The notes below the pieces were generated by a model. It was given only the letters and a program-made list of their open reading frames with translations, searched no databases and was not told the DNA's origin. A DNA stretch of 64,000 nucleotides, taken from NCBI GenBank assembly GCA_964616985.1, contig CAZTVF010000005.1, positions 6,771 to 70,770 of the forward strand, read 5' to 3'. This document shows, in pieces, positions 1 through 64,000 of this stretch (positions are counted from its first letter, which is position 1; every line of letters starts with the position of its first letter). The position numbers and the translations under genes are program-made. The stretch is from an uncultured Planctomycetaceae bacterium. Its GTDB lineage: Bacteria; Planctomycetota; Phycisphaerae; SM23-33.

Positions 1-457
1 CATCCGCTTCGTGGATGAGGTCGACGACGGCTTCCTTGGTCTGGCTCTGGCGCAGGAACTTGCGGAAGATGTCCCGCTGCACGTGCTTGAAGATCGTTTC
101 CATCGCCTGGAGGTGCTCATCGGGGCTGTCGGGGCTCGACAGCAGGAGGATGACCGAGTAGACGGGCTTGGCGTCCAGCGACGAGAAGTCGATGCCTTCG
201 CTGGAGCGGCCGATCGTCCCGATGGGCTTCTTGATGCCCTTGAGCTTGGCGTGGGGCAGGGCGACGCCCTTGCCGATGCCGGTGGTGGCCTGCGCTTCGC
301 GGGCGAGGATGGCCTTGGTGATGTCTTCCACGCTCTTTTTGGCAACGGCGCCGGCAGCGGCCAGCGCCTCAACCAATTCCACCACCGCCGCTTCGCGCGT
401 GGTCGCCTTCAATTCGGGGACGATCGCGTCGCTTACCATAATATCTGACAGCTTCAT
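1..457 (-). CDS. ptsN: PTS IIA-Ntr nitrogen regulatory protein (PtsN); N-terminus in window, runs off the left edge
   Basis: The minus-strand translation begins MKLSDIMVSDAIVPELKATTREAAVVELVEALAAAG and carries the phosphorylatable His in GKGVALPHAKL, typical of EIIA-Ntr. It lies directly downstream of hpf as in rpoN-hpf-ptsN clusters. It is absent from the ORF track because the gene extends past position 1. Confidence 0.7.
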   Translation of the reverse strand, partial: MKLSDIMVSDAIVPELKATTREAAVVELVEALAAAGAVAKKSVEDITKAILAREAQATTGIGKGVALPHAKLKGIKKPIGTIGRSSEGIDFSSLDAKPVYSVILLLSSPDSPDEHLQAMETIFKHVQRDIFRKFLRQSQTKEAVVDLIHEAD

Positions 458-525
458 GCATCGCTCCTGCTAACTGAGTACGCCCGCGCAGAGGCGGGCT
501 GGAACAACAGGTCTTCCAACCGCGG

Positions 526-855
526 CTACTCGCCGGCTTCAGACGTCTGCCCGTGCGAGGGGCCCTGACGGTCGCGCACCTTGTCTTTGTGCCGCCGAAC
601 CTGTTCGGAAATCTTGTGAAGGCACTGGTCGATGCACGTGTACATGTCCTCGTGGCGATCAGTGGCGACGAACTTGTTCTTCTTCTTGGCCGTGGCGACG
701 ATTTCCACCACGGACATGTCGGCTTGTTTATCCAGAATTACTTCGATCGACAGCAGGCTGTCGTAAAAACGCTCCAACTTGGACACCTTGGACGCCACAT
801 GCTCACGCAGGGTGTCGGTCACGTTCATGTGGCGAGCCTGAACCTGTATATCCAC
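526..855 (-). CDS. hpf: ribosome hibernation promoting factor / sigma-54 modulation protein (HPF/RaiA/YfiA family)
   Basis: 109 aa with a typical HPF fold signature (MDIQVQARHMNVTDTLREHVASKVSKLERF...VEIVATAKKKNKFVATDRHEDMY). It uses a GTG start preceded by AAGGAG and sits upstream of ptsN. Confidence 0.75.
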   Translation of the reverse strand: MDIQVQARHMNVTDTLREHVASKVSKLERFYDSLLSIEVILDKQADMSVVEIVATAKKKNKFVATDRHEDMYTCIDQCLHKISEQVRRHKDKVRDRQGPSHGQTSEAGE

Positions 856-1065
856 GCAAAAGCTCCTTTAAGAGCCCGTCGAGGGGCTCTCGCTTTGCGG
901 TGGTTTGTTCCGCCACCGCGCCGGTGCCAGACCATCCTAGTGACTGCCCCTGCGGGCGTCAAGTACTTGACAGGCAGCGAAGTTTCGCATAACACAGTTG
1001 CCGTCCTTTGTTTATTCCCACAGCCGATGCCCCCGCGGGGGCTCGTTCTTTTTGAAGAGGCTCCA

Positions 1066-2268
1066 ATGAAAGTCTTTGTCGTCAACTGCGGCAGCAGTTC
1101 CATCAAGTACCAGCTCTTCGACATGACCAATGAATCCGTCCTTGCCCGCGGCATCATGGAGCGGGTGGGCTCGGCCGACGCCAAGCTGGCCCACGTGGTC
1201 GGCGAGAAGAAGCATGAGAAGCAGGTGGCGGCCCCGAACCACACCGCCGGGATGAGGTTCATCCTGGAGGCCCTGGTCGACCCGCAGATCGGCGTGCTCA
1301 AGAGCATCGGCGAGATCAACGCCGTCGGCCATCGCGTGCTGCACGGCGGGGAGAAGATCTCGGCCACGTGCGTCATCGACGAGAAGGTCATCGCGGTGAT
1401 CAAGGAGAACTTCGTCCTGGGCCCCCTGCACAACCCGCCGAACCTGATGGGCATCGAGGCGGCGATGAAGGACATGCCGGGCGTGCCCAACGTGGCGGTT
1501 TTCGACACGGCGTTTTTCAGCACGCTGCCGCCCAAGGCCTACCGCTATGCCGTGCCCGAGGAGTGGTATCGCAAGCACCACGTGCGGCGGTACGGTTTCC
1601 ACGGCACGAGCCATCGCTACGTCACGCGCCGTTCGGCCCAGCTGCTGGACAAGCCCCTCGACCAGGTCAACCTGATCACCGTGCACCTGGGCAACGGGTG
1701 CTCGATGACCGCGGTGGCCGGGGGCAAGGCCATCGACCACTCCATGGGCATGACGCCGCTGGAGGGCCTGGTAATGGGCACGCGAAGCGGCGACATCGAC
1801 CCGGCCATCCTGCCCTACATGATCGGCCGAGCCAACCTCACCCCCGAGCAGATCGACACCATCCTCAACAAGTCCTCGGGCCTGCTGGGGCTCAGCGGCA
1901 TCAGCAACGACATGCGTGACCTGCTGGCCGCCGAGGCCAAGGGCGAGAAGTACGCCGAGCTGGCCCTGTCGGTGTTCGTCTACCGCATCCTGAAGTACAT
2001 CGGCTCGTATTACACGATCCTGCCGGCGCTGGACGCGATCGTGCTGACCGGCGGCATCGGCGAGAATTCGCTGCCGATCCGCCATCGCGTCTGCGAGGGC
2101 CTCTCGCGCCTCGGCGTCCGCCTGGACCCCCAGCGCAACGAACGCACCATCCGCGGCGTCCATGGCCCCATCTCGGCCGAGGGCTCGCCCCTGGCCGTCT
2201 GGGTCGTGCCCACCAACGAAGAACTCATGATCGCCCGCGACACCGCCGAAGCCGTGAAGAGACAGTAA
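1066..2268 (+). CDS. ackA: acetate kinase
   Basis: The translation from the internal ATG is MKVFVVNCGSSSIKYQLFDM...GFHGTSHRYV...VHLGNGCSMTAV, the canonical AckA N-terminus and motifs, 400 aa. The track ORF 553-2268 carries a spurious 171-aa N-terminal extension. Confidence 0.85.
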   Translation: MKVFVVNCGSSSIKYQLFDMTNESVLARGIMERVGSADAKLAHVVGEKKHEKQVAAPNHTAGMRFILEALVDPQIGVLKSIGEINAVGHRVLHGGEKISATCVIDEKVIAVIKENFVLGPLHNPPNLMGIEAAMKDMPGVPNVAVFDTAFFSTLPPKAYRYAVPEEWYRKHHVRRYGFHGTSHRYVTRRSAQLLDKPLDQVNLITVHLGNGCSMTAVAGGKAIDHSMGMTPLEGLVMGTRSGDIDPAILPYMIGRANLTPEQIDTILNKSSGLLGLSGISNDMRDLLAAEAKGEKYAELALSVFVYRILKYIGSYYTILPALDAIVLTGGIGENSLPIRHRVCEGLSRLGVRLDPQRNERTIRGVHGPISAEGSPLAVWVVPTNEELMIARDTAEAVKRQ

Positions 2269-2289
2269 AACCGGGAGCCATGCCCCGCA

Positions 2290-2650
2290 GCCGACGGGTG
2301 CCATGAGGTGCCATGGGTGCCATGCTTTTAGCCCCGCAGGGGCAAAAGCATGTTTACAGCGCACCCAATCACGGATGACGTCGGGGTCTGGAACGTGTGA
2401 CGACTGTCCCCCCGTTGGCGCGAAGAAAAGAGAAACCGGGGTCATCGTCTCATCCGCTCCGCCTCGCAAGTTCTGCCCACACGTCGCTATCGCTCGGCCT
2501 TTCTGCGCTGTAGACCCGGCATTTGCGGACGGCTGGGAGTGCGGCGCCGGTTGTATAAACATGCTTTTGCCCCTGCGGGGCTAAAAGCATGGCACCCGGA
2601 ATAGGAGCATGGCACCCGGAGCAAGAGCATGGCACCCGGAGCGCAGGCGT
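2290..2650. repeat. MITE-like element: ~40-bp terminal inverted repeats with subterminal short tandem repeats around a ~200-bp core
   Basis: The left arm GGGTGCCATGCTTTTAGCCCCGCAGGGGCAAAAGCATGTTTA (about 2318-2358) is the near-perfect reverse complement of the right arm (about 2556-2597). Outside the arms are 3x GGTGCCATG on the left and 3x GCATGGCACCCGGA on the right. Each arm is itself a 14-bp-stem hairpin followed by a T-run facing the core. Confidence 0.5.
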
Positions 2651-2805
2651 CAGACGCCTGTGCACGGGCAACACGCAGACTTTTCTCCGTCGCCGCCGTT
2701 TACTCCGTCGCCGGCGCGGAATTCCATTGCCTCCGGTTGCGGCGAAAGCTTTAATGGACGCTCAAGGATAGCACCGCCACGGAACGTCACGAAGGAGCCA
2801 ATGGA

Positions 2806-3861
2806 ATGCGCACCGACGTCAAGATTGGAATAACGACCGGCCTGGTCGTCTGCGTAGGCATACTGCTGTATTTCGTCTTCACCAACAACAAGGACACCCG
2901 GCCCGTCAGGAATCGCGATGGCGACGTGGGCCTGCGGTCCGACACGCCGCCGCTGGCCACGCCGCGAGGCGAGGTTCCTCGTTCGCCCCTGGCCGTGGCG
3001 TCGCCCACGCCCCAGCCCGTGCCCGCGCCGACGCCCGCCATCACCGTCAGCGAAGGCAACTCCAGCGTGGTCTCCACCGTCCGCCCCGACCGGCCTTCCG
3101 AGAGCACCGTCAACGTCACGCTGCACGACGCCAACAAGGCCGGCGATAGCATCGTGATCGACCCGCCGACGGCCGAGCCCAATAAGGATGTGCGAACGGG
3201 CGAGGCGGTGCTGCTGCCGGTGACTCCCGGCATCCGCGAGGGCGTCCGCAGCGGCGAGCCCAACGCGACCGCCGTCGCCCCCCGCACCACGGCCAATGAA
3301 GAGCCCGGGTCCGTGATGGTTGGCGCGGCCGGCGAAAAGTATTACATCGTCAAACGCGGCGACAACGGCCTGTGGGCCGTGGCCGAGAAGGTCTATGGCG
3401 ACGGCAAGAAGTGGGAACTGATCGCGGCGGTCAACCCGCCCGAGGTGTCGCGCAACCCGCTGCGTCCCGGCCAGAAGATCAGCCTGCCGGCCAATGCAGG
3501 CGTTGCCGAGGCCCCGCCGGTTCGCCCGCTGGCTTCGGCGGCCAGCACCTCCAAGCCTGCCGACGGCGAGAAGTACGTCGTCAAGTCGGGCGACACGGGT
3601 CTGGAAGCGATCGCCCGGAAAGTTTATAACGGCGATGGCACGCTTTGGCCTGCCATCGCAAAGGCCAACCCGAACGTGGACTCCGCCCGCCTTCGCGTCG
3701 GCCAGGAAATTATCATTCCTTCATTGAACGATGCAAAGCGGATGCTGGGGGTCGCGGCGACGGCGACATCCCGGCCGACCACCGAGCGGGCTCGAAGCAC
3801 GCCGACGGCCAGGCCCACGGAAAAACCCAAGGCCACCGACAGCGGCAAGAAGTTCGACTGA
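2806..3861 (+). CDS. membrane-anchored protein with two LysM peptidoglycan-binding domains
   Basis: It has an N-terminal TM helix (IGITTGLVVCVGILLYFVF), a Pro/Thr-rich linker, and two LysM repeats (YYIVKRGDNGLWAVAEKVYGDGKKWELIAAVNP and YVVKSGDTGLEAIARKVYNGDGTLWPAIAKANP). The RBS GAAGGAG lies 8 nt upstream. Confidence 0.7.
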   Translation: MRTDVKIGITTGLVVCVGILLYFVFTNNKDTRPVRNRDGDVGLRSDTPPLATPRGEVPRSPLAVASPTPQPVPAPTPAITVSEGNSSVVSTVRPDRPSESTVNVTLHDANKAGDSIVIDPPTAEPNKDVRTGEAVLLPVTPGIREGVRSGEPNATAVAPRTTANEEPGSVMVGAAGEKYYIVKRGDNGLWAVAEKVYGDGKKWELIAAVNPPEVSRNPLRPGQKISLPANAGVAEAPPVRPLASAASTSKPADGEKYVVKSGDTGLEAIARKVYNGDGTLWPAIAKANPNVDSARLRVGQEIIIPSLNDAKRMLGVAATATSRPTTERARSTPTARPTEKPKATDSGKKFD

Positions 3862-4038
3862 TCCCTCAAGGAGTAGCTGATTGGAATGAGCAGCTGGGCT
3901 TTCCGATCCGTCCGCCGGCCCGCCCGGCGGACGCGGTGGTCATGACATGGCCGCGGGGCGAACTCGCAAACCCCGGGCCCCAGCAGCTGCGCCTCATCCC
4001 GAGACGCGGAACACTCCCTGCATGAACGGAGACTGGGC

Positions 4039-5754
4039 ATGCTTCGGTACACTCTGATTTCACTGGCCACGGCGTTCGTCTTCCTGGGCATCAACTGCAC
4101 CCCCAAGCCGACCCCTCAGCAGCAACTGGAACAACAGGTCCGCGCGACCCACATGTCCGGCACGGTGGCGGAGTTCGCCATGTTCGAAGGCGCCGCCGAC
4201 CTGCCGGTGCAGGGGTATGGCGTGGTGGTGGGGCTGGGGACCAACGGGTCCCGCGAGGTGCCCGCGCACGTCAAGCCGTATCTTGTTGAATACCTTGGCA
4301 AGCTCGGTTTCGGCTCGGCCTCAAAGAACCTGCTCCATATGACCCCCAGCAAGGTGCTCAGCTCAACCGACACCGCGGTGGTGCTGATCGGCGGGGCCAT
4401 TCCGTTCGGCGCCCCGCCGGGCACGAAGTTCGACCTGTTCATCGAGGCGATGCCCAACACCCAGACCCGCAGCCTCTGGGGCGGCTGCCTGCTGCAATCG
4501 GAACTCCGCTTCGCCGATCGCGGCATGGCCATCCCCGGCGGCCCCACCCGTCCGCTGGCGGCGGGGCAGGGCGACGTATTCTGCAATCCCTTCGTGGACC
4601 CCAACGACGAGCGCGAGATGGTGAAGTGGCGTTCCGGCCGCGTCCTCGGCGGCGGCACGGTGGGAGTCCCCACGCCGATTCTGCTGGTCCTTCGCCAGCC
4701 GGACTACGCCCGGGCCGACCTGCTCCAGCGGCGGATCAACGAGGTCTTCGGCGCCAACGCCGTCGCCGTCGCCAAGGCCACCGGGCGCCGCGTCATCGAG
4801 ATCACCGTTCCCAAGGAATGGCACAAGGATTACCAGCATTTCCTGCAGCTGGTGCTGCATATCCCGCTGGATGCCTCGAGCAACTACGAGGTTCGGGCCC
4901 GCGATCTGATCCGCGCCATGGAAGCCCCCGACGCCCCTTGCCAGGACATCGCGATGATCCTCGAAGCCACCGGCCGGCAGATCGTGCCGATCCTCAAGAG
5001 CCACTACACCGACAGCAACCCCAACGTCGCCTACTTCTGCTCCCGCACGGGCGTGAGGCTGCGGGATGAGACGGCCGGGACGGTCGTCGTCCGCTTCGCC
5101 AAGACCCCTTCGCCGCTGCAACTGGAGGCGATCGGCGAATTGGGGAGGCGCAACGAGATCCTCGAAGCTCAGATGGTGCTGCATGACCTGCTGGACGATG
5201 ACAATATGAGCACCCGGATCGCCGCGTACGATGCTCTGGTCCGCCGCGGCGACCGGCGCCGTATCACCCGCCTGGACGTGGACAAGCAGTTCAAGCTCGA
5301 CATTGTCGAATGCCAGAAGACGCCTCTGATCTACGCCACGCAGACCGATCAGCCCCGCCTGGTCGTGTTCGGCAAGGCGATGCCTGTCAAACGCCCGATG
5401 TTCTTCAACACCTCCGACGACCTGGTCACCGTCCGCTGCAACGAGGGCGAGGAGAAGCTGACGGTCTTCCGCAAGACGTTCGACAACCGCTTCAGCGACA
5501 GCTACGAGGTGAACCCCGACGTGCAGTCGCTGGTGCTCAAGTTGGGGTCCCGCCCGATGATGGGCGACGACGGGTCGATCAAGGGCCTGGGGCTGAGCTA
5601 CTGCCAGCTGGTGGCGGTGCTGCACGGAATGTGTCAAAAGGGCGATATTCCCGCCAAATTCAACTTGCAAGAACTGGCCCCCTCGCCCACAATCTACGAC
5701 AGCAACGCACCGGTGATACCGCAGGCGGCACCGCCGGCGGAATCGCCGAAGTGA
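4039..5754 (+). CDS. flagellar P-ring protein FlgI homolog, enlarged to 571 aa, with a signal peptide
   Basis: The N-terminal region (VQGYGVVVGLGTNGS...TAVVLIGGAIPFGAPPGTKFDLFIEAMPNTQTRSLWGGCLLQSEL) follows the FlgI pattern (GYGLVVGL-G-GD ... PPF..G..IDV.V.S.G.A.SL.GG.LL). The C-terminus (LSYCQLVAVLHGMCQKGDIPAKF) resembles the FlgI C-terminal helix. This comes from manual pattern comparison only. Confidence 0.45.
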   Translation: MLRYTLISLATAFVFLGINCTPKPTPQQQLEQQVRATHMSGTVAEFAMFEGAADLPVQGYGVVVGLGTNGSREVPAHVKPYLVEYLGKLGFGSASKNLLHMTPSKVLSSTDTAVVLIGGAIPFGAPPGTKFDLFIEAMPNTQTRSLWGGCLLQSELRFADRGMAIPGGPTRPLAAGQGDVFCNPFVDPNDEREMVKWRSGRVLGGGTVGVPTPILLVLRQPDYARADLLQRRINEVFGANAVAVAKATGRRVIEITVPKEWHKDYQHFLQLVLHIPLDASSNYEVRARDLIRAMEAPDAPCQDIAMILEATGRQIVPILKSHYTDSNPNVAYFCSRTGVRLRDETAGTVVVRFAKTPSPLQLEAIGELGRRNEILEAQMVLHDLLDDDNMSTRIAAYDALVRRGDRRRITRLDVDKQFKLDIVECQKTPLIYATQTDQPRLVVFGKAMPVKRPMFFNTSDDLVTVRCNEGEEKLTVFRKTFDNRFSDSYEVNPDVQSLVLKLGSRPMMGDDGSIKGLGLSYCQLVAVLHGMCQKGDIPAKFNLQELAPSPTIYDSNAPVIPQAAPPAESPK

Positions 5755-5799
5755 TCCCAGGGACGACATCATTCGTTGCGTTAAGGAAGACGCCAGGAA

Positions 5800-8700
5800 A
5801 TGAAACTAAGAAAGCTGATCCTTTCGGGCTTCAAGAGTTTCGCGGACCGGACTGAATTCGACTTCGACGACGGCATCAGTTGCGTTGTCGGCCCCAACGG
5901 CTGCGGCAAGAGCAACGTGGTCGATGCCTTCAAGTGGGTCCTCGGGGAACAGTCGGCCAAGAGCCTCCGCGGTACGGAGATGATGGACGTCATCTTCAAC
6001 GGCTCGTCGGCGCGCAAGCCCGCGGGCATGGCCGAGGTCACGCTGGTTTTCGACAACAGCGACGGGCTGCTCCGCATCCCCAACTCCGGCGAGACCACGC
6101 CCCAGACGGCCATCTCCGTCACCCGCCGCCTATACCGCAGCGGGCAGAGCGAGTACCTCATCAACAAGCTGCCCAGCCGCCTGCGCGACATCCGCGAGAT
6201 GTTCATGGACACCGGCGTGGGCGTCGACGCCTACAGCGTCATCGAGCAGGGCAAGGTCGAGGTCTTCCTCCAGTCCTCGCAGGACGACCGCCGCGCCATC
6301 TTCGACGAGGCCGCCGGCATCAGCAAGTACAAGGCCCGCAAGAAGGAGGCCCTCCGCAAGCTCGAACGCGTCGAGCAGAACCTCCTCCGCGTCACCGACA
6401 TCCAGGCCGAGGTCGAGAAGCGCCTCCGCTCCATCAAGTACCAGGCCGGCAAGGCCCGCAACTACCAGGAATATAGCGAGCGCCTCAAGGACCTCCGCTC
6501 GCTGTTCTTCCAGGCGCAGTACCACACGCTGTCGGGCTCGCGCACGGAACTGCAGAAGAAGCTCGACGCCGCCACCGACAACCTCGGCCGCATCACGGCC
6601 ATGATCGAACAGCTGGAGACCGCCCGCCGCGGCGTGGAGGTCGAATCGGCGGACCTCGACGGCACGGCCCGCGAACTGCAGGGCCGCGTAGGCTCGGTCA
6701 CCGGCCAGATCTCCACCCGCAAGGAACGCGTCGAGATGCTGTCCTCGCGCGTGGGCGAGCTCGGCCAGCAGATCGTCGCCGCCGTCGCCCGCTGCGAGGA
6801 ACTCGAGGCCAAGATCGAGGCCTTCGACCAGGCGTTCAACGCCCGCCGCGAGGACCTCGTCCGCGTGGAGGTGCAGTCGACGGAGCTGGCGCAGAAGTGC
6901 GAAGCGGTCCGCATCGAGCACACGTCGAAGGAAGCGGACATCACCGAGCTGGCCGACCGGCTGGAAGATGAGAAGGCCGGCACGATCGACCTGCTCCGCC
7001 GCACCGCGCAGCTGCACAACGAAATCCAGTCTCACAGCATCCGCCGCGAGAATCTCGCCGGCCAGCAGACCCGCCTCAGCGGTCGGGCCGAGGAGATCGC
7101 CACGGCCCTGACGGCGCTGTTCGAGCAGCGGGCCGCCGTGGAGATCAAGGTGGCCGAAGTGCGCGAGGTGCTCACCGCCTCGCAGGCCCGCCTCGAAGAG
7201 ATCAAGCAGGCGGGCAAGGATCTCGACGCCACCCGCCAGGCCGCCCAGACCGAACTGGGCAACCATCGCGAGCAGCGCAGCGCCCTGCAGAGCCGCATCC
7301 AGGCCCTGCGCGAGATGCAGGCCCGCCGCGAAGGCGTCGCCGCCGGCGTCCGCAACGTGCTGGAGGCCGCCCAGAAGAACGAACTGCCCGCCATCCGCGG
7401 CATGCTCGGCGACTTCCTCCAGTCCGACGTGCAGCACGCACAGATCGTCGAGGCCGCCCTGGCCGGGGCCGACCAGTCGCTGCTGGCCGCCCGCTACGAC
7501 GACCTCGCCGCCGCCAGCGAAAAGATCACCAAGATCCTCGGCGGCAAGGGCGCCGTCGAAGTCCTCTGCCTCGACCGCCTCGAGACATTCACCCAGGACT
7601 TCGAGCTCGCCTCCTGTCCGCAGATCAACGGCCGCGTCATGGACTGGGTCACCTTCGACGGCGACCTCGCCCCGCTGATGTGGCGGCTGCTGGGCAAGAC
7701 CTACGCGGTGGCCACCATGGCCGACGCCGCGGCGGCCGCTGCCGTCGCGCCGCGCGGCTCGCGATTCGTCACCGCCGGCGGTGAAGTGCTTGAGGCCGAC
7801 GGCCGCGTGCGCCTCGGCGCCGCCAACCGCGGGGCCGGCGTCATCGCCCGCCGCAGCGAGATGGTCGAGCTGGAGGCCCGCGTGGCCCAACTCGATCAGA
7901 AAATCGAGGAGCTCCAGGCCCGCTGCCAGACCATGCGGTCGGAGCGCGAGCACCTGGAGGAACTGCAGCAGAAGATTCGCACGGCCATCTACGAGGCCAA
8001 CACCATCCGCGTCGAGTGCGTCAGCCGCCTGGGCGCCCTGAACGAGCAGGCCGGCAAGCTCGAGCGTGAAAAGCCCCTGGTGGCCGAGGACCTCAAGAAC
8101 CTCGCCCTGCAGGTGGAGCAGGCCGTCTCGCGCGAGCACCAGGCCCGCGAGAAGGCCGCCGAGCTGGAGGCCCTCAACGCCGAACGCCAGCAGGAGGTCG
8201 CCCGCCTGACCGAGGAGATCGCCGCCGCCCGCTCGCGGCAGGCCCAGCTGACCGCCCAGCTCACTGAGCACAAGGTGGCCCTGGCCCAGTCGCAGGAAAA
8301 GATCCTCTCGCTGAAGGAGGCGATCAACTCGCTCTCCCGCCAGCGCGAGCAGATGGCCAACGACATCACCTCCGGCCGCTCCGAGATCGAGCTCTCCCGC
8401 CATCGCCGCACCGAGGCCGAAGAAGGGATCAAGGCCGCCCAGGTCGAGTTGGAGCGCCTCTCGGCTGAGAAGGAGACCCTCGAGGGCGAGCTGCAGGACG
8501 TGGAAGAGACCCGCAAGGGCCTGTTCGAGAAGCTCGAGGAGATCCGCCGCCAGCTGACCGCCCAGCGAGGCGAGCACGACCAGGCCTCCAACAAGCTCAA
8601 CAAGAACCGCGTCGAGCTCAGCGAGGCCGATGTCCGCATCGAGAACCTCATCTCCCGAGCTTCGGACGAAATGCAGATGAACCTGCTGGAGCGGTTCGCC

Positions 8701-9423
8701 ACCTACCAGCACGACGAGGCCCGTGATTGGGCCGCCGTCGAGGCGGAGATCCACGACCTCAAGGGCAAGATCGAACGCCTGGGCAACGTCAACCTCGACG
8801 CCATCGCCGAGCAGGAAGAACTCACGCAGCGCCAGGAATTCCTCGGCGCGCAGCTGGAGGACGTGCGGACCTCGCAGAAGCAGCTGGCCGACCTGATCGA
8901 GAAGATCAACCAGGAAAGCCGCGACCTGTTCCTCAAGACCTTCGAGGCCGTCCGCGCGAACTTCCAGGAACTCTTCCGCAAGCTCTTCGGCGGCGGCAGG
9001 GCGGACATCTTCCTGATGACCCCCGAGGACGTGCTGGAAAGCGGCATCGAAGTCGTCGCCCGCCCGCCCGGCAAGGAAATGCGGAGCATCACGCTGCTGT
9101 CCGGCGGCGAGAAGACGATGACCGCGCTGGCGCTGCTGTTCAGCATCTTCCGTAGCCGCCCCAGCCCCTTCTGCATCCTGGACGAAGTGGATGCGGCGCT
9201 GGACGAGGCCAATAACCGCCGCTTCAACCTGCTGGTCAGCGAGTTCATCGGCACCAGCCAGTTCCTCGTCATCTCGCACGCCAAGCGCACGATGAGCATG
9301 GCCAGCGTGCTGTACGGCGTGACGATGCAGGAGCCCGGCGTCTCCCGCCGCATCAGCGTCAAGTTCGAGGACGTCGGCGAGAAGCTCGAGCACGACCTCA
9401 AGCCCGCAGCGGCGAAGAGTTGA
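5800..9423 (+). CDS. smc: chromosome segregation protein SMC
   Basis: 1207 aa. It has the Walker A GPNGCGKSN at the N-terminus, long coiled-coil arms, the C-terminal signature LSGGEKTMTALALLF, and Walker B ILDEVDAALD. Confidence 0.9.
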   Translation: MKLRKLILSGFKSFADRTEFDFDDGISCVVGPNGCGKSNVVDAFKWVLGEQSAKSLRGTEMMDVIFNGSSARKPAGMAEVTLVFDNSDGLLRIPNSGETTPQTAISVTRRLYRSGQSEYLINKLPSRLRDIREMFMDTGVGVDAYSVIEQGKVEVFLQSSQDDRRAIFDEAAGISKYKARKKEALRKLERVEQNLLRVTDIQAEVEKRLRSIKYQAGKARNYQEYSERLKDLRSLFFQAQYHTLSGSRTELQKKLDAATDNLGRITAMIEQLETARRGVEVESADLDGTARELQGRVGSVTGQISTRKERVEMLSSRVGELGQQIVAAVARCEELEAKIEAFDQAFNARREDLVRVEVQSTELAQKCEAVRIEHTSKEADITELADRLEDEKAGTIDLLRRTAQLHNEIQSHSIRRENLAGQQTRLSGRAEEIATALTALFEQRAAVEIKVAEVREVLTASQARLEEIKQAGKDLDATRQAAQTELGNHREQRSALQSRIQALREMQARREGVAAGVRNVLEAAQKNELPAIRGMLGDFLQSDVQHAQIVEAALAGADQSLLAARYDDLAAASEKITKILGGKGAVEVLCLDRLETFTQDFELASCPQINGRVMDWVTFDGDLAPLMWRLLGKTYAVATMADAAAAAAVAPRGSRFVTAGGEVLEADGRVRLGAANRGAGVIARRSEMVELEARVAQLDQKIEELQARCQTMRSEREHLEELQQKIRTAIYEANTIRVECVSRLGALNEQAGKLEREKPLVAEDLKNLALQVEQAVSREHQAREKAAELEALNAERQQEVARLTEEIAAARSRQAQLTAQLTEHKVALAQSQEKILSLKEAINSLSRQREQMANDITSGRSEIELSRHRRTEAEEGIKAAQVELERLSAEKETLEGELQDVEETRKGLFEKLEEIRRQLTAQRGEHDQASNKLNKNRVELSEADVRIENLISRASDEMQMNLLERFATYQHDEARDWAAVEAEIHDLKGKIERLGNVNLDAIAEQEELTQRQEFLGAQLEDVRTSQKQLADLIEKINQESRDLFLKTFEAVRANFQELFRKLFGGGRADIFLMTPEDVLESGIEVVARPPGKEMRSITLLSGGEKTMTALALLFSIFRSRPSPFCILDEVDAALDEANNRRFNLLVSEFIGTSQFLVISHAKRTMSMASVLYGVTMQEPGVSRRISVKFEDVGEKLEHDLKPAAAKS

Positions 9424-9495
9424 TCAGTTAATCAGTTAATCGGTTGATCGGTTGATCCGTGGATCAGTGGATCAGTTAATCAGTTGATCGGTGCA
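9424..9495 (+). repeat. array of nine tandem 8-bp iteron-like units (TCRGTKRA) directly after the smc stop
   Basis: The units read tcagttaa tcagttaa tcggttga tcggttga tccgtgga tcagtgga tcagttaa tcagttga tcggtgca with a strict 8-bp period. Confidence 0.6.
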
Positions 9496-9590
9496 TGGTG
9501 TATCCCAATCGATCGACAGTGATCCCCGATCTGGTCTATCCGACGATTTGGGTTTCCGCTCGCGATTTCGCGCACGGCGGCCCCTCCTGG

Positions 9591-9654
9591 GGTGGCGGCC
9601 TTCCCAGGCCGCCGCCAGATTGATGAGACGCAATGGTGGGCAAGCCTGCCCACC
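9591..9654. repeat. two REP-like hairpins: family 1 (GGTGGCGGCCTTCCCAGGCCGCCGCC) and family 2 (GGTGGGCAAGCCTGCCCACC)
   Basis: Both are perfect short palindromic stems (GGCGGCCT/AGGCCGCC and GGTGGGCA/TGCCCACC). Copies of the same sequences recur elsewhere in the window. Confidence 0.55.
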
Positions 9655-9670
9655 CTACGGTGGCTGATGC

Positions 9671-9720
9671 AACGATTCACTGATTCACTGATTCACTGAT
9701 CAACCGATTCACTGATTCCC
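9671..9720 (-). repeat. second 8-bp unit array (TTCACTGA x4-6), the inverted complement of the 9424-9495 array
   Basis: The sequence gattcactgattcactgattcactgatcaaccgattcactgattc fits the reverse complement (tYMacYga) of the first array's unit. The two arrays bracket about 175 bp containing the REP hairpins. Confidence 0.5.
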
Positions 9721-9781
9721 CACCGCGCGGCGATTATCGCTTTGCCAAACCCACCGCTTCTGCCGTATATCTTGCATATCT

Positions 9782-11101
9782 ATGCACAACGCAAACCCCA
9801 AGGTCGCGCTGGTGTCGCTGGGCTGCCCCAAGAACCTCGTCGATAGCGAGAAGATGCTCGCTACGCTGGCCGAGGGCGGCTGCGTCGTGGGCGCGCCCAT
9901 GGAAGACGCCGACGTCATCGTGGTCAACACGTGCGGCTTCCTCTCCTCCGCGCGCGAGGAATCGCTGGGCGTGATCCGCGAGGCCCTGGGGCTCAAGGAG
10001 GGTGGCCGCACGCAACGCGTGGTGGTCGCCGGCTGCCTGGTCAATCGCGACGCCAAGAAGCTCTTCAACATCGTCCCTGGCATCGACGCCATCGTCGGCG
10101 TGAACGACCGCGACGCAATCCTCGCCGCCGTGCGGGGGCAGCGGCGCGTGACCAAGGCCCATGCCTATGACGGCGGCATCCTCAGCGACGCCGGCCGCTT
10201 CCGCCTCACCCCTCGCCACACCGCGTATCTCCGCATCGCCGAGGGCTGTTCGCAGCGGTGCACCTTCTGCACCATCCCGGCCATCCGCGGGCCCTTCCGC
10301 TCCAAGCCCGTCGAGCAGATCGTGCAGGAGGCCCGCGAACTGATCGCCGACGGCGCGGTGGAACTCAACCTCATCGCCCAGGACACTACCAGCTTCGGCC
10401 GCGATCTCGAACAGGACCAGACGCTCGCCGGCCTGCTCCGCCGGCTGGACGCGCTGGACGGCGTGCAGTGGATCCGCCTGATGTACGCCTACCCGCGCCG
10501 CTTCACCGACGGCCTGATCGAGGCCATGGCCGAGTGCGAGCACGTATTGCCGTACGTCGATATTCCGCTGCAGCACATCTCGGACAGTGTCCTGCGCCGC
10601 ATGGGCCGCGGCGTCGGCCGCTCGGCCACCGATAAGCTCCTGGCGAAGATGCGCGACCGCATCAAGGGCCTGGTGATCCGCACGGCCTTCATCGTGGGCT
10701 TCCCGGGCGAGACGGAGGCGAACTTCCAGGAACTGCTGCAGTTCGTCAAAGATTTCCGCTTCGACGCCTTGGGCGTTTTCGAGTTCTCGCCCGAGGAAGG
10801 CGCACCCGCCGCCCGCCTGCCTCACGCGGTGGCGGCCGAGGTGAAAACCCATCGCGCCCGCCAGATCATGCTCGCCCAGCGCAAGATCGCGTTTGCCGCA
10901 AACCGCCACAAGATCGGCCGCTCGCTGCAGGTGCTTGTCGACGGCCCCGGCGGGGCGGGGCCGACGACCGGCCGCTATTATGGGCAGGCGCCGGATGTCG
11001 ACAGCGTTTGCCTGTTGACGAAACGCGTCCGGCAGGGACAATTGGTGTCCGCGAAGGTCGCGGGAACCGACGAGTACGACCTGGTAGTGGACCCGATGTA
11101 A
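9782..11101 (+). CDS. rimO: ribosomal protein S12 methylthiotransferase RimO (MiaB-family radical SAM)
   Basis: It has the KVALVSLGCPKNLVDSE N-terminal MTTase domain, the radical SAM CSQRCTFCTIP motif (CxxxCxxC), and a TRAM-like C-terminus. Confidence 0.8.
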   Translation: MHNANPKVALVSLGCPKNLVDSEKMLATLAEGGCVVGAPMEDADVIVVNTCGFLSSAREESLGVIREALGLKEGGRTQRVVVAGCLVNRDAKKLFNIVPGIDAIVGVNDRDAILAAVRGQRRVTKAHAYDGGILSDAGRFRLTPRHTAYLRIAEGCSQRCTFCTIPAIRGPFRSKPVEQIVQEARELIADGAVELNLIAQDTTSFGRDLEQDQTLAGLLRRLDALDGVQWIRLMYAYPRRFTDGLIEAMAECEHVLPYVDIPLQHISDSVLRRMGRGVGRSATDKLLAKMRDRIKGLVIRTAFIVGFPGETEANFQELLQFVKDFRFDALGVFEFSPEEGAPAARLPHAVAAEVKTHRARQIMLAQRKIAFAANRHKIGRSLQVLVDGPGGAGPTTGRYYGQAPDVDSVCLLTKRVRQGQLVSAKVAGTDEYDLVVDPM

Positions 11102-11103
11102 GT

Positions 11104-11781
11104 ATGAACTGGAAACTGCCCAACCAACTGACGATCGGCCGCATCGTGCTGGCGGCGATGTTCTTCGTGCTCCTGGGGATGTACGAGCCGGCACGGTGGT
11201 GGTCGAACTGGCTGATGAACGCCGCGTTCGTGATCTACCTCGTCGCGGGCATCACCGACATTCTCGACGGCTACCTCGCCCGCAAGTGGAACCTCACCAG
11301 CGCCTTCGGGCGCATCACCGACCCCTTCGTGGACAAGGTGCTGGTGGTGGGGGCCTTCGCGATGCTCGCGGGCTCCAACTTCGTGATGCAGGCGTCGGCG
11401 GCCGACGTGGAGCGGGGCCTGCCGCGCTGGATCACCGGCAACATGGCCACCGGCGTGCAGGCGTGGATGGTCGTGGTCATCATGGCCCGGGAGTTCATCG
11501 TCTCGGCCGTGCGCGGCTACAGCGAGTCGCAGGGCATCAAGTTCCCCGCGACGCCCGCCGGCAAGATCAAGATGTTCGTGCAGTCGTTCGCGATCTGCGC
11601 CGTGCTGTACCAGTTGGCGAACGCGCCGTCGGCGGCGTGGGCGATCTACCTCAAGGTGGGCTCGGTGTGGCTGTCGGTCATCATCACCGTGCTCAGCGGT
11701 CTGGCGTACGTGGGCAAGGCGCGGCACCTGTTGTCGAGCGACCACGTCGAGATCAGATCAAAGGATGACACCAAGCAATGA
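11104..11781 (+). CDS. pgsA: CDP-diacylglycerol--glycerol-3-phosphate 3-phosphatidyltransferase (CDP-alcohol phosphatidyltransferase family)
   Basis: It begins [17 protein letters not shown] and carries the CDP-OH-P-transferase motif [27 protein letters not shown] with multiple TM helices. It overlaps uppP by ATGA. Confidence 0.7.
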
Positions 11782-12767
11782 CACGCAAGGCATGGATGCC
11801 TGTGATCGTGGCCGTCGCCGCCGCGGCGATGCTGGCCGCTCCCGCAACCGCCGCCAAACCTGAGGCGACCTCGGCCCCCGCGTCGCAGCCGGTGCAGAAG
11901 ATCACCGTGGCGCAGGCGGCGATCCTGGGCGTCGTCGAGGGGATCACCGAATACCTCCCCGTCTCCTCCACCGGGCACCTCATCCTCGCCGGCAACTTCC
12001 TGGGCCTCAGCCACACCACCGACGAGCAGACGCTCCTGGGCCGCAAGATCCAGAAGGACCCCGCGCTGGACGCCTTCGACATCGTCATCCAGCTGGGCGC
12101 GATCCTGGCCGTGCTGGGCCTCTATCGCCGCCGCGTGGGGCAGATGTGCAAGGGCCTCGTCGGCCAAAGCCCCGACGGCCTGCGCCTGCTGGGCCTGCTG
12201 CTGCTGGCCTTCGTGCCCGCGGCCGTCGCGGGGCTGCTGCTGCACCACAAGATCGAGGAACACCTGTTCGCGCCCGTGCCGGTGACGTTCGCCCTGGTCA
12301 TCGGCGGGCTGTTGATGATCGTGGTGGAAGATCACTTCTGGCTGCGAAGCAGCACTCGCAAACGCACCACCGACGTGGGGTCGATGCAGTACTGGCAGGC
12401 GCTGGCAATCGGCATGGCCCAGTGCCTGTCGCTGTGGCCGGGAACGTCGCGCAGCATGATCACGATCATCGCGGCGCTGATCGTGGGACTGGACATGCTG
12501 ACGGCGGCTGAGTTCAGCTTCCTGCTGGCCCTGCCGACGCTGGGGGCGGCGACGCTGTACTCGGGCTACAAGCAATGGCACGAGCTGCTGCAGGTGGCCG
12601 GGCCGCTGGGGATCGCGGTGGGGCTGGTGGTCAGCGGCATCGTCGCGGCCATCGCCGTCAAGGGCTTTGTGCGATGGTTGACGCGTCACGGGCTGGTGCC
12701 GTTCGGCATCTATCGCATCCTGCTGGGCGCGGGGCTGTTCATCTGGTTCGTCGTGCTGGACAAGTAG
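11778..12767 (+). CDS. uppP: undecaprenyl-diphosphatase (BacA/UppP)
   Basis: It has the [18 protein letters not shown] signature and a polytopic membrane profile. A ~45-aa N-terminal extension suggests the true start may be further downstream. Confidence 0.75.
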
Positions 12768-12952
12768 TCGAGGCCGCCGGCGGCGGTCCCGGGGCGGCCT
12801 GCCGTCAACATAGCCGGCGCGTTGGCACCCGACGCCTGGCTATGCGTCGAACTCATGGGCGAACCCACCCCCGGGCGTCGCGTCGCGAGGGTCAATTGCT
12901 TTTGCCGTCGCCCTATGATAATGTCAACGCACCGAGGCCCACTGGGCCGGGA

Positions 12953-13483
12953 ATGATGAGTATGACCAAGACCAACACGCGGCTGGGCGTCTTTCCGGGG
13001 ACTTTCGATCCGATCACCAATGGCCACCTCGACGTCATCCGCCGGGGCGCTAAGCTTTTCGACGGCCTTATCGTCGCCGTCGGCGAGAACCCCGAGAAGG
13101 CCGCCATGCTCAAGCAGGAAGAGCGCGCGGAGATCATCCGCGAGGTGGTGGCCGACATCCCTAACGTGCGCGTCGAGGTATTCAGCGGCCTGACCGTCGA
13201 CTTCGCCCGCAAGGTGGGGGCGGCGGCGATGCTCCGCGGCATCCGCAACAGTTCCGACCTTCAATACGAGTTCCAGATCGCGCTGACCAATCGCGTGGTG
13301 GCTGGCGTGGAAACCGTATTCATCATGACCAGCACCGAATACGCGTTCACCTCCTCCTCGCTGATCCGCCAGATCGCCCGCATGGGCGGCGACGTGTCGG
13401 CCATGGTGCCGCCGCAGGTGTTGCCGCACATCCAGGCCCGCTGCCGGGGCGGCGGCAACGACGGGACGCTTCGCGAAACATGA
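12953..13483 (+). CDS. coaD: pantetheine-phosphate adenylyltransferase
   Basis: MMSMTKTNTRLGVFPGTFDPITNGHLDVIRRG matches the (T/H)xGH nucleotidyltransferase motif. The start was set by codon counting within track ORF 12575-13483. Confidence 0.8.
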   Translation: MMSMTKTNTRLGVFPGTFDPITNGHLDVIRRGAKLFDGLIVAVGENPEKAAMLKQEERAEIIREVVADIPNVRVEVFSGLTVDFARKVGAAAMLRGIRNSSDLQYEFQIALTNRVVAGVETVFIMTSTEYAFTSSSLIRQIARMGGDVSAMVPPQVLPHIQARCRGGGNDGTLRET

Positions 13484-15723
13484 GGATCGCCAAGGGGACA
13501 TTCCTTCTGCTGGGCGCGATGGCGCTCGCGGCAGCGGCCTTGGCCGCCGACGCGCCGCCGGCGGCGGCCACCGCGCCTGCCCCGGCCATCGCCGACCTCC
13601 CCATCCGCATCGGCGGGCACGTTCGCGTGCTCGCGCCGCTGCTGACGCACGAGACCTCCGCGCCGCAGGCTCGCCAGGAACTGCTGGCCCTGCAGGAATC
13701 GTTCTTCTCGACGCTCGGGTCGTTCGCCGATGACGAGGACCTCGAACTGCGGCTGCGAACGCTGGCCTCGCTGGAGGATGGCATCCTGGAAGTGCGCGTC
13801 GCGAGGATCCTGGCGATCCTGCCCCTGGAGCAGGCGGATAAGATGCTGCGGTTCCGCAAGGCCCAGCCTCGGCTGTTCGCCGAGATGTTCAGCCAGGACT
13901 GGTCCCGTCGCACGAAGGCGATGAAGCAGCTCGCCAAGGCGACCGACCCGCAGAAACTGGCCGAGCCGCTGGTGATCATGTCGCTCCGCCATCCCGACTC
14001 GCAGCTGGTGGCGCAGGCGGCGCTGGCCGCCGGCCGCCTGGGATATGATTCGCCCGCCATCACCGAGGCATTGATCGAGGTGGCGCTGCAGGACGATAAC
14101 GACAACGGCTACCTGGTCGATCCGGACGGCACGCGGACCTCCTCGTGGATGGCGGCGCTGTCGGCGCTTCGCGATATCAACAGCGCCCAGGCGGCGCCGG
14201 TGCTCGCCTCGCTGCTGATCTCCAACAAGAGCAACTGGGGCAACTACGAGCGCTATGCCTCGGTGGCCGAGGCGCTGGCCAACAGCAACGAGATTCGCGT
14301 CCTGCCCGCGCTCATCGCCAGCCTCGACAACCGCCGCACGGCCAACTACAGCTGGTCGAACGGCGACTCCTCCGGCGGCACGAGCCTGTGCGACTACGCG
14401 TTCTACGCCGTGCTCCGCCTGACGGGACAGGCGGGGCAGGAGTACGCCTTCATTGTCAATTCGAACTATGGCAATACCAACATGGGCTTCAGCGACGAGA
14501 AGAGCCGCCGCGTTGCCTACGACCGTGTGAAGCAGTGGTGGGCTGCCCACAAGGATGAGCCGCCCTACAAGACGATGGAGCCGCTGGAGATCAAGCCGAT
14601 GAGCCGCCCCGGCAACAAGGCCGCGACGGCCAGTTCGGCCCCGGCGACGATGGCCGCGTCGGCCCCAGCCCCGGCGTCCATGCCTGCCCCCGTCCTGCCC
14701 CCCAGCCTGGCCGCGTCGGTTGCGGAGTACCTCAGGCCGCTGGCCCGGCAGTGCGCGGCGCCCAATCTCCACGTTCGTCAGGCCGCCCAGCGGGCGATCG
14801 CCGACCTTGAGGATGTGTACCTGCAGTCGCTGGTCGAGGCCGCGCGGGAAGGCGAACCGGCCCTGCGCGACAAGGTGCTGGACCTGCTGGCCGAGGCGTT
14901 CGCGGAGGGGACGATCCAGTCGACACTTTGCCGCCTGCCGGCGGCGCAGAAGGCGAAGATGTTCGCCTTGCTCCAGGATTCGCCCAAGGCGGCGCGGGAC
15001 ATGTTCTCGTTGAACAGTTCGGCCAAGGCCGAGGCGATGAAGACGCTGTTGGCGCGGCCGGACCCCAACACGCTGGCCGAGCCGCTGCTCCTGCTGACGT
15101 TGAAGGACCCCGCACCGTTCGTCCAACGGTTCGGCATCTCGCTTGCCGCCACCGGGCGCTATCGCAGCGACGAGAGCATAGATGCCCTGCTGTGCATGCT
15201 GCTGGCGATCTCGCAGGATGAGTGGAACCAGGCGGCCTACAACAGTGATCGCCCGCTGCGCAAGCTGCTCGAAGCGCTGACGAAGATCGGCAGCCCCCGT
15301 GCGGCGCCAGTCCTGCTGGGCATGCTCAACGTCAACGAGTACAACCGGGCGGCCCTGCTGATCGAGCCGTTGGTGGCGACCGGGCAGAAAGGCATGATCC
15401 CCGCGCTGATAGGCCGGCTGAACAACACCAGCGTCTACAGCACTCACTCCATGAATAACAAGAGCGTGACGCTGGCCAGCAGCGATACGGCGCTGGTGGT
15501 CCTGCTGCGGCTGACCGGCCAGGACATCAAATCGTACGGTCTGGAATCCATCGACAGCGGCGTCAAACTGTACGGGTTCAAGGACGAAAAGACCCGCAAA
15601 GACGCGATCAAGAAATTCCGCGACTGGTGGGCCGCCAACAAGGACCAGGCTCCCTATAAAGACATCAAGCCCATCGGCGCCCAGACACTCACCGGCGCCG
15701 ACGGTCGGCAGCAGGGGGACTAG
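13480..15723 (+). CDS. secreted HEAT/ARM-repeat protein with internal duplication (hypothetical)
   Basis: It has a signal peptide (MRIAKGTFLLLGAMALAAAALAA). Two homologous modules are present (...PQKLAEPLVIMSLRHPD... and ...PNTLAEPLLLLTLKDPAP..., and ...KDEPPYK... twice). Confidence 0.45.
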   Translation: MRIAKGTFLLLGAMALAAAALAADAPPAAATAPAPAIADLPIRIGGHVRVLAPLLTHETSAPQARQELLALQESFFSTLGSFADDEDLELRLRTLASLEDGILEVRVARILAILPLEQADKMLRFRKAQPRLFAEMFSQDWSRRTKAMKQLAKATDPQKLAEPLVIMSLRHPDSQLVAQAALAAGRLGYDSPAITEALIEVALQDDNDNGYLVDPDGTRTSSWMAALSALRDINSAQAAPVLASLLISNKSNWGNYERYASVAEALANSNEIRVLPALIASLDNRRTANYSWSNGDSSGGTSLCDYAFYAVLRLTGQAGQEYAFIVNSNYGNTNMGFSDEKSRRVAYDRVKQWWAAHKDEPPYKTMEPLEIKPMSRPGNKAATASSAPATMAASAPAPASMPAPVLPPSLAASVAEYLRPLARQCAAPNLHVRQAAQRAIADLEDVYLQSLVEAAREGEPALRDKVLDLLAEAFAEGTIQSTLCRLPAAQKAKMFALLQDSPKAARDMFSLNSSAKAEAMKTLLARPDPNTLAEPLLLLTLKDPAPFVQRFGISLAATGRYRSDESIDALLCMLLAISQDEWNQAAYNSDRPLRKLLEALTKIGSPRAAPVLLGMLNVNEYNRAALLIEPLVATGQKGMIPALIGRLNNTSVYSTHSMNNKSVTLASSDTALVVLLRLTGQDIKSYGLESIDSGVKLYGFKDEKTRKDAIKKFRDWWAANKDQAPYKDIKPIGAQTLTGADGRQQGD

Positions 15724-15744
15724 GGCGTCTTACAGGGGGGGGCT

Positions 15745-15805
15745 CCCAGCGGGAAGAAGCAGCGAGCCGCAGAACGGCAAAACAAGGAATTTCGAATACT
15801 GAAGT
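15745..15805 (+). repeat. copy of a dispersed ~60-bp 3'-end element (GAAGAAGCAGCGARCMGCAGAAC.GCARAACAAGGAATKTCGAATACTGAAGTGAAAGACAA)
   Basis: The same element occurs twice in tandem inside the 3' end of the transporter ORF at 46900-47090. Here it sits 20 nt after the stop of the HEAT-repeat gene. Confidence 0.55.
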
Positions 15806-15904
15806 GAAAGACAATGGGTCAGGAAAAGGTTCCTGACTGGCTGACCCCTTTTCCTCCTTGAGGGGCAATGCGAACGTCTGCCGCAGTGGAACGCGCTGAT
15901 GTTG

Positions 15905-16120
15905 TGTCATGGGTCCCGTAGGGACCGCTGAAGCTAGCCCAGCACTTTAGTGCTGGGTCAGGGGGCCGAGCGCACTTGAGTCCCGTAGGGACGATTGAAA
16001 CGTTTCAGTCGTCCCTGCGGGACTCAGAATGCGGGGAATACCTGCGTTTCCCCAGCACTGAAGTGCTGGGCTATTCTCAGCCGTCCCTACGGGACGCAGT
16101 AGCGGAAAAGCCATCCCACG
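15905..16120. repeat. cluster of short perfect palindromes in the convergent intergenic spacer
   Basis: GTCCCGTAGGGAC, CGTCCCTGCGGGACT/AGTCCCGTAGGGACG and CGTCCCTACGGGACG occur together with CCCAGCACTTTAGTGCTGGG and CCCAGCACTGAAGTGCTGGG and TGAAACGTTTCA. They are arranged as two inverted super-units. Confidence 0.5.
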
Positions 16121-16209
16121 CGCCCCGTCGGGTTCTGCGTGACGCACGCGACCTGGCCCCGAGGAGGCGGGATGCATAGACCGCCCGGATGGATCGCTCA
16201 GGTGGGATG

Positions 16210-16228
16210 GTGGGCAAGCCTGCCCACG
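16210..16228. repeat. REP family 2 copy (GGTGGGCAAGCCTGCCCAC)
   Basis: It is identical to the core at 9635-9654. Confidence 0.5.
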
Positions 16229-16577
16229 CTGCCCAAACGGTTTGGGCCGGCCAAGGGCGTCGGGCGGCGAGAAGCGGGTGGCGTTCGGAATCCCGTGAAG
16301 AACATTTGTTGTGGAGGGGGGCGGCTTGGCTTGGGGGGCGTCGTTACATATTCATGATAATGAATACGAATGAGTGGAAATAAAATCGGCGTCAGGGGAG
16401 GGGAGCCTGACGCCGTAAACTCGGTCAATAGAGGGACTCTTTTGACCGAGGAGCCTCACCGTAACGCGCCACTTCTATTTATAACGCAGAATTGGGATGT
16501 GTCAAGAAAATGAGAGAAAAAAAGTGGCATAGTAACCATTGATCCGCCGCCCGCCAGTTGAGGACGGACAGGGCCAC

Positions 16578-17219
16578 TCACTCCGCGTTTGCTGTTCCGT
16601 AAAGCCCGGTCCCAGCGATATATGCGCCCACGGCGTCGGGAACCCAATGTCGTATCGACAGGCCCGTCGCCCGCCGCCGGCGGATTTCGGTGGACGAGAT
16701 ATCGATCAGCGGCGTGGCCACCACGTTCTCCCTCAGCCGCTGCACAGCCTGCAGGCCCAGGGAATCAGCCAAGTTGTGAAACACGATATCGAGCTTCGCG
16801 TCCCAGGGGGGTCTGACGGCCACCAGCAGCGTGGCCAGGTCGAGCACGTCTTTCACCCGGTGCCAGCTTGGCAGATCCGCCAGCATGTCGGCGCCGATGA
16901 CCCAGTTCAACTGCGTCTGCGGGCCGTACTGCTGCCGCAGGAAGCACAGCGTGTCGTAGGTGAAACTTCGGCCGGGGCGATGGATCTCGATCTCGCTGAT
17001 CTCGAAGATGTCGTCCCCTTCGGTCGCCAGGCGGAGCATCGCCAGGCGGTCTGCCGCCGACGCGCGGGCGGGGCCCTTGTGAGGCGGCAGGCCCGAGGGC
17101 ACCAGCACGATCTTGCCGATGCCCCTGTGCTCGGCCAGCGACCGCGCGACGATCAGGTGCCCGTTGTGCACCGGGTCGAACGTGCCGCCGAAACAGACGA
17201 TGGATTTCGCTTCGGTCAT
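16578..17219 (-). CDS. nadD: nicotinate-nucleotide adenylyltransferase
   Basis: It starts MTEAKSIVCFGGTFDPVHNGHL (HxGH motif) and ends ISSTEIRRR. The track ORF has a 31-aa spurious extension. It overlaps the DUF58 gene stop by ATGA. Confidence 0.75.
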   Translation of the reverse strand: MTEAKSIVCFGGTFDPVHNGHLIVARSLAEHRGIGKIVLVPSGLPPHKGPARASAADRLAMLRLATEGDDIFEISEIEIHRPGRSFTYDTLCFLRQQYGPQTQLNWVIGADMLADLPSWHRVKDVLDLATLLVAVRPPWDAKLDIVFHNLADSLGLQAVQRLRENVVATPLIDISSTEIRRRRATGLSIRHWVPDAVGAYIAGTGLYGTANAE

Positions 17220-18112
17220 TTTCCCTGTCGCTGGGCGAGGAATTCGAGGAGGGCCTTGTCGAAGGTCATGGCGTTGTCGACGGTGATGAAATCCGCCCGC
17301 ACGCTCTGGCACTGCCGCTTGTACTCATCGATGAACGCCTGAATTTCCTTGAGGTACGACGCGCGGATCGCCTGCGGGTCGACCTCGATCGTCTCGCCGG
17401 TCTCGGGCTCCTCGAACCGCACCTGCCCGTCGAACTCGAACGTCAATTCGCTGTGGTCGAGCACCTGGAAGATGATCATGTCGTGCCCGCGGTACTTGAG
17501 GTGATGCAGCGCCTTGATCACTTCCTCCTGCCCGGCCAGCAGGTCCGACAGCAGGATGATCAGCCCGCGTTTCTTGATTCGTCCGGCCACGTCGTGCAGC
17601 GCGGCGGCCAGGTTCGTCTTCGCCGACGGCCGCGTCCGCGCGAGGATCGACAGGATATTCATCAGGTGCGACCGCTTGCTCTTGGGCGGCAGGAAGCCTC
17701 GCACCTTCTCGTCAAAGGTCACCAGGCCCACCGAGTCCTGCTGATGCACCATCATGTACCCCAGTGCCGCGGCCAGCGAGATGGCGTAATCCATCTTGCT
17801 CATCCGGCCGCCGGTGGCGTACGCCATCGACCCCGAGCAATCGACCAGCAGGTATGCGTCGAGGTTGGTCTCGGCCTGGTACTTCTTGATGTAGAAGCGG
17901 TCGGTCTTGCCGTACACGCCCCAGTCGATCTGGCGAATGTCGTCGCCGGGCACGTACTTGCGGTGCTCGGAGAACTCCACCGAGAAGCCGTGGTATGGCG
18001 AGGCATGCAGGCCCGAGAGGAACCCCTCGACGATGAATCGCGCCTTGAGGTCCAGCCGCACCACCTGCTGGATCACGTCCGGACGCAGATACTGTTCGAT
18101 GTTCAGTGACAT
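17216..18112 (-). CDS. DUF58-family protein (vWA-like; normally MoxR-associated)
   Basis: YHGFSVEFSEHRKYVPGDDIRQIDW and LLVDCSGSMAY (MIDAS-like DxSxS) are typical of DUF58. Confidence 0.7.
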   Translation of the reverse strand: MSLNIEQYLRPDVIQQVVRLDLKARFIVEGFLSGLHASPYHGFSVEFSEHRKYVPGDDIRQIDWGVYGKTDRFYIKKYQAETNLDAYLLVDCSGSMAYATGGRMSKMDYAISLAAALGYMMVHQQDSVGLVTFDEKVRGFLPPKSKRSHLMNILSILARTRPSAKTNLAAALHDVAGRIKKRGLIILLSDLLAGQEEVIKALHHLKYRGHDMIIFQVLDHSELTFEFDGQVRFEEPETGETIEVDPQAIRASYLKEIQAFIDEYKRQCQSVRADFITVDNAMTFDKALLEFLAQRQGK

Positions 18113-18234
18113 CGTCTCAGAGTGTACCCCATCGCAAGGGCGGAAGGAAGTGCGGCGCGTGGCTTGGCGGCTGCGTTCGCGTGACGCCCAGATTCGGTGG
18201 GCCCCACCTGGACGTCCAGCCCCCGTAAGCTTCT

Positions 18235-18400
18235 GAACATGTCAGCCCATGGCGGAAACCATGGGATTCGGGGCCGCGTGTCTGCAAGCCCCGGCAGGGG
18301 CGACATACGCGTCGTCCGGTGTCGCCCCTGCCGGGGCTCAGGAAAACGCTCAACTGACCTCATCGACCCACGGCTTCCGCCGTGGGCTAACATGTTTGAG
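18235..18400. repeat. composite palindromic element: two inverted ~30-bp hairpin units flanking an 18-bp-stem hairpin
   Basis: AACATGTCAGCCCATGGCGGAAACCATGGG (18235-18264) and its inverted relative CCCACGGCTTCCGCCGTGGGCTAACATGTT (18369-18398) flank GCCCCGGCAGGGGCGACA...TGTCGCCCCTGCCGGGGC. Confidence 0.45.
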
Positions 18401-18514
18401 GACCGCTTTGCTCAAACGCGTGCCCGCCGGGGGCCGGTACAGGACAGAGCCTTGCCGCGGCAACGGATTCGTCCAGAAACAACGGCCACGCCTGTCACGA
18501 ACGTGGGATCGTTC

Positions 18515-20158
18515 TCACTTCGCCAGGAACGCCTCGATGGCGGCGGCGCAGGCGTCGAGCGAGACGCGGCCGGTCTGTGGATTGCCGCGGACGCCGCCGA
18601 TCCACTCGATGGGCTTTTCCATGAAGTACGTCTCGTGCACCTTGTACATCATCTGGTAGCAGAAGCGTTGTGCGTCCAGGACCATCGCCTCGCGTGCAGC
18701 CGGCGGCAGGTCGGACGACAGTCCCGGCCACGTCTTGCCCGCGGCGAGATTGACGGCCGCCAAGGCCGTCACCACCGTGGTGGGGGCCTGGCCCTGGGCG
18801 GCGAACCCGCCGGCTTCATCCAGGGGGCTGTCGATCGGCACCGGCAGCGGCAGGGCGGTTGTCACGCCCTCCCAGTTGCGCGTCTCGGCCAGGCCCGCGC
18901 GGATCATCCAGCAGGCGGACAATGCATCCTGGGCCACCAGCTTGGGCGGCGGCTGTATGGCGGGGGCGTTTGACTCGGCCAGTCGCGACAGGGCCAGGCC
19001 CGCCAGTGTCGCGTTGAGCAGCGAGGCCGGCTGCGTGCTCGAGCGGTCCAGCGTCGCCGTCGGCCAGCCGTCGCGTAAGGCCCGGCGCATCGCGGCAGCC
19101 AGCTTGGCCCGCACCGCGGCGATCTGGTCGTTGGGCTTGAGCTCGCCGATGGCCAGCAGCATCAGCGCCGTCGCCGCCAGCTGGTCGTCCTCGGCCTCGG
19201 TCATCAGGAATGCCCCGCCGGCTTCTTCGCGCAGGCAGGTCATCGCGTAGTGCATCGCCGCGTTGACGGTCTTGGAATAGTCCTCGCGGCCGGTGGCCTT
19301 GGCCAGGCGGGCGAGGGCGTAGGTGGCGTACATGTGCTCGCGGAGGCTGGGCTGGGCCAGCGGGGCGATGAACTGGCCGCTGGTGTCCTGGCTGCGGACG
19401 AGGAAGTCGGCCACCAGCGACGCCCCCGTGCGGACGGCGTTGGGGTCCATCGCGCCAAACGGCTGCAGGGCCTTGCCGCGATACAGCCACACCACCTTCT
19501 CCTGCGGATAGCTGACGAACTGCGCCACCGAGAACGCCGACCATCGTATCGGCATGCGGACATTCTCGGGCTTGACCGGCAGCTGGGCGATCGCGAGGTT
19601 GCGGATTCTCGACGGCGTGAGGCCGTCCTGCAGCTGGGCCGAGGGGAACACGAAGGATTCATCGACGCCCCGGGTCGCCTTCACGCCGGTCAAGCCAGGC
19701 ATGGCCAGGCGGGCGAAGGCCTCGGCGTTGCCGTCGATGGGCACCGTCGCGGTGAATACCTCCAGGTCCAGCGTCGTCGCATCGAGGACGGCGGGCGTGA
19801 CCTTGTCCGGCAGAGGCTCCGCGCCGCGCATCACCTCCAGGGCGGCCGCGATCACGTTGCGACCCAACTCGCGCCCTTGCTGAATGCTCGTGGCGGCAAC
19901 GACGCCATCCTTCCGCAATGTCAGGCGGGCGGAATAGGGGCGCTTCGCCAGGGCCGCCAGCCGATCGGGGATGAACTGCTTGTCGGCGGGCGCTCGCGTG
20001 CGGAGATACTCGCTCATTGCCGACCTCGCCAGGTCCAGCAGGGCCGTGCCATCGCCAAGGCCAAGCTCGGGGACGGGGGGCAGCGGGTCGGCCGGCGCCT
20101 GTGAATACGCCGCAGAGCTCAGCAAAAGGACGATTACCATCGGAATGGTTTTGGCCAT
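18515..20158 (-). CDS. secreted hypothetical protein (alpha-helical repeat fold?)
   Basis: It has a signal peptide (MAKTIPMVIVLLLSSAAYSQAP). No motif was confidently recognised. The start was set at the second in-frame Met. Confidence 0.35.
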   Translation of the reverse strand: MAKTIPMVIVLLLSSAAYSQAPADPLPPVPELGLGDGTALLDLARSAMSEYLRTRAPADKQFIPDRLAALAKRPYSARLTLRKDGVVAATSIQQGRELGRNVIAAALEVMRGAEPLPDKVTPAVLDATTLDLEVFTATVPIDGNAEAFARLAMPGLTGVKATRGVDESFVFPSAQLQDGLTPSRIRNLAIAQLPVKPENVRMPIRWSAFSVAQFVSYPQEKVVWLYRGKALQPFGAMDPNAVRTGASLVADFLVRSQDTSGQFIAPLAQPSLREHMYATYALARLAKATGREDYSKTVNAAMHYAMTCLREEAGGAFLMTEAEDDQLAATALMLLAIGELKPNDQIAAVRAKLAAAMRRALRDGWPTATLDRSSTQPASLLNATLAGLALSRLAESNAPAIQPPPKLVAQDALSACWMIRAGLAETRNWEGVTTALPLPVPIDSPLDEAGGFAAQGQAPTTVVTALAAVNLAAGKTWPGLSSDLPPAAREAMVLDAQRFCYQMMYKVHETYFMEKPIEWIGGVRGNPQTGRVSLDACAAAIEAFLAK

Positions 20159-20211
20159 GGGCATACTATAGATGATGACGTCGAGGCAGGGCAATTGCAT
20201 TATTCAAGGGT

Positions 20212-20233
20212 CGGCGGCCTTCCCAGGCCGCCA
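20212..20233. repeat. REP family 1 copy (GGCGGCCTTCCCAGGCCGCCACC)
   Basis: It matches the hairpin repeat seen at 9591, 32058, 43796, 43838 and 50598. Confidence 0.5.
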
Positions 20234-20672
20234 CCACAGCCGTCTGCAGTTGGCGGCCCAGGAAGGTCGCCACCCCGAATCACAACCGTCGTCGCGAGCG
20301 GTCTGCTGAGTCGCGAAATGGGCATCGCTCGGCTGCTCAGGGCCTCTGGAGCCTTCATCACCGGTTTTACGGCCGGTAAGCCCAAGAGGGCAAAAAATCT
20401 TTAACGGATTGCCGGACAAGAAGATACATCGAAAACTGCGACTTTTCGTCTGGGTTTGGCCGTGCAATTCCAACGATTTGAGGTGATGATCCCTAATCAC
20501 AAAATCCTTAGCTTGCCGATTTATAAGCTAAGACGAGCCCGTTGGGCTCGCCGGCGATCCGTTCAACGCCGGGGAAAACTGGACCGGTGCGGAATCGCAG
20601 TATGAGGCCGCTTCCGGCGTACACTTAGGCTAAGTCCCCTTAGTTTGGACAGGACGCGCTGGAGAAAGGCAA

Positions 20673-23339
20673 ATGGCTGTCGTTACCTACGATGACCGCA
20701 GCTTCCTCATCGACGGCCGCCGCGTCTGGCTGGTCAGCGGAGCCGTGCATTACTTCCGCACCCCGGCGGCGTTATGGCAGGATCGTCTGCTTAAGGCAAA
20801 GCGTTGCGGCCTCAATTGTATCAGCACTTCGATTCCCTGGAACTTCCACGAGACGGCCGAGGGCCGGTGGAACCTCACGGGGGATCATGACTTGGCGGCC
20901 TTCGTGCGCCTGGCGGGCGATCTGCGCCTGTACGTCATCCTCAAGCCCGGCCCCTACGTCGGCGCCGACTGCGACAACGGCGGCCTGCCCGGCTGGCTGA
21001 GCACCAAGACCGGCATCGGCTATCGCACGAGCAACGCCACGTACACTCATTACTATGACAAGTACTTCCGGCAGGTGCTGCCTCGCTTGGCCGACCTGCA
21101 GGTGACGCACGGCGGCAACATCATCCTGATCCAGAACGAAAGTCACTACGACAACACGGTGATGCCCGACCGGCTGAGCTATCTCGAGTTCGTCAGTCAG
21201 CTCTTCCGCCGCAGCGGCTTTGACATCCCCATCATCACCTGCAACGACATCTCGGCCCCGCCCGTTCCCGGCGCGGTGGAGACCGCCGCCGGCTATGGCA
21301 CCGCCGAGCTGAAGCGACTGCGCCAGCGTTCGGGCAACGGCCCGATGATGATCAGCGAGTTCCGCCCCGCCCCGGCCGACTGCTGGGGAGAGGCGCACGC
21401 GAAGAGTGACCCGCGCGAGCTGGCCCGCAAGGCGCTGGAAGCCTTGGGCTGCGGCGCGATGTTCGACTATTACACTTGGCACGGCGGGACGAACTTCGAT
21501 TTCTGGACCGCTCGCAGCGACCGCGGCCCCGCGGCCTACCTCACCACCAGCTACGACGGCGACGCGCCGCTGGCTGAGGGCGGCGGGCTGACCGAAAAGT
21601 ATTACTTCAGCCGCCTGGCGAACCTGCTGGCCAACCACATGGGCCCCTTCATCGCCGGCTGCACCATGGACGCCCCGGGCGTGACGGTGCAGGACTGCAC
21701 GCAGACGTTCAACATCTCCGGCCCCGCCGGCCGCTGGGCCGTGATCACCAACAACGGGCGGTATGACATCAAGACCGCCCGCGTCGCCTTGCCCGATGGC
21801 CTGGAGCTCGATGTGTCGCTGGAGCCCCTGGGTGCGGTGGCGATCCCGGTGGGCGTCACCCTGAGCCCGACGGTGGTGATGGACTTCGCAAACCTCATGC
21901 CGCTGGGCCTGTTCAACGACCGCTACCTGGTCTTCCACGGGCCGGCGGGCTTCGCGGGCAAGATCAGCCTCAACGGCACGGTGCTGGCTGTCGCCGTGCC
22001 CGCGGGGGAGACGCCCACGCTCGTCGAGGCGCAGGGCCTGACGGTCGTGGTGATGAACAGCGACCTGGCGATGCGGACCTGGGCCATGCCTGACGGCGTG
22101 GTGGTGGGCCCGCAGTTCGTCGGCGCCACCATCGAGCAGGCCTCCGCCGCGCCGCACGCCAAGGACTGCATGCTGCTGCCGCTGGAAGATAAGCCCAGCC
22201 GCCTGTCCGTCACCCACACCCGCGCGGGCTCGCCCCCGCACATCACGCTGGGCGCGTGGAAGCGTCTGGCCGTGTGCGTCGAGCCCGTCGCGCAGGACCT
22301 GCAGTGGCAGGCCATGCCCGGCCCGCGCGACGTGGACCAGATCGGCATTCATCACGGCTACGCGTGGTATCGGATCGTGCTGGACCAGCCGCGCCCGCGC
22401 AAGGTGCGACTGTACCTGCCGGAGTGCGAGGACCGCGCGACGCTGTTCCTCAACGGCGAACTCATCGGAACCTGGGGCCGCGGCGCCGACGCCGAGCGCG
22501 AGCCCATCGGCGTCTCGCTGGGCAAGGGCGCCAATACGCTGGTGGCCCTGGTGGACAACCTCGGCCGCTTCAGCGATGAGCCCAACCTCGGCGGGCGCAA
22601 GGGCCTCTTCGGCCACATGTACGACGCCAAGGCGATCAAGCCTCTGAAGTTCAAGGTCAAGGCCGACGGCAGCTTCACGCGGCGACTGGTGCCCCGGCAG
22701 CATTCGCACCTGGCCGGCGCGTTGGAGAAGATGCCGATGGTCTCGGCCGAGCTCTCGATCCCGCTGACGCAGATCACGCCCCTGCACCTTTCGTTCCATG
22801 GCGTGCCGCACGCGGTGGCCATCCTGTGCAACGACCGCATGGTGAAGTTCTTCCCCCAGCCGCCGGCCGGCGAGAACTTCGGCGACGTGCTGCTGGCGGC
22901 CGAGCTTCGCAAGGGAAAGAACAACCTCCGCGTGCTGCTGTGGGGCGACGTGAAGCCCGAGGCGATGGGAAACTTCGGCCTGCACGCGATGGAAGAAAAC
23001 CTCACCGAAAACGCCGCCTGGAGCTTCCGCACCTGGTCGCTGCCGCATGGCGGCGGGCACGTGGTGGGCAAGGACCAGCCGGCGTGGTATGTCACGCCGT
23101 TCAAGTACAAGCCTACGGACGAGCCGCTGTTCCTCCACATCATCGGGGCCAAGAAGGGCCAGATCTTCCTCAACGGGCACAACGTCGGCCGCTTCTGGAC
23201 CGTCGGCCCGCAGGAGCACTACTACCTGCCGGCGTGCTGGCTGAAGGAAGAGAACGAACTGATGATCTTCGAGGAAGGTGGGCTAATCCCCGCTAAGAGC
23301 AGCCTCGAATTCCGCCCCCAGGGGCCGTACCACAAGTAG
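20673..23339 (+). CDS. beta-galactosidase, glycoside hydrolase family 35
   Basis: The N-terminus (FLIDGRRVWLVSGAVHYFRTPAALWQDRL...GLNCISTSIPWNFHE...LYVILKPGPYVGADCDNGGLPGWL) is the GH35 TIM-barrel signature. 888 aa with beta-sandwich C-terminal domains and an RBS GGAGAAAGG. Confidence 0.8.
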   Translation: MAVVTYDDRSFLIDGRRVWLVSGAVHYFRTPAALWQDRLLKAKRCGLNCISTSIPWNFHETAEGRWNLTGDHDLAAFVRLAGDLRLYVILKPGPYVGADCDNGGLPGWLSTKTGIGYRTSNATYTHYYDKYFRQVLPRLADLQVTHGGNIILIQNESHYDNTVMPDRLSYLEFVSQLFRRSGFDIPIITCNDISAPPVPGAVETAAGYGTAELKRLRQRSGNGPMMISEFRPAPADCWGEAHAKSDPRELARKALEALGCGAMFDYYTWHGGTNFDFWTARSDRGPAAYLTTSYDGDAPLAEGGGLTEKYYFSRLANLLANHMGPFIAGCTMDAPGVTVQDCTQTFNISGPAGRWAVITNNGRYDIKTARVALPDGLELDVSLEPLGAVAIPVGVTLSPTVVMDFANLMPLGLFNDRYLVFHGPAGFAGKISLNGTVLAVAVPAGETPTLVEAQGLTVVVMNSDLAMRTWAMPDGVVVGPQFVGATIEQASAAPHAKDCMLLPLEDKPSRLSVTHTRAGSPPHITLGAWKRLAVCVEPVAQDLQWQAMPGPRDVDQIGIHHGYAWYRIVLDQPRPRKVRLYLPECEDRATLFLNGELIGTWGRGADAEREPIGVSLGKGANTLVALVDNLGRFSDEPNLGGRKGLFGHMYDAKAIKPLKFKVKADGSFTRRLVPRQHSHLAGALEKMPMVSAELSIPLTQITPLHLSFHGVPHAVAILCNDRMVKFFPQPPAGENFGDVLLAAELRKGKNNLRVLLWGDVKPEAMGNFGLHAMEENLTENAAWSFRTWSLPHGGGHVVGKDQPAWYVTPFKYKPTDEPLFLHIIGAKKGQIFLNGHNVGRFWTVGPQEHYYLPACWLKEENELMIFEEGGLIPAKSSLEFRPQGPYHK

Positions 23340-23454
23340 GCGTCCGGCGGCACGCGAGATTTCTTCGCCCCGCCGATGCTCGGCTATCGCTCGCCTTTCG
23401 GCGCTGTTCGATAGTTGATGCCGGGCGAAGCCGGTTTCACATGGCACCTCGTCT

Positions 23455-23500
23455 GCGTGTCCGGCCGAGCATGCCGGCGCGGGTACGCTTCGGCATGGCA
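23455..23500. repeat. single copy of the 37-bp hairpin unit (CATGCCGGCGCGGGTACGCTTCGGCATGGCACC)
   Basis: The same unit is repeated x3 at 47253-47370. Confidence 0.5.
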
Positions 23501-23545
23501 CCCCTCGGTATCATCTGGTAGGATGCCCTCATCAGGAGCATCCTT

Positions 23546-26152
23546 ATGTCTTTGAATTCCCGCTTCCGTTCGCTCGCGTTGGTCGTCTCGTTCGTCTGTC
23601 TTCTGTTCTCTTCCCGCGCATTCGCCGGCGGGGGGCCTGAGGGCGTCGCGGTGGTGGTCAACGCCGAGAGCTGGGCCTCGCAGGCGGTCGCCAACGAGTA
23701 CATCCACCTGCGGAAGATCCCGCCGCTCAACGTCATCTACCTCAGCGGCCTGCCCACCTTCGAGACCATCGGCGTGGAGGACTTCCGCGAGAAGATCCTC
23801 AAGCCCGTGATGCTCACGCTGGCGCAGCGAGGCGTGGCCCCGCAGATCGACTGCATCACCTACTCCAGCGACATCCCTTACGCAGTGGAAGCCCGCGCCG
23901 ACGCCAACAAGGACCAGATGGACAAGCTGTTCCCCGGCATGGCCCGATTCCTGGCCACCGAGGCATCGATCAACTCGATGACGTACCTGTACGAGCTGGT
24001 GCTGGCCAAGGATATCCATTACTTCGACCTGGGCATCAACTGGTATTTCCCCTCCGAGCCTCGCGGCGCGGGCCGGCGTGAGAAACGCTGGAGCGACGCC
24101 GAGGGCAAGGACGGCCAGGCGGTCGAGGCCTTGCTGCGCGAGAAGAAGTACGCCGAGGCCCTGCCGCTGCTGGAGAAGCTCCGGGCGGCGCATCCCGACA
24201 GCGCCGACGTGGCTTATCGCGTTGCGCTGTGCAGCGCCCAACTGAAGAAGATGGACGACGCCCTCGCCGCCCTGGAATCGGCGGTGGAGCACGGGTACAC
24301 CAACTGGCCGCGCGTCGAGAATGCCGAGGAATTCAGGGCCCTGCGCGGCAAAGAAGCGTTCACCGCACTGATCGAGAAGATGAAGAAGGCCAAGCCCGCC
24401 GTGCCCGTCCCCGATGCCCGCGCCTTCGACTCCAACATCGCCTGGAAATCGCCGCGCGATGGCGGCCAGCAGCACTACGTGCTCTCGACCATGCTCGCCG
24501 TGACCAGCGGCCGCGGAAACTCGGTCTCCGAGGCCCTGTCGCAATTGCGGCGCAGCGCCTCGTGCGACGGCGTCAAACCTGCGGGCACCGTCTATTTCAT
24601 GGCCAACAGCGACGTGAGATCGACCACGCGCGAGTGGGCCTTCACGGCCGCCGCCGCCAAGCTCAACGCCATGAGCGTTCCGGCCGACATCATCTGGGGC
24701 GTCCTGCCCCAGAAGAAGAAGGTGGCCGGGCTGGTGGTGGGGGCCGCCGATTTCAACTGGGGCGCGTGCGGCAGCAGCATCGACGCCGGCGCCATCTGCG
24801 AGCACCTCACCAGCTACGGCGGCATCATGCGAGACAGCGGCCAGACGCCGCTGACGGAGTTCCTCCGCGCCGGGGCCGCCGGCGCCAGCGGCACGGTCAC
24901 CGAACCCTTCGCCATCCAGGCGAAGTTCCCCTCGCCGTTCATCCAGGTCTACTATGCCCAGGGCGCCAGCCTCGCCGAGGCGTTCTACATGTCCGTCTCG
25001 GGGCCGTACCAGCTGCTGATCGTGGGCGACCCGCTCTGCCAGCCGTGGGCGACGATCCCTGACGTGCAGGTGAAATCGCCCTCGGAGCCGGTCAAGGGCA
25101 CGCTGAAACTCGAGGCGTCGGTGAAGCAGAAGGACCTGCCGATCGCGTCGTACGAGCTCTTCGTCGATGGCAGGCGAACGGCATCGTCCCCGTCTTCGCC
25201 GCTGGAACTCGACACGACCAAGCTCAGCGACGGCTACCACGAGATCCGCGTCGTCGCCATCGCCGCCAATGCCGTGCGAACGCAAGGCCGCGAGATATTC
25301 CCCATCGTCGTCGCTAATGGCGCCGGCGAACTGAAGATCACCGGCCCCGAGCAGAAAGAGATCGCGTATGACGGCCCGCGGTTCTCCATCGCCGGCCGCA
25401 TGGCCGGGGCCAAGCGGATCGTCTTCACCTTCAACGGCACCGAGATCGGACGGCTCAACAGCGGCGACGGCAAGATCGAGGTCGATCCGCGTCAACTCGG
25501 CCAGGGGCCGGTGAAGATTCACGCCACCGCCACCGTCGAGGGCGAGAAGGGCGAGGTCACCGTCGCCGCGGCCCCCCTGGAACTGACGATCATCCCGCCG
25601 TTCCCGCTGGAGGCGGTGAAGCTTGCCGAGGGCGCGAAGCTGGCCAAGGGCGTGCAGATCACGCTTGAAAAGGGCGAGAAGGTCGTCGTCGAGCAGGCGA
25701 TTCCGAACTGGCTGGCGGCCGCCGGCGTGAAGGCGAAAGAGAAGTTCGTCATTGAAGGTTATCTTCAGGCGTCGGCCGACGACGTGTACCAGTTCCAGGT
25801 TAACGCGGCCTCGCCGCTGGCGCTGGAGGTGGATGGGGTGGCCCTGCGCCCCAGCGGCGCGGCGTGGAAGTTCGCCCCGGTGACGCTGGCCAAGGGCCTG
25901 CACAAGTTCACCGCCCGCGGGACGGCATCGGACAAGCTTGACGTCGAGATCCGTTTCGGCGGCAGCGGGGCGTACAACATCCTGGGCTGCTGCCAGCACG
26001 TCGCCATCGAGGGCGAGCGCGTGATTCAGCCGCCCGCGCCCAAGAGCCAACCCGCCAGCGCCAGCAAGCCCGCCACCGCACCGGCGACCGGGCCCGCGGC
26101 CAAGACAGCGACCGCGCCATCGACGGCGCCATCGAGTCAGTCCGCGAAATGA
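23546..26152 (+). CDS. secreted TPR-repeat protein with C-terminal beta-sandwich repeats (hypothetical)
   Basis: It has a signal peptide and a TPR segment (KKYAEALPLLEKLRAAHPDSADVAYRVALCSAQLKKMDDALAALESAVEHGY). The long C-terminus has Ig-like repeats and a Pro/Ala/Thr-rich tail. Confidence 0.45.
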   Translation: MSLNSRFRSLALVVSFVCLLFSSRAFAGGGPEGVAVVVNAESWASQAVANEYIHLRKIPPLNVIYLSGLPTFETIGVEDFREKILKPVMLTLAQRGVAPQIDCITYSSDIPYAVEARADANKDQMDKLFPGMARFLATEASINSMTYLYELVLAKDIHYFDLGINWYFPSEPRGAGRREKRWSDAEGKDGQAVEALLREKKYAEALPLLEKLRAAHPDSADVAYRVALCSAQLKKMDDALAALESAVEHGYTNWPRVENAEEFRALRGKEAFTALIEKMKKAKPAVPVPDARAFDSNIAWKSPRDGGQQHYVLSTMLAVTSGRGNSVSEALSQLRRSASCDGVKPAGTVYFMANSDVRSTTREWAFTAAAAKLNAMSVPADIIWGVLPQKKKVAGLVVGAADFNWGACGSSIDAGAICEHLTSYGGIMRDSGQTPLTEFLRAGAAGASGTVTEPFAIQAKFPSPFIQVYYAQGASLAEAFYMSVSGPYQLLIVGDPLCQPWATIPDVQVKSPSEPVKGTLKLEASVKQKDLPIASYELFVDGRRTASSPSSPLELDTTKLSDGYHEIRVVAIAANAVRTQGREIFPIVVANGAGELKITGPEQKEIAYDGPRFSIAGRMAGAKRIVFTFNGTEIGRLNSGDGKIEVDPRQLGQGPVKIHATATVEGEKGEVTVAAAPLELTIIPPFPLEAVKLAEGAKLAKGVQITLEKGEKVVVEQAIPNWLAAAGVKAKEKFVIEGYLQASADDVYQFQVNAASPLALEVDGVALRPSGAAWKFAPVTLAKGLHKFTARGTASDKLDVEIRFGGSGAYNILGCCQHVAIEGERVIQPPAPKSQPASASKPATAPATGPAAKTATAPSTAPSSQSAK

Positions 26153-26217
26153 ATCGCCGGGATCGCGGTGCTGACGCCACGCACTCGCCCGATGCAAGAC
26201 AGGAGACGCCTGTGAAG

Positions 26218-27729
26218 ATGCGCCACGCCGTAGTCGCGATGCTGTGCTGCACGCTCGTCTCATCGGCAGCGGCCTCCGCGGCCGACAACGTCATCTACGT
26301 CAACAACCAGACGGGCTCCGATGCCTTCGACGGCCGCTCGCCCGCGCCCGCCGATGGCAAGCGTGGCCCCGTGGCCACCATCATGGCCGGTGTGGCAAAG
26401 GCGGCCGTCGGCGGCGTGGTGTCGATCGCCAACACGGGCAAGGACTATCGCGAGTCGGTGAGCATCGAGAAGTTCGGCAAGGGGCGGGCGGCCACGCCGC
26501 TGGTGATCGAGGGCAACGGCGCGGGCGTAACCGGCCTGCTGGAGGTGCCCGCCGCGCGGTGGACGCTGGAGAAGGACGACCTTTACTACTTCGAGAACAA
26601 GCTCTCGGACGACCCGCCGAAGTACGGCCCGATGCCCAACAGCAACTGGCTGGGCTTCCTGAAGCACCAGGGCTGGTTCCCCGAGCCGCAGGCCCCGCGG
26701 ATCTTCTTCCTCGACGGCAAGGAGGCGCCCGACAGCCTCACGCTGGAGGGCATCCAGCCGGGCGGCTTCTTCTATCAGACCCAGGGCAAGCCGCGTCGCG
26801 TGTACTTCCGCCTGCCGCCCGGCGGCAAGCTCGCCGACTGCCGCATCGAGATGCCGCTGAACACCGGCGTGTTCGTGAGCGATGACTACGTGGTCGTTCG
26901 CAACCTCGCCTCGCGCCATTCGCAGGACGACGGCTTCGCGGGCTTCTGGGGCCAGGCGGTAGTGTTCGAGAACGTCAATGGCTCGTTCAACTGCGACCAG
27001 GGCATCTCGTTCCACGGCACTAGCAGCACGCTGATCGACGGCGGCCTGTTTGAACGCAACGGGGGCGGCGGCATCGTGGACGTGATGTCGTGCGTCAGCG
27101 TCTATCGCCGCGCGGTCTCGCGCGATAACCTCATCTCCGGCGCGCTGCTGCAGGGCACGGCCCACAGCATGCTGGGCTGCCAGTTCTTCGGCAACGCCGG
27201 CCCGCAGGTGAGCGTGGGCGCGGGCACGACGACGAACCTGACCAACTGCCTCGTCATCGGCAGCGACGCCAACGGCCGGCGGAGCCCCGGCGTGGTCATG
27301 CACTACGGGCGGCTGGACCGATGCACCCTCGTGCGGTGCAGTGTGGGCCTGCAGGTGCCCCAGCGGCCGGGCGGGCTGGGGGCGTCGCTCCGCAACAGCA
27401 TCGTCCGCGACTGCAACGTCGCCGTCTCCATCCAGCCCGATCACCTGGGCTCGTTCCGCATGGCCAACAACATCATCGAACTGGGCGTGATGTCGATCGG
27501 CGATCAGAAGGGCAAGGCTGCGAACTGGCAGGATTTCGCCGCCGCCAACAAGCTCGGCAGCGACAACGTCATCGATGCCCCCGAACTGGAGGGCCCCACG
27601 TTCCTGCTCCCCAAGGATTCCGTGCACGCGACGGCGGGCGAAAACAAGACCACCCCCGGCGCGTCGGTGCAGCCTTACGCCGGGTGGAAGTCGCTGGGCG
27701 ATGCCCCGACGACGCAGCCGTCGCCGTGA
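26218..27729 (+). CDS. secreted right-handed parallel beta-helix (pectate-lyase-fold) repeat protein
   Basis: It has a signal peptide from MRHAVVAMLCCTLVSSAAASAA. Repeated NxG-rich coils (VFENVNGSFNCDQGISFHGTSSTLIDGGLFERNGGGGIVDV...) are typical of PbH1 repeats. An alternative start at 26149 overlaps the upstream stop. Confidence 0.55.
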   Translation: MRHAVVAMLCCTLVSSAAASAADNVIYVNNQTGSDAFDGRSPAPADGKRGPVATIMAGVAKAAVGGVVSIANTGKDYRESVSIEKFGKGRAATPLVIEGNGAGVTGLLEVPAARWTLEKDDLYYFENKLSDDPPKYGPMPNSNWLGFLKHQGWFPEPQAPRIFFLDGKEAPDSLTLEGIQPGGFFYQTQGKPRRVYFRLPPGGKLADCRIEMPLNTGVFVSDDYVVVRNLASRHSQDDGFAGFWGQAVVFENVNGSFNCDQGISFHGTSSTLIDGGLFERNGGGGIVDVMSCVSVYRRAVSRDNLISGALLQGTAHSMLGCQFFGNAGPQVSVGAGTTTNLTNCLVIGSDANGRRSPGVVMHYGRLDRCTLVRCSVGLQVPQRPGGLGASLRNSIVRDCNVAVSIQPDHLGSFRMANNIIELGVMSIGDQKGKAANWQDFAAANKLGSDNVIDAPELEGPTFLLPKDSVHATAGENKTTPGASVQPYAGWKSLGDAPTTQPSP

Positions 27730-28824
27730 TTACATCCCGCACGCCTGCTTGAGGCGGCCGACGAAGTAGAGGAAGTCGCTGTAGCTCACGTCGTGCGGCA
27801 GGCCGTGGTCAAACCAGGGCACCAAGCCGCCCGCCTGCACCGTCCGAGCGATTTTGTCCATCTCGCGATCGATCGCGCCCCGCCCAGCCGCCAGCGCCTT
27901 TTTGTCCACGCCGCCCAGCATCAGCAGCCGGGGGTATCGCTTGCGGTATTCCCACACGTCCATGCCCGCCTGCGCCTCCATGGGCACCACGCCGTCGATG
28001 CCCGCCTCCAGCCAGATCGGGATGAGTTCATCGATATAGCCGTCGCTGTCGAGCACGATGAACGGAATGCCCTTCTGTCGCAGCTTGGCCACCATGCGGC
28101 GGTAGCGGGGGAGCATGAACTGCCGCACCTGCGGCGCGCCCAGCAGCGGGGCGGTCTTGTAGGCCATGTCCTCCCACAGGCAGACGGCGTCGGGCACGAA
28201 GTCGCTGAACATCGCGTCGCACAGCCGCTCGAACAGGTCCACCACCGTCTCCATCATCTCCTCGACCAGTGCGGGGTCGTCATAGAAGAGGTAGCTCGTC
28301 GCCTCCACGCCCATCATCTCGCGGATGGAGCCATACAGGCTGCCCGCGCGATCCATGTACACGATCAGGGGGGCCGTGCGCTGGCGCCAGGCTTCCTTCT
28401 GCCTCGCCCAGGCGTCCCCGACGCGGGCCTCGTCCCAGGCGATGCGGCCACGGTACTTGTCCCAATCGGCCCGCGAGGTCACGGGGAAGCTTTCGAAATG
28501 GGGCATCGACTTGTAGTTGTCCTTCTTGAACTCGGTGCAGACGATGCCGTTGTGGTTGACGTACGTGACCTTGTCTTCCGTCTCGCCGAGCACCTTCCGC
28601 TCGAAGGGCGGATACACCCAGATGCTGGCGGCGGGGCCTGACCAGAGGTGATGCTGCAGCCCCAGGTGGTCGATGAGGCGGGGGATGTCCTGTACGCCGG
28701 CGGGCATGCCCTCGCCGCGCCACCGCTCCAGCGTGCTGGGCCAGATGCCCCCCAACGTCGCCAGCGTGCGGCCGGGCGTCTGGAACCGCATCGCCCCCAG
28801 GAACGTCTCTCTCGCATTGTTCAT
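27730..28824 (-). CDS. uroporphyrinogen decarboxylase (URO-D) family protein, paralog 1
   Basis: It has a TIM-barrel UroD/MtaA-like pattern (...GVDKKALAAGRGAIDREMDKIARTVQAGGLVPWFDHGLPHDVSYSDFLYFV). It is a paralog of the ORFs at 39152-40141 and 41803-42804. Confidence 0.55.
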   Translation of the reverse strand: MNNARETFLGAMRFQTPGRTLATLGGIWPSTLERWRGEGMPAGVQDIPRLIDHLGLQHHLWSGPAASIWVYPPFERKVLGETEDKVTYVNHNGIVCTEFKKDNYKSMPHFESFPVTSRADWDKYRGRIAWDEARVGDAWARQKEAWRQRTAPLIVYMDRAGSLYGSIREMMGVEATSYLFYDDPALVEEMMETVVDLFERLCDAMFSDFVPDAVCLWEDMAYKTAPLLGAPQVRQFMLPRYRRMVAKLRQKGIPFIVLDSDGYIDELIPIWLEAGIDGVVPMEAQAGMDVWEYRKRYPRLLMLGGVDKKALAAGRGAIDREMDKIARTVQAGGLVPWFDHGLPHDVSYSDFLYFVGRLKQACGM

Positions 28825-28937
28825 GGCACTTCCCTTTGCGGCCATCAGGGCCGGGGACGAAGCCTAACCCCTCTCGCCGGGCGAGGTCAAGAATTGTCTG
28901 TTGACGCGGGGGAGCTTGTCGCGGTACGATTGGATGC

Positions 28938-28955
28938 GATGAATACGTATTCATC
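28938..28955. promoter_or_regulatory. perfect 18-bp palindrome GATGAATACGTATTCATC in the divergent UroD-like/IclR promoter region; candidate IclR operator
   Basis: It is perfectly self-complementary with an extra half-site GATGAATC 4 bp downstream. It lies about 20 bp upstream of the IclR-family gene start. Confidence 0.5.
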
Positions 28956-28976
28956 ATAGATGAATCGAGGCCGCGT

Positions 28977-29750
28977 GTGCCGGGCAGCCAGACAATTCAA
29001 TCGGTGGAGCGGGCGATGGACGCCCTTGAGCGCATCGCGCAGGCGCCGCAGGGCCTGACGCTGGCGGCGCTGGCGGCGGGGCTGGGCCTCAAGCCGCCCA
29101 CCGCGCACGCGATCCTGCGGACGCTCGCCGCCCGCGGCTACCTCCGCCGCCTGGACAAGCCCGCGCGGTACGCGATCGGGCCGGCTGCGGCGGCCTTGGC
29201 TGCGGCGGGCGCGCCGCTCCCCTGGCGCCAGGCCGCCCACGAGGCCATGGCCCGCCTCGCACGCCAGTTGCCCAAGGCCACCGTCGTCCTGGTGGAGGCC
29301 GTTGGCGGAGAGCTGATGACGACGCGGCGGATGAGCCCCGAGCAGCCGGGCGTCCTCCAGAAGCCCTCCCACCAGGTCATGTCGCCCTATTCCTCCGCCT
29401 CCGACCTGGCTTTTCTCGCCTTCGCGCCGGCCGATGCCGCGGCCAGCCATTGCCGCCGCTACCCCTTTGCCGAGTACGGCGCGCACCAGTGGCGCGGTGA
29501 GGCCGAGCTGGAGACCTTTCTCCAGCGGGCCCGCCGCCTGGGATACGCGCTGCGGGTGGACGCATTCTACCTCCTTCGGGCGGCCGCTCCGCTTCTGTCG
29601 CCCGAGGGCGAGCTGCTGGCGATGCTGGGGGTCTCGGCCCCCAAGGCCGGGATGACGCCGGCGATGAAGAAGAACATGATCGCCCGCCTGCTGGCGGCGA
29701 CCTCTGCGATCCATCAATCACTCAAACTTACCGCACAGGAGATCTCATGA
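28977..29750 (+). CDS. IclR-family transcriptional regulator
   Basis: It has an N-terminal wHTH (SVERAMDALERIAQAPQGLTLAALAAGLGLKPPTAHAILRTLAARGYL) and an IclR-type C-terminal effector domain. It uses a GTG start. Confidence 0.7.
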   Translation: MPGSQTIQSVERAMDALERIAQAPQGLTLAALAAGLGLKPPTAHAILRTLAARGYLRRLDKPARYAIGPAAAALAAAGAPLPWRQAAHEAMARLARQLPKATVVLVEAVGGELMTTRRMSPEQPGVLQKPSHQVMSPYSSASDLAFLAFAPADAAASHCRRYPFAEYGAHQWRGEAELETFLQRARRLGYALRVDAFYLLRAAAPLLSPEGELLAMLGVSAPKAGMTPAMKKNMIARLLAATSAIHQSLKLTAQEIS

Positions 29751-30757
29751 CGCTGACATCGGAATTCATCAAGAAGGAAGCACTCGCGCTGGGCGCCGAC
29801 GCCGTCGGCATCGGCAGCATCGATCGCTGGGCGGGGGCGCCCCTCCAGCAGGACCCGCGGCAGATCATGCCCGAGGCGCGGTCGGTCATCGCGCTGGCCT
29901 TTCGCGTGATGCGCGGCAGCCTGCGCGGCATCGAGGAGGGCACGTTCTTTTCAAACTATTCCGCTATGGGATACGGCGGCATCACGTACCTGTACATGCC
30001 GATGACGGTGATCAACGTCGCCAAGATCATCGAGGACGTCGGCTACGAGGCCATCCCGTATGGCCACCAGAGCGACTGGCGCGGCATCGATAACGTCGGG
30101 CAGACGTATGACCATTTCAGCCGTCCCGTCGCCCCCGGCCGCGCGGCCCCGGACGTGGCGGTGCATCTCCGCATCGCGGCGTACCTGTGCGGCCTGGGCG
30201 AGATCGGCTTCTCGAAGATGCTCCTGACGCCGCAGTTCGGGCCCCGGCAGCGCGTGGGCATCATCCTGACCGAGGCCGAACTGGAGCCCGACCCGATCTA
30301 CGCGGGCCCGCCGCTGTGCAACCGCTGCCTGGCGTGCGTCCGCGAGTGCCCCGGCAAGTGCTTCGACCCCTCCAAGACCGTGAAGGTCACGCTGGCCGGT
30401 CGCGAGGTCGAGTGGATGGACATCGACTGCAACGCCTGCGACGTCGCCTTCCGCGGCGCGGTGGTGGACGATTCGACGCCCCCGCAGGAGTCGTACATGG
30501 ACACCTTCGGCCACCGCACGCGGCCGGGGTCGTGGTCGCCGTTCTACAAGAAGCCTCGCAACCTCTACAACACCGGCCAGGCCGTCTGCGGCTCGCGAGG
30601 CTGCACGCGTGCGTGCATGATCTCGATGGAGTCTCGCGGGGTCGTGGCCAACAAGTTCCACCAGCCCTTCCGGCGGCGCAAGCCCTGGAGCATCGACTGG
30701 TCGCAGCCGCCGGCGGACGGTGAATCCACGGATGGTCTCAAGAGCGACACGGACTGA
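29747..30757 (+). CDS. QueG/reductive-dehalogenase-like iron-sulfur protein (DUF1730-like N-domain plus 4Fe-4S ferredoxin motif), paralog 1
   Basis: LGADAVGIGSIDRW...PEARSVIAL...YLCGLGEIGFSKMLLTPQFGPRQRVGIILTEAELEPDPI...PLCNRCLACVRECPGKC follows the QueG order (LGFDLVGI/ARSVI/LGWIGKN..ELEPD/CxxCxxCxxxCP). Additional Cys clusters lie downstream. Confidence 0.5.
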   Translation: MTLTSEFIKKEALALGADAVGIGSIDRWAGAPLQQDPRQIMPEARSVIALAFRVMRGSLRGIEEGTFFSNYSAMGYGGITYLYMPMTVINVAKIIEDVGYEAIPYGHQSDWRGIDNVGQTYDHFSRPVAPGRAAPDVAVHLRIAAYLCGLGEIGFSKMLLTPQFGPRQRVGIILTEAELEPDPIYAGPPLCNRCLACVRECPGKCFDPSKTVKVTLAGREVEWMDIDCNACDVAFRGAVVDDSTPPQESYMDTFGHRTRPGSWSPFYKKPRNLYNTGQAVCGSRGCTRACMISMESRGVVANKFHQPFRRRKPWSIDWSQPPADGESTDGLKSDTD

Positions 30758-30823
30758 AAGGGCGATGCGACCGGGCAAGCAGGGCGGCTCACCGTCGGTC
30801 GGTAGTAGTGCCCTGCAATACAA

Positions 30824-30944
30824 TATGTGAATGCGTGTGGCGGCGGCTTGCCGTTCGGCGCTGTCAGATATGGGTGACGGCATGGGCTTCTACAGCGCCG
30901 AACGGCAAGCCGGCGCCAAAGCCTTGCTCCAAGACTGAACCGTG
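30824..30944. repeat. ~115-bp long-stem hairpin element, copy A (21-23-bp perfect inverted repeat around a 29-nt loop)
   Basis: The stems are GGCGGCTTGCCGTTCGGCGCTGT ... ACAGCGCCGAACGGCAAGCCG. The conserved flanks are ATGTGAATGCGT upstream and CGCCAAAGCCTTGCTCC..AACCGTG downstream. The second copy at 33229-33350 has the loop reverse-complemented. Confidence 0.6.
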
Positions 30945-30970
30945 GAAAACTAATACAAGAGGTGAACGGG

Positions 30971-32014
30971 ATGAGCCTGAGCAGTGCGGACATCAAGAGG
31001 CGTGCGATGGAGCTTGGCGCCGACCTCGCCGGCATCGGGAACATCGAGCGATGGCAGGGGGCGCCGCGCCAGATGGACCCGCTGCAGATCATGCCCGAGT
31101 GCCGCAGCATCATCGTCATGGGCTTCCGCGTGCACCGCGGCACGCTGCGCGGCATCGAGGAGGGCACGATGTTCAGCAACTACGCGGCCATGGCGTACGG
31201 CGGCATCACGTACCTCCGCATGCCGCCGGTCATGTGGGGCCTGGCCGACATGATCGAGGATGAGGGCCACGAGGCCGCACCCATCGGCCAGATCGACTGG
31301 TGGCGAAGCTACGACGACGCCGGGCGCGTGTGGAAGGGCTTCAGCCGGCCTGTTGCCGAGGGCAAGGCCGCACCCGACGTGTCCATCCACACCCGCGTGG
31401 CCGCCTACCTCGCCGGCCTGGGCGAGTTCGGCTGGAGCAAGGTCTTCCTCACGCCGCAATTCGGCCCCCGGATGCGGTTCGGCATCGTGCTGACCGACCT
31501 GGAAGTGGAGCCGGATCCGATCTACGCCGGCCCGCCGCTGTGCAATCGCTGCATGGCCTGCGTCCGCGAATGCCCCGCCAAGGCCATCAGCCCCGACAAG
31601 AGCACCAAGGTCGTCCTGGCCGGCCACGAAGTGGAGTACGGCGAGTTCGACGCCATCCGCTGCTGCAACGTGTTCGGCGGCGGGGAGATTCCCGACGACC
31701 AGGCCTCGATCAAGAATGAGGATATTTACTCCTCCTGGCTGGGGCTCAAGTCCGTCCGGGGCTCGCACACGCCGTTCTGCAAGAAGCCCTCGCCCGTCTA
31801 TTGGACCGGCCAGGCCATCTGCGGCGGCAAGGGCTGCGTGCGGGCGTGCATGATGTCGCTCGAGGCCCGCAAGGCCGTGGGCAACCAGTTCAAGTCGCCC
31901 TTCCGCCGGCGCAAGCCGTGGTCCGTCGACTGGACGAAGGACGCCCCCGCAATCGAGGATCCCATCGCCGATTACCGTCCCCCGGCCGACCGCCCGGCCG
32001 AGGACTTTAGCTGA
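30971..32014 (+). CDS. QueG/reductive-dehalogenase-like iron-sulfur protein, paralog 2 (tandem duplicate)
   Basis: It is about 60% identical to the upstream ORF over its full length (MSLSSADIKRRAMELGADLAGIGNIERWQGAP...CNRCMACVRECPAKA). It has an RBS AGAGG. Confidence 0.5.
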   Translation: MSLSSADIKRRAMELGADLAGIGNIERWQGAPRQMDPLQIMPECRSIIVMGFRVHRGTLRGIEEGTMFSNYAAMAYGGITYLRMPPVMWGLADMIEDEGHEAAPIGQIDWWRSYDDAGRVWKGFSRPVAEGKAAPDVSIHTRVAAYLAGLGEFGWSKVFLTPQFGPRMRFGIVLTDLEVEPDPIYAGPPLCNRCMACVRECPAKAISPDKSTKVVLAGHEVEYGEFDAIRCCNVFGGGEIPDDQASIKNEDIYSSWLGLKSVRGSHTPFCKKPSPVYWTGQAICGGKGCVRACMMSLEARKAVGNQFKSPFRRRKPWSVDWTKDAPAIEDPIADYRPPADRPAEDFS

Positions 32015-32023
32015 AAACTGGCG

Positions 32024-32083
32024 TGGCGGCCTTGCGGGGCCGCCGCCAGAGCCCTGAGGGTGGCGGCCTTCGCAGGCCGCCGC
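32024..32083. repeat. two adjacent REP family 1 copies (variant GGCGGCCTTGCGGGGCCGCCGCC, then GGCGGCCTTCGCAGGCCGCCGCC)
   Basis: This is the sequence immediately after the Fe-S paralog 2 stop codon. Confidence 0.5.
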
Positions 32084-32148
32084 CCGTCATATGAGCAGCG
32101 ACAGAAGGCATAGCGCGATCGAACGCTTGACGCAACCGTAGAAGGCAC

Positions 32149-33204
32149 ATGATGACCAAGACAAGCGACAGCACGTTCCCGCGGTTCTCGGTCGGCTACC
32201 AGCTCGCCGAGGAGGGCGAAGAGTCGTTCGTTGACATCGTGAGCGACTACCGGCCGCACGTGGCGGAGGTGTACTTCCCGTGGGCCGCCATGCCCTCGGG
32301 GCGGGCCTCGCTGACCGAGCGGCGGGGCTACGTCGATTGGTCCGGCCAGGGGCGCCTGGAAGCTGACCTCAAGGCGCTGCGCGCGATGGGCGTGCGGCTG
32401 AACGTGCTGTTCAACGCGAACTGCTACGGCGGCAAGGCCGTCAGCGAGTACCTGCAGAACCAGGTAGCTTCGGTGATGGAACGCCTGCAGGAAGTCTGCG
32501 GCGGGGCCGACGTGGCCACCACCTGCTCGCCCGCCATCGCGCGGCTGATCAAGACGCACTTCGCCGCCACGCGGACGCGGGCGTCGGTCAACATGCGGAT
32601 CGGCACGGTGCAGGGCATGCAGTACGTGGCCGACATCTTCGACGAATTCTGCGTGCAGCGCGACTACAACCGCGACCTTGGCCGCCTGCGCCAGCTGCGC
32701 CAGTGGGCCGACGCGCACGGCAAGAGCCTGTCGATCCTGGTCAACAGCGGGTGCCTCGCCTTCTGCAGCGGGCAGACGTTCCACGACAACCTCGTCGCGC
32801 ACGAGCGCGAGGTGGATGAGAGCGTCAACGTCGCCGGGTGGTCACCCACGGTGTGCTGGGGGCTGCTGAAGGACAAGGCGAATTGGCCGGTGCTGCTGCA
32901 GTCCACGTGGGTCCGCCCCGAGGACATCGGCCAGTACCGCGGCCTGGTGGACATGGTCAAGCTGGCCACGCGGATGCACCAGCGGCCGCGGATGGTGATC
33001 GCCGCGTACGTGCGGGCCCGCCACCATGGAAACCTGCTGGACCTGATGGAGCCCGCCTTCTCGCCCGCGATCGCCCCGGCCGTCATCGAGAACGACCGCA
33101 TGCCCGCGGACTTCTTCGAGCGCACCAGCCAGTGCGATCGCCAATGCGACCGCTGCGGCTACTGCGCCGAGGCGCTGTCCAAGGCGCTGGTGACCCCGGA
33201 GTGA
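32149..33204 (+). CDS. hypothetical protein (Cys-rich C-terminus CDRQCDRCGYC; possible TIM-barrel enzyme)
   Basis: It is a 351-aa ORF with coding-like composition followed by a hairpin element. No confident family assignment was possible from the sequence alone. Confidence 0.3.
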   Translation: MMTKTSDSTFPRFSVGYQLAEEGEESFVDIVSDYRPHVAEVYFPWAAMPSGRASLTERRGYVDWSGQGRLEADLKALRAMGVRLNVLFNANCYGGKAVSEYLQNQVASVMERLQEVCGGADVATTCSPAIARLIKTHFAATRTRASVNMRIGTVQGMQYVADIFDEFCVQRDYNRDLGRLRQLRQWADAHGKSLSILVNSGCLAFCSGQTFHDNLVAHEREVDESVNVAGWSPTVCWGLLKDKANWPVLLQSTWVRPEDIGQYRGLVDMVKLATRMHQRPRMVIAAYVRARHHGNLLDLMEPAFSPAIAPAVIENDRMPADFFERTSQCDRQCDRCGYCAEALSKALVTPE

Positions 33205-33228
33205 GAGCTCGTAGTTCGTAACACTCCA

Positions 33229-33350
33229 GTATGTAAATGCGTCTGGAGGCGGCTTGCCGTTCGGCGCTGTAGAAGCCCCAGGGCGTCACCCATACCTGAC
33301 AGCGCCGAACGGCAAGCCGCCGCCAAAGCCTTACTCCCAGATTCAACCGT
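33229..33350. repeat. ~115-bp long-stem hairpin element, copy B (loop inverted relative to copy A)
   Basis: It has the same stems and same-orientation flanks as copy A. Its loop AGAAGCCCCAGGGCGTCACCCATACCTG is approximately the reverse complement of the copy-A loop CAGATATGGGTGACGGCATGGGCTTCTAC. Confidence 0.6.
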
Positions 33351-33359
33351 GCAGGATTA

Positions 33360-34769
33360 CTACGCCTTCACCGGCGGGCGGGTGAAGGGGCGGCGGGGCA
33401 GGGAGGTCGCCGTCTGGTATCGCCCGGGCGTGATGTGCTCTTCACCGATCACGCCGCCAGCGGCGAGCAGGTGCTGCTGCAGCATCGCGACGGGAAGCTG
33501 GCGGGGCGTGACGCCCTGGCGGATGGAAAGAGCCGCCGCGGCGCCGGCGGCCTCGCCCGTGCCCGCGCACTGGGCCATCACCCGCGTGGAGCCCAGGGCG
33601 ACGTGCGTGACGCTGATGCAGCGCCCGGCCACGAGGATGTTCTCGATCTTCCGCGGGACCAGCACGCGGTAGGGGATGTGGTAGCGGAAGCCCGTTCGCG
33701 GCCGCCACGTCGTGCCGTCCATGCCGGGCCCGTCGATGCGGTGGATGTCGATGAAGAACGAGCCGTAGCAGATGTTGTCGTCGAAACGGCACTCCTTCAT
33801 GATGTCCTGCTCGGTCAGGACGTACTCGCCCATGATCCGCCGCGACTCGCGCAGGCCGATCGTGTTGGGCGTCGAGACAAGGTAGCACTCCTCCATGCCG
33901 GCGACGTACTTGCGGAAGACGTCGATGCAGTGGAAGGCCTGGCGTCGGGCCTCGATGGTCGCGCGCGTCAGGTCCTCGGCCTTGGTCGTGTCGATGCCGT
34001 TGACGTGCGTGAAGTTGATGCCCACGAAGTGCGGCTGCGACGAATTCCACCAGAAGCCCATGATGCAGTGCTGAAAGGGCTCCATGTCGCCGTTCTGCTG
34101 GGCCTTCTCCCACACGTGGTTCATGCCGTAGCTCTGCTTGCCGTCGGGCCCGACGCGCCACGCCTCGACCTTCGCCCAATCGACGCCGCCGATGGTGAAC
34201 ATCAGCGTGACGGGCTGGCACTTGTGGTCGCCGGGGCGGCCGACTTCAAACTCGCAGCCGGCCGAGGCGGCGAGGTCGCCGTCGCCGGTGCAGTCGACGA
34301 GGCGCTTGGCGAAGACGGCCTGGCGGCCGGTCTTGTTCTGGATGACCGCCCCGACGGCGGCGCCGTCGCGGACGATCGCGCCGCACAGGAAGGTGTGGTA
34401 GAGGATCTCAACTTTCGACTCGAGCATCATCCGCTCGAGGAGGAACTTGAGCCCCTCGACGTCGAAGAACGCGCCGCCGGGGTAGCGGTCGCCGAAGCCC
34501 TCGTCGCAGACGCGGTCGACGATCTCAGCGGCGATGCCGCCGACGATGCGGTCCTGGTCGCCCCAGCTGGAGTAGATGGCCATGTAGCCGTGCCCGCCGG
34601 CCCCGGCCACGCCGCCGAGGCAGTTGAACTGCTCGACCAGCAGCGTGCGCTGCCCCAGCCTGGCCGCCGCCAGCGCCGCAGCCACGCCCGCCGGCCCGCC
34701 GCCGGCCACCACAACGTCATACTCGCCCTTGACGGGCAGTTCCCTGGCCTCTTCGAAATACCGCTGCAT
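33360..34769 (-). CDS. FAD-dependent oxidoreductase (FAD_oxidored / glucose-inhibited-division-like Rossmann family)
   Basis: It has the dinucleotide-binding motif YDVVVAGGGPAGVAAALAAARLG and a C-terminal GTGEAAGAAAAL motif. The start was set at MQRYFEE. Confidence 0.65.
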   Translation of the reverse strand: MQRYFEEARELPVKGEYDVVVAGGGPAGVAAALAAARLGQRTLLVEQFNCLGGVAGAGGHGYMAIYSSWGDQDRIVGGIAAEIVDRVCDEGFGDRYPGGAFFDVEGLKFLLERMMLESKVEILYHTFLCGAIVRDGAAVGAVIQNKTGRQAVFAKRLVDCTGDGDLAASAGCEFEVGRPGDHKCQPVTLMFTIGGVDWAKVEAWRVGPDGKQSYGMNHVWEKAQQNGDMEPFQHCIMGFWWNSSQPHFVGINFTHVNGIDTTKAEDLTRATIEARRQAFHCIDVFRKYVAGMEECYLVSTPNTIGLRESRRIMGEYVLTEQDIMKECRFDDNICYGSFFIDIHRIDGPGMDGTTWRPRTGFRYHIPYRVLVPRKIENILVAGRCISVTHVALGSTRVMAQCAGTGEAAGAAAALSIRQGVTPRQLPVAMLQQHLLAAGGVIGEEHITPGRYQTATSLPRRPFTRPPVKA

Positions 34770-34771
34770 GC

Positions 34772-36070
34772 TCACTCCTTGCACTTGAGGAAATCAGCCG
34801 CCATCTTGCCGGTGAGGGACTTTCCCGGGGTCCTGGCGGCGAGATCCTCGAGAAATTTAGCCATATCGGGCTTCAGTACGCCTTTGTCGCTGAAGAAGCC
34901 GGGGCCGCCCTTCTGGGCGAAGGCGCCGGCGAAGACGCCCAGTGTCGCCACTGCCGCCGAGGCCTTGGGTTCCTTCTTCGCCGCGGCCAGGGCGTCGGCG
35001 ACCTCCTTGGCCTTGGGATGGCCGTTGAGCTGCCGCGTGAAGATGGGCCCGTAGTACGCGCTGAGCGACGGGTCATGCTGGGCAAGCTCCTTCGTCAGCT
35101 CGACGACCTTGTCGACCCGGGCCTCGATGACCTTCTGCAGAGCGACGGCCTTTTCCTTCACATCGGCGGGGAGCTTCTCATCGGCGACGACTTTAGTGAT
35201 AGCGGCGCTGGCCTTGCCCAGTTCCAGAGCGTTGGCTTGGGCAACGATGGGCTTGAGCTCCTTCTGCGTGTAGTCCGGCGCGTAGAGGAAGGCGCAGAAG
35301 GCCAGGTCGCTGCGGCGAAAGACCCACGCGGAGGCATCGATGTCTTCGCCGGAGATGGAATGTCCCTTGCCTTTCTGGATGTGCAGGTAGATATCCGGGT
35401 TCGTGGCGCCCTTGGCGGCGCGGCCGAAAAGCTCCTGCGCTCGCTGCGGCTGGGAGGCCCCCAGCGTAGGCCGGCCGGCGTTCCACTCCTCGGTGCCCAA
35501 GGCGATCAGCCAGCTCAGCCGCGGGCAGGCGCCGGAGACGGACGTCCAGAGGTTGGAGCTGTACGGGGCCGAGTGGTTGAACTGGAAGCCGGGGGCGTCG
35601 CCCTTGCCGTACTTGTCCAGGAACAGGCCATGGATGAGCCCGCCGCCGGAGAAGGAACTGATCACGCCGCGGCCGGGGATGATCTTGTAGTCCGCCTGCA
35701 CCTGGGCGATCGCTTCGAGGGCAACCTTGAGCTTGCCGTCGGAGTCTTTGGCGTTATCCCCGTCGAGGTACGACATCTTGATGCCGATGAGATTGAACTT
35801 GTCGAGGAACTGGCCCGGCCCGTAGCCGCTAGCGGCCTCGGCGTTGCCCTTGCCCTGGCCGTGGAAGAAGATGTAGATGCCGGCCGGGTTGTCGGCGCTG
35901 TACGTCTTGGGGACGTGGACCCAGTACTGGTAGTCGGGGTTGGCGGTCGTGAACTTGAACGAGCCCGTCTTGCCCGCGTTTTCCGACGGTTTGGGCCCGC
36001 CCAGCAAGGGGGAGGCGGTGAGGCACAGGATGGCCAGGAGCGTGACAAGGAACGCGGGGGGCAAACGCAT
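34772..36070 (-). CDS. secreted alpha/beta-hydrolase (esterase-like)
   Basis: It has a signal peptide (MRLPPAFLVTLLAILCLTASPLLG), GIYIFFHGQGKG and a SFSGGG nucleophile-elbow-like motif. The assignment is tentative. Confidence 0.45.
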   Translation of the reverse strand: MRLPPAFLVTLLAILCLTASPLLGGPKPSENAGKTGSFKFTTANPDYQYWVHVPKTYSADNPAGIYIFFHGQGKGNAEAASGYGPGQFLDKFNLIGIKMSYLDGDNAKDSDGKLKVALEAIAQVQADYKIIPGRGVISSFSGGGLIHGLFLDKYGKGDAPGFQFNHSAPYSSNLWTSVSGACPRLSWLIALGTEEWNAGRPTLGASQPQRAQELFGRAAKGATNPDIYLHIQKGKGHSISGEDIDASAWVFRRSDLAFCAFLYAPDYTQKELKPIVAQANALELGKASAAITKVVADEKLPADVKEKAVALQKVIEARVDKVVELTKELAQHDPSLSAYYGPIFTRQLNGHPKAKEVADALAAAKKEPKASAAVATLGVFAGAFAQKGGPGFFSDKGVLKPDMAKFLEDLAARTPGKSLTGKMAADFLKCKE

Positions 36071-36096
36071 TGGTTTCTCCGGTGATGGCGTCGCAG

Positions 36097-38946
36097 TTAC
36101 TTCGCCGGGGCCGAAGTGGGCGGCTCGGCGGCAGGCGTCATTATAACGCGTCCCATCCGCTCGGGCACGTGGTTATTGTTGCTGTGGACGGGCGACCACA
36201 TGGATCGTTCCATGCCGTACATGTGACGCGTGCGGATGACGTTGAAGGCAATCTTCTGCCCGGTGGCGGCGTCCTTAACGCCCAAGGTCTTCCAGGGGAT
36301 GGCGACTGTGAGCGTCCAGGACGTGGCGTCCTTGTCCGCGTGGACCTGCCAGGGGCCGTTCCAGTTGGCGTCCCAGACCTCGCCCTCGTACTGCGTGCCG
36401 ATGGAATTGGCGACGAACTGGAAATAAGTCATGGCACCGGCGTTGGGGTCGACGAAGATCTCGACACTGTCCTCGTTGTACACCGCCCCGTCGTGCTGCG
36501 TGACAGATGGCCTCATGTTCGCCAAGATCTTCTTATCTTCGAAACAACGGATGCTGAGGTATAGGGCATTGGCGTCGTGCAGCAGCCGCACCTCAGTGGG
36601 CTGGGCCGCGTTGGCGTCCCCCGTGGCGTTGACGAAGCCCGGCAGGGCCGACGCCTTCGCCCAGGCAGGGTCTTTGAGGCCATCCTCGATCTTGGGCCCC
36701 TTGGCCACCGCCGGGCACAGGGCGCGGGGCTGGCGGGCCAGCGCGACCGCTCGCGCGTCGATATTCACCGGCGGCTGCACCAGCGCGTTGGCGTCGGCTG
36801 CGAGGCCGACCGATACCACCGGGTGCGGCTGGACTTCGGCCGGGTTGCCTTCAAAGGCCAGGGCGAAGGACACCTCCCGCGATTCGCCCGCGGCAAGGTT
36901 GGCCTCCGCCCGCAGGGGCGAGACCTTCCAGCGGCAGTTGGCTGGCAGCGTCCACACAGCCGCCTGCGCCGCCGGCTGGGATGTCGCATTCCGCAGCGGC
37001 ACCTTCACGGTACCGCAGACGGCGCCCGTTTCATCGCTGACGGCGAAGTCGCGGGCCGTCAGCGGCCGGACATATTGCAGCCCGCCGCCCGGTGGGACGT
37101 CGATCACCACGCGGATGCCGGCCGTGGACAACGGTTGCCGATCGGCGTTGAGCGGGCGACGCTGCGCCGAACGTCCGCCACGCGCGACCTTTCGGTCGGT
37201 GGCTGCCGGCCCGGCGGGGTCTACGGCCGGGCTGAAGGCATAGTAGTCCTTGGCGTACCAGTCGGCACACCAGTCCAGGCCTCCGTGCATGCCGTAGAGG
37301 CCCCAGGGGTTGGGCAGCGGCATCACGTCGAAGTCGTGCTGCAGGGCCGGCTTGTCCCCGAACGACCATCGCTCTGGCGTGCCGGCGCGGGCGGCGTATT
37401 CCCACTGCGCCTCCGTCGGCAGATGTGCGCGCAGGCCCGTCTGCAGCGAAAGGCGGCGGCAGAAATCGGCCGCCTGCTGCCAAGTCAACTCGGCGGGCAT
37501 CCTCGCCGCCGCCTGCTCGATCGCCGTCACCACGCTCGGCGACAGCTTGACGTCTGTGGCCTGGCCGCTGACACCATCGGGCGTCTGGCCGGGAAGGTGC
37601 CCCATCACAGCGCAGTACTGCGCACCGGTCAAGCGGGAGGCGCTGATGTAGAAAGGCTTCGACAGCGTCACTTCGTGCTGCGGTCCTTCATCGGCCTCTC
37701 GCTGGGCCTCGTCGGCGGGCGAGCCCATCGTGAACTTTCCCGCGGGCACGAGCACCAGCGGCATCAGCACGCCTCCGGCCAACTCGAGGGATTCGGCCTT
37801 CGGAGCATTGGGGCCGCAGGCCAGGGCGGCCGCCGCCTGCATCATGGCGGCACGCGCGATGGCCGCCAGGCGAGGATTGGCGCCCGCGGAGGCCTCCACC
37901 GTTTTGAGGGCCTCCACGGCGGTCGGCGAGCCAAGCACTGAAAGGACGCGGACCGAGCGCAGGGAGGTCATCTCCTTGGCCTGCACCTGCACGGCCTCAC
38001 GGTCCAGCAGTTCCTGCAGGCGCGCGCGGACCTCTTCGGACTCGGTAGTCTTGAGGGCTTCTCGCAGCAGCGGGGCGGCGACAGGTCCGATCTTGGCGAG
38101 GGCGTCCGACGCGGCCTTGCGATTGGCGAACTCATCGGCGTCCAGCTGTGTCACGAGCTTGGCGACCATGGCGGCATCGACCCCGCCGCTGGCATGCTTG
38201 GCGGCGATGAACTTCGCCGCCGCGTCGCCGGCGGCCACGAGGGACCATTGCGCATCGATCCCAACCGGCGCGGGCTCGCCCAGCCTGGCCCACAGCACTT
38301 CCATCTGCGATTTGGTAAGGTCCACGACCGCGGCGATGGCTTCGACCCGCACGTTGTCCAGCCCCCAGGCGATGATGCTACCGCCCGCGCCCTGGCCTTC
38401 GCAGACGAGGTTCGCTTCGGGGGCCTCGTGCGGCAGGACGACACTGACCTGGTGAATCGTGTTGTAGCTGGGCTCGTGGCCCCGGCTGTTGAGGGAGAGC
38501 TTGTCCCTGGCCGCCGGCTTGGGGTTGAGCTCATCGATCAACGTGAGGCTGCCGGCCGTCGCATCGGATCCCGTGAAGGTCAGACGTGTCAGCAGCTGTC
38601 CGCCGCCCGTGCGAAGCGACCACGACGAACTGCTGGAGGGAAAGCTCATCAGCATGTATACATCGAGCGTCATCCGCAGGAACTTGTGCGGCGGGAGATT
38701 GTGAAGCGAAAGGGTCGGCCCCGCGTTCTCGAAGCGGCCCAGGAAGGTCCGCTTGATCCCGGAGGCGTTCTCGCGGCGGTCGCTGGACCACTCGCTGCCG
38801 ACGCCGGCGGCGAAGTTGGATTCATAGACGAGCGTCTCGCCGCTGGTTCGCGACGAGGCTGCCGCCTTGGGGGCCTGCGCCTCGGCGGCCGAGAACACCG
38901 CCGCCAGCAGCGCGAAAGCACAAACGCTCCAACCTGCGATCCGCAT
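36097..38946 (-). CDS. secreted multidomain protein with formylglycine-generating-enzyme (FGE/SUMF1 sulfatase-maturase) domain and C-terminal CBM9/DOMON-like domain
   Basis: It has a signal peptide. The FGE block reads LVPAGKFTMGSPADE...GPQHEVTLSKPFYISASRLTGAQY...WQQAADFCRRLS...LPTEAQWEYAARAGT...WGLYGMHGGLDWCADWY. The C-terminus ...DANALYLSIRCFEDKK...YNEDSVEIFVDPN...YFQFVANSIGTQYEG... resembles CBM9. Confidence 0.6.
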   Translation of the reverse strand: MRIAGWSVCAFALLAAVFSAAEAQAPKAAASSRTSGETLVYESNFAAGVGSEWSSDRRENASGIKRTFLGRFENAGPTLSLHNLPPHKFLRMTLDVYMLMSFPSSSSSWSLRTGGGQLLTRLTFTGSDATAGSLTLIDELNPKPAARDKLSLNSRGHEPSYNTIHQVSVVLPHEAPEANLVCEGQGAGGSIIAWGLDNVRVEAIAAVVDLTKSQMEVLWARLGEPAPVGIDAQWSLVAAGDAAAKFIAAKHASGGVDAAMVAKLVTQLDADEFANRKAASDALAKIGPVAAPLLREALKTTESEEVRARLQELLDREAVQVQAKEMTSLRSVRVLSVLGSPTAVEALKTVEASAGANPRLAAIARAAMMQAAAALACGPNAPKAESLELAGGVLMPLVLVPAGKFTMGSPADEAQREADEGPQHEVTLSKPFYISASRLTGAQYCAVMGHLPGQTPDGVSGQATDVKLSPSVVTAIEQAAARMPAELTWQQAADFCRRLSLQTGLRAHLPTEAQWEYAARAGTPERWSFGDKPALQHDFDVMPLPNPWGLYGMHGGLDWCADWYAKDYYAFSPAVDPAGPAATDRKVARGGRSAQRRPLNADRQPLSTAGIRVVIDVPPGGGLQYVRPLTARDFAVSDETGAVCGTVKVPLRNATSQPAAQAAVWTLPANCRWKVSPLRAEANLAAGESREVSFALAFEGNPAEVQPHPVVSVGLAADANALVQPPVNIDARAVALARQPRALCPAVAKGPKIEDGLKDPAWAKASALPGFVNATGDANAAQPTEVRLLHDANALYLSIRCFEDKKILANMRPSVTQHDGAVYNEDSVEIFVDPNAGAMTYFQFVANSIGTQYEGEVWDANWNGPWQVHADKDATSWTLTVAIPWKTLGVKDAATGQKIAFNVIRTRHMYGMERSMWSPVHSNNNHVPERMGRVIMTPAAEPPTSAPAK

Positions 38947-39034
38947 GAGATGGCTCCGTAGAGGTGATGCCCCTATTCTCTAGCCACCCCTGGACGAAAT
39001 GCAAGGAAATAGATTACGCGTGGGGCCAGAAATC

Positions 39035-39134
39035 GGAAGCACGAAGCCCAAAAACTCGAAGCACGAAGCCCAAAAACTCGAAGCACGAAGCACGAAATCC
39101 GAAACAAGCCCGAATACGGGTTCGGATTTCGTGC
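39035..39134 (-). terminator. candidate terminator region for the upstream minus-strand gene: tandem 22-bp repeats plus a 14-bp-stem hairpin
   Basis: GAAGCACGAAGCCCAAAAACTC occurs twice, then GCACGAAATCCGAA-(18-nt loop containing the CCCGAATACGGG sub-hairpin)-TTCGGATTTCGTGC. On the minus strand the hairpin is followed by GAGTTTTTGGG. Confidence 0.35.
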
Positions 39135-39151
39135 TTCGGATTTCGGATTTC

Positions 39152-40141
39152 TCAGGCGCCTCCAGCGGCGACAAACGCCTCGTAGGCCCAGTCGTCCCAC
39201 TCGTTCTTGACGCCGATGCCGGGCAGGTCGGGATAGTTCTTGGCGATCAGGCCGCCGCGGAACGTATCCACCATGCGGCGCGTCTCGCGCTCGATCAACT
39301 CGCGGTCGCCCGTCGGCAGCACCTTCTGGATATCGCATGGCGAGTACAGCCCAACGCCGTGCTTGCGCAGTTTGGCCGCCAGGGCCGGCAGATCGTACAC
39401 GGCCGGCTGATCGAACTGCAGGCAGTCGATGCCCGCCTCGCACAGGTCGTCCACCAGGGCCCAGTTGTAGCCGCACGAGTGCTGGATCACCTTCATGCCG
39501 TACTGATGGGCCTTGCCCGTGAGACGCTCGTACAGCGGGCGGAAGATGTCTCGCCACATGGCCGGGCTCATCAGGGTGCGGTCCTGGATGCCCAGGTCCT
39601 CGCAGAACATGATGCCGTCAACGCCGGCCTTGCCGTACTGCTCGATCACGCCCTCCAGCATCGTGGTGACGCGGTCGTGGAGGATGTCGATGCGCTCGCG
39701 TTCCTCGATGAGGTCGAGGAAGTAGATCTCCATCTTCCGCAGGTAGCGGCAGGTGGCGAAGGGCCAGCCGGGCATCCAGCCCAGGCGGAAGCGGTCGGTA
39801 CCCGAGGCGGCCAGGTCGCGGGCGCCCTGGAAGAAGGCGGGGTTGGCCAGGTCCGGCAACTGCAGGCCCTCGAGCTTGTCCCACGTGTCCAGGGCGGGCT
39901 TGAAGATCTCGCCGCCCTGCGACATGCCCGAGATGCGGTGCCACACGTTGCCCCAGGCGTCGGTGCGAAACTCGATCTCGCCCTCCGTCCACACCTCGGC
40001 TTTGAAGCCATCGTTGACCCCGCAGCCGGCGAAGTCGTTGCGGCGGTCGCGGTCGAAGTTCAGGCCGATGCGCTCTTCGCAGCGGCACTCGATGTTCTGG
40101 CGAATCACTTCACGCGGGGTCAAGGGCATCGCGGGCTCCAT
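39152..40141 (-). CDS. uroporphyrinogen decarboxylase (URO-D) family protein, paralog 2
   Basis: It is homologous to 27730-28824 and 41803-42804 (...IFRPLYERL...GMKVIQHSCGYNWALVDDLCEAGIDCLQFDQP...). Confidence 0.55.
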   Translation of the reverse strand: MEPAMPLTPREVIRQNIECRCEERIGLNFDRDRRNDFAGCGVNDGFKAEVWTEGEIEFRTDAWGNVWHRISGMSQGGEIFKPALDTWDKLEGLQLPDLANPAFFQGARDLAASGTDRFRLGWMPGWPFATCRYLRKMEIYFLDLIEERERIDILHDRVTTMLEGVIEQYGKAGVDGIMFCEDLGIQDRTLMSPAMWRDIFRPLYERLTGKAHQYGMKVIQHSCGYNWALVDDLCEAGIDCLQFDQPAVYDLPALAAKLRKHGVGLYSPCDIQKVLPTGDRELIERETRRMVDTFRGGLIAKNYPDLPGIGVKNEWDDWAYEAFVAAGGA

Positions 40142-40189
40142 TCGTTTCAGGCTGTGGTTGCAGGGATTATCCGCTCCCCGGCGCGCCGG

Positions 40190-41761
40190 TCAAGCCTTCC
40201 TCGCGGCCGAGTCGCTGCGGCCATAGGCGTGCAGCCGGAATCGGCACAGGGTGAGGCGGTCGTGCAGCACCACGCCGGTGCCGTGGCAGGACTCGTCGCC
40301 GTTGAGGCGGCGGGTGGCAAGGAACTCGCCGCTGGCATAGCGGCCCTCGTCCGATTCCAGGATCTCCGCCGCGACCAGCGAGCCGTCCGTCGGCTCGGAG
40401 GTGAAGATGATGTTGTAGCCCATGGCCAGGAATACCCCGCCGCCAAGCGATACCAGCAGGGCCGAGCCGGGCACGGCACACTCGGCCAGCTTGCGGCTGG
40501 TCCGCGGCCGCAGGCGGAAGCCATCCAGTTCCACCATCCACGACTCGTCATCGGCCTGTTGCAGGAAGCCCGCGGTCCTGCCCTGGGCCGCCGCCTCGGC
40601 CAGGGGCGGCCCCATCTCTCGAAGTGCGGCATACACGTCGGCCAGCGGGTGGGGGGCCTTCATTGCGTCAATGCCGAACGGCGCGAACCCGATGGCCCCG
40701 TGCTGCCCGATCGCGTAGAGGCACTTGGCCGCGGCGGCGGGCGTGGCGTTGGTCTCGGGGACGAACAGCGGGTTGTCCTCGCGGGCATAGTCGGCCGCGT
40801 GGTGGCGGAAGTCAGGCTGGTAGATGTCCGGCGCCAACAGGGCGATGCTCGGCGCCGCGGCCCGCCAGATTTCGTACACCTTGGTTACCGGCCCGCCGCT
40901 GGGATACTGTCCGGGCTTGTAGCCCGGCCCGGCGATCAGCCACGCGTTGGCGTACATCGGCAGGTCGTACTCGGCCTTGCCCGCGCGGGCCATCTGCTCC
41001 ACGTACCGCGCCACGTGCCAGGCCATGAATACTTCGTCGGCCTCGCCCGCGAAGACCTCGGCCCACGTGCCCTGCATGCGTGCGCCCGCGGCATCCCACG
41101 CGTCGCGGATGGGCGCACTGAGCCGGTCGCGGCGCCGGGCCAGGTGCGACATCAACTCCGCCGGCACGGCCTGGGCGAACGCCGCCTCGGCCGCGGCCGA
41201 GCGGTCGCGGGCGATCGACAGCACGCCTGTCTCGTTCTCCACCTGCACCATCAGCACGGTGTGGCGGTCGGCGTCGATCTGGCCGATGCGTCTCATCACC
41301 GCCGCGAACGCCCGGGCGTCGGCGGCCAGCACGGCGGGGCTGAACATGCTCAGCGTCCAGCTGGGCTTGCCCGCTTCGCCCTCGGCACGGGGGAATCGCT
41401 TGAGGTCGGTTTTCACCCACGCGGGGGCGTAGCAGGAGATCGCGTTCTTCATCGCCCCGAACCACAGGAACACCAGGTGCAGCCCGCGGCTGCGGCACGA
41501 CTCGACGATGCCCTCGAGCAGCGTGAAATCGAACCGGCCTTCGACGGCCTCGACGAGGTCCCAGTACAGCGGCAGGATGGCCAGGTTGGAGTTTAGGCTC
41601 ACCAGGCCGTCGAGCACCGGCTGGATGTACTCGAGGTTGGACCCCGAGCTGTTGTTCGTCTGCCCGCCCAGCAGGATGCTCGGCCGCCCTTCAATCACCA
41701 GTTTGCCTCGCCCGCCGGCGGTCTGTGCGGGCGGGATGATCTTGATCCAGTCGTGGCTCAT
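40190..41761 (-). CDS. clan GH-A glycoside hydrolase (GH35/GH42-like TIM barrel), 523 aa
   Basis: The catalytic acid/base-like block HTVLMVQVENETG matches the GH35-type QxENE motif, and the upstream FDFTLLEGIVESCRSRGLHLVFLWFG is TIM-barrel-like. The track ORF 40190-42736 carries a spurious 325-aa extension, and the start was set at MSHDWIKII. Confidence 0.5.
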   Translation of the reverse strand: MSHDWIKIIPPAQTAGGRGKLVIEGRPSILLGGQTNNSSGSNLEYIQPVLDGLVSLNSNLAILPLYWDLVEAVEGRFDFTLLEGIVESCRSRGLHLVFLWFGAMKNAISCYAPAWVKTDLKRFPRAEGEAGKPSWTLSMFSPAVLAADARAFAAVMRRIGQIDADRHTVLMVQVENETGVLSIARDRSAAAEAAFAQAVPAELMSHLARRRDRLSAPIRDAWDAAGARMQGTWAEVFAGEADEVFMAWHVARYVEQMARAGKAEYDLPMYANAWLIAGPGYKPGQYPSGGPVTKVYEIWRAAAPSIALLAPDIYQPDFRHHAADYAREDNPLFVPETNATPAAAAKCLYAIGQHGAIGFAPFGIDAMKAPHPLADVYAALREMGPPLAEAAAQGRTAGFLQQADDESWMVELDGFRLRPRTSRKLAECAVPGSALLVSLGGGVFLAMGYNIIFTSEPTDGSLVAAEILESDEGRYASGEFLATRRLNGDESCHGTGVVLHDRLTLCRFRLHAYGRSDSAARKA

Positions 41762-41802
41762 GCGTGCTCCGTTGATGACGTTAATGAGGCTTGGCCGAGG
41801 GG

Positions 41803-42804
41803 TTAGTGCCGGGTGCTCCCGGCCAGTTGGCAGTAGTGTTTGAGCAGGCGGACGTAGGTGTGGAAGTCGGCGAGGCTGACGCCGGGCGGGGTCTGGTGGT
41901 CGGTGGAGGGAAGGAAACCGCCGCTGCGCATGACGGGCAGGAGGCGTTCGCACTCGGCCGTGATGGCGGCCTCGCCCAGGTGCGTGACGGTCTTGTCGAA
42001 GCCGCCGATCATCCGCCACGTGGGGTAGAGGCGGCGGAGTTCGGCCACGTCCACGCCGGCCATCCGCTCCAGCGGCAGGCAGCCTTCGATGCCGGCCGCC
42101 TGCATCCAGGGCACGACGGGCATGACGTCGCCGTCGGTGTCGACCATGGGGATCACGCCCGCCTGCTTGAGCCGCGGCACGATGCGGCGGTAGCGGGGGG
42201 CGATGAACTCGTCGAACTGCTCGCGGCTGAGCATCGGGCCGTGGTTGTAGGAGAGGTCCTCGGCGAAGGTCAGCACGTCGGGGGCGAGGATCGCCAGCAC
42301 CTGGTCGAGGACGGCATTGTTCCAGCGGCACAGGTCGTCGTTGATGCGGTGCATGAGGGCCGGCTGGTCGTAGAAGGCGAAGAGGTGGGGCTCGACGCCG
42401 AAGATCTCGCGCGGGAACCAGAAGAAACCGTCGATCTGCATCCAGACCACGACGTCGCCCGTGGCCTGGGCGGCGGCGATGCGGCGGAGATTGGCCGTAT
42501 CCAGAACGGGCGCCTGCCGCAGCGTGGGCGCGACGACGCGTTCGTAGTCGGCCTCGCTGTCGATGTAGCCCGCGCTGCGGGGCCTGTCGGCCGGGCGGGG
42601 CAGGGTCCACCGCGGGCTGATCCACACCCATTCGTTGACGGCCAGGCCGAAGTGCCGCAGCGTGTCCTCGCGCGAGAGCTTGGGCAGCCCCTCGCCGCAC
42701 CATCGCTCGAGCGTCTTGTCCCACCAGGAAATCCATTCCATCGCCGGCAGGGCGCCCGCCGGCTGGAAGTTCATGAGGGCCTTGAACTGCTGGCGGATGT
42801 TCAT
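41803..42804 (-). CDS. uroporphyrinogen decarboxylase (URO-D) family protein, paralog 3
   Basis: It is the third homolog (...FDEFIAPRYRRIVPRLKQAGVIPMVDTDGDVMPVVPWMQAAGIEGCLPLE...). It overlaps the nucleoside hydrolase stop by ATGA. Confidence 0.55.
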   Translation of the reverse strand: MNIRQQFKALMNFQPAGALPAMEWISWWDKTLERWCGEGLPKLSREDTLRHFGLAVNEWVWISPRWTLPRPADRPRSAGYIDSEADYERVVAPTLRQAPVLDTANLRRIAAAQATGDVVVWMQIDGFFWFPREIFGVEPHLFAFYDQPALMHRINDDLCRWNNAVLDQVLAILAPDVLTFAEDLSYNHGPMLSREQFDEFIAPRYRRIVPRLKQAGVIPMVDTDGDVMPVVPWMQAAGIEGCLPLERMAGVDVAELRRLYPTWRMIGGFDKTVTHLGEAAITAECERLLPVMRSGGFLPSTDHQTPPGVSLADFHTYVRLLKHYCQLAGSTRH

Positions 42805-43718
42805 CGTGTGGCCTCCGCTCCCATCACGGTCGAAAGGAACAGCTCGCGCAGGCCCGGCGCGTTGGCTTCGGTGGTGACGTGGATGCTGGCGCCGTTGCTG
42901 CCGGCGACGGTCATGCCGCGGGTGCAGTCGCCGCGCGTCTCCACGCGGATGGACATCGGCTGCGTCTTATAGAACGTGCGGTCGAAGGCGTGCACCATCG
43001 GGAACAGGTCGTACATCACCGGCCCGGGTTTCCAGTTCTGGCCCGGATGCCACACGTCGATCGCCTTGCCCATCGCGATCGCCAGGGGGGAACGGCTGCG
43101 GCGGAAGACGTCGCATTCGGCCATCGTCAGCGTGAACTGTCGCGTCACGCTCCAGGTGCCCATGTGGATCGGCACGCCGCTGGTCAGCACGATGTCCGAC
43201 GCGACGTAGTCGTACGCCACGTTATGCTCGCAGCGGTTGAGGACCATTTCACCGCCCATCATGGCGATGTATTGGATCTTGCCCGCAATGTCGGGCCGCC
43301 TCCGCAAGGCCGTCGCGATGTTCGTCAGCGGGCCGATGCACGCCAGCACGATCTCGCCCGCGTTCTGCTCCACGGTGCGGATGATGAGGTCCACCGCGTC
43401 CTGCCCGGAGGGATCGTCGATCGCTTCCTCGGGCAGGGCGAAGGCGTAGTGGTTCATCGACCGCGACATGTCGTGCTGCTCGGCGAGCTCCTGGGGGCCC
43501 ACCGGCCGCAGGGGCAGTTCCATGCCCGCCGCTACGGGGATGTCATCGCGGCCGAGATATCGCAGCAGTCGCTTGACCAGCCTCACCCGCTTGTCGCTGG
43601 GCCAAGTGACGGTCGTGATCGCCTTGATCTGGAGCTCCGGGCGGAGCGCCGCGAACCATATCGCCAGGAGGTCGTCGATGTCCTGGCCCGGATCAGTGTC
43701 GATGAGAATTCTCTGCAT
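42801..43718 (-). CDS. inosine-uridine-preferring nucleoside hydrolase family protein
   Basis: The N-terminal ILIDTDPGQDIDDLLAI is the IUNH aspartate-cluster signature. Confidence 0.75.
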   Translation of the reverse strand: MQRILIDTDPGQDIDDLLAIWFAALRPELQIKAITTVTWPSDKRVRLVKRLLRYLGRDDIPVAAGMELPLRPVGPQELAEQHDMSRSMNHYAFALPEEAIDDPSGQDAVDLIIRTVEQNAGEIVLACIGPLTNIATALRRRPDIAGKIQYIAMMGGEMVLNRCEHNVAYDYVASDIVLTSGVPIHMGTWSVTRQFTLTMAECDVFRRSRSPLAIAMGKAIDVWHPGQNWKPGPVMYDLFPMVHAFDRTFYKTQPMSIRVETRGDCTRGMTVAGSNGASIHVTTEANAPGLRELFLSTVMGAEATR

Positions 43719-43795
43719 GCGATGATTGTACGGGAAGACAGGCGATTGGGGAATTCCCGTCAGACCTCATTGGGGAAATACCCGTCCGATCTCAT

Positions 43796-43864
43796 GGGTG
43801 GCGGCCTTCCCAGGCCGTCGCCTGCAGCGCCCGTCTTGGGTGGCGGCCTTCCCAGGCCGCCGCC
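43796..43864. repeat. two REP family 1 copies (GGGTGGCGGCCTTCCCAGGCCG(T/C)CGCC) 15 bp apart
   Basis: They lie in the divergent intergenic spacer between the nucleoside hydrolase and aroA. Confidence 0.55.
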
Positions 43865-43928
43865 TCTTGCCAGACGTATTCTTGCAGAGACCGCCGCTCC
43901 CGCATACCATGTCGATACGAGGTGATCG

Positions 43929-45209
43929 ATGGATCTGATTGTCGGAAACTCCCCGAACTTGCATGGCACGGTGAAGATCCCGGCCAACAAGAGCCACTCG
44001 TTCCGCGCGCTGATCATGGCGGCGCTGGGCGAGGGCACCAGCCGGATCGTGAACCCGGCCGTGTCCAATGACTGGATGCTGGGGACCGAGGCGCTGGAGA
44101 TGTTCGGCGCGCGGATCGAGCCCAAGGCCAACGCCGTGTGGGAAGTCACGGGCACCGCGGGCAAACTCACCACGCCCGAGGATGTAATCAACTGCGGCAA
44201 CAGCGGCATTATCCTGCGATTCTTCACCGCCCTGGCCGCCTGCTGCGAGGGGTACACTGTGCTGACGGGCGACGAGTCGCTGCGGCACATCCGCCTCTGC
44301 CAGCCGCTCATCGACGCGATCAACGCCCTTGGCGCGTTCGCCGTGTCCACCAAGGGCGACGGGCATGCCCCGCTGGTGGTCCGGGGGCGGCTTCGCGGTG
44401 GCAGCGCCGAGATCGACGGCATGGACTCCCAGCCGGTGTCGGCCCTGCTGATTGCCTCGGCCCTGGCCGACGCCCCGACCGAGCTGATCGTCCGCCGCGC
44501 GGGCGAGAAGCCGTGGGTGGGCATGACGCTGGCGTGGATGGACCTGTGCAAGGCCGAGTACTCCAACACGAACTTCGAACACTATCGCGTCCGCGGCAAG
44601 AGCCGCTGGCACGCCTTCGAGAGCCACATCCCGCTGGACTGGTCGGCGGCGCTGTACCCCATCGCCGCGGCGGTGCTGACGCCCAACAGCGAGGTTCACA
44701 TCCCGGGCCTGGACTACCGCGACACGCAGGGCGACAAGATGGTCGTCGACGTGCTGCGGAAGATGGGGGCCCAGATCGACACGGCCGACCGCTCGGTGGT
44801 GGCGCGTTCCAGCACGCTCAAGGGCATGACCATCGACTGCAACGACTTCATCGACCAGTTCATGCTGCTGGCCGTGATCGGCGCCTGCGCCGAGGGCGAG
44901 ACCGTTCTCACCAACGCCGAGGTCTGCCGCTACAAGGAATGCGACCGCATCACCGAGATGCGAAAGGCGCTGCAGGCCATGGGGGCCAACGTCGAGGAAC
45001 GCCCTGACGGCCTGGTGATCCGCAAGAGCCAACTGCACTCCGCCCGCCTCGACAGCCGAGGCGACCATCGCATGGTCATGACCATGGCCGTCGCCGGCCT
45101 GTTGGCCGAGGGCGAAACCATCATCACCAAGCCCGACTGCGTGAAGAAGACCTTCCCCCATTTCGTCGAGCAGATGCAGCAACTGGGTTGCGACATGCAA
45201 ATGTCCTGA
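43929..45209 (+). CDS. aroA: 3-phosphoshikimate 1-carboxyvinyltransferase (EPSP synthase)
   Basis: LHGTVKIPANKSHSFRALIMAALGEGTSRI, the (L)KSxS motif, and a 426-aa length match the EPSPS class II pattern. Confidence 0.85.
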   Translation: MDLIVGNSPNLHGTVKIPANKSHSFRALIMAALGEGTSRIVNPAVSNDWMLGTEALEMFGARIEPKANAVWEVTGTAGKLTTPEDVINCGNSGIILRFFTALAACCEGYTVLTGDESLRHIRLCQPLIDAINALGAFAVSTKGDGHAPLVVRGRLRGGSAEIDGMDSQPVSALLIASALADAPTELIVRRAGEKPWVGMTLAWMDLCKAEYSNTNFEHYRVRGKSRWHAFESHIPLDWSAALYPIAAAVLTPNSEVHIPGLDYRDTQGDKMVVDVLRKMGAQIDTADRSVVARSSTLKGMTIDCNDFIDQFMLLAVIGACAEGETVLTNAEVCRYKECDRITEMRKALQAMGANVEERPDGLVIRKSQLHSARLDSRGDHRMVMTMAVAGLLAEGETIITKPDCVKKTFPHFVEQMQQLGCDMQMS

Positions 45210-45299
45210 GAAAAGCTGCTTGCGTCACCGCAGGCCGACGTGCGAGAGAGCTTTTTGGGAGTAATTTCGCGAAGTTTTTCGAGTCCTGCGAAATTGCTC

Positions 45300-45326
45300 T
45301 TGACCGATTCGCCCTTTCTCTATAAT
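45300..45326 (+). promoter_or_regulatory. sigma-70-like promoter for the tRNA (TTGACC - 15 nt - TATAAT)
   Basis: The -10 hexamer TATAAT lies 15 nt upstream of the tRNA 5' end and the spacer is 15 nt, slightly short. Confidence 0.35.
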
Positions 45327-45341
45327 GTTACCAATCCGTTC

Positions 45342-45414
45342 GCGCCGCTAGCTCAGTTGGTAGAGCAGGTGACTCTTAATCACCGGGTCGTAGGTTCGAC
45401 TCCTACGCGGCGCA
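45342..45414 (+). tRNA. tRNA-Lys (anticodon CTT)
   Basis: The manual fold gives acceptor GCGCCGC/GCGGCGC, a D-arm GCTCAGTTGGTAGAGC, an anticodon stem GGTGA/TCACC with loop CTCTTAA (U33, anticodon CUU, A37), a T-arm GTAGG-TTCGACT-CCTAC, and discriminator A. The CCA is not encoded. Confidence 0.8.
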
Positions 45415-45417
45415 CGT

Positions 45418-45452
45418 AAAGACCGGCCCGAAAGGCCGGTCTTTGTTTTTTG
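45418..45452 (+). terminator. rho-independent terminator after tRNA-Lys
   Basis: AGACCGGCC-CGAAA-GGCCGGTCT is followed by TTGTTTTTTG. Confidence 0.65.
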
Positions 45453-45580
45453 TGGGGAAGGCTGTTGCCCGGCGGGAGCCTGCGCTCGTGCCCGTCCGGC
45501 GTGTGTGCGGCAGCGACGATCATGCGTGCCGCGGCGTTTGCCACTTGGCATTGCCGGGGCGGTCGGGTAAATTCCCGCCC

Positions 45581-47092
45581 ATGATCAAGAATACATTTCT
45601 GCGGAGCTACGCACTGTCGCTGGTGCTGATCGGGGCCATCGTGGTCGGGTCGCTCGTGGGCCTCGTGTTTCCGACCGCCACGACAAACTTCCCCATCCAG
45701 TGGCACGACACGTCCTTCAACACGTGGCTGCTCACCAGCGTCATCAAGCCGTTTGGCGACGTCTTCCTCAACGCATTGTTCACCGTGGTCGTGCCGCTGG
45801 TGTTCTTCTCGATCTCCTCGGCTGTCGCGGGCATGGTGAGCACGAAGCGGCTGTTTCGCATCCTGGGCTGGATGATGGTCGTCTTCATCATCACCGGCGT
45901 GATCGCATCGCTGCTGATGGTGGCCGGGGTGAAGCTGTTCCCGCCGGCCGAGGGCGTGCACCTGACGGTGCAGGCGGGGGCGGCCGTGCAGAAGATGAGC
46001 ACATCCGACCAGATCGTCAGCGCCGTCAGCACGTCGGACTTTGTGAACCTGCTGTCGAAGAGAAACATGCTCGCCCTGATCGTCTTCGCGGTGCTGGTGG
46101 GGCTGGCCGCATCGGCGGCGGGCGAGAAGGGAAGGCCCTTCGCGAACTTCCTCGCCTCCGGCAGCGAGGTGTTCATGAAGGTGATCTCGCTGATCATGTA
46201 CTACGCGCCGCTGGGGCTGGCGGCGTACTTCGCGTACCTGGTGGGGGTGTTCGGGCCGGACCTGCTGACGGACTACGCGCGGGCCATGGCGCTATACTAC
46301 CCGCTGTGCATCGCGTACTTCTTCATCGCCTTCACGCTGTATTCCGGCCTGGCCGGCGGGGGCTTGGGCGTGCGGAGGTTCTGGGGCAACATCGTGCCGG
46401 CATCGCTGACGGCGATGGGCACCGGCAGCAGTTTCGCCACGATCCCGGTGAGCCTTCAGGCGGCCGACCGCATCGGCACGCCCCGCGAGGTGAGCGAGGT
46501 GGTGATCCCCATCGGCGCGACGATCCACATGGACGGCTCGTGCCTGGCGGCGGTGCTGAAGATCGCCTTCCTCTTCGGCATCTACCAGATGCCTTTTCAG
46601 GGCTTCGAGACGATCGCCATCGCGGTGGGCATCGCGATCCTCAGCGGCACGGTGATGAGCGGCATCCCGCAGGGCGGTTTCACGGGCGAGATCCTGATCG
46701 TGGCGATGTACGGCTTCCCGCCCGAGGCGCTGCCGATCATCTCGATGATCGGCACGCTGGTGGATCCGCCGGCCACGATGGTCAACGCCGTCGGCGACAA
46801 CGTCGCCAGCATGCTTGTCGCCCGCCTCATGGGCGGCAAGGGGTGGATGCAGGCCGGCAATGCGCCCCAGGCCGATGCGAACGTGTGCTGCGTCCGGGCC
46901 GCCGCGAATGACGAAGAAGCAGCGAACAGCAGAACCGCAGAACAAGGAATGTCGAATACTGAAGTGAACGGCAACGCGCCTCAGGCCGATGCGAACGTGT
47001 GCTGCGTCCGGGCCGTCGCGAATGGCGAAGAAGCAGCGAACAGCAGAACCGCAGAACAAGGAATGTCGAATGCTGAAGTGAAAGACAAATAG
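45581..47092 (+). CDS. dicarboxylate/amino acid:cation symporter (DAACS; SstT/GltP-like) with a repeat-derived C-terminal tail
   Basis: It has a polytopic profile and DAACS motifs (...SSFATIPVSL..., ...GATIHMDGSCL...). The start is MIKNTF by codon counting. The last ~80 aa are encoded by two tandem copies of a dispersed element. Confidence 0.65.
   Translation: MIKNTFLRSYALSLVLIGAIVVGSLVGLVFPTATTNFPIQWHDTSFNTWLLTSVIKPFGDVFLNALFTVVVPLVFFSISSAVAGMVSTKRLFRILGWMMVVFIITGVIASLLMVAGVKLFPPAEGVHLTVQAGAAVQKMSTSDQIVSAVSTSDFVNLLSKRNMLALIVFAVLVGLAASAAGEKGRPFANFLASGSEVFMKVISLIMYYAPLGLAAYFAYLVGVFGPDLLTDYARAMALYYPLCIAYFFIAFTLYSGLAGGGLGVRRFWGNIVPASLTAMGTGSSFATIPVSLQAADRIGTPREVSEVVIPIGATIHMDGSCLAAVLKIAFLFGIYQMPFQGFETIAIAVGIAILSGTVMSGIPQGGFTGEILIVAMYGFPPEALPIISMIGTLVDPPATMVNAVGDNVASMLVARLMGGKGWMQAGNAPQADANVCCVRAAANDEEAANSRTAEQGMSNTEVNGNAPQADANVCCVRAVANGEEAANSRTAEQGMSNAEVKDK
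46850..47090 (+). repeat. tandem duplication (about 114 bp x2) of a dispersed element, in-frame with the transporter 3' end
   Basis: Units starting GCGCC(C/T)CAGGCCGATGCGAACGTGTGCTGCGTCCGGGCC... are about 95% identical. Each ends with the ~60-bp core also found at 15745-15805. Confidence 0.6.
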
Positions 47093-47252
47093 ATTGAAGA
47101 ACCAAACTTGTCTGGGGGTGCGAAGGCGTCACCGGGTCAATTCTCGTCTGGCGGCAAATGGAACCCGGCGGCCGGGGCGGCATATCCATCGTCCTTTATG
47201 TCCCGTCTGTGCCGCCCGAAACTCGTTTGGGAGTGCGAGCCGCATTCCAAGC

Positions 47253-47370
47253 GAGCATGCCGGCGCGGGTACGCTTCGGTATGGCACCGGCGAGCATGCC
47301 GGCGCGAATACGCTTCGGCATGGCACCGGCGAGCATATCCGGCGCGAGTACGCTTCGGCATGGCACCCAT
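47253..47370. repeat. three tandem copies of a 37-bp hairpin unit (GGCACCGGCGAGCATGCCGGCGCGRRTACGCTTCGGCAT)
   Basis: This is a direct triplication with a few substitutions. Each unit contains the inverted repeat CATGCCG...CGGCATG. A single copy lies at 23455-23500. Confidence 0.6.
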
Positions 47371-47380
47371 CGCCGGGCGA

Positions 47381-48025
47381 TCAGAAGATGTCCGTGGCCC
47401 CCAGCTGCTGCGCGAGCTTTTCGATGGCCTGCCGCAGGAGCTTGACCTCGTCCTCGAGCTTGTCCACCCGTTCGGCCACCGCAGGGTCGGGCGGGGCGGC
47501 CTCGGTGGGCGCAGGGGCACTTGACGATTCCAGCGGGTGAAGTTCGGGGCACAGAAGCTGCGCGTACCGCGTGGCCCGGCCGCCCGCGACGGGCCTGACC
47601 AGCGGCTCGGGGCGGTCCATCATGTGGGCCAGCGTGTTCTGCACCACCTCCAGCGATTCCAGCGGGTGCATCCGCGACGCGCGGCCGCGAAGCTCGCCCA
47701 CCGTCTGCGGACCGCGAAGGAGCATCTCCGTCAGGATCACCAGCTCGGTCACCCCGACGCCCAGCGACTCATTCGCACTGTGCTTGTACTTCATCACGCG
47801 GCTGCCGAGGGTGTCGGCGTAGATGACCAGCTTCTTGTCCCGCAGGCCGTCCAGGGCCCGCACGACACGGTCCTCATCGATCGTGATCATCGGATCGCGA
47901 TTGCTCTTCTGGTTGCAGCCATTGATGATCGCGTTGAGCGACATGGGGTACTGTCCCGGCGTGGTCAGTTCCTTCTCCACCAACACACCCAGCACACGGC
48001 ACTCATCCGGGGTCAACTGAATCAT
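47381..48025 (-). CDS. YceH/DUF480 (UPF0502) family protein
   Basis: MIQLTPDECRVLGVLVEKELTTPGQYPMSLNAIINGCNQKSNRDPMI is the characteristic N-terminus. The start was set at the second Met of the track ORF. Confidence 0.65.
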   Translation of the reverse strand: MIQLTPDECRVLGVLVEKELTTPGQYPMSLNAIINGCNQKSNRDPMITIDEDRVVRALDGLRDKKLVIYADTLGSRVMKYKHSANESLGVGVTELVILTEMLLRGPQTVGELRGRASRMHPLESLEVVQNTLAHMMDRPEPLVRPVAGGRATRYAQLLCPELHPLESSSAPAPTEAAPPDPAVAERVDKLEDEVKLLRQAIEKLAQQLGATDIF

Positions 48026-48090
48026 TCCTGCCTCCGGTTGGTTTATACGATCTGTTGCGGCGAATGACACACGAATCCGCAAGGCGGCCG

Positions 48091-50109
48091 CTACTTCGCC
48101 GGCGCCCATCCCGGCAGCGAGACATTTCCACGTCGAATGGGGGCGTAGACCCGCGAGGCCGCGGTTTTCATCGGCCCCGGCGTCAGGATGTTGACCACCC
48201 GGCCGGATTGGAGCACGATCTCGTCGCGGGGGTCGCCGGTGAGGTCCTGCACCATCGCCATCGCGCCGTTGGCACGGTTAGGGCAGGGCACGTCGAACTT
48301 CACCAGCTTGCGTCCGGTTGCATCGTAGAGTCCCAGGGCATCCTGCGAGCCCATCAGCAGGATATGCTCCCACCCGTCGCCGGTCCAGTTGACGGGGCAA
48401 TGCATCGCGCCGAGGTAGTCGCACTGCAGCGTGCCCAGGCGTTTGCCGGTGGCCGAGAAGACGGCCATGTAGCCGTACGTGCCCCAGCGGCTGTTGGTGA
48501 GCACCTGCAGGCCGTCGTGATCCTCGAGCAGCCGGCCCACCTGGCACCACTGCACGTGCCCCAGGCGGTGGATGGCGAGCGTGCGGCCGGTGCGGGCGTC
48601 GACGACGGCGTTGCCGTTGCAGCCGAGCTGCAGGTGCGCGACGGGGCCGATCTCGCTGTCGGCGTCGAAGAACCCCATGGCGACGGAATCCACGTGGTCG
48701 GGCCGGTGATAGTGCCCGGGCTGGTAGAGAAGGTCCGCATCCTCCCACTGCCAGATCACCTTGCCGTCGTGCGACAGCAGCGTGGGCCCGGCGAGGACCT
48801 CCTCGCGGCCGTCGCCGTTGACGTCGCAGAAGGCGAAGCTTCGCGAGTGCCCGAACGGCGGCAGGATCCGCTTCTCCCACAGGATGTCCAGTTTGCGCGA
48901 GACGGCCCAGCAGCGAAAGCCCGCGCCGCCGCTGGTGGGCAGTTCCTCGCGGAGGAAGAACTCGCCGGCCAGGGGCGCCCCCGAGAGGTTGGCGACGCAC
49001 TCGCCCACCGGCACGACGATGGCCTTGGGGTCATCCGACGCGGGCGTCTTGAGGCGGCGGACGATGCGGCCGGTGGGGCCATCGACCAGCACGTGCTCGT
49101 CGCCCAGGCGGCCGAAGATGTCGTTGAGGCCGTCGGCGCGCGGCGCGGCGATACAGGAGGTCAATTCGCCGGCGAGCCGCCAGATCTCGCGGCCGCGAAG
49201 GTCCATGCACAGGGTCGCGCCCGCGCCGCCGGCCTCGCTGCCGGAGCCGATCAACTGGGCCTCGTCGCGCCGGGCCAGGCGGGCGGCGAAGGTGACGGCG
49301 GCGATGGGCTCGGCCAGGGTGAAAGTCGAATGCACGACGGGCTCGGGCATGCGCTGCGCCATGGCCGCGCGGCGGTCTTCCTCCCGGGCCTGCTGGGCAG
49401 CGAAACGTCGCACCGCGGGGCCGTCGGCGCGGATCACGAGCTGGTCGACGTACGCCGCGGCGTTGGTCCGCACGCCCGCCAGGCCGCGTTCGAAGCGGTC
49501 GTCGGTGACGGCAAAGACGCGCCGGCCGTCGAGGCTGGCCTCGAGGCGGTCGCCTCGGCAGGAGAGTTCGAGGCAGTACCAGGCGCCCATTTCGGGCTTG
49601 ATGCAGGTGGAGGCGAGTTCGAGCCACTCGTCGTCGCTGCGGCGGATGAGGGCGAGCTTGCCGTCGGCCTGGATGCACAGGAAGTAGTACTGGCGGACGT
49701 TGAGCATGCGGGCGACGATGCCGACGGCGGCGATGCGGTTGTCGACGCGGTCCTCCAGCGGTCGCGTGCGGTCCGACAGCAGCGCGACCCGCGCGCGGAC
49801 GATGCAGTCGGGCGGCACGGGTTGACGAGTCACCAGCGAGCGGTCGAATCGCGTGCCGTCCCAGCCCGCGCGGGCGTCAGCCTCCAGGTCGAAGTGCAGC
49901 ACGGGGCGGTTGCTGTGCCCGTGCAGCACGGGGCCCTGCGGAAGGTGCGCCACCTTCATGAGGCTGTAGTGCTTCCAGTATGCCGGCGGCACGGTGGGGG
50001 CAACCCATTCCGTGAAGCAGGCGTCAACGTCGGCGCTGGGCTCCATCGGGTTCAGCACCCAGCCCTGGGGGCAGTTGTCCAGGCGAAGCTCGAGGTGACA
50101 CTGATTCAT
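48091..50109 (-). CDS. LamG-like (concanavalin-type) domain plus FG-GAP/VCBS repeat protein
   Basis: FG-GAP-like repeats are present (FCDVNGDGREEV, FFDADSEIG, LTGDPRDEIVL). The N-terminal jelly-roll-like segment reads YYFLCIQADGKLALIRR...LSCRGDRLEASLDGRRVF. The start is uncertain (50109 or 50130). Confidence 0.45.
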   Translation of the reverse strand: MNQCHLELRLDNCPQGWVLNPMEPSADVDACFTEWVAPTVPPAYWKHYSLMKVAHLPQGPVLHGHSNRPVLHFDLEADARAGWDGTRFDRSLVTRQPVPPDCIVRARVALLSDRTRPLEDRVDNRIAAVGIVARMLNVRQYYFLCIQADGKLALIRRSDDEWLELASTCIKPEMGAWYCLELSCRGDRLEASLDGRRVFAVTDDRFERGLAGVRTNAAAYVDQLVIRADGPAVRRFAAQQAREEDRRAAMAQRMPEPVVHSTFTLAEPIAAVTFAARLARRDEAQLIGSGSEAGGAGATLCMDLRGREIWRLAGELTSCIAAPRADGLNDIFGRLGDEHVLVDGPTGRIVRRLKTPASDDPKAIVVPVGECVANLSGAPLAGEFFLREELPTSGGAGFRCWAVSRKLDILWEKRILPPFGHSRSFAFCDVNGDGREEVLAGPTLLSHDGKVIWQWEDADLLYQPGHYHRPDHVDSVAMGFFDADSEIGPVAHLQLGCNGNAVVDARTGRTLAIHRLGHVQWCQVGRLLEDHDGLQVLTNSRWGTYGYMAVFSATGKRLGTLQCDYLGAMHCPVNWTGDGWEHILLMGSQDALGLYDATGRKLVKFDVPCPNRANGAMAMVQDLTGDPRDEIVLQSGRVVNILTPGPMKTAASRVYAPIRRGNVSLPGWAPAK

Positions 50110-50310
50110 GCCAAACCTTTCCTGAGTCATGCGACTACGGGCTCCCGCGGGAGCTCGGATCGCCGCAGTGGCGGCTGCACGGCCTATAGTTCTGAAAGGC
50201 AAGAGGGCCGGCGTCGAATCTATGATGCTCGCGGGCGTGGGTCAACGCATTTTGATTTGCCGCCACGCGCGCCGCGGACGATAATCTCGCACCAATCGAA
50301 AGGATCACCC

Positions 50311-50577
50311 ATGACCAAAGAGAAGCACACAATCCTCGGCGTCCACATCACCGACCGTCTCAAGGAAGCCGTCGAGGTGCAGAAGCTGCTGACCGAGTAC
50401 GGCGACCAGATCAAGATGCGCCTGGGCCTGCACGAGGTGGGCAAGGGCGTTCAGCGCAACGGCCTGCTGCTGCTGGAGATGATCGAGCCCGACCTTCGTA
50501 TCCAGGAACTCTGCGACAAGCTCAACGCCATCGAGGGCGTCGAAGTCCAGTCGATGGTCTTCTACCACCAGGCGTAG
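50311..50577 (+). CDS. TM1266-like small ACT/RHH-fold regulatory protein (the family annotated as putative iron-only hydrogenase system regulator)
   Basis: Over its whole 88-aa length it follows the TM1266 pattern as recalled from memory (ILtIvVeDR..A..V..LL......I..RlG.......ngLLLLEM.......I.eL..KL..IeGVeV). It has the RBS AAAGGA. Confidence 0.5.
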   Translation: MTKEKHTILGVHITDRLKEAVEVQKLLTEYGDQIKMRLGLHEVGKGVQRNGLLLLEMIEPDLRIQELCDKLNAIEGVEVQSMVFYHQA

Positions 50578-50597
50578 AACCGCATGATGCTTGATGG

Positions 50598-50668
50598 GGT
50601 GACGGCCTTCCCAGGCCGCCGCCGGGCGGTCTGTTGGTGGCAGCCTGGGAAGGCCGCCTCCCTGGCCG
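50598..50668. repeat. REP family 1 copy plus an inverted degenerate copy
   Basis: GGTGACGGCCTTCCCAGGCCGCCGCC ... GCAGCCTGGGAAGGCCGCC. Confidence 0.5.
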
Positions 50669-50672
50669 CGAG

Positions 50673-51512
50673 TTATCGCACGATCCCCAGCTCCCTCAGC
50701 AGCCGGGGCTGCACGGGCAGCTGGGCCAGCAGGGCGAGCAGTCGCTGCCGCGCGGGCGGGAAAGAGCCCCCGATGCGGCGGGCGAGGATGAGCTCGTTCT
50801 TGAGGCTGTGTTCCCAGCCGACCAGTTCGGTCACGGTCACCTGGTAGCCCGAGGCCTCCAGCGTCAGGGCCCGCAGCACGTTGGTAAGGTGGCTGCCGAA
50901 CTCGCGCCGGTGGATCGGGTGCGCGTACAGCTCCGCCAGCGGACCTTCCTTGAGTTTCGCCAGCTGCTGGGCCACCTCTGCCTGGCAGCAGGGCACGACG
51001 GCGATATAGTCGGCCTTGGCCCGCAGGCCCTGCAGCAGGGCGTCGTCGGTGGCCGTGTCGCACGCGTGCAGCGCCACCAGCATGTGCACACGCTCGGGCA
51101 GCGGCGCTTCCGCCGCCAGCGCCCGCTGGCATCGCAGCCGCCCGAACCCCAGTCTTGTCGCCAGGGCGTTCGCCTGCTCCACCAGTTCCGGCCGCGACTC
51201 GACGCCGATGATTCGCCCGGTGGCGTGCTGGCGGAGGTAGAGGTCGTACAGCAGGAAGCCCAGGTAGGACTTTCCCGAGCCCACGTCGACGATGGCGGGG
51301 TCGGGGAAGCGTTTGAAGATGTCGTCCAGCGCCGGCCGCAGCAGCGTGATGAGGTGGTTCACCTGCTTGAGCTTGCGGCGGGCGTCGGCGTTGAGGTCGC
51401 CGGCCGGGGTGAGCAGGTGCAGTTGCTGCAGCAGCTCTCGCGACTGCGACGGCAGCAGCTCCTGCTCCACCTGCGGTGCGGGGACGGCGGCGCGTGGTTT
51501 CTTTGTGGGCAT
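50673..51512 (-). CDS. class I SAM-dependent methyltransferase (putative)
   Basis: It has a motif-I-like IVDVGSGKSYLG and an acidic motif-II region, 279 aa. It lies 16 bp downstream of the B12-rSAM gene on the same strand. Confidence 0.45.
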   Translation of the reverse strand: MPTKKPRAAVPAPQVEQELLPSQSRELLQQLHLLTPAGDLNADARRKLKQVNHLITLLRPALDDIFKRFPDPAIVDVGSGKSYLGFLLYDLYLRQHATGRIIGVESRPELVEQANALATRLGFGRLRCQRALAAEAPLPERVHMLVALHACDTATDDALLQGLRAKADYIAVVPCCQAEVAQQLAKLKEGPLAELYAHPIHRREFGSHLTNVLRALTLEASGYQVTVTELVGWEHSLKNELILARRIGGSFPPARQRLLALLAQLPVQPRLLRELGIVR

Positions 51513-51528
51513 GCCTTGAGTATACCGT

Positions 51529-53100
51529 TCAGTCGGCCCTGGTGGCGAGGTCCTCAGGGGCGACGCGGGGCGAGGTGGCGGCGCACTCGGGTTTGTCGCT
51601 TGTGGCGTTAGGGGGCGTGTCGGCGCCCTCGGGGTAGGGATAGAAGCCGAACTCTCGAAGAAGCTCCAGCTTGGGCAGAACGTTATTCGCCAGGTCCACG
51701 TGGAAGAAGCCCGGGAAGATGTCGGGGTTGTCCATGATCAGCTGGAAATACTCGCGGTGGCGGGGCGGGATCTCAATCTCGCCGCCGCGCGAGACCTCGT
51801 GCCCGGTGAACACGAACTCCGGCAGCAGCCACGGGCAGAACTCCAACTTCACGCGGCCGGCCCAGTCGCGGTAGACCTGCGTCTGCGGCAGCAGGCTCAG
51901 CAGGCTGGGCAGGATGCGGGCGCCCATCATGCGGAAGGCGATCATCTGGAACAGCGACTGGCGGAAATCGTCGATCGTCTCAAATGGGAAACCCCACACG
52001 AAGAACGTGTCCACCCGCGGGAACAGCGGCACGGCCTTGGGCACGATCTCGAGGCTCTGGGCCGACGTGAAGCCCTTGCGGATCTCGGCCAGCACCTTGT
52101 CGCTGCCCGACTCGATGCCGAACCGCATCTCCATGCAGCCGCACTGCGACATCGCCCGCATCATCTCTTCGTCCATGAGATTCACGCGGCCGAACGCCTT
52201 CCACCGCAGGGGCAGGTTCGTGGCGGCGAGTTCGCGGCAGAACTCCATCACGTGCCGTTTGCCCGAGACGAAGAATTCATCCTGGAAGAGGAACAGGTCC
52301 ACGCCCGCCTGCTCGTGCAGATGTTTCATCTCGGCGACGATGTTGGCGGGGGAGCGGGAGTGGCTTTCGAGATTCCACACCGGGGCGACCGAGCAGAAGG
52401 TGCAGGGGTACGGGCAACCGCGGCTGGTCATCATGCCGTAGCCGGCGTATCGCTTGATGTCGATCTTGTGCCACGCCGGGAAGCCGATGGCGTCGAGGTC
52501 GGTGATCCGCGGGCGGTCGGGATTGTGAATGACCTCGCCGCCGGCGGTACGGTAGGAAATGCCGCGAACGCCGCCGAGGTCGCCGCCGGCCTGGATCGTC
52601 CGCAGCAGATCGATGCCGGTAAGCTCGCCCTCGCCGCGGCAGATGACGTCGATCCAGGGGAATCGCTGGAGGATCTGGGCTTCGACGGCCTTGGAGCCCA
52701 CGCCGCCCAGCACGAGGATGCGATCGGGGTAGCGCTGGCGGAGGGCCTTGGCGGCCAGGATGGTGAACGGCAGCAGATTGGCCATGCACGACAGGCCGAT
52801 CACGCGTGCCGGATTCGACAGGAAAGAGAGGAAGACCTGCATGTCGAACGGTTCGTCGCTGTCTACGACCTGGTAATCGCGGAAGTCGACCTCCAGCCCG
52901 GCGTCCTCCATCGCCCTGGTCAGGTACAGGCAGCCCAGCGGCACGTGTAGCTCCCGCTCGATCTCCTGGCCGTAACGCATGAACAACATATTGAGGTTGA
53001 TTAACGTGATATCGGCCACTCGATGAACTCCTGGCGTCCCGGCGGGGGCTAATCCGCGCGACGCCACCGATTCTACCGCGTTGCGGTGCTGAAAGACCAC
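51529..53100 (-). CDS. B12-binding domain radical SAM protein (class B radical SAM, likely methylase)
   Basis: It has an N-terminal cobalamin-binding-like Rossmann segment (ITLINLNMLF...VIGLSCMANLL...ILVLGG) and the radical SAM core MMTSRGCPYPCTFCSV (CxxxCxxC). An alternative GTG start lies near 53020. Confidence 0.7.
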   Translation of the reverse strand: MVFQHRNAVESVASRGLAPAGTPGVHRVADITLINLNMLFMRYGQEIERELHVPLGCLYLTRAMEDAGLEVDFRDYQVVDSDEPFDMQVFLSFLSNPARVIGLSCMANLLPFTILAAKALRQRYPDRILVLGGVGSKAVEAQILQRFPWIDVICRGEGELTGIDLLRTIQAGGDLGGVRGISYRTAGGEVIHNPDRPRITDLDAIGFPAWHKIDIKRYAGYGMMTSRGCPYPCTFCSVAPVWNLESHSRSPANIVAEMKHLHEQAGVDLFLFQDEFFVSGKRHVMEFCRELAATNLPLRWKAFGRVNLMDEEMMRAMSQCGCMEMRFGIESGSDKVLAEIRKGFTSAQSLEIVPKAVPLFPRVDTFFVWGFPFETIDDFRQSLFQMIAFRMMGARILPSLLSLLPQTQVYRDWAGRVKLEFCPWLLPEFVFTGHEVSRGGEIEIPPRHREYFQLIMDNPDIFPGFFHVDLANNVLPKLELLREFGFYPYPEGADTPPNATSDKPECAATSPRVAPEDLATRAD

Positions 53101-53273
53101 TCTTCAGTAGACGCTCGATTGCCCGGAAGGATTCCCCGCCGGCCCCAAACTTCGCCACGCGTGTTCCTGAAGTACGACAGATTGTTCGGATTGTGCCCTA
53201 GCCGCGCCACGATGTATCGCATATCGTGATGGCGGTGGCGAGTGATCGAAATGACGAGTGATTGGATTGCATT

Positions 53274-54218
53274 ATGATCGATGAAGTTCCCCGCGGCGTC
53301 TGGCCGGTCATGCTGACGCCATTTCGGGATGACGGAAGCGTGGACTGGCCCGGCGTGGATGCCCTCACCGACTGGTACATCGCCAGCGGCGTCGCGGGGC
53401 TGTTCGCCGTCTGCCTGTCCAGCGAGATGTACCACCTGTCGCCGCAGGAGCGAGTGCAACTGGCGGCCCGTGTCGTCCAGCGATCGGCCGGTCGCGTGCC
53501 GGTCGTTGCCGCGGGCGCCTTTGGGGACTCGCTGGAGCAACAGGCCGCGGCGGCCCGGAGGATCGCCGATACCGGCGTGGCGGCCGTGGTGCTCACTGCC
53601 AACCAGCTGGCGGCCGAAACGGGATCGGATGCCGCCTGGCAGGAGAACGCCGAGGCGATGCTCGATGCCTGTCCATTGATCCCGCTGGGGCTGTACGAGT
53701 GCCCCGTGCCCTATCATCGCACGCTGAGCGCGGAATTGACCGGCTGGGCCGCACAAACCGGGCGGTTCCTGTTCTTGAAGGACACCTGCTGCCGGCGCGA
53801 CCAGCTCGAGGCAAAACTGAAGCGGCTGGACGGTTCGCCGCTGCGTTCGTACAACGCTCACTGCCCGACGTTGCTGCATTCGCTCTGCACGGGCGGGGCC
53901 GGCTACAGCGGCATCGCGGCCAACTTCTACCCCGAGCTGTTCGTCCGCCTGTGCGCCCAGTTCGCGGATCGCCCAGCCGAGGCCAGCCGCCTGCAGCGAT
54001 TCCTTACGCTGGCCGACCTGACGATCCGCATGCGGTACCCGGCGTCAGCCAAGCGGTATCTTGGCCTGCTGGGCCTGCCGATCGGCTCGTTCTGCCGCCT
54101 GCCGATGCCCGCGCCCCGCGCCGATGATGATGAGGAAATGATGCTGGCGAACCTGCGGCAAGCCGTTGACGAGATGAAGGACGAGTTGGGGTGTCGCACG
54201 AAGGCCGCGCAGCGATAG
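53274..54218 (+). CDS. dihydrodipicolinate synthase / N-acetylneuraminate lyase family (class I aldolase) protein
   Basis: WPVMLTPFRDDGSVDW...GVAGLFAVCLSSEMYHLSPQER follows the DHDPS/NAL N-terminal pattern. It lies next to sialidase-like genes. Confidence 0.6.
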   Translation: MIDEVPRGVWPVMLTPFRDDGSVDWPGVDALTDWYIASGVAGLFAVCLSSEMYHLSPQERVQLAARVVQRSAGRVPVVAAGAFGDSLEQQAAAARRIADTGVAAVVLTANQLAAETGSDAAWQENAEAMLDACPLIPLGLYECPVPYHRTLSAELTGWAAQTGRFLFLKDTCCRRDQLEAKLKRLDGSPLRSYNAHCPTLLHSLCTGGAGYSGIAANFYPELFVRLCAQFADRPAEASRLQRFLTLADLTIRMRYPASAKRYLGLLGLPIGSFCRLPMPAPRADDDEEMMLANLRQAVDEMKDELGCRTKAAQR

Positions 54219-54230
54219 CGAGGAGAGACC

Positions 54231-55313
54231 ATGGGAGCCCCCGGGAACGTTCAGCACGTGAAGGTGTATTCGGAGCAGGGCAAGTTTGCCGGCTGGCCGG
54301 CCAACAGCGGCCTGTGGGCCTGGGGCAACGAACTGCTGGTCGGCTTCGCGTTGGCCGATCACGACGAAAGCCAGAAAGGCCACAAATACGCCTACCAGAC
54401 GGCGCGTCAGCAGTTTGCCCGCAGCCTCGACGGCGGCCAGACATGGACGCTCGAGGACGCATTCGGATGCGGGATCACGGCCCTGTCGCAGGACCACGTC
54501 GCCGTCGCCAACGCCGCCGCGCCGGGGGATTGCCCCGGCAACTGCGACTTCACCCACCCGGATTTCGCGATGACCTTTCGCCGGGCCAACGATGTAGACG
54601 GCCGATCGCATTTCTATGTGACGAGCGACCGTGGCCGGGCCTGGAAGGGGCCGTACGCATTTCCAAACCTGGGCAATCCGGGCATGCTCGCACGCACCGA
54701 CTATTTTGTTGAAGGCCCCCGCGCGATGCTGGCGATGTTGACGGCGTCCAAGACGAACCGCCAGGAAGGGCGCGTCGGCTGCGCCCGCACCTGCGACGGC
54801 GGCCGCTCGTGGCAGTGGGTTTCGTGGGTGGATGAGGAGCCCAAAGGTTACGCGATCATGCCGGCGACGGTGAGGCTGGCGACGGGGCGGCTGGTGTGCG
54901 TCGTGCGCCGCCGGGGCGATAATCGCTGCTGGCTGGCGGGCTACATCTCCGAAGACAACGCCGCGACCTGGCGGCGCATCGCCGACCCCGCTCCCCAGAC
55001 CGGGCACGGCGGCAGCCCCGCTGCGCTGGTCGTCTTGGCCGACGGCCGGCTGTGCCTCGCCTACGCCGTGCGGGGCACGAGCCCCCAGGACGCATCCCGC
55101 ATCTGCGTGCGGTTCAGTGCTGACGGCGGCGAAGGCTGGGGCGAGGAAATCGTCATTCGCGGCAACGATGGCGCGAACTGGGACATCGGCTATCCGCGGA
55201 TCGCACAACGCCCCGACGGCAAGGTGGTGGTATTGTATTACTACAATCACGGCTGGATCGAATCGCCCTCCTACCGCTACATCGCGGCGACACTGTTCGA
55301 TCCGCAAGCCTGA
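54231..55313 (+). CDS. BNR/Asp-box repeat exo-alpha-sialidase-like protein
   Basis: It has four Asp-box motifs (SLDGGQTW, TSDRGRAW, TCDGGRSW, SADGGEGW) and the RBS GAGGAGAG. Confidence 0.6.
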   Translation: MGAPGNVQHVKVYSEQGKFAGWPANSGLWAWGNELLVGFALADHDESQKGHKYAYQTARQQFARSLDGGQTWTLEDAFGCGITALSQDHVAVANAAAPGDCPGNCDFTHPDFAMTFRRANDVDGRSHFYVTSDRGRAWKGPYAFPNLGNPGMLARTDYFVEGPRAMLAMLTASKTNRQEGRVGCARTCDGGRSWQWVSWVDEEPKGYAIMPATVRLATGRLVCVVRRRGDNRCWLAGYISEDNAATWRRIADPAPQTGHGGSPAALVVLADGRLCLAYAVRGTSPQDASRICVRFSADGGEGWGEEIVIRGNDGANWDIGYPRIAQRPDGKVVVLYYYNHGWIESPSYRYIAATLFDPQA

Positions 55314-55360
55314 TCGCTGGTGGACCTGATTGCAGGAACGCCGTAGCCGGAGAACCCGAC

Positions 55361-57733
55361 ATGGAGAAGATTGTCTACTCACGTGAGGTGCCCGTCCGCT
55401 GGAATGTGGACGTGGCCGTCGTCGGGGGCGGCATGGCCGGCGTGTGCGCCGCCTGCGCCGCGGCCGATAGCGGCGCGACGGTGGCGCTGGTCGAACGCTT
55501 CGCCTCCACCGGGGGCATGATGACCAACGGCGGTGTCAACAACTTCAGCGGCGAGACGGGCGGGCAGGGCCGCGTTTTCGACGAGATCATCGCGCATCTC
55601 GGCGCCTTCGGCGCCATCGCGCCGTACAAGCCGTGGGTCCCTTTTGGCCCCGAGCGGGGCTTCGACCACGAGATCCTCAAGAGCGTGCTCCAGGAAGTCC
55701 TGCTGAGGCGGGGCGTGATGCTGCTGCTGCATAGCCGGTTTGTGGATGTGGCCGGGGCGGCCGACGGGCGGATCGACAGCGTTGTGCTGCGGGGCAATTC
55801 CGGCCCCGAGGCGTTGCGGGCGAAGCAGTTCATCGATTGCACCGGCGAGGGTGAGCTCGCCCACATGGCCGGCTGCGAGACGATGAAGGGGCGGCCGGGG
55901 GACGAGCTGCAGCTGCCGATGAGCCTGATGTATTTCGTGCGCGAGGTCGATGACGCGGACCGCGCCGCCCAAGTGCCCGAGGGCTGGCAGGAGCAGATCG
56001 TGGTCGAGGCCGACCTGCCGATGACCAGCATCTGGGCGAACGGCCCGCGCAGCAAGGCGATCAAGATCAAGGTGATCGGCCACGATTCGACCGACACCGA
56101 GAGCATCAGCCGGGCCGAGATCGCCGCCCGGCGTCGGATGCTGCAGGTGCTCGATTTCCACCAGCGGCGTTCGGGCAAGCCGTGGCGGCTGGCGTATGCC
56201 TCGCCCATCATCGGCATCCGCGAGGGGCGGCGGGTCGTCGGCGAGTACGTCCTCACCGAAGCCGATGTCCGCTCCGGGCGGGCCTTCGACGACGGCGTGG
56301 CCGTGGGGAGCTACTACCTCGACGCCCACGAGCCGACGACCGACAAACGTGTCAGCACGATCGCCGACCGGGAGCAGGCGCGGGTGCCCCCTTACCACAT
56401 CCCGCTGCGCAGCCTGGTCGCGCGGGACGCCCGCAACCTCTGGATGGCCGGGCGGAACATGTCGGCCGACTACTTCGCGCTCAGCTCGGCCCGCGTCTCG
56501 CCCACGTGTGCGATGATGGGCCAGGCCGCCGGCGTGGCGGCGGCCATCGCCGCACAGCGTGGTCTTGCGGCCCGCAACGTGCCGGCGGGGGAGGTGCGGC
56601 GGGTGCTGCTCGACCGCGACGCTAATCTGAACACCACTGGGCGCCCATCGTCGCCGCCACGGATCGCCAATCCCGGATATGACGCGAGCACCGCCCGCCC
56701 GCTGCCGGTCGAGCGGACGTGGCTGTATCAGCCGGCGACTGAATGGACCTATTCCCACCACCCGCACCTGGCCCACTTCAATGGCCGCTATGTGGCCGTG
56801 TGGTCCAATGGGCGGCAGGATGAGGACGGGCCCGGCCAGCGCGTGCTTTGCGCCACTTCGACCGACTTCCGCCAATGGACGACGCCGACGCCGCTGCTGG
56901 ATACGCAGCCGGGCAAGCATACGGAACTGGTGCTGACCGCGGCGGGGCTCCATCGGCACGCGGGCAACCTCGTCGCGTACATCGCCTGCTACGAGTGGTG
57001 CCCCGACGCCCTGGTCGACGGCCGGCGGCAGAAGGGCATCCGGAAGCACTTCGACAAGACGCTGCTGACGATGACGACGGCCGACGGCGTGCACTGGGCG
57101 GGGCCCGCGGATCTGCAGATGGGCATCGTGCCCAACCATGGCCCGCAGCGCACGGCGTCGGGCAGGCTCATCATCAGTTGTGATAGCACGTTCCCATTCA
57201 CGGACGACCAGGCGGGGCTGGGCGGGTGGCAGATGAGCGGCATCCGCCCGTGCGACATGCCGCCGGGCGTTCACCTGTGCGAAGGGTCGTTCTACCAGAC
57301 CGACGACGGCGTGCTGCACATGCTGCTCCGCAGCGACACCGCCCGCTTGTGGCTGACCGAGAGCCGCGACGACGGCGTGACGTGGTCGGCGCCGGTGCCC
57401 ACGCAATTCACCGACAACGCCACCAAGTTCCACTTCGGTCGCCTGCCGGATGGGCGATTCTACTACGTCGGTTGTCCGGATCCCGAGCCGCCATGGCAAC
57501 GTTGTCCGCTGGTGCTGTCGCTGTCGCGTGACGGCGTCCAGTTCAGCCGTCACTTCATTCTCGCCGGCGCCGACACGCCCTACACCCGCCGCCGCGACGG
57601 CGTGTGCAAGGGCGGCGACTACGGCTACCCCCACACGCTGATCCACGGCGATGCGCTGCACGTCATCGTCTCGCGACGCAAGGAAGCCGTCGAAGTGTTG
57701 AGCGTGCCGCTGGCGGCCCTGGGCGCTGAGTGA
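55361..57733 (+). CDS. fusion protein: N-terminal FAD-dependent oxidoreductase domain plus C-terminal BNR/sialidase-like domain
   Basis: The N-terminus VDVAVVGGGMAGVCAACAAADSGATVALVERF...GQAAGVAAAIAAQ is homologous to the stand-alone FAD protein at 33360-34769. The C-terminus has Asp-boxes (TTADGVHW, SRDDGVTW, SLSRDGVQF). It is one uninterrupted 790-aa ORF. Confidence 0.55.
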   Translation: MEKIVYSREVPVRWNVDVAVVGGGMAGVCAACAAADSGATVALVERFASTGGMMTNGGVNNFSGETGGQGRVFDEIIAHLGAFGAIAPYKPWVPFGPERGFDHEILKSVLQEVLLRRGVMLLLHSRFVDVAGAADGRIDSVVLRGNSGPEALRAKQFIDCTGEGELAHMAGCETMKGRPGDELQLPMSLMYFVREVDDADRAAQVPEGWQEQIVVEADLPMTSIWANGPRSKAIKIKVIGHDSTDTESISRAEIAARRRMLQVLDFHQRRSGKPWRLAYASPIIGIREGRRVVGEYVLTEADVRSGRAFDDGVAVGSYYLDAHEPTTDKRVSTIADREQARVPPYHIPLRSLVARDARNLWMAGRNMSADYFALSSARVSPTCAMMGQAAGVAAAIAAQRGLAARNVPAGEVRRVLLDRDANLNTTGRPSSPPRIANPGYDASTARPLPVERTWLYQPATEWTYSHHPHLAHFNGRYVAVWSNGRQDEDGPGQRVLCATSTDFRQWTTPTPLLDTQPGKHTELVLTAAGLHRHAGNLVAYIACYEWCPDALVDGRRQKGIRKHFDKTLLTMTTADGVHWAGPADLQMGIVPNHGPQRTASGRLIISCDSTFPFTDDQAGLGGWQMSGIRPCDMPPGVHLCEGSFYQTDDGVLHMLLRSDTARLWLTESRDDGVTWSAPVPTQFTDNATKFHFGRLPDGRFYYVGCPDPEPPWQRCPLVLSLSRDGVQFSRHFILAGADTPYTRRRDGVCKGGDYGYPHTLIHGDALHVIVSRRKEAVEVLSVPLAALGAE

Positions 57734-58067
57734 TGACCGTGCCTGCCGGGCAGGACGTTACCGGTGGGAACTTTGCCATAGCTCCCGGATGCGTTGGGCG
57801 ATGCCGATGTAGTCGTCGAAGCTGGATGGCTTGAGCAGGTATGCCCCTTCCTGCAGGTCGAAGAGGGAGACGAGGTCGCAGTCGACGACCCCGACGGTGA
57901 CATCGGTCGTCGGCCGCACGCGGGTGGCTCGCGAACGCGGCCTCTGGCGATCGACGATGCCCAATGCGGGGGCGCTTCCACTTGTCGACAACAACTCTCC
58001 GCGCGGAGCGTACAGAGGAGTGTGCCGGTAGGATTGCGGCACACCGACATCAACAACGACTGGGGCA

Positions 58068-59024
58068 ATGATGAACGGCGCTCACGTATTCAAGGTCCTT
58101 TTGGTCGAGGACAACCCGGGGGACGCCCGCCTGATTGAGATGGCTCTCAGAACGCCGGCGGCTGCATTCCGTCTGATTCACGTCGAGACCCTGGCCGCAG
58201 CCTTGAAGGAGATCCGCCAGTCGCCATATGACTTGGTCCTGCTGGACCTGCATCTTCCCGACAGCGATGGCAGCGAGACCTACGAGAATATTCTGGCCGG
58301 TACGCATCAGGTGCCGATCGTCGTCCTGACCAGCCAGGAGGACGATGTGCTCGCGATGAAAGCAATCGCCGCCGGGGTGCAGGACTACCTGGTCAAAGGC
58401 TCAATCAGCGAATTCGCGATGAGGCGATGTCTACGCTACGCGCGGGAACGTAAGCGACTGGAATTGGAGCTCCAGAAGGCGAACGAGACCCTTGAGCAGC
58501 GCGTGAAGGAGCGGACGGCCGAACTGGAGAAATCGGTCACGCTGCTGGGCCAGGAGATGACCGAGCACACCCGCGCCGACGAAGAGGCCGAGGAGGCCCG
58601 GAAGCGGTTCTACGAGATTCTCGACGAACTGCCCATGGTGTTCTGGATCGCCAGCGCCGACTCCATGCAGACCATCCATTGCAGCCGCCACTATGAAGAA
58701 GTCACCGGCCGCTCCTCCGACTCGTCCGGCAACCGCGGCTGGGCCGAAGCGATCCATCCCGACGACCGACCGGCGGTAGTGGCCGAGTTCGACAATTGGC
58801 TTCACCAGGCCCAGAGGGGCCATATGCCTCCCCTGGAGCAGAGCTTCCGAGTTCAGGGCGTCAACGGCCGCACGTTGCCGTTCCGCTGCCGCACGTTCGG
58901 CATCTGGGAGGCCAACGGGTCGCTCCGGTACATCTGCGGGATCGGCGAAGAGCGACCCGTCGAGGAAGCAGCCGGGGGCACGGCGTCCCGCTGGCAGAAA
59001 CTGAGACACGTTCTTTCGAAGTAG
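58068..59024 (+). CDS. response regulator with REC receiver domain plus PAS domain
   Basis: The REC domain reads KVLLVEDNPGDARLIEMAL...DLVLLDLHLPDSDG...PIVVLTSQEDDVLAMKAIAAGVQDYLVKG. A coiled-coil linker and a PAS-like C-terminus follow (MVFWIASADSMQTIHCSRHYEEVTG). Confidence 0.7.
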   Translation: MMNGAHVFKVLLVEDNPGDARLIEMALRTPAAAFRLIHVETLAAALKEIRQSPYDLVLLDLHLPDSDGSETYENILAGTHQVPIVVLTSQEDDVLAMKAIAAGVQDYLVKGSISEFAMRRCLRYARERKRLELELQKANETLEQRVKERTAELEKSVTLLGQEMTEHTRADEEAEEARKRFYEILDELPMVFWIASADSMQTIHCSRHYEEVTGRSSDSSGNRGWAEAIHPDDRPAVVAEFDNWLHQAQRGHMPPLEQSFRVQGVNGRTLPFRCRTFGIWEANGSLRYICGIGEERPVEEAAGGTASRWQKLRHVLSK

Positions 59025-59094
59025 GTGGTGAACTGCCGATGACGCCCGGCCGCGACGCGTCACACCCCCGACAAAATCACATTCGGCCCCCGAC

Positions 59095-59141
59095 AGCGGG
59101 CGATGGGATTCGAACCCACGACAGCTAGCTTGGAAGGCTAT
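59095..59141 (-). other. tRNA-Gly(UCC) 3'-half remnant (anticodon stem-loop through discriminator); candidate att site of an integrated element
   Basis: The minus strand reads ATAGC-CTTCCAA-GCTAG / CTGTC / GTGGG-TTCGAAT-CCCAT / CGCCCGC-T. That is an anticodon loop with UCC, a canonical T-loop, and the Gly-type acceptor CGCCCGC+U. No D-arm or 5' acceptor strand lies upstream, so it is a fragment. Confidence 0.5.
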
Positions 59142-59324
59142 GAGCATAGCGCGCAAGGGGATGAATCCACCGATACTTGCAGCGCGGCCCCCGGCAGTGC
59201 CAACCAATCTGCCAACCATTCCGCGCAAGAACTGGCCGAAATCGTCAAGGCTTGGCCTACGCTCCCCGACGCCGTCAAGGCTGGTATCCTGGCGATGGTC
59301 AAGGCCAGCGGGACGGCGAGGTGA

Positions 59325-59730
59325 GACCGTGAGGACGCCGACGCCAACGACTGGCCCAGACCAAGGCAGAACCCGCGGCAGCAATGGCCGCTTTCGCAAA
59401 GGCAACCCCGGCGGGCCGGGCAACCCTCACGTCGGCAGCGTCGCGGCCTTTCGGGCCGCGCTCTTCGAGGTCGTAACCGAGAAGGACATCGTGGCCGTCT
59501 GGCGGAAGCTTGTAGCCCTGGCCAAGGCCGGCGAGCCCTGGGCCATCAAGGAGTTCCTGGACAGGACGCTGGGCAAGGCCGTGCAGGCGGCTGAGGTGCG
59601 CGATGAGCCCGATGAGGAGAAGCGGTCCGTGAGGACCTGGGCCGAGATCATGCGACCCTACACGAATATTCGCCTGCCCCTGCCGCCAGGCGTGCCGCGT
59701 CCCCACCCAGGCCCAGAACGCCGGGCATGA
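59325..59730 (+). CDS. phage/mobile-element-type small protein (DUF5681 / terminase-small-subunit-like Gly-Pro box), hypothetical
   Basis: FRKGNPGGPGNPH resembles the KGxSGNPxGRP box of that family, from memory. It is followed by DIVAVWRKLVALAKAGEPWAIKEFLDRTLGK. A possible GTG start lies just after the stop of a 73-aa ORF (59103-59324, ...ELAEIVKAWPTLPDAVKAGILAMVKA). Confidence 0.3.
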
Positions 59731-60079
59731 CCACCCCTGTCGCACCCCTATGTCATCATGCGGCTGTCTCGAGCTTGCGGGCTGAGCCAGTTTGATGGAT
59801 AATCCCCCGGCCACCAGTCTTCGTGATTGCCGGGGAACATAGTTTTCGAACGAGTCGGCAGCGAAGTACGGGGCCTCAAGGCCGCTATGCAATGACAACT
59901 GCCTACCATGCACGCTATTACGCCTTCAGATACAGCCAGTAGCGCCGTCCTGCGCGAATGGCTGCGGGACGTGATCGGCTCGCAGAAACGATCCGGCGCA
60001 GCTGGAAGTGTTTGTCGGTTGCGGCGGCCAGGTCTTTCCGGCGGGAACACCCCGCTCTTGAAGTGATGAACAAGAAGGA

Positions 60080-62389
60080 GTGAAGTGGATCGTGGATCAA
60101 ACAATGCAAAACAAGATCGTCTCCTTCATCTGGGGCATCGCCGACGATGTGCTGCGCGACCTGTTCAAACGCGGTAAGTATCCGGACGTGATCCTGCCGA
60201 TGTGCGTCATCCGACGCATGGACGCGGTGCTCGAACCGACCAAACAAGAGGTGCTCGGCACCAAGAAGATGCTGGACGAGAGCGGCATTACCGAGCAGCG
60301 CGCGGCCCTCTGCGAGGCGGCGGGACAGGCCTTTTACAACACCTCGCGCTTCACCCTGCGCGACCTGAAGTCGCGCGGCAGCCAGCAGCAACTCCTTGCC
60401 GACTTCGAGGACTATCTCAACGGCTTCTCGCCCAACGTCCAGGACATCATCGAAAACTTCAAATTCCGCAACCAGCTATCCACACTGTCGAAGGCCGATG
60501 CACTGGGTACGCTGATCAGCAAGTTTCTCGACCCCGATATTGACCTCTCCCCGGCCGGCATCGACAACCACTCGATGGGCACGGTCTTTGAGGAGCTGGT
60601 CCGCAAGTTCAACGAGGAGAACAACGAAGAGGCGGGCGAGCACTGGACGCCGCGCGATGCCGTGCGGCTGATGGCGAACCTCGTCTTCCTGCCAATCGAG
60701 GCGAAGCTCAAATCCGGCACCTACCTGCTCTACGACTGCGCGTGCGGCACCGGCGGCATGCTGACCGTGGCGGAGGAGACGCTCACGGCCATCGGCGCGA
60801 AGCGTAAGCGGCAGATCAAAAGCCTCCTCTACGGCCAGGAGATCAACCCCGAGACCTATGCTGTCTGCAAGGCGGACATGCTGCTCAAAGGCGAAGGCGA
60901 GAGCGCCGACCACATCGTCGGCGGCGCGGAATGGTCCACGCTCCAGCACGACGCCTTCCCGGCGCAGGAGTTCGACTTCATGCTCGCCAACCCGCCCTAT
61001 GGCAAGAGCTGGAAGAAGGACCTCGAAGCGATGGGTGGCAAGGATGGCATGCGCGACCCGCGGTTCAAGGTGATGCTCGCCGACGAGGAGTTGTCGCTCG
61101 TCACCCGCTCCAGCGACGGGCAGATGCTCTTTCTGGCCAACATGGCGTCGAAAATGAACGGCAGGTCGGCACTGGGCAGCCGCATCGCCGAGGTCCACAA
61201 CGGCAGCTCGCTCTTCACCGGCGACGCGGGCCAGGGCGAGAGCAACATCCGCCGCTGGCTCATTGAGAACGACTGGCTGGAGGCCATCGTCGCCCTGCCG
61301 CTCAACCTCTTCTACAACACCGGCATCGCCACCTACATCTGGGTGCTGTCGAACAGGAAGCCCGAGCATCGCAAGGGCCAGGTCCAGCTTATCGATGCGA
61401 CCCAGTGGTTCAAGCCGCTTCGCAAGAACCTCGGCAAGAAAAACTGCGAGCTCTCGCCCGAAGATATCGAACGTATCAGCCGCACCTTCCTTGAGTTTAA
61501 GGAAACGCCCGAGTCGAAGAGATTCGTCAACGCCGCCTTCGGGTACTGGAAGGTCACGGTCGAGCGCCCGCTGCGCCTGCACAGCCAGCTCTCGCTCAAG
61601 GCCATCGAGACGCTGCGGTTCGCCTCCGGCGACGAAGACGTGCGCGCCGCACTCTATGAGGAGTTCGGCGACGACCTCTTCACGAAGTTCGCCAAGATCT
61701 CTTCCTCGCTGGAAAAACGCCTCGCTGACTGGGGCGACGATGAGGACGACGATGAAGAGGGCGGCAGCGCCAAGAAGGGCATGCCCGAGAAGAAGAAAAA
61801 GAAACTGCTCGACCCCAGGACCTGGGAGCGAGACGGGCGCCTCGTCGAGACGGCCACGGCACTTCGCACGGCGCTGGGCGATAAGCTCTTTAAGGATCAT
61901 AACATCTTCCGCGATCGCGTGGATGCCGCGATCGAGAAGGTCGACCTCAAGCTCCCCGCCGGCGACCTGAAGCAGATACTCAAGGCCGTGAGCTGGCGAG
62001 TCGAGACCGCGCCGCCGGTGATCGCCAAGGTCCACAGGCCGGGCAAGGCGACGGTGGATCCGCTGCACGGCCGCTACGCCTCGCCCGTCGGCGACCCGAA
62101 ACTCGTGCTGGAATACGAACCCGACTCCGATCTGCGCGACACCGAGCAGGTGCCGCTCCTGGAAGAAGGCGGCATCGAGGCCTTCTTCCGCCGCGAGGTG
62201 CTGCCGTACACGCCCGACGCGTGGATCAAGGAGGACGCCACGAAGATCGGCTACGAGGTGAGCTTCACCCGCCATTTCTACAAGCCGCCGCCGCTGCGCA
62301 CGCTGGAGGAGATTAGCGCCGACATCCTCGCCATCGAGAAAGAGGCCGGGGGGCTGCTGGATGGGCTATTGAAGGGGGTCGCGAGGTGA
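60080..62389 (+). CDS. hsdM: type I restriction-modification system DNA methyltransferase subunit HsdM
   Basis: It has the HsdM N-terminal domain (IVSFIWGIADDVLRDLFKRGKYPDVILPM), the SAM-binding motif LLYDCACGTGGML, and the catalytic FDFMLANPPYG (NPPY). It runs 769 aa with an acidic C-terminal insert. The start is ambiguous (GTG 60080 or 60092, ATG 60104). Confidence 0.85.
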   Translation: MKWIVDQTMQNKIVSFIWGIADDVLRDLFKRGKYPDVILPMCVIRRMDAVLEPTKQEVLGTKKMLDESGITEQRAALCEAAGQAFYNTSRFTLRDLKSRGSQQQLLADFEDYLNGFSPNVQDIIENFKFRNQLSTLSKADALGTLISKFLDPDIDLSPAGIDNHSMGTVFEELVRKFNEENNEEAGEHWTPRDAVRLMANLVFLPIEAKLKSGTYLLYDCACGTGGMLTVAEETLTAIGAKRKRQIKSLLYGQEINPETYAVCKADMLLKGEGESADHIVGGAEWSTLQHDAFPAQEFDFMLANPPYGKSWKKDLEAMGGKDGMRDPRFKVMLADEELSLVTRSSDGQMLFLANMASKMNGRSALGSRIAEVHNGSSLFTGDAGQGESNIRRWLIENDWLEAIVALPLNLFYNTGIATYIWVLSNRKPEHRKGQVQLIDATQWFKPLRKNLGKKNCELSPEDIERISRTFLEFKETPESKRFVNAAFGYWKVTVERPLRLHSQLSLKAIETLRFASGDEDVRAALYEEFGDDLFTKFAKISSSLEKRLADWGDDEDDDEEGGSAKKGMPEKKKKKLLDPRTWERDGRLVETATALRTALGDKLFKDHNIFRDRVDAAIEKVDLKLPAGDLKQILKAVSWRVETAPPVIAKVHRPGKATVDPLHGRYASPVGDPKLVLEYEPDSDLRDTEQVPLLEEGGIEAFFRREVLPYTPDAWIKEDATKIGYEVSFTRHFYKPPPLRTLEEISADILAIEKEAGGLLDGLLKGVAR

Positions 62390-63768
62390 TCGCCGATCTC
62401 AAGCCATATCCGGAATACAAGGAGTCGGGGTTGCCCTGGCTTGGTGGAATCCCGCGGCATTGGGACGCCGGGCCGGGTTTCGCGGCTTTCCGTGAAAAGC
62501 AGGTCAAGAATACCGGGATGCGAGAGAAGACCGTGCTCTCGTTGAGCTACGGTCGCATCGTGGTGAAACCGCCCGAGAAACTGCACGGCCTCGTGCCGGA
62601 ATCTTTTGAGACCTACCAGGTTGTTGACCCCGGCGACATCATCATCCGCTCGACTGATCTGCAGAATGACTGGAACAGCCTGCGGGTTGGGCTTGTTCGC
62701 AATCGCGGCATCATTACATCCGCCTATCTTTGCTTCCGCACGACGGGTACGCTCCATCCTGAATACGGCTACCAGCTTCTTCATGCCTTCGATTTGATGA
62801 AGGTGTTTTATGGCTTGGGCTCGGGCCTGCGCCAGAATCTTGATTTCGGCGACTTCAAGCGGATGCTCATATTCTTGCCATCGCCCGCGGAGCAGGCGGC
62901 GATTGTGCGGTTTCTGGACTGGGCGAACGGGCGGCTGGAGCGGGCGATCCGGGCGAAGCGAAAGGTGATCACGCTGCTCACGGAGCAGAAGCAGGCCATC
63001 ATCCACCGCGCCGTCACCCGCGGCCTCGACCCCTCCGTTCCCCTCAAACCATCCGGCATCCCCTGGCTCGGGGACATTCCGCAGCATTGGGAGATTTCGC
63101 GCAGCAGGAGGCTGTTTTCTGCTCGAAAAAATCTTGCATTGCCCGACGACGTGCAACTTTCAGCAACTCAGGCATATGGGGTGATTCCACAGGCTGACTT
63201 TGAAAAGAAGGTCGGGCGACGAGTTGTAAAAATCTCTATGCATTTGGAGAAGCGTCGTCACGTTGAAAGAGATGATTTCGTTATCAGCATGAGGAGCTTT
63301 CAGGGAGGGCTCGAACGTGCATGGGCGCCAGGAGCCATCAGGTCCTCATACGTCGTTTTGAAGTCAGAGCAGAACGTTGATGTTGGTTTTTTCGCCTACC
63401 TATTCAAATCACGCGGCTATATCGGCGCCTTGCAGGCAACTGCCGATTTCATTCGAGACGGACAAGACCTCAATTTCGGGAATTTTTGCCGAGTCGATCT
63501 ACCATTGATCCCGCTAGAGGAGCAGAGGACAATCGCGCAGTTCATTGCCAGCGCGACGGTGGGTATCGACACAACTCGTTTCCGCCTCGAACGCGAGATC
63601 GAGCTCCTCCGCGAATACCGCACCCGCCTCGTCGCCGACGTAGTGACCGGCAAACTCGATGTGCGCGAGGCAGCCGCGCGGTTGCCCGAGGAGCCCACTC
63701 CCGACGCCGCGGTTTCCGACGAAGATTTGCCCGACGACGTGGAACTTGAACCCGAGGCCACCGAATGA
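62386..63768 (+). CDS. hsdS: type I restriction-modification specificity subunit HsdS (two target-recognition domains)
   Basis: It has conserved HsdS spacer regions (LPSPAEQAAIVRFLDWANGRLERAIRAKRKVITLLTEQKQAIIHRAVTRG and LPLIPLEEQRTIAQFIASATVGIDTTRFRLEREIELLREYRTRLVADVVTGKLDV) around two TRDs. It overlaps hsdM by ATGA. Confidence 0.8.
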   Translation: MIADLKPYPEYKESGLPWLGGIPRHWDAGPGFAAFREKQVKNTGMREKTVLSLSYGRIVVKPPEKLHGLVPESFETYQVVDPGDIIIRSTDLQNDWNSLRVGLVRNRGIITSAYLCFRTTGTLHPEYGYQLLHAFDLMKVFYGLGSGLRQNLDFGDFKRMLIFLPSPAEQAAIVRFLDWANGRLERAIRAKRKVITLLTEQKQAIIHRAVTRGLDPSVPLKPSGIPWLGDIPQHWEISRSRRLFSARKNLALPDDVQLSATQAYGVIPQADFEKKVGRRVVKISMHLEKRRHVERDDFVISMRSFQGGLERAWAPGAIRSSYVVLKSEQNVDVGFFAYLFKSRGYIGALQATADFIRDGQDLNFGNFCRVDLPLIPLEEQRTIAQFIASATVGIDTTRFRLEREIELLREYRTRLVADVVTGKLDVREAAARLPEEPTPDAAVSDEDLPDDVELEPEATE

Positions 63769-64000
63769 ACGCGCAGGAACTTACCGCCCTGTTGGATCGC
63801 CTTCGCCGTGAACCGCACGAGACGGAGTGGCTGGAGTTCAAGGAGAACCAATATGAGCCGCAGCTTCTCGGCGAGTATCTCTCCGCGCTGGCCAACGCGG
63901 CCTGCCTGGCCGGCAAGCCGCGAGGCTACCTTGTGTTTGGCGTCCAGGATCAAACCCATGCCGTGGTGGGCACGCTGTTCGACCCCCACGCGGCCAAGGG
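63765..64000 (+). CDS. AlbA_2 (Schlafen/divergent-AAA-like) DNA-binding domain protein, N-terminal part (runs off the window)
   Basis: ETEWLEFKENQYEP...YLSALANAACLAGKPRGYLVFGVQD matches the ExxLEFKE hallmark of the AlbA_2 domain commonly encoded inside type I R-M loci. It overlaps the hsdS stop. Confidence 0.45.
   Translation, partial: MNAQELTALLDRLRREPHETEWLEFKENQYEPQLLGEYLSALANAACLAGKPRGYLVFGVQDQTHAVVGTLFDPHAAK

Follow-up and report, generated by a model that had tools for sequence, protein, structure and literature searches.

Two arrays of octamers lie in inverted orientation between smc and rimO in the 64-kb window (the whole stretch of 64,000 nt analyzed here, from an uncultured Planctomycetaceae bacterium), and we consider it fairly likely that they form a foldback element without an ORF, of a class that is widespread. 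In this class, the arms are inverted arrays of 7–8-nt repeats with the G-rich arm 5′, and arrays of the same class bracket PF05635/TIGR02436 genes; in the smc-rimO member, the loop has been enlarged by REP-type hairpins. By analogy with the intervening sequences (IVSs) of 23S rRNA, the element is probably a selfish or neutral IVS-like hairpin that lies in an intercistronic spacer, where it would offer a putative site for RNase III cleavage or 3′-end processing. This reading replaces a partition or loading story linked to smc with a testable RNase III-type hairpin between two cistrons. In addition, the oriented association between PF05635 (IVP) genes and repeat arrays joins two puzzles, as, to our knowledge, short tandem heptamer and octamer repeats in bacterial spacers have no accepted function and PF05635 proteins have no known role, apart from the distantly related Avd protein of diversity-generating retroelements.

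Results

The Octamer Arrays Form a Large Inverted Repeat

The genes and repeats of the region are:

5800-9423, plus strand: smc (PF02463 plus hinge), whose last codon and stop fall within the first repeat unit
9416-9495, plus strand: left (5′) arm, G-rich, made of a degenerate unit, AGAGTTGA, and nine phased TCRGTKRA octamers
9496-9667, no strand assigned: core or loop of the foldback, 172 nt that separate the left and right arrays; the first ~85 nt are unique, with decayed octamer-like pieces, and the remainder consists of REP-type hairpins
9538-9548 and 9667-9677, plus strand: 11-nt direct repeat (ATCCGACGATT and ATGCAACGATT), the second copy lying where the right arm meets the loop
9591-9616, plus strand: REP-type hairpin GGTGGCGGCCTTCCCAGGCCGCCGCC, from a family of nine window copies, mostly doublets
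9635-9660, plus strand: second GC-rich hairpin, GGTGGGCAAGCCTGCCCACC then CTAC (the minus strand reads GTAGGGTGGGCA...), with its other copy at 16209
9668-9718, minus strand: right (3′) arm, with five TCRGTKRA units at 9676-9715, a degenerate unit at 9668-9675, and a partial unit that extends to 9718; C-rich on the plus strand
9782-11101, plus strand: gene for a rimO-type radical-SAM methylthiotransferase (UPF0004, Radical_SAM, and TRAM), with its start codon 64 nt past the right arm

In the left array (9424-9495), the units follow one another in the order TCAGTTAA (twice), TCGGTTGA (twice), TCCGTGGA, TCAGTGGA, TCAGTTAA, TCAGTTGA, and TCGGTGCA. The units of both arrays are imperfect, and neighboring units are often identical pairs. 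TRF reported the left array at 9418-9489 (period 8, 9.0 copies, 85% matches) and the right array at 9674-9718 (period 8, 5.6 copies). A preliminary description of this DNA had counted nine phased octamers on the left and inverted copies on the right, and we confirmed both, with nine units on the left and five to six on the right. It had also placed the start of the left array at the first base past the smc stop codon; however, the array begins one unit earlier and overlaps the stop, since the degenerate unit at 9416-9423 includes the last smc codon and the stop codon (AGT TGA, with TGA at 9421-9423). The arrays are intergenic tandem direct repeats within the 5–11-nt unit range and are longer than expected by chance. 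All 14 matches in the 64 kb to a pattern of two TCRGTKRA units (up to two mismatches) fall in the smc-rimO spacer, compared to 0.79 expected from dinucleotide-preserving shuffles, and the window contains a single TCRGTKRA element.

The arrangement of the arrays as a large inverted repeat, also proposed previously, holds at the level of sequence and of predicted structure. Arms of 54 nt (9430-9483 and 9664-9717) are 80% complementary, with 180 nt between them, and in the RNA fold of 9410-9730 the arrays pair as one long stem around smaller hairpins (−154.2 kcal/mol, z = −8.15). Folded as DNA, the spacer element gave z = −7.15. GC skew is +0.23 to +0.26 in the left arm and −0.27 to −0.38 in the right arm, placing the G-rich arm 5′ and the C-rich arm 3′.

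The central region contains two REP-family hairpins, as had been described, and both recur in the window: GGCGGCCTTCCCAGGCCGCC (9594-9613) is present in nine copies, with 0.24 expected, and GGTGGGCAAGCCTGCCCACC (9635-9654) in two, with 0.07 expected. Like other REP sequences, these are short GC-rich palindromes found in several intergenic copies. Elsewhere in the window, GGCGGCCTTCCCAGGCCGCC occurs as REPIN-like doublets, ~40 nt apart and both direct and inverted, at 20213-20271, 32025-32081, 43800-43861, and 50601-50658. Apart from its REP parts, the core matches none of the loci fetched for this study. The pair of 11-nt direct repeats may be a faint mark of a ~129-nt REP-bearing insertion into a loop that was once short. 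At 172 nt, the loop exceeds the 20–60 nt typical of the class, which counts against the class reading.

There is no ORF in the core (9496-9667). Profile searches of six-frame translations found no PF05635 gene or IVP remnant in the core or in the whole 64-kb window, and the cores of all three foldbacks of the window (2296-2642, 9416-9718, and 39029-39151) lack an IVP remnant. Scanning the smc-rimO spacer for promoters and terminators identified neither a sigma-70-like promoter nor an intrinsic terminator. Searches with Rfam detected no family in the spacer at E values up to 1, with the sole sub-threshold match attributable to chance, and no rRNA in the 64-kb window.

Foldbacks with Other Units Occur in the Window and in Other Genomes

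Two further foldbacks are present in the window:

2296-2642, in the spacer after a gene ending at 2268: GGGTGCCAT three times, inverted arms, then ATGGCACCC three times at 20-nt spacing
39029-39151, directly downstream of a minus-strand gene: GAAGCAC and 22-mer repeats that pair with TTCGGAT heptamers

The arms of the first (2315-2356 and 2556-2597) match perfectly as an inverted repeat over 42 nt and are 199 nt apart. The second folds with an RNA z of −6.5 and, unlike most such elements, has the C-rich arm first. Outside the window, GATTTCG (4.6 copies) and AATCCGA (4.6 copies) surround a 91-nt core in a divergent dus-rimO spacer (locus L121), and GATTTCG and AATCCGA units are also found downstream of bacA (L122). 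The GATTTCG/AATCCGA units of these foldbacks are related to the unit of the foldback at 39029-39151.

A scan for three consecutive TCRGTKRA units across 185,579 species genomes gave at least 120 matches; among the matches listed, the arrays come from many phyla, and some MAGs have several loci per genome. Seven Planctomycetota loci were read by eye, and other statements on orientation derive from database gene calls. Assigning the orientation of flanking genes from the longest ORF was dropped as unreliable in high-GC DNA; in one example, it chose the antisense ORF over rimO. Planctomycetota loci (L047, L048 twice, L113, L073, L013, and L055) share a layout in which a stop codon is followed by [RATCRGTK]n, a 20–60-nt GC-rich loop, and the inverted array, and loci with this layout have fold z values of −5 to −10.

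The order of the arms is strongly biased. Among the matches listed, with overlapping self-matches set aside, TCRGTKRA precedes its complement in 24 cases and follows it in ~4. The arrangement reads alike whichever strand is taken, so the bias genuinely belongs to the elements. A census of all loci that was independent of the repeat unit identified 51 foldbacks, with the G-rich arm first in 44 (44 versus 7). Stop codons partly account for this order: reading inward, all three frames are closed in 36 of 88 arms and none in 28, while the corresponding numbers reading outward are 18 and 41 of 88.

Neighboring Genes and the smc Connection

The smc and rimO genes are co-directional, with BacA encoded further downstream. 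Just upstream of smc, 4039-5754 encodes a 571-aa protein of unusual architecture, with an FlgI (flagellar P-ring) domain and HEAT repeats. The best named RimO homologs are from Phycisphaerae/Planctomycetota MAGs. According to database gene calls, three relatives with ~70% RimO identity have a divergent dus upstream of rimO, not smc; all three retain pgsA and pgpA downstream of rimO, with bacA next in L122. In the closest relative (P0002, 85% RimO identity), the gene calls place a 314-aa ORF without Pfam matches upstream of rimO. Because dus or the Pfam-less ORF occupies this position in relatives, the smc-rimO junction is lineage-specific, and the spacers of the relatives contain other repeat units or none. 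Thus, comparing the smc-rimO spacer with its counterparts in relatives, where dus replaces smc upstream of rimO, revealed no conserved location for the arrays. In one relative, a TGTCGAA array (3.9 copies) lies over the rimO 3′ end (L124, 7308-7334; also L125 and L126); since its copy number is identical in contigs of three different samples, this array is not hypervariable at that scale.

The preliminary description had interpreted the octamers as iteron-like sites for a DNA-binding protein and had speculated about a partition or condensin-loading site linked to smc. Such sites in double-stranded DNA might be bound by an RHH-type centromere-binding protein (omega, ParG, or ParR) or serve in SMC/ParB loading, with a role in chromosome organization or rimO regulation. 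The element does directly follow smc, and the sites of omega (pSM19035), ParG (TP228), and MetJ are likewise contiguous 7–8-bp repeats, both direct and inverted. More broadly, plasmid iterons and centromere-like arrays (omega heptads, parC, parH, and MetJ boxes) resemble the element in consisting of contiguous 7–11-bp direct and inverted repeats. However, the spacer element has no cognate gene nearby, neither its locus nor its sequence is conserved, and it is located inside a probably transcribed spacer where it overlaps a stop codon. We found no parS-like site in the 64 kb at up to three mismatches and no gene for a Par or RHH-type protein among the neighbors (SMC, RimO, FlgI-HEAT, and BacA). 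Moreover, the same arrays adjoin unrelated genes in many phyla, and similar architectures, including analogous elements in the same window, use quite different units. The differing units in the window and in relatives indicate that arm pairing is conserved, rather than a binding sequence. Their overlap with stop codons, and their position against start codons, place the arrays in spacers that are probably transcribed. With smc-rimO adjacency unconserved and both parS and an adjacent partition or RHH gene absent, we regard binding sites of the iteron or centromere type as very improbable, and nothing ties the octamer arrays to smc or to chromosome organization.

The Octamer Is One of Many Array Units, and Whole Elements Are Copied

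By our own arithmetic, the pattern used in the genome scan carries ~39 bits, corresponding to ~2 chance matches expected in random sequence. However, in viral contigs, where the real octamer pattern matched 12 loci, three composition-matched permutations matched 9, 14, and 20. Octamer arrays of any unit are therefore far more common than random expectation, and the number of genome matches is uninformative about TCRGTKRA itself; as permuted patterns are equally common, the at least 120 matches are also no proof of one family by descent. These controls ruled out the idea, based on the genome matches, that the octamer is a special motif. Among 121 sequences, we counted 60 period-7 and 33 period-8 arrays unrelated to TCRGTKRA. 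In the Acidobacteriota genome AnMBR.bin219 (L012, L065, L076, and L119), spacers are mosaics of many 6–8-nt tandem arrays, with units that include CGATTA, TCATTGG, TGCGAACC, GGTGAATC, and CGGGAGA; these mosaics flank ordinary genes, such as those for an XerC-like protein, an RRM protein, and EF-G.

Two pairs of loci reveal that whole elements are duplicated within genomes. The elements L048a and L048b, separated by 3 kb in Phycisphaerales fen_1344, differ in their loops, yet their arms are nearly identical, down to the order of unit variants. In a Gemmatimonadaceae MAG, elements on different contigs (L007 and L042) have a ~75-nt core in common, as well as their outer arms and the inner arms nested in them, with a mean column identity of 85%. 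Identical adjacent units fit additional local slippage. No target-site duplication was recognizable at the Planctomycetota loci or at the L048 pair.

Inverted Arrays Bracket IVP Genes

At one Planctomycetota locus (L054, 5983-6721) and one Bacteroidota locus (L110, 2846-3451), inverted TCRGTKRA arrays ~410–420 nt apart surround a single ORF. The enclosed ORFs match PF05635 (23S rRNA-intervening sequence protein; E = 2e-39 and 3e-22, respectively) and TIGR02436 (four-helix-bundle protein), with weak matches to the diversity-generating retroelement (DGR) protein Avd, and were the only PF05635 genes in the loci fetched before metagenome sampling.

We sampled 80 metagenome loci with IVP genes (L182-L261), located through peptide patterns that are independent of the repeats. 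After identical loci were set aside, 72 remained, and in 59 of these the flank on each side spanned 150 nt or more. Inverted repeats between the 300-nt flanks were sought at E < 1e-3, with windows shifted by 800 nt as controls. A significant inverted repeat was present at 40 of the 59 IVP loci compared to 1 of 82 control windows. The arms overlap short-period tandem arrays in 39 of these 40, and the G-rich arm is first in 39 of 40 (median arm, 34 nt; distance from the protein match, 54 nt on the upstream and 34 nt on the downstream side). The units differ between cassettes and include GTCGTTG/CCAACGA, GGAGACC/GGTCTCC, GTGAGAC/CGTCTCA, GGTGAATA/ATTCACCA, and GTGATCAA/TGATCACT. In IVP cassettes, pairing and orientation are conserved, while sequence is not. 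A literature search of limited scope found no paper on a general association between IVP genes and inverted short-repeat arrays, which is no proof that the association is unpublished.

Several G-rich arm units resemble an extended Shine-Dalgarno sequence (GGTGATC and GGAG-containing units), and their C-rich partners resemble the 3′ tail of 16S rRNA (GATCACC and CCTCC); GGTGATC/GATCACC arms are found at 1418-1448 and 1890-1920 of L242. This likeness may be a coincidence arising from the G-richness of the arms.

Two of the sampled loci also contain ORF-less hairpins built from the same unit as the IVP cassette, ~0.25–1.25 kb downstream of it on the same contig. In L186, the cassette (1446-1940) and the hairpin (2183-2295) occupy successive intercistronic spacers, and the 5′ arm of the hairpin starts on the upstream stop codon, while its 3′ arm ends 10–20 nt before the next start codon. 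In L242, the cassette is at 1418-1920 and the hairpin at 3170-3274. The smc-rimO element has the long-stem inverted arms, the 7–8-nt tandem repeats, and the 5′ G-rich arm of the class; as it encloses no PF05635/TIGR02436 gene, it is filed with the ORF-less forms of L186 and L242. Since an IVP ORF or remnant is absent from the element and an IVP gene is absent from the 64 kb, its class membership is argued from the arms.

Could the arrays instead be plain microsatellites, produced in place by slippage, with the inversion arising from template switching that "corrects" quasi-palindromes, and with neither a function nor a relation to IVP genes? A slipped-strand microsatellite had been offered as the fallback reading, and it was partly right, in that the arrays do have the character of simple-sequence repeats. 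The imperfect units and adjacent identical pairs fit local duplication, array-bearing genomes hold many unrelated short-unit arrays (60 of period 7 and 33 of period 8 in the 121 sequences), and permuted octamers are as common in viral contigs as the real one. Short-unit satellites and long simple-sequence repeats of prokaryotes are also documented (PMC6749651; PMC4679880, citing Mrazek 2007). However, independent local origin predicts equal frequencies of the two arm orders, in contrast to the observed counts of 24 versus ~4, 44 versus 7, and, at IVP genes, 39 versus 1. Nor does it account for the copying of whole elements within genomes, which extends to cores without repeats and to the succession of unit variants, or for the tight tie to one gene family (40/59 versus 1/82). 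We therefore consider microsatellites without function or IVP relation unlikely as the whole explanation.

Discussion

The closest known systems to the foldback class are the 23S rRNA IVSs that carry an S23p/PF05635 ORF, as in Coxiella and Leptospira. In the Coxiella IVS, inverted repeats bordering the S23p ORF form a 28-bp stem, two or three tandem GACAGAT heptamers, their number varying between strains, lie upstream of the ORF, and RNase III excises the IVS, making its 5′ cut within the stem, where the first heptamer begins (Warrier et al., PMC4990558). The likeness lies in terminal inverted repeats that form a long stem and in the inverted 7–8-nt arrays, TCRGTKRA arrays included, that flank PF05635 genes located outside rRNA. 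The smc-rimO element differs in that it lies between two protein-coding genes rather than in an rRNA helix, lacks the ORF, and has longer arms (nine and six units) and a loop filled with REP hairpins.

We envision that the element is selfish or neutral DNA that spread by copying, with arms reshaped by replication slippage. Upon transcription of smc, the arms would form an imperfect dsRNA stem of ~50 bp. The repeat structure of the arms allows pairing in several registers even though the unit numbers, nine and six, are unequal. As suggested by the IVS precedent and the intercistronic position, the stem may be cut by RNase III or act as a 3′-end barrier or terminator, and cutting or blocking at the stem would uncouple the smc and rimO messages. 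The heptamer-armed foldback of L121 argues against a pure terminator role, as it sits in a divergent spacer, and selfish or neutral spread therefore fits better than a dedicated terminator function.

How do these elements relate to the short repeats described in other bacteria? TAACTGA heptamer repeats of unknown function abound in the intergenic DNA of Beggiatoaceae, Cyanobacteria, and Bacteroidetes, frequently running into the end of an ORF or lying directly against a start codon (MacGregor 2015, PMC4679880). Long simple-sequence repeats are known from prokaryotes, as noted there in a citation of Mrazek 2007, and Subirana and Messeguer (PMC6749651) surveyed prokaryotic satellites with short units. 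Together with the cyanobacterial STRR heptamers, the TAACTGA and simple-sequence repeats resemble our arrays as tandem intergenic units of 7–8 nt, often mixed with others, and reverse-complementing the window unit TCAGTTAA gives TTAACTGA, with TAACTGA inside it. However, the period of the spacer element is 8, not 7, and the published TAACTGA arrays are almost all direct, with only one inverted case in BOGUAY; that study does not connect them with IVP genes or hairpins (PMC4679880).

The loop hairpins relate the spacer element to REP, BIME, and REPIN sequences, two such hairpins being present. REP-type intergenic palindromes at gene 3′ ends and between cistrons have been proposed to stabilize mRNA and to function in termination, as outlined in PMC3733652. 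A REP is one palindrome of 20–40 nt headed by GTAG or CGTC, whereas the arms of the spacer element are octamer arrays with a sequence that varies between copies.

Correia elements of Neisseria, other MITEs, and Foldback transposons are likewise short non-coding elements with inverted ends that are co-transcribed with their neighbors. Correia elements are processed by RNase III, and the arms of eukaryotic Foldback elements are built of tandem short repeats. However, the target-site duplication, transposase, and conserved terminal sequence of MITEs were not seen in the repeat-armed elements. In the 64 kb, the smc-rimO element is present as one copy; within-genome copies occur in other genomes, and no duplication is recognizable. 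These comparisons bear on the possibility that the element acts at the level of DNA, with no role for RNA. Such action is consistent with the terminal position of the inverted arms and their fixed outside-to-inside orientation, with the near-identical copies dispersed in individual genomes, and with the side-by-side occurrence of ORF-less and ORF-bearing forms. Nonetheless, the only gene found inside these elements encodes a ~120-aa four-helix-bundle protein without a nuclease or recombinase domain, a target-site duplication is not recognizable, and arm units differ so widely between copies that no single transposase site is conserved. We judge purely DNA-level action to be quite unlikely, even somewhat more so than in-place slippage.

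A broader reading, which we put forward tentatively and consider possible at best, is that the octamer arrays are footprints of unrecognized selfish "foldback cassettes" that cross phyla. The autonomous form would consist of a PF05635 (IVS-protein/Avd-like) gene and inverted 7–8-nt arrays, the G-rich array always first, and ORF-less copies would be miniature derivatives. The system would also include the intergenic heptamer and octamer repeats (STRR and TAACTGA) known from cyanobacteria, Bacteroidota, Beggiatoaceae, and Planctomycetota, and the four-helix-bundle protein might bind the arms or help to propagate them.

Other Repeats of the Window

Several further repeats were recorded in the window. 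The ATGGCACC motif of the foldback at 2296-2642 recurs in an array of three 39-bp units at 47251-47367. Near this array, 46855-47082 is a 114-bp tandem duplication (95% identical) at an ORF end, with AGAACAGC-type octamers. At 15910-16098, inverted repeats form a cluster (15910-15957 with 16051-16098, and 15977-16026), and one of its arms is an Rfam match to Acido-Lenti-1 RNA (54.9 bits, 16051-16096), which suggests a repeated hairpin element, unlike a single sRNA gene.

Follow-up and report, generated by a model that had tools for sequence, protein, structure and literature searches.

Gene organization of the locus

Positions 27730-43718 of the window, the 64,000-nucleotide stretch of planctomycete DNA analysed here, are made up of three gene modules (A, B, and C) in a mosaic arrangement. 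The gene set is backed by codon-position GC analysis and by the list of open reading frames, and comprises the following features:

27730-28845, minus strand: UroD1, 371 aa, cytoplasmic UroD-fold protein of the UroD1/3 clade (PF01208, 40.9 bits)
28977-29750, plus strand: IclR-family regulator (PF09339, PF01614), divergent from UroD1
29747-30757, plus strand: RDHl1, small cytoplasmic protein of the reductive-dehalogenase/QueG superfamily (TIGR02486, 52.9 bits)
30962-32014, plus strand: RDHl2, paralog of RDHl1 (58% identity)
32149-33204, plus strand: ORF351, 351-aa Cys-rich protein
33360-34784, minus strand: FAD-dependent oxidoreductase, cytoplasmic (PF12831, 390 bits)
34772-36070, minus strand: ORF432, putative secreted, weakly esterase-like protein with a signal-peptide-like N-terminus
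36097-38946, minus strand: FGE-like::CBM9 protein, 949 aa, predicted to be secreted (PF03781, 98 bits; PF06452, 60 bits)
39152-40141, minus strand: UroD2, 329-aa ORF, cytoplasmic, of a separate and very conserved subfamily (PF01208, 49.4 bits)
40190-41761, minus strand: GH35 beta-galactosidase, 523 aa, cytoplasmic (NF051902, 557 bits; cut-off 500)
41803-42804, minus strand: UroD3, cytoplasmic UroD-fold protein of the UroD1/3 clade (PF01208, 40.7 bits)
42801-43718, minus strand: IUNH, cytoplasmic protein of the nucleoside-hydrolase fold (PF01156, 176.8 bits)

Module A consists of four genes for cytoplasmic proteins in the order IUNH-UroD3-GH35-UroD2, which are tightly spaced (gaps of -4, 41, and 48 nt), the IUNH stop and the UroD3 start overlapping by 4 nt. 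UroD1, located 11 kb off, probably belongs with this module. After a gap of 205 nt, module B follows with the genes for the FGE-like::CBM9 protein, the esterase-like protein, and the PF12831 oxidoreductase; the first two products are predicted to be secreted and the third is cytoplasmic. The oxidoreductase gene ends the minus-strand run and is convergent with ORF351, the last gene of module C, an operon of the IclR gene (overlapping RDHl1 by 4 nt), the two RDH/QueG-like genes, and ORF351. Operon structure was assigned from gene spacing only, and a scan for promoters and terminators gave a signal no better than chance. An internal ATG at 28824 is an alternative start for UroD1, and the database form of UroD2 starts four codons downstream (325 aa).

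The genes listed by an earlier, sequence-only reading of this stretch, namely three PF01208 genes, IUNH, the FGE-like::CBM9 gene, and the PF12831 gene, are all present at the positions it gave (with the internal start for UroD1), while the four plus-strand genes (IclR, RDHl1, RDHl2, and ORF351) had been left out. Its GH35/42-like hydrolase, encoded between UroD3 and UroD2 with a fixed start codon, belongs to GH35 and not to GH42; the protein carries a C-terminal DUF5597 domain (PF18120), and its closest solved structure is a beta-galactosidase of Bacteroides xylanisolvens (8z47, E 5e-98). The carbohydrate-related surroundings are borne out by the window, which holds two GH35 genes as well as genes for CBM9, beta-helix, and BNR proteins; related loci carry GH38, GH123, GH2, GH29, sulfatase, and GFO/AP_endonuc_2 genes. 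As had been claimed, the window has no sulfatase: none was found in any of its sizeable ORFs, nor was a small corrinoid protein.

Modules B and C

The 949-aa protein of module B starts with a signal-peptide-like sequence and an N-terminal region containing HEAT-like repeats; the FGE-sulfatase-superfamily domain (residues 397-597) comes next, and a CBM9-like domain (residues 755-936) forms the C-terminal part. A non-maturase role had been suggested for its FGE domain, and inspection of the catalytic Cys pair agrees with this suggestion: the alignment with true FGEs ends at RGG with no Cys beyond, and the pair is absent. The best solved relative is PvdO (5hha, E 2.8e-17); however, the NCBIfam PvdO score of 80 bits lies far below the equivalog cut-off of 500 bits, and unlike PvdO the domain is fused to the HEAT-like region and the CBM9-like domain. 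ORF432, previously called an esterase-like alpha/beta hydrolase, has an alpha/beta hydrolase-like N-terminal half and a helical C-terminal half. The assignment is backed by weak PDB matches (feruloyl esterase 9j07, E 0.0016; LC-Est1C, E 0.049, the latter alignment spanning a G-x-S-x-G-like elbow), but not by Pfam or NCBIfam, where no match was found.

In module C, RDHl1 scores below the TIGR02486 cut-off of 160, contains two Cys clusters, and matches PceA (8q4h, E 2e-9) as well as NpRdhA and QueG; it presumably binds a corrinoid and Fe-S. RDHl1 and RDHl2 have the conserved core of class III cobalamin enzymes in common with PceA, NpRdhA, and QueG, along with the first Fe-S motif (PMC7585037, PMC4646009), and their second Cys cluster is conserved. 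Compared with these enzymes, the two putative cobalamin binders are small (336-350 aa) and lack a TAT signal. A further difference is that a Cys-rich protein of the ORF351 type constantly accompanies the RDH-like proteins, often together with an IclR regulator; no account of the RDH-like/ORF351-type pairing was found in the literature searched. ORF351 has eight invariant Cys residues, including a C-terminal CX3CX2CX2C motif, and no Pfam or PDB match; among its 3750 homologs, many are labelled 'collagenase-like PrtC family protease' by JGI. RDHl1 has at least 376 relatives in metagenomes; in 80 metagenome loci, an ORF351-type gene adjoins the RDH-like gene in 51 and IclR lies upstream in 30, and none (0/80) combines the RDH-like module with UroD3 or IUNH genes. 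Module C is autonomous and widely conserved, and shows no general association with UroD genes. By their family matches, the corrinoid-type proteins of the span are reductases of the RDH/QueG class and not methyl carriers.

Two subfamilies of UroD-fold proteins

All three UroD genes exceed the Pfam gathering cut-off of PF01208 URO-D (23.9 bits). The BLASTP alignment of UroD1 with UroD3 (30.5% identity over 364 aa, E 2e-49) marks the two as unambiguous paralogs, and UroD2 as judged by its matches to them (E 2e-5 to 7e-5) and by the comparison of family profiles (hhalign E 8e-5) is only a distant relative. UroD1 and UroD3 share an acidic signature, (E)D, DxDG, PxE, DK, DH, in place of the zinc positions of MtaA; the residues are E225-D226, D266-x-D268-G, E290, K315, and D346-H347 in UroD1, and E182-D183, D222-x-D224-G, E246, D270-K271, and D302-H303 in UroD3. 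Every signature residue follows a predicted beta-strand, and none of the signature positions varies among 25 UroD3 orthologs or among 43 clade members that are mutually about 30% identical.

The sequence-only reading had proposed the MtaA zinc site as a check, and the outcome differs between the subfamilies: HxC is replaced by DxD in UroD1 and UroD3, whereas UroD2 keeps it in the H-S-C-G at residues 221-224, with which DxDG aligns (H217 and C219 in the 325-aa numbering, both invariant). Further invariant residues of UroD2, in the same numbering, are C265-D266, D240, and C176-E177-D178. The D-H position of UroD1 and UroD3 is presumably the site of the third zinc ligand in MtaA; C265 of UroD2, if it is the third ligand there, would lie on a different strand than in MtaA.

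With 359 clusters at 50% identity among the relatives of UroD1 (E<=1e-30), the UroD1/3 clade is large, comprising hundreds of such clusters. Several UroD-like paralogs per locus are common: at least two occur within 20 kb in about 20 of 80 related loci, and three in two of them (L044 and L070). The three genes of the window had been regarded as one unit, a view that the two very different subfamilies contradict; since UroD2 orthologs, in addition, do not travel with UroD1/3-type genes or with GH35, the three do not constitute one functional triplet. Judging from profiles and motifs, the UroD proteins represent two widespread, functionally uncharacterised branches of the UroD/MtaA/MetE TIM-barrel superfamily.

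Neighbourhoods of UroD3 relatives

Close UroD3 orthologs (61% identity or more) have IUNH-family genes as neighbours in 7 of 15 contexts (the window, L006, L002/L007, L004, L011, L013, and L170); in the other eight, three of which have GFO/AP_endonuc_2 pairs instead, IUNH is missing, and among more distant UroD3 relatives it is found beside 1 of 70, a weak case. Genes of the related loci were called by a simple ORF heuristic. The IUNH of the window has an N-terminal Asp cluster, DTDPGQDIDD, and scores 135 bits on the RihC model (cut-off 382); the IUNH genes beside UroD3 orthologs belong to subfamilies that are mutually only 25-50% identical. Two loci, L002 and L004, also carry ribokinase-like PfkB genes, which score 243 and 210 bits, respectively, against the ribokinase model, and a 5'-nucleotidase gene is found in L171. 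A second clade paralog adjoins UroD3 orthologs in L002 (with a 4-nt overlap), L003, L012, and L170, but these partners are only 31-34% identical to the UroD1 of the window, and their equivalence with it therefore stays putative. Overall, the neighbours of UroD3-family genes include AraC regulators (13), URO-D paralogs (13), GFO_IDH_MocA (10), and AP_endonuc_2 (7), as well as sulfatases and fucosidases. Of 242 neighbours covered in all, two have a B12-binding domain, and both are apparently radical SAM proteins; the two are among the 132 immediate neighbours, where the Radical_SAM count is also 2, and no such domain features in the top families of the 110 next neighbours.

Comparison with HemE and corrinoid-dependent methyltransferases

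Database entries name these proteins 'uroporphyrinogen decarboxylase family protein', in line with their Pfam family, and the sequence-only reading had named HemE paralogs with intact heme-pathway residues as the outcome that would speak against its proposal. However, the Pfam matches start only at model positions 91-95. The HemE profile is left unmatched over its N-terminal third, a region that holds substrate-binding Arg residues and an essential Asp. The RQAGR motif is absent from the UroD proteins, as is the HemE model from the NCBIfam matches of all three; identity to solved UroDs is 13-16%, heme genes are not nearby, and the invariant DxDG/DK/DH carboxylate cluster of the UroD1/3 clade is foreign to HemE. 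A role as ordinary HemE paralogs in heme synthesis is effectively refuted.

Much the same evidence bears on the idea that the proteins are cofactor-free decarboxylases that, like UroD, work without a partner and attack either uronic acids or the carboxymethyl side chains that modified bases or nucleosides freed by IUNH would carry. The C-terminal His, kept as D-H, aligns with the GHG histidine of HemE and the nucleoside-hydrolase context would fit, yet the missing N-terminal third and RQAGR count against such a function, and a metal would have to bridge the acidic cluster, which would otherwise repel a carboxylate substrate. Uronate-pathway genes are not adjacent, and nothing we found points to the uronate decarboxylation that had been suggested; we regard decarboxylation as very improbable.

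Characterised non-heme members of the superfamily are all alkyl transferases that use zinc and/or corrinoid or folate (PMC10418091). In keeping with the demethylation of methylated sugars that had been suggested, UroD1-3 could be O-demethylases of sugar methyl ethers of the MtaA/methyltransferase-I type, acting on methyl-galactose released via GH35 or on 2'-O-methylribose released via IUNH, with a corrinoid acceptor whose gene lies in another part of the genome. HxC is retained in UroD2, the model of which is nearest to MtaA, and putative corrinoid enzymes are encoded in the window. Many hosts of the relatives, such as Victivallales and Spirochaetota, are generally regarded as anaerobes. Such hosts could not use the O2-dependent 2'-O-methyl nucleoside demethylases (PMC12709175). 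OdmB, VdmB, and CdmB are UroD-superfamily methyltransferase-I proteins that activate methyl donors in a catabolic context (PMC13222342). CdmB, like UroD1 and UroD3, aligns without the HxC zinc motif, although its similarity is marginal (E 0.88); loss of the zinc ligands alone thus leaves room for corrinoid chemistry that relies on a carrier gene outside the locus.

Against this reading, which places UroD1-3 near the MtaA/MtbA/MtsA methylcobamide:coenzyme M methyltransferases, all three proteins reach only 17-37 bits on the MtaA/CmuA models, the cut-offs of which are 235-400 bits, and the invariant carboxylate cluster is unlike the sites of known members. Corrinoid-system genes are kept adjacent in characterised clusters: a corrinoid protein and an activase in bacterial MtaA-like (Mlp) clusters (PMC10418091), and a corrinoid protein and a methyltransferase II beside the OdmB/VdmB/CdmB-type genes, including cdmBCA (PMC13222342). 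In contrast, neither the window nor 242 neighbours of UroD3-family genes encode a corrinoid methyl carrier, an activase, or a methyl-THF methyltransferase, and the corrinoid-type proteins of the span are RDH/QueG-class and do not accompany UroD3 or IUNH. We consider corrinoid-dependent O-demethylation unlikely. Judged by these comparisons, UroD1-3 can be classed neither as heme enzymes nor as methyl-cobalamin methyltransferases of the classical kind.

Discussion

The explanation that we favour, albeit tentatively, combines three modules, two kinds of UroD-fold protein, and a context of sugar or riboside scavenging. In the UroD1/3 clade, invariant carboxylates together with a Lys and a His at the C-terminal ends of barrel strands would have taken the place of the MtaA zinc-ligand sites, and we infer that these enzymes are corrinoid-independent and probably depend on a divalent metal. 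UroD1 and UroD3 may process a C-O-linked modification or linkage of an imported small sugar or riboside. Their presumed partners are the GH35 galactosidase and the IUNH-type ribosidase, joined in relatives by a ribokinase-like kinase. UroD1 and UroD3 could strip an alkyl (methyl) group from the substrate or catalyse hydrolysis at a ribose or cyclitol that carries a modification; we regard this proposal as possible but doubtful. A corrinoid-free, C-O-cleaving member, if true, would be without precedent in the superfamily (PMC10418091).

Alternatively, the UroD1/3 clade might be a new family of glycosidase- or etherase-like hydrolases on a UroD barrel, in which carboxylates at the ends of strands 4 and 7 play the part that they have in clan GH-A enzymes, the substrate being a glycoside or riboside beyond the reach of the adjoining IUNH and GH35. 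The invariant E/D after strand 4, the D-K after strand 7, and DxD and DH would then line the catalytic face; the cytoplasmic location, the glycosidase-rich loci, often under AraC control, and the absence of partner genes for cofactor handling fit this possibility. However, hydrolysis lacks precedent in the UroD superfamily, and strand numbering and geometry derive from secondary structure only; we regard this alternative as improbable.

Under our preferred explanation, the module would be a functional analogue of the ribose-utilisation (Rus) systems of Bacteroidetes. In these systems (doi 10.1101/574913), ribokinases and a nucleoside hydrolase are combined with highly variable glycosidases for freeing ribose from complex sources, and the loci carry IUNH-type hydrolases, esterases, FAD oxidoreductases, and even FGE-like genes. 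A similar gene mix is found in the window and its relatives, but the SusC/SusD pair of Rus loci is missing here, a RusR-type regulator was not identified, the window itself has no ribokinase, and the module A operon has no transporter. Term searches of the description of the Rus systems returned no UroD-fold genes (doi 10.1101/574913).

UroD2 would have a separate role of its own. Because it keeps HxC and a further invariant Cys and resembles MtaA most, it may be a zinc-dependent enzyme similar to alkyl (thiol) transferases. Among the remaining genes of the span, the PF12831 family recurs beside the RDH-like/ORF351 module in four related loci (L011, L110, L131, and L144).

Gene organisation of the locus

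At 66% G+C, the window carries several long ORFs in every region, and frames were therefore picked by codon-position G+C (GC3 ~0.9, GC2 ~0.45). The resulting map around the three URO-D (PF01208) genes, here called UroD1, UroD2 and UroD3, is as follows.

Genes at 20634-45209 of the window (coordinates, strand, product)
20634-23339, +, GH35 (901 aa) with galactose-binding domains
23546-26152, +, TPR/Big_7 protein
26149-27729, +, right-handed beta-helix protein
27730-28845, -, UroD1
28977-29750, +, IclR
29747-30757, +, reductive-dehalogenase (RDH)/QueG-like protein 1 (RDHl1)
30962-32014, +, RDH/QueG-like protein 2 (RDHl2)
32149-33204, +, ORF351, a Cys-rich 351-aa protein
33360-34784, -, PF12831 FAD oxidoreductase
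34772-36070, -, ORF432, a secreted protein
36097-38946, -, FGE-like::CBM9, a secreted 949-aa protein
39152-40141, -, UroD2
40190-41761, -, GH35-family hydrolase
41803-42804, -, UroD3
42801-43718, -, IUNH, a nucleoside-hydrolase-fold protein
43929-45209, +, EPSP synthase

The sequence-only reading had described 27730-43718 as a glycan-processing locus, and Pfam confirms the genes it named there: three URO-D genes, the IUNH, the FGE domain with CBM9 and the PF12831 oxidoreductase. Its GH35/42-like hydrolase between two UroD genes can be narrowed to a GH35-family beta-galactosidase (NF051902, 557.3 bits against a cut-off of 500; solved relatives 8z47 at E 5e-98 and Bgl35A at E 2e-76). The esterase-like label given to ORF432 comes down to weak matches to a feruloyl esterase and LC-Est1C, and the four plus-strand genes at 28977-33204 had gone unmentioned. 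Given that a second large GH35 beta-galactosidase, the TPR/Big_7 protein and the beta-helix protein lie just upstream at 20634-27729 (+), the glycan-related region also exceeds the start proposed for it. Outside this region there are housekeeping genes and more genes related to glycans; neither a sulfatase (PF00884) nor a small corrinoid protein was found among the sizeable ORFs of the window.

The minus-strand genes from IUNH to the PF12831 oxidoreductase are separated by -4 nt (IUNH/UroD3), 41, 48, 205 (UroD2/FGE-like), 26 and -13 nt, a spacing that suggests one or two operons. Scanning for promoters and terminators gave counts no higher than the shuffled expectation, and a weak hairpin 3' of UroD2 (39126-39109) is a mere hint of an operon boundary.

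Two kinds of UroD-like protein

All three UroD-like proteins pass the PF01208 gathering cut-off of 23.9 bits (UroD1, 40.9; UroD2, 49.4; UroD3, 40.7) and have the UroD-type (beta/alpha)8 barrel fold. They do not, however, form the single triplet proposed earlier: UroD1 is a clear paralog of UroD3 (30.5% identity, E 2e-49), whereas UroD2 is remote from both (E ~1e-5; E 8e-5 by hhalign between family profiles).

The substrate-binding arginines and the essential aspartate of HemE reside within the first third of the protein. In UroD1, UroD2 and UroD3, the Pfam alignments begin only at model positions 91-95, a pattern search for RQAG/QAGR (the RQAGR-type motif) returned no match, and no heme-pathway gene lies within the 64-kb window. 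That these genes are something other than HemE, as had been supposed, is thus borne out. The companion idea of MtaA-like chemistry for all three fares less well: scores on the MtaA/CmuA models lie at 17-37 bits (best values 19.1 for UroD1, 36.7 for UroD2 and 19.3 for UroD3) against cut-offs of 235-400 bits, and the HxC motif is kept by UroD2 alone.

At the position of the H-x-C zinc motif of MtaA, UroD2 reads H-S-C-G, UroD1 D-S-D-G and UroD3 D-T-D-G. The third zinc-ligand position is occupied by D-H in UroD1 and UroD3, and neither has the MtaA zinc site. In UroD2 the HSC is invariant and is followed 48 residues further on by another invariant Cys; the residues invariant among UroD2 orthologs (H217, C219, D240, C265-D266 and C176-E177-D178) fall at strand ends, making a predicted His/Cys/Cys zinc site plausible. 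Residues conserved without exception in 25 UroD3 orthologs include E182-D183, D222/D224-G, E246, D270-K271 and D302-H303. Across 43 members of the UroD1/3 clade, which share ~30% mutual identity, W42, P79, D226, D266, D268, G269, G282, P288, G311, K315, D346 and H347 are invariant and E225 and E290 nearly so (UroD1 numbering). These signature residues follow predicted beta-strands, which places them on the catalytic face of the barrel, and in an alignment to a solved HemE the D-H of the clade coincides with G-H in the GHG motif of that enzyme. Single-sequence searches of the PDB with UroD2, UroD3 and ORF351 returned noise only, a UroD2 profile found nothing there, and a full-text literature search yielded no characterisation of these UroD subfamilies.

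Both kinds of protein are widespread. UroD3 matches at least 4600 clusters at 90% identity, and its close orthologs (61-76% identity) carry names from Victivallales, Lentisphaerae and Spirochaetota. Scanning one genome per species returned at least 588 relatives, from Lentisphaerota, Planctomycetota, Verrucomicrobiota, Armatimonadota, Chloroflexota, Clostridia, Omnitrophota, Latescibacterota and Hydrogenedentota. For UroD1 there are 3497 matching clusters at 50% identity, of which 359 reach E<=1e-30, and UroD2 has at least 1280 matches among clusters at 90% identity, the best 120 of which are 67-87% identical yet named from several phyla. Members of the UroD1/3 clade and of the UroD2 subfamily abound in the principal glycan-degrading phyla of sediment, soil and gut. 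Their database names ('uroporphyrinogen decarboxylase family protein', 'hypothetical' and, in one case, 'methylcobalamin:coenzyme M methyltransferase') can wrongly imply heme synthesis or methylotrophy in metabolic reconstructions.

Genomic context of UroD3 relatives

We compared 80 genomic loci anchored on UroD3 relatives, with ORFs called by a simple heuristic and neighbours scanned against Pfam.

Families recurring beside UroD3 relatives (immediate neighbours; next neighbours)
AraC regulators: 10 of 132; 3 of 110
URO-D paralogs: 7 of 132; 6 of 110
GFO_IDH_MocA: 6 of 132; 4 of 110
AP_endonuc_2: 4 of 132; 3 of 110

Sulfatases, fucosidases and other glycosidases also occur among these neighbours. 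B12-binding domains were found in 2 of the 132 immediate neighbours, as were Radical_SAM domains, and B12-binding domains do not appear among the leading families in the set of 110 next neighbours. These families place UroD3 relatives in sugar-catabolic settings without an adjacent corrinoid carrier, and the window likewise holds no cognate corrinoid protein or activase for its UroD-like genes. In known corrinoid methyltransferase systems, the carrier gene is adjacent (PMC10418091; PMC13222342). The glycan or sugar setting assigned to the locus stands, given the GH35 genes and CBM9 in the window and AraC, GFO_IDH_MocA and glycosidases near relatives.

A more specific tie concerns the UroD3 orthogroup (at least 61% identity), in which the cluster contains an IUNH-family gene in 7 of 15 contexts (the window and the related loci L006, L002/L007, L004, L011, L013 and L170); more distant UroD3 relatives gave one weak case in 70. 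Since the IUNH genes are only 25-50% identical to one another, their repeated presence argues for an association that is maintained rather than inherited once. Ribokinase-like PfkB genes accompany UroD3 in L002 and L004 (ribokinase-model scores of 243 and 210 bits, under the cut-off of 300), and a 5'-nucleotidase adjoins it in L171. In three other orthogroup contexts (L003, L012 and L015), AP_endonuc_2/GFO pairs stand in place of the IUNH.

UroD3 is adjoined by another, longer paralog of the clade, which carries DSDG and DH motifs, in L002 (with a 4-nt overlap), L003/L014, L012 and L170. These partners are only 31-34% identical to UroD1 of the window, which makes them putative equivalents at most. 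A Hydrogenedentota and a Phycisphaerales genome each have three UroD-fold paralogs in tandem (L044 6912-10993; L070 8911-11898), and paralog clustering is thus a habit of the family rather than special to the window. UroD2 orthologs occupy varied sugar-related settings without a link to GH35 or to other UroD types; GH35-UroD2 was considered as a conserved pair and dismissed, being absent in three UroD2 ortholog contexts. Two clusters of conserved 'antisense ORFs' in UroD3 loci proved to be shadow frames of the conserved gene.

A family of 410-420 aa without a Pfam match was also seen beside UroD3-family genes, with seven copies in four loci (L034, L040, L057 and L080). A further member, ~30% identical to copies elsewhere, sits in L004 (8742-10004) where the second UroD paralog would be.

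An independent RDH/QueG-like module

The plus-strand genes next to UroD1 include RDHl1 and RDHl2, which are 58% identical to each other. Both carry CxxCxxCxxxCP and a second invariant Cys group, that is, the two-Fe-S-motif core, and their conserved core aligns with PceA (E 2e-9), NpRdhA and QueG. Both score below the curated cut-offs (TIGR02486, 52.9 and 42 bits against 160; TIGR00276, 30 and 27 bits against 200). The adjoining ORF351 belongs to a Cys-rich family of 340-350 aa with 3750 homologs and eight invariant cysteines; it has no Pfam match even at E<=10 and no PDB match with a 21-sequence profile. A G-x-x-C...C motif and the name that JGI gives to many homologs ('collagenase-like PrtC family protease') hint at a U32 peptidase, an assignment we rejected because no profile match was obtained, and a full-text literature search revealed no characterised pair of RDH-like and U32-like proteins.

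When the RDH-like gene was used as the anchor in metagenomes (80 loci, 63-75% identity), an ORF351 homolog adjoined it in 51 of them; among the 26 that are 9 kb or longer, the figure was 21. IclR lay upstream in 30 of the 80. No halogen-related context was seen. IclR, the RDH/QueG-like genes and ORF351 are an independent, widespread module, with one or two RDH-like genes per locus (the window, 28977-33204 (+); L011, 4887-8770; L094, L108, L110, L125, L131, L147 and others). PF12831 oxidoreductases recur near it.

In L011, IclR, two RDH-like genes, ORF351, UroD3, UroD1, an IUNH-like gene and PF12831 all lie on one strand, and the RDH/QueG-like genes next to UroD1 might be taken as the corrinoid link that the UroD-like genes otherwise lack. 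As a general explanation this is rejected: UroD3 or IUNH occurs near the RDH-like gene in 0 of the 80 metagenome loci, and any UroD-like gene in one or two. The arrangement shared by the window and L011 probably reflects the kinship of the two genomes, and the module beside UroD1 in both is no support for methyl-corrinoid chemistry of the UroD-like proteins.

A probable non-maturase FGE-like protein

The FGE-sulfatase domain of FGE-like::CBM9 spans residues 397-597 (PF03781, 98.3 bits), and its best match is PvdO (5hha, E 2.8e-17). The catalytic, copper-binding Cys pair that should follow RGG(S) is not conserved in this 949-aa protein: alignments to the S. coelicolor, T. curvata and human FGE stop at '...VARGGR', and the sequence that comes next, SAQRRPLNADRQPLSTAGIRVV, contains no Cys. 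Together with the lack of a sulfatase in the window, this excludes a maturase role on present evidence, in agreement with the earlier suspicion. A binding or other catalytic role at the cell surface, exerted with CBM9, is possible.

Proposed function of the UroD-like module

IUNH scores 176.8 bits on PF01156 (cut-off 34.2) and falls under the equivalog cut-offs for RihA/B/C and UriH (135 against 382 bits); the N-terminal Asp cluster that binds Ca2+ and ribose in this family (DXDXXXDD) appears in the variant form DTDPGQDIDD. The ribose-utilisation systems (Rus) of Bacteroidetes join variable glycosidases to a ribokinase-like kinase and a hydrolase of the IUNH type, and are thought to release ribose from varied sources (doi 10.1101/574913). 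Given that this combination defines Rus, IUNH-UroD3-GH35-UroD2 together with UroD1 may be read as a similar module, that is, a Rus-like cytoplasmic scavenging module in a non-Bacteroidetes genome, in which the accessory step on a modified sugar or riboside would fall to proteins of the UroD1/3 type. Unlike Rus, the window is without a PfkB ribokinase, SusC/SusD and a sugar permease, and ribokinase-like genes were found in the L002 and L004 relatives only; the likeness is one of functional analogy. We put this overall picture forward tentatively, as somewhat short of an even chance.

What UroD1/3 might catalyse is more doubtful. The sequence-only reading had offered demethylation of methylated sugars or decarboxylation of uronic acids. 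Demethylation is compatible with the chemistry of the superfamily, and it also fits because free 2'-O-methyl nucleosides need a demethylase, the sole known one being O2-dependent (PMC12709175). The missing corrinoid partner and the carboxylate-rich site nevertheless point to a different mechanism, probably a metal-dependent one. Dealkylation or hydrolysis of a C-O bond by UroD1/3 is, in our estimate, a real but minority possibility. Clearly less probable still is the broader proposal that the clade constitutes a new catalytic class of UroD barrel, independent of corrinoid and zinc, possibly a two-paralog heteromer, in which an invariant Asp/Glu/Lys/His cluster would break a C-O bond of modified riboses or other sugars, by ether dealkylation or by hydrolysis. 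If true, such a class would complete riboside scavenging in anaerobic glycan degraders, for example by matching, without O2, what the dioxygenase route does for 2'-O-methyl nucleosides.

We also considered queuosine, since galactosyl- and mannosyl-queuosine could be connected with IUNH, GH35/GH38 and the QueG-like genes. These are coincidences only, and the idea clashes with the independence of the RDH-like module; it was rejected. The signature residues defined here for each UroD kind, together with the tie that joins IUNH-type hydrolases and ribokinase-like kinases to the UroD3 orthogroup, offer a concrete and testable way into an uncharacterised step in the turnover of sugars or ribosides.

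Other observations in the window

Two PF12831 FAD oxidoreductases are present, at 33360-34784 (-) and at 55124-57733 (+), the latter fused to a BNR/sialidase-like beta-propeller. In other genomes the family was seen beside UroD3 orthologs or the RDH-like module (L011, 3256-4608; L171, 4098-6437). At 53262-57733 (+), a DHDPS-family (sialate-lyase-like) gene and a BNR-repeat protein precede the PF12831::BNR fusion, a gene content that suggests a sialic-acid-type sugar cluster. At 50673-53103 (-), a 524-aa radical SAM protein adjoins a Methyltransf_32 protein and carries the sole B12-binding Pfam domain of the window; it is not a methyl-carrier corrinoid protein.

A 602-aa protein at 3946-5754 (+) combines a region like FlgI (flagellar P-ring) with HEAT repeats, although the window showed no further flagellar gene. 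In the 596-aa acetate kinase ORF at 478-2268 (+), the Acetate_kinase domain begins at residue 198, which indicates a long N-terminal extension or a mis-set start. The right edge (60062-63768, +), where G+C falls to ~0.60-0.62, carries genes for type I restriction-modification: HsdM and, overlapping the end of HsdM, an HsdS-like ORF.

Follow-up and report, generated by a model that had tools for sequence, protein, structure and literature searches.

Results

The window, i.e. the whole stretch of 64,000 nucleotides analysed here, contains a gene for an IclR-family regulator (28977–29750, plus strand; 257 aa, GTG start), which is followed on the same strand by genes for two reductase-like paralogs, R1 (29747–30757, 336 aa) and R2 (30962–32014, an open reading frame of 350 aa), and by a gene for a U32-like Fe-S protein (32149–33204, 351 aa). 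The paralogs belong to an RdhA/QueG-like family with putative binding of cobalamin and two [4Fe-4S] clusters, called R below, R1 to its mainstream subfamily and R2 to a small divergent subclade. On the other side of the regulator gene the minus strand encodes a UroD-like protein of MtaA/CmuA type (27730–28845; PF01208, E = 1.7e-10). Both domains of the regulator, HTH_IclR (PF09339, 51.8 bits) and IclR_C (PF01614, 28.9 bits), score above their cutoffs, and none of the NCBIfam equivalogs is reached, the best being BhcR with 66 bits against a cutoff of 350. Its GTG start aligns with the ATG of the ortholog in locus L086, where the IclR protein is 77% identical.

As noticed in the initial annotation, the stop codon of the regulator overlaps the ATG of R1 (ATGA, 29747–29750). 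R2 is likely to start at the ATG in position 30971, which gives a protein of 347 aa matching database protein P0001. R1 and R2 are separated by a repeat element of about 150 nt (copy 1, 30800–30945, plus strand) with a 23-bp perfect stem and a folding energy of −64.5 kcal/mol (z = −7.0). Its second copy (33206–33350, plus strand) has collinear flanks and an inverted loop, and a GC-rich double hairpin (32018–32090, plus strand; −54.6 kcal/mol, z = −3.9) lies between R2 and the U32-like gene. Since the very stable hairpin of copy 1 splits off R1, transcription of R2 and of the U32-like gene from the IclR promoter is only putative.

The segment between the UroD-like and IclR genes contains GATGAATACGTATTCATC (28938–28955), which is perfectly self-complementary over 18 bp, exactly as had been proposed, and has no other match in 64 kb even with three mismatches allowed (0 matches in 100 shuffles). 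The additional half-site reported with it, GATGAAT at 28959–28965, and the middle arm make up another inverted repeat, ATTCATC-ATA-GATGAAT. The predicted operator (28938–28964, unstranded) is therefore an array of forward, reverse and forward half-sites (GATGAA 28938–28943, TTCATC 28950–28955 and GATGAA 28959–28964) with centre spacings of 12 and 9 nt. It lies directly 3' of the −10 box of a sigma-70-like promoter found by consensus scan (28901–28930, plus strand; TTGACG, 18 nt, TACGAT), and ends 12 nt 5' of the IclR start codon. The TGAA-containing half-site presumably resembles the KdgR box, which we take as a lead only.

Orthologous cassettes of several phyla are preceded by half-site arrays of this kind. 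Among 81 loci, exact TTCATC-N3-GATGAA or GATGAA-N6-TTCATC was registered 17 times within 400 nt 5' of the cassettes versus twice in the remaining 1.12 Mb, and with at most one mismatch the 31.5 kb in front of the cassettes contained 40 sites, against 16 in 1.16 Mb elsewhere, i.e. an enrichment of near-exact sites of roughly 90-fold. Occurrence of the motif followed that of the regulator: it was present in 22 and absent in 8 loci with an adjacent IclR gene, and the corresponding numbers for loci without it were 4 and 47 (Fisher p = 1.3e-9). In the four exceptions with the motif, all from Lentisphaerota and Verrucomicrobiota MAGs, R stands alone and the site lies at −74 to −96, which fits the expectation for regulation in trans. 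The three-half-site layout occurs again in L025, L028, L041, L056, L063, L066, L070 and L076, and the same succession of CTTGAC, −10 box, operator and start codon is present in L019, L038, L039 and L045.

In L086, the closest relative, the counterpart of the operator is GATGAACAAGTATTCATCATAGATGAAAC; its hexamers and the −35 box (GTCT.TTGACG.GGGGG, common to both loci) are retained, while the spacer and the −10 region have drifted. Judged from this alignment, the conserved unit is the set of three GATGAA hexamers and not the perfect 18-mer. The earlier assignment of the palindrome to the IclR-family regulator at its own promoter thus finds support in conservation of the site across phyla and in its co-occurrence with IclR genes, but with another unit of recognition, and on these comparative grounds the palindrome is a conserved predicted site of the regulator controlling the cassette.

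A related sequence, ATGATAATGAATACGAATGA, is indeed present at about 16352–16371, where it had been taken as a possible mark of another regulon member. We rejected it as a regulon site, because its half-sites are 1 nt too close compared with the operator and it is located in an sRNA-containing non-coding gap between convergent genes. The UroD-like gene, starting 93 nt from the operator, is a possible but unproven member of the regulon. UroD-like genes occur near the cassette in few other loci (L015, L065, L006 and L086) and are non-orthologous paralogs, the copy of L086 being 25% identical to that of the window.

The identity between R1 and R2 is 56%, somewhat lower than the initial estimate of about 60%, while R1 shares 67% (median) to 76% with orthologs from other phyla. 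Tandem duplication, which had been assumed for this pair, was therefore rejected: R1 is nearer to proteins of other phyla than to R2, which falls into a separate subclade. By these relationships R1 and R2 are anciently diverged copies. A close relative carries IclR-R1-U32 without the second paralog. Tandem or fused R copies were found in L018, L059 and L079, as well as in multi-module proteins of about 770 aa, which suggests that R proteins may form hetero-oligomers.

R1 and R2 begin directly at the superfamily core (MTLTSEFIKKEALALGAD...) and are 336–350 aa long. The AF2 model (pLDDT 84) has the nitroreductase-like corrinoid-binding fold of the RdhA/QueG/CblC superfamily, with Foldseek E-values of 1e-9 for PceA and NpRdhA, 1e-7 for QueG and 6e-4 for CblC. 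The best sequence matches in PDB, extending across the core, are again PceA, NpRdhA and QueG, with identities of 26–28% for PceA versus 19% for QueG. Cysteine motifs for two [4Fe-4S] clusters follow the core. The first, C194-x2-C197-x2-C200-x3-C204-P, was correctly recognized in both paralogs from the outset, as were further cysteine clusters, which correspond to four more family-conserved residues in each of them, C234, C287, C292 and C296. All eight are invariant in 32 sequences except C287, replaced by Gly in two. Many other residues are invariant too, among them R172, aligned with R305, the catalytic residue of PceA, and with K488 of NpRdhA. The position facing the catalytic Tyr (Y246 of PceA and Y426 of NpRdhA), aligned only in a segment of 4.9 bits, varies between Y, F and H among family members.

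HMM classification placed both paralogs far below the cutoffs of QueG (TIGR00276: 27.3 and 30.3 bits, local matches of about 65 aa only; cutoff 200) and RdhA (TIGR02486: 42.0 and 52.9 bits; cutoff 160). Neither protein matched the Pfam domains QueG_DUF1730 (paralog 1 not even at E ≤ 10) or Dehalogenase. The C-terminal helical (HEAT-like) tRNA-binding domain is absent both from the AF2 model and from Pfam matches; residues 240–350 are modelled instead as short strands, two helices bearing the cysteines of the second cluster and a basic coil tail. No TAT signal or RR motif, RdhB or NAD(P)H-reductase fusion was found in R proteins or their conserved neighbours. The initial view of a regulated reductase that is not queG proper is therefore supported by scores below the cutoffs, by the lack of a tRNA-binding domain and by a conserved partner of its own, though no longer by the argument from tandem duplication. 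By sequence criteria R is a previously undescribed family within the RdhA/QueG/CblC superfamily. It probably holds a base-off corrinoid, as the modelled fold and the core signature suggest, and two [4Fe-4S] clusters.

The most conserved partner of R is the U32-like gene, which had been overlooked in the initial annotation. It is the immediate neighbour of R, in the same orientation, in 65 of 85 loci and, where the sequence extends 1.6 kb or more to each side of R, in 43 of 51 (about 84%; 42 detected by script and L008, where the gene overlaps R, added by hand), so that about 16% of complete loci have R without an adjacent U32-like gene. The pairing spans Lentisphaerota, Planctomycetota, Armatimonadota, Verrucomicrobiota, Spirochaetales, Chloroflexota and Clostridia, in the orders IclR-R-U32, R-IclR-U32 and IclR-U32-R. 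In Clostridia a divergent AraC-type regulator replaces IclR. The AF2 model of the U32-like protein (pLDDT 89) matched best the U32 protein Mk0906 (5d88; E = 4.5e-8, TM 0.71 on target), followed by generic TIM barrels (E ≥ 1.6e-4). The gathering score of PF01136 was not reached by the protein of the window, which had no match, nor by its Armatimonadota ortholog (21.2 versus 22.4 bits), and weak matches were obtained for 7 of 28 relatives (best E = 4e-4). Its invariant cysteines are C92, C202, C206, C236 and a C-terminal set, C329-x3-C333-x2-C336-x2-C339. Homologs of this protein bear the JGI label 'collagenase-like PrtC family protease'.

At least 574 species-level genomes carry the cassette, gut Clostridia of humans and animals among them. 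The hosts are hundreds of anaerobic glycan degraders from gut, rumen, digesters and sediments, at least one of them cultured (Oligosphaera ethanolica DSM 24202), and the R family is frequent in gut and rumen Clostridia and digester bacteria, amid glycoside hydrolases. Variable neighbours of the cassette include glycoside hydrolases, sulfatases, sialidase-like proteins and GH88, and in the loci compared the genes beside it include no conserved transporter or additional pathway enzyme, the only conserved neighbours of R being IclR or AraC and the U32-like gene. Together with the sugar-type AraC regulator in Clostridia, the variable neighbours suggest that a glycan-derived metabolite may serve both as substrate and as inducer.

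Discussion

Based on these data one can assume with some confidence that the IclR-type regulator, R and the U32-like protein constitute a self-contained, ligand-controlled redox cassette recurring across anaerobes. The regulator is predicted to bind three alternating GATGAA half-sites right 3' of its own −10 box. Since the operator is situated directly downstream of this box, autorepression is to be expected, and initiation would be blocked until a small-molecule effector frees the operator. The promoter would then drive the IclR gene and, by translational coupling, the cytoplasmic R1 enzyme. On the model of RdhA and QueG, R may use Co(I) for reductive elimination of a leaving group, by C-O or C-halogen cleavage, from a small organic molecule, while the U32-like partner could supply Fe-S-based oxygen transfer, dehydration or electron relay. 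As this partner is nearly constant, most likely the two proteins are one two-component enzyme or catalyse consecutive steps. More tentatively, they may represent a third functional branch of RdhA/QueG-like enzymes, performing an undescribed reaction under anaerobic conditions, for instance reductive cleavage of C-O bonds or deoxygenation, on a metabolite derived from glycans or nucleosides.

Three other assignments of function appear improbable to a similar degree. R could be a catabolic reductive dehalogenase acting on natural organohalogens, with the U32-like protein as an accessory and IclR sensing the halogenated compound. R is slightly nearer to RdhA than to QueG in both model scores and PDB identity, the basic residue at the position of PceA R305 and NpRdhA K488 is invariant, and cytosolic rdhA-like genes beside IclR/MarR regulators have been described in cold-seep MAGs (PMC12219181). 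Nevertheless, both paralogs stay far under the cutoff for dehalogenases, without a match to the Pfam domain, TAT signal, RdhB or reductase fusion, and the glycoside-hydrolase setting of gut, rumen and digesters is not an obvious organohalide niche. Besides, we know of no rdh operon with a U32 partner.

It is equally doubtful that a nucleobase or nucleoside is the target of the pair, be it in RNA modification or in the salvage or breakdown of modified nucleosides, even though both partner families have RNA-base-modifying relatives (PMC5175355; PMC6599085), the best-characterised ones being QueG, which works on position 34 of tRNA, and the U32 enzymes TrhP and RlhA, with tRNA and rRNA as targets. 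A canonical QueG-like gene immediately 5' of the cassette in O. ethanolica, genes for DNA/RNA non-specific endonucleases 3' of it in two Lentisphaerae loci and a nucleoside hydrolase gene in the window (42801–43718) are in line with this idea, but nucleic-acid-related neighbours are sporadic. Lack of the tRNA-binding domain and failure in QueG models argue against it, and ligand-type regulators and multiple copies of R are atypical of housekeeping RNA modification.

Little credence can also be given to the opposite division of labour, with the U32-like protein as a catalytic O2-independent oxidase or hydroxylase and R mainly as its redox partner or a CblC-like cofactor handler. Characterised U32 enzymes do need electron acceptors or partners and pair up, as UbiU and UbiV; the U32-like family seems larger than R (3750 versus 1646 database matches), and the fold of R is common to B12-processing CblC. 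Yet R has kept the full substrate-side core with the invariant Arg at the catalytic position of RdhA, and R genes also occur alone behind the operator, with no U32 gene next to them.

Finally, that the palindrome is a chance inverted repeat or belongs to another factor is very improbable, since against the eight loci with an adjacent IclR gene and no near-exact GATGAA motif stand its uniqueness in the window, its enrichment and strong co-occurrence with IclR, and even the motif-negative IclR loci keep palindromes with variant half-sites in the same place after a TTGAC/−10 promoter, as expected of co-evolving regulator–operator pairs.

To our knowledge, only two types of reaction, reductive dehalogenation and epoxyqueuosine reduction, are established in the RdhA/QueG superfamily, and the chemistry of U32 enzymes is still unsettled. 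If the preferred reading of a third RdhA/QueG-like branch acting with a divergent U32 protein is true, it would bring new B12/Fe-S chemistry in anaerobes, and a U32-type partner for an enzyme of this superfamily would be unprecedented. Given the dedicated regulator with a defined operator (AraC in Clostridia), the inducer, and hence the substrate, should be discoverable by effector screening.

Compared with RdhA (PceA of Sulfurospirillum and Dehalobacter, catabolic NpRdhA/BhbA), R not only scores low (42–53 bits) but is short (about 340 aa), lacks TAT leader, RdhB anchor and reductase fusion, and has C...C-x4-C-x3-C as the second cluster motif; its cassette includes a U32-like partner and IclR or AraC in place of CprK or MarR-type RdhR, and its hosts are fermentative glycan degraders. 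From QueG it differs by low scores (27–30 bits), absence of DUF1730 and of the tRNA-binding domain, regulation and multiple copies, and O. ethanolica has its separate QueG-like gene beside the cassette. CblC/MMACHC is a much weaker match and, unlike R, has no Fe-S module. The regulator shares HTH_IclR and IclR_C domains with IclR, KdgR, PcaU/PobR and BhcR, as well as inverted half-sites at its own promoter, but it reaches no equivalog cutoff, its predicted operator is a three-half-site array, and in many cassette-bearing genomes its gene is placed between both enzyme genes. The U32-like protein has the TIM-barrel fold of UbiU/UbiV, TrhP, RlhA and Mk0906 and, like U32 oxidases, possesses four invariant barrel cysteines and apparently works with a partner protein. 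The cluster motif of characterised U32 oxidases, C-x6-C-x15-C-x3-C (PMC11574389), is absent from it, its place being taken by C92...C202-x3-C206...C236 with the extra C-terminal set, and its partner is an RdhA-like protein rather than a second U32.

The paralogs belong to a family of their own

The genes of interest lie in a locus with a G+C content of 66%; together with an Acido-Lenti-1 RNA and the best orthologs, this points to a metagenome-assembled genome of Planctomycetota or Lentisphaerota. An IclR-family gene (28977–29750, plus strand), whose HTH_IclR and IclR_C domains both exceed Pfam cutoffs, is followed by two genes for putative cobalamin/Fe-S proteins of an RdhA/QueG-like family, hereafter R: R1 (29747–30757, plus strand) and R2 (30962–32014, plus strand; the likely start is the ATG at 30971, compare the 347-aa database protein P0001). 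The IclR stop codon does overlap the R1 start (ATGA), as the initial annotation had stated, and there are indeed two paralogs, but their identity is 56% rather than about 60%. Both gave only local, sub-threshold matches to the models of reductive dehalogenase (42–53 bits against a cutoff of 160) and QueG (27–30 bits against a cutoff of 200), and the Pfam domains Dehalogenase and DUF1730 are absent from both. Their best matches among PDB sequences, PceA, NpRdhA and then QueG, span the superfamily core and the first ferredoxin motif. Alignment of 32 family sequences revealed conserved C194/197/200/204 followed by Pro, as well as C234, C287, C292 and C296. R172, aligned with R305 of PceA and K488 of NpRdhA, is invariant in all 32, as are many further positions, while a counterpart of PceA Tyr246 found no reliable placement.

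Unlike RdhA proteins, R has neither a TAT leader nor an RdhB partner or a reductase fusion, and unlike QueG it lacks the C-terminal tRNA-binding domain. In the cultured Oligosphaera ethanolica DSM 24202 (locus L050) a canonical QueG-like gene (7950–9197; DUF1730 and Fer4_16, 415 aa) and an APH-type kinase gene are located directly upstream of an R-IclR-U32 cassette. Since the models remain sub-threshold, features of RdhA and QueG are missing and a canonical QueG-like gene stands beside the O. ethanolica cassette, the paralogs represent a distinct, unnamed family within the RdhA/QueG/CblC superfamily. The early reading that they are not queG proper is thereby borne out. For the family, 1646 matches were found in a 90%-clustered database, a profile search of representatives clustered at 50% identity gave 266 at E <= 1e-30, and a relative is encoded by at least 574 genomes when each species is represented by one. 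Neither the family nor its pairing with the U32-like gene was found described in Pfam, NCBIfam or the searchable literature.

The paralogs had been taken for a tandem duplication, which does not hold, as R1 is closer to orthologs from other phyla (median identity 67%, up to 76%) than to R2 (56%), and the related locus L086 has the set IclR-R1-U32 without R2. R2 groups with just four species-level genomes (68–73% identity). Tandem R genes were also registered in L018, L059 and L079, and there are proteins of about 770 aa in which two or three R-like modules are fused, and together these cases suggest that R modules are able to work as hetero-oligomers. In the representative library, fused relatives of about 725–836 aa with repeated DUF1730-like and Fer4 segments are P0255, P0260, P0265, P0270 and P0298.

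A conserved U32-like partner

The initial annotation overlooked the conserved partner of R, a gene for a 351-aa U32-like protein (32149–33204, plus strand). Among the loci studied (80 from the species scan and further ones obtained by metagenome look-ups) 65 of 85 carry it next to R in the same orientation, as do 43 of the 51 with enough flanking sequence (42 detected by script and L008, where the U32-like gene overlaps R, by hand). The cassette of regulator, R and U32-like gene occurs in the orders IclR-R-U32, R-IclR-U32 and IclR-U32-R.

The protein has no Pfam match of its own. For Peptidase_U32 one ortholog reached 21.2 bits at a cutoff of 22.4, and weak matches were obtained in 7 of 28 relatives; homologs are named "collagenase-like PrtC family protease" by JGI. 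A profile of the family had no match among PDB sequences, and it is by fold comparison only that the family may be assigned to U32: for the AF2 model of the 351-aa protein (pLDDT 89), the U32 structure Mk0906 is clearly the top structural match (E = 4.5e-8). Invariant cysteines of the family are C92, C202, C206, C236 and a C-terminal C-x3-C-x2-C-x2-C, a pattern other than the C-x6-C-x15-C-x3-C known from characterised U32 oxidases (PMC11574389).

A predicted operator of three hexamers

Upstream of the IclR gene, in the region dividing it from the divergent UroD-like gene (27730–28845, minus strand), GATGAATACGTATTCATC at 28938–28955 forms a perfect palindrome, which is single in the window even at 3 mismatches and gave 0 matches in 100 shuffles. 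As its right arm pairs again with GATGAAT at 28959 in a second inverted repeat, the predicted operator is an array of three alternating hexamers, GATGAA-N6-TTCATC-N3-GATGAA. Between a sigma-70-like promoter match (28901–28930; TTGACG, 18 nt, TACGAT) and the first hexamer there are 7 nt, and the GTG start codon of the IclR gene is situated 12 nt beyond the end of the last one. Location of the operator directly downstream of the –10 box suggests that IclR would repress its own synthesis.

Unbiased palindrome searches found GATGAA/TTCATC half-sites recurrently upstream of cassettes in Spirochaetales, Lentisphaerota, Planctomycetota, Verrucomicrobiota and Armatimonadota. Exact TTCATC-N3-GATGAA or GATGAA-N6-TTCATC occurred 17 times within 400 nt upstream of cassettes versus 2 in the other 1.12 Mb; with at most one mismatch, 40 sites fell into 31.5 kb of cassette-upstream DNA versus 16 in 1.16 Mb elsewhere. 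The motif was present in 22 and absent from 8 loci with an adjacent IclR gene, versus 4 and 47 without it (Fisher p = 1.3e-9), these counts predating a more sensitive search which put IclR beside 33 loci. Such conservation across phyla and co-occurrence with the IclR gene argue for the early proposal that the palindrome is the operator of this regulator. The four loci having the motif without IclR are lone R genes of Lentisphaerota and Verrucomicrobiota metagenome-assembled genomes, where the site lies between –74 and –96, as predicted by regulation in trans. IclR loci without the exact motif carry variant half-sites in the same order, CTTGAC, –10, palindrome and start codon, which is the pattern expected of co-evolving regulator–operator pairs.

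The complete three-hexamer layout was found in at least 8 other loci. L086 shares 77% identity with the window's proteins in IclR and at least 90% in R1. Its operator reads GATGAACAAGTATTCATCATAGATGAAAC, with the –35 box and each of the three hexamers kept but with changes in the spacer, in the –10 region and between the hexamers. It is for this reason that the hexamer array is considered the likely functional unit, and perfection of the 18-mer incidental.

A motif near 16352 had been proposed to mark another member of the regulon. This proposal fails: the half-site spacing of TATTCAT-GATA-ATGAATA falls 1 nt short of that in the conserved operator. In spite of common heptamers, the sequence matches neither operator pattern even at 2 mismatches, and its surroundings are a non-coding gap flanked by convergent genes. 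Also in this gap (15724–16577, 850 nt) are an AT-rich stretch, a number of similar hairpins (GTCCCGTAGGGAC; CCCAGCACT...AGTGCTGGG) and an Acido-Lenti-1 sRNA (16051–16096, plus strand), which scored 54.9 bits in Rfam against a gathering score of 37. Other ATGAATAC 8-mers, at 13316 and 41025, are within coding sequence. As regulon hints, further operator sites elsewhere in the comparison loci were few (L017, L074) and uninformative.

Rearrangement downstream of R1

An element of about 150 nt with a 23-bp perfect stem, GGCGGCTTGCCGTTCGGCGCTGT, is present in two copies, which bracket R2 and the U32-like gene. The first (30800–30945, between R1 and R2) has a folding energy of –64.5 kcal/mol; the second (33206–33350) follows the U32-like gene (–62.6 kcal/mol). 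Both folds have z of about –7 to –8. Flanks of the copies are collinear and the 27-nt loop is inverted between them, as if flipped by recombination between the stem arms. None of the 87 loci retrieved for comparison contains the element. One more structure, a double hairpin, is located between R2 and the U32-like gene. With its counterpart in L086 the window's U32-like protein shares only 56% identity, versus 77% for IclR and at least 90% for R1, which indicates that the locus was rearranged downstream of R1. That the IclR promoter also controls R2 and the U32-like gene is no more than plausible.

Neighbors and possible function

When all ORFs from 81 loci were clustered, the recurrent families were limited to R, U32, IclR and AraC, with no transporter or further pathway enzyme as a constant neighbor; in Clostridia a divergently transcribed AraC-type regulator stands in for IclR. 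The other neighbors vary and belong to glycan degradation: in the window they comprise GH35, DUF5597, FGE-sulfatase/CBM9 and a rhamnogalacturonan-lyase-like protein, and elsewhere GH123, sulfatases, GH29, GH42-like, GH10, NamZ, GH88, BNR sialidase-like and DUF4838 proteins. The window's FGE-sulfatase/CBM9 protein has 949 aa (36097–38946, minus strand), and the DUF5597-containing GH-like protein (40190–41761, minus strand) was merged with the upstream frame in the mechanical ORF list. Two Lentisphaerae loci (L052, 12753–13760; L066, 6942–7976) have a DNA/RNA non-specific endonuclease gene in convergent orientation to the cassette.

The UroD-like gene was rejected as a conserved partner, since only some 5 loci have such genes close to the cassette, and these are non-orthologous paralogs, though some link is possible. 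UroD-like (MtaA/CmuA-like) paralogs with 27–30% mutual identity occupy 27730–28845, 39152–40141 and 41803–42804 on the minus strand, within 15 kb; unrelated ones adjoin the cassette in L015, L065, L006 and L086. PF12831 FAD-dependent oxidoreductase paralogs (33360–34784, minus; 55361–57733, plus) are 36% identical, and this family appears no more than a few kb from the cassette in 5 other loci. A B12-binding radical SAM protein (51529–53100, minus strand; PF02310 and PF04055) implies that the organism uses corrinoids.

We infer that the cassette encodes a redox enzyme of two components, inducible and based on Fe-S clusters and a corrinoid, whose substrate would be a small metabolite, probably of glycan origin. 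Analogy with its relatives suggests that R would carry out a reductive elimination dependent on Co(I). Rival explanations are that U32 is the catalyst and R its redox partner, that the cassette serves nucleobase or RNA chemistry, or that it serves organohalide catabolism. The R–U32 pair lends itself well to experimental follow-up.
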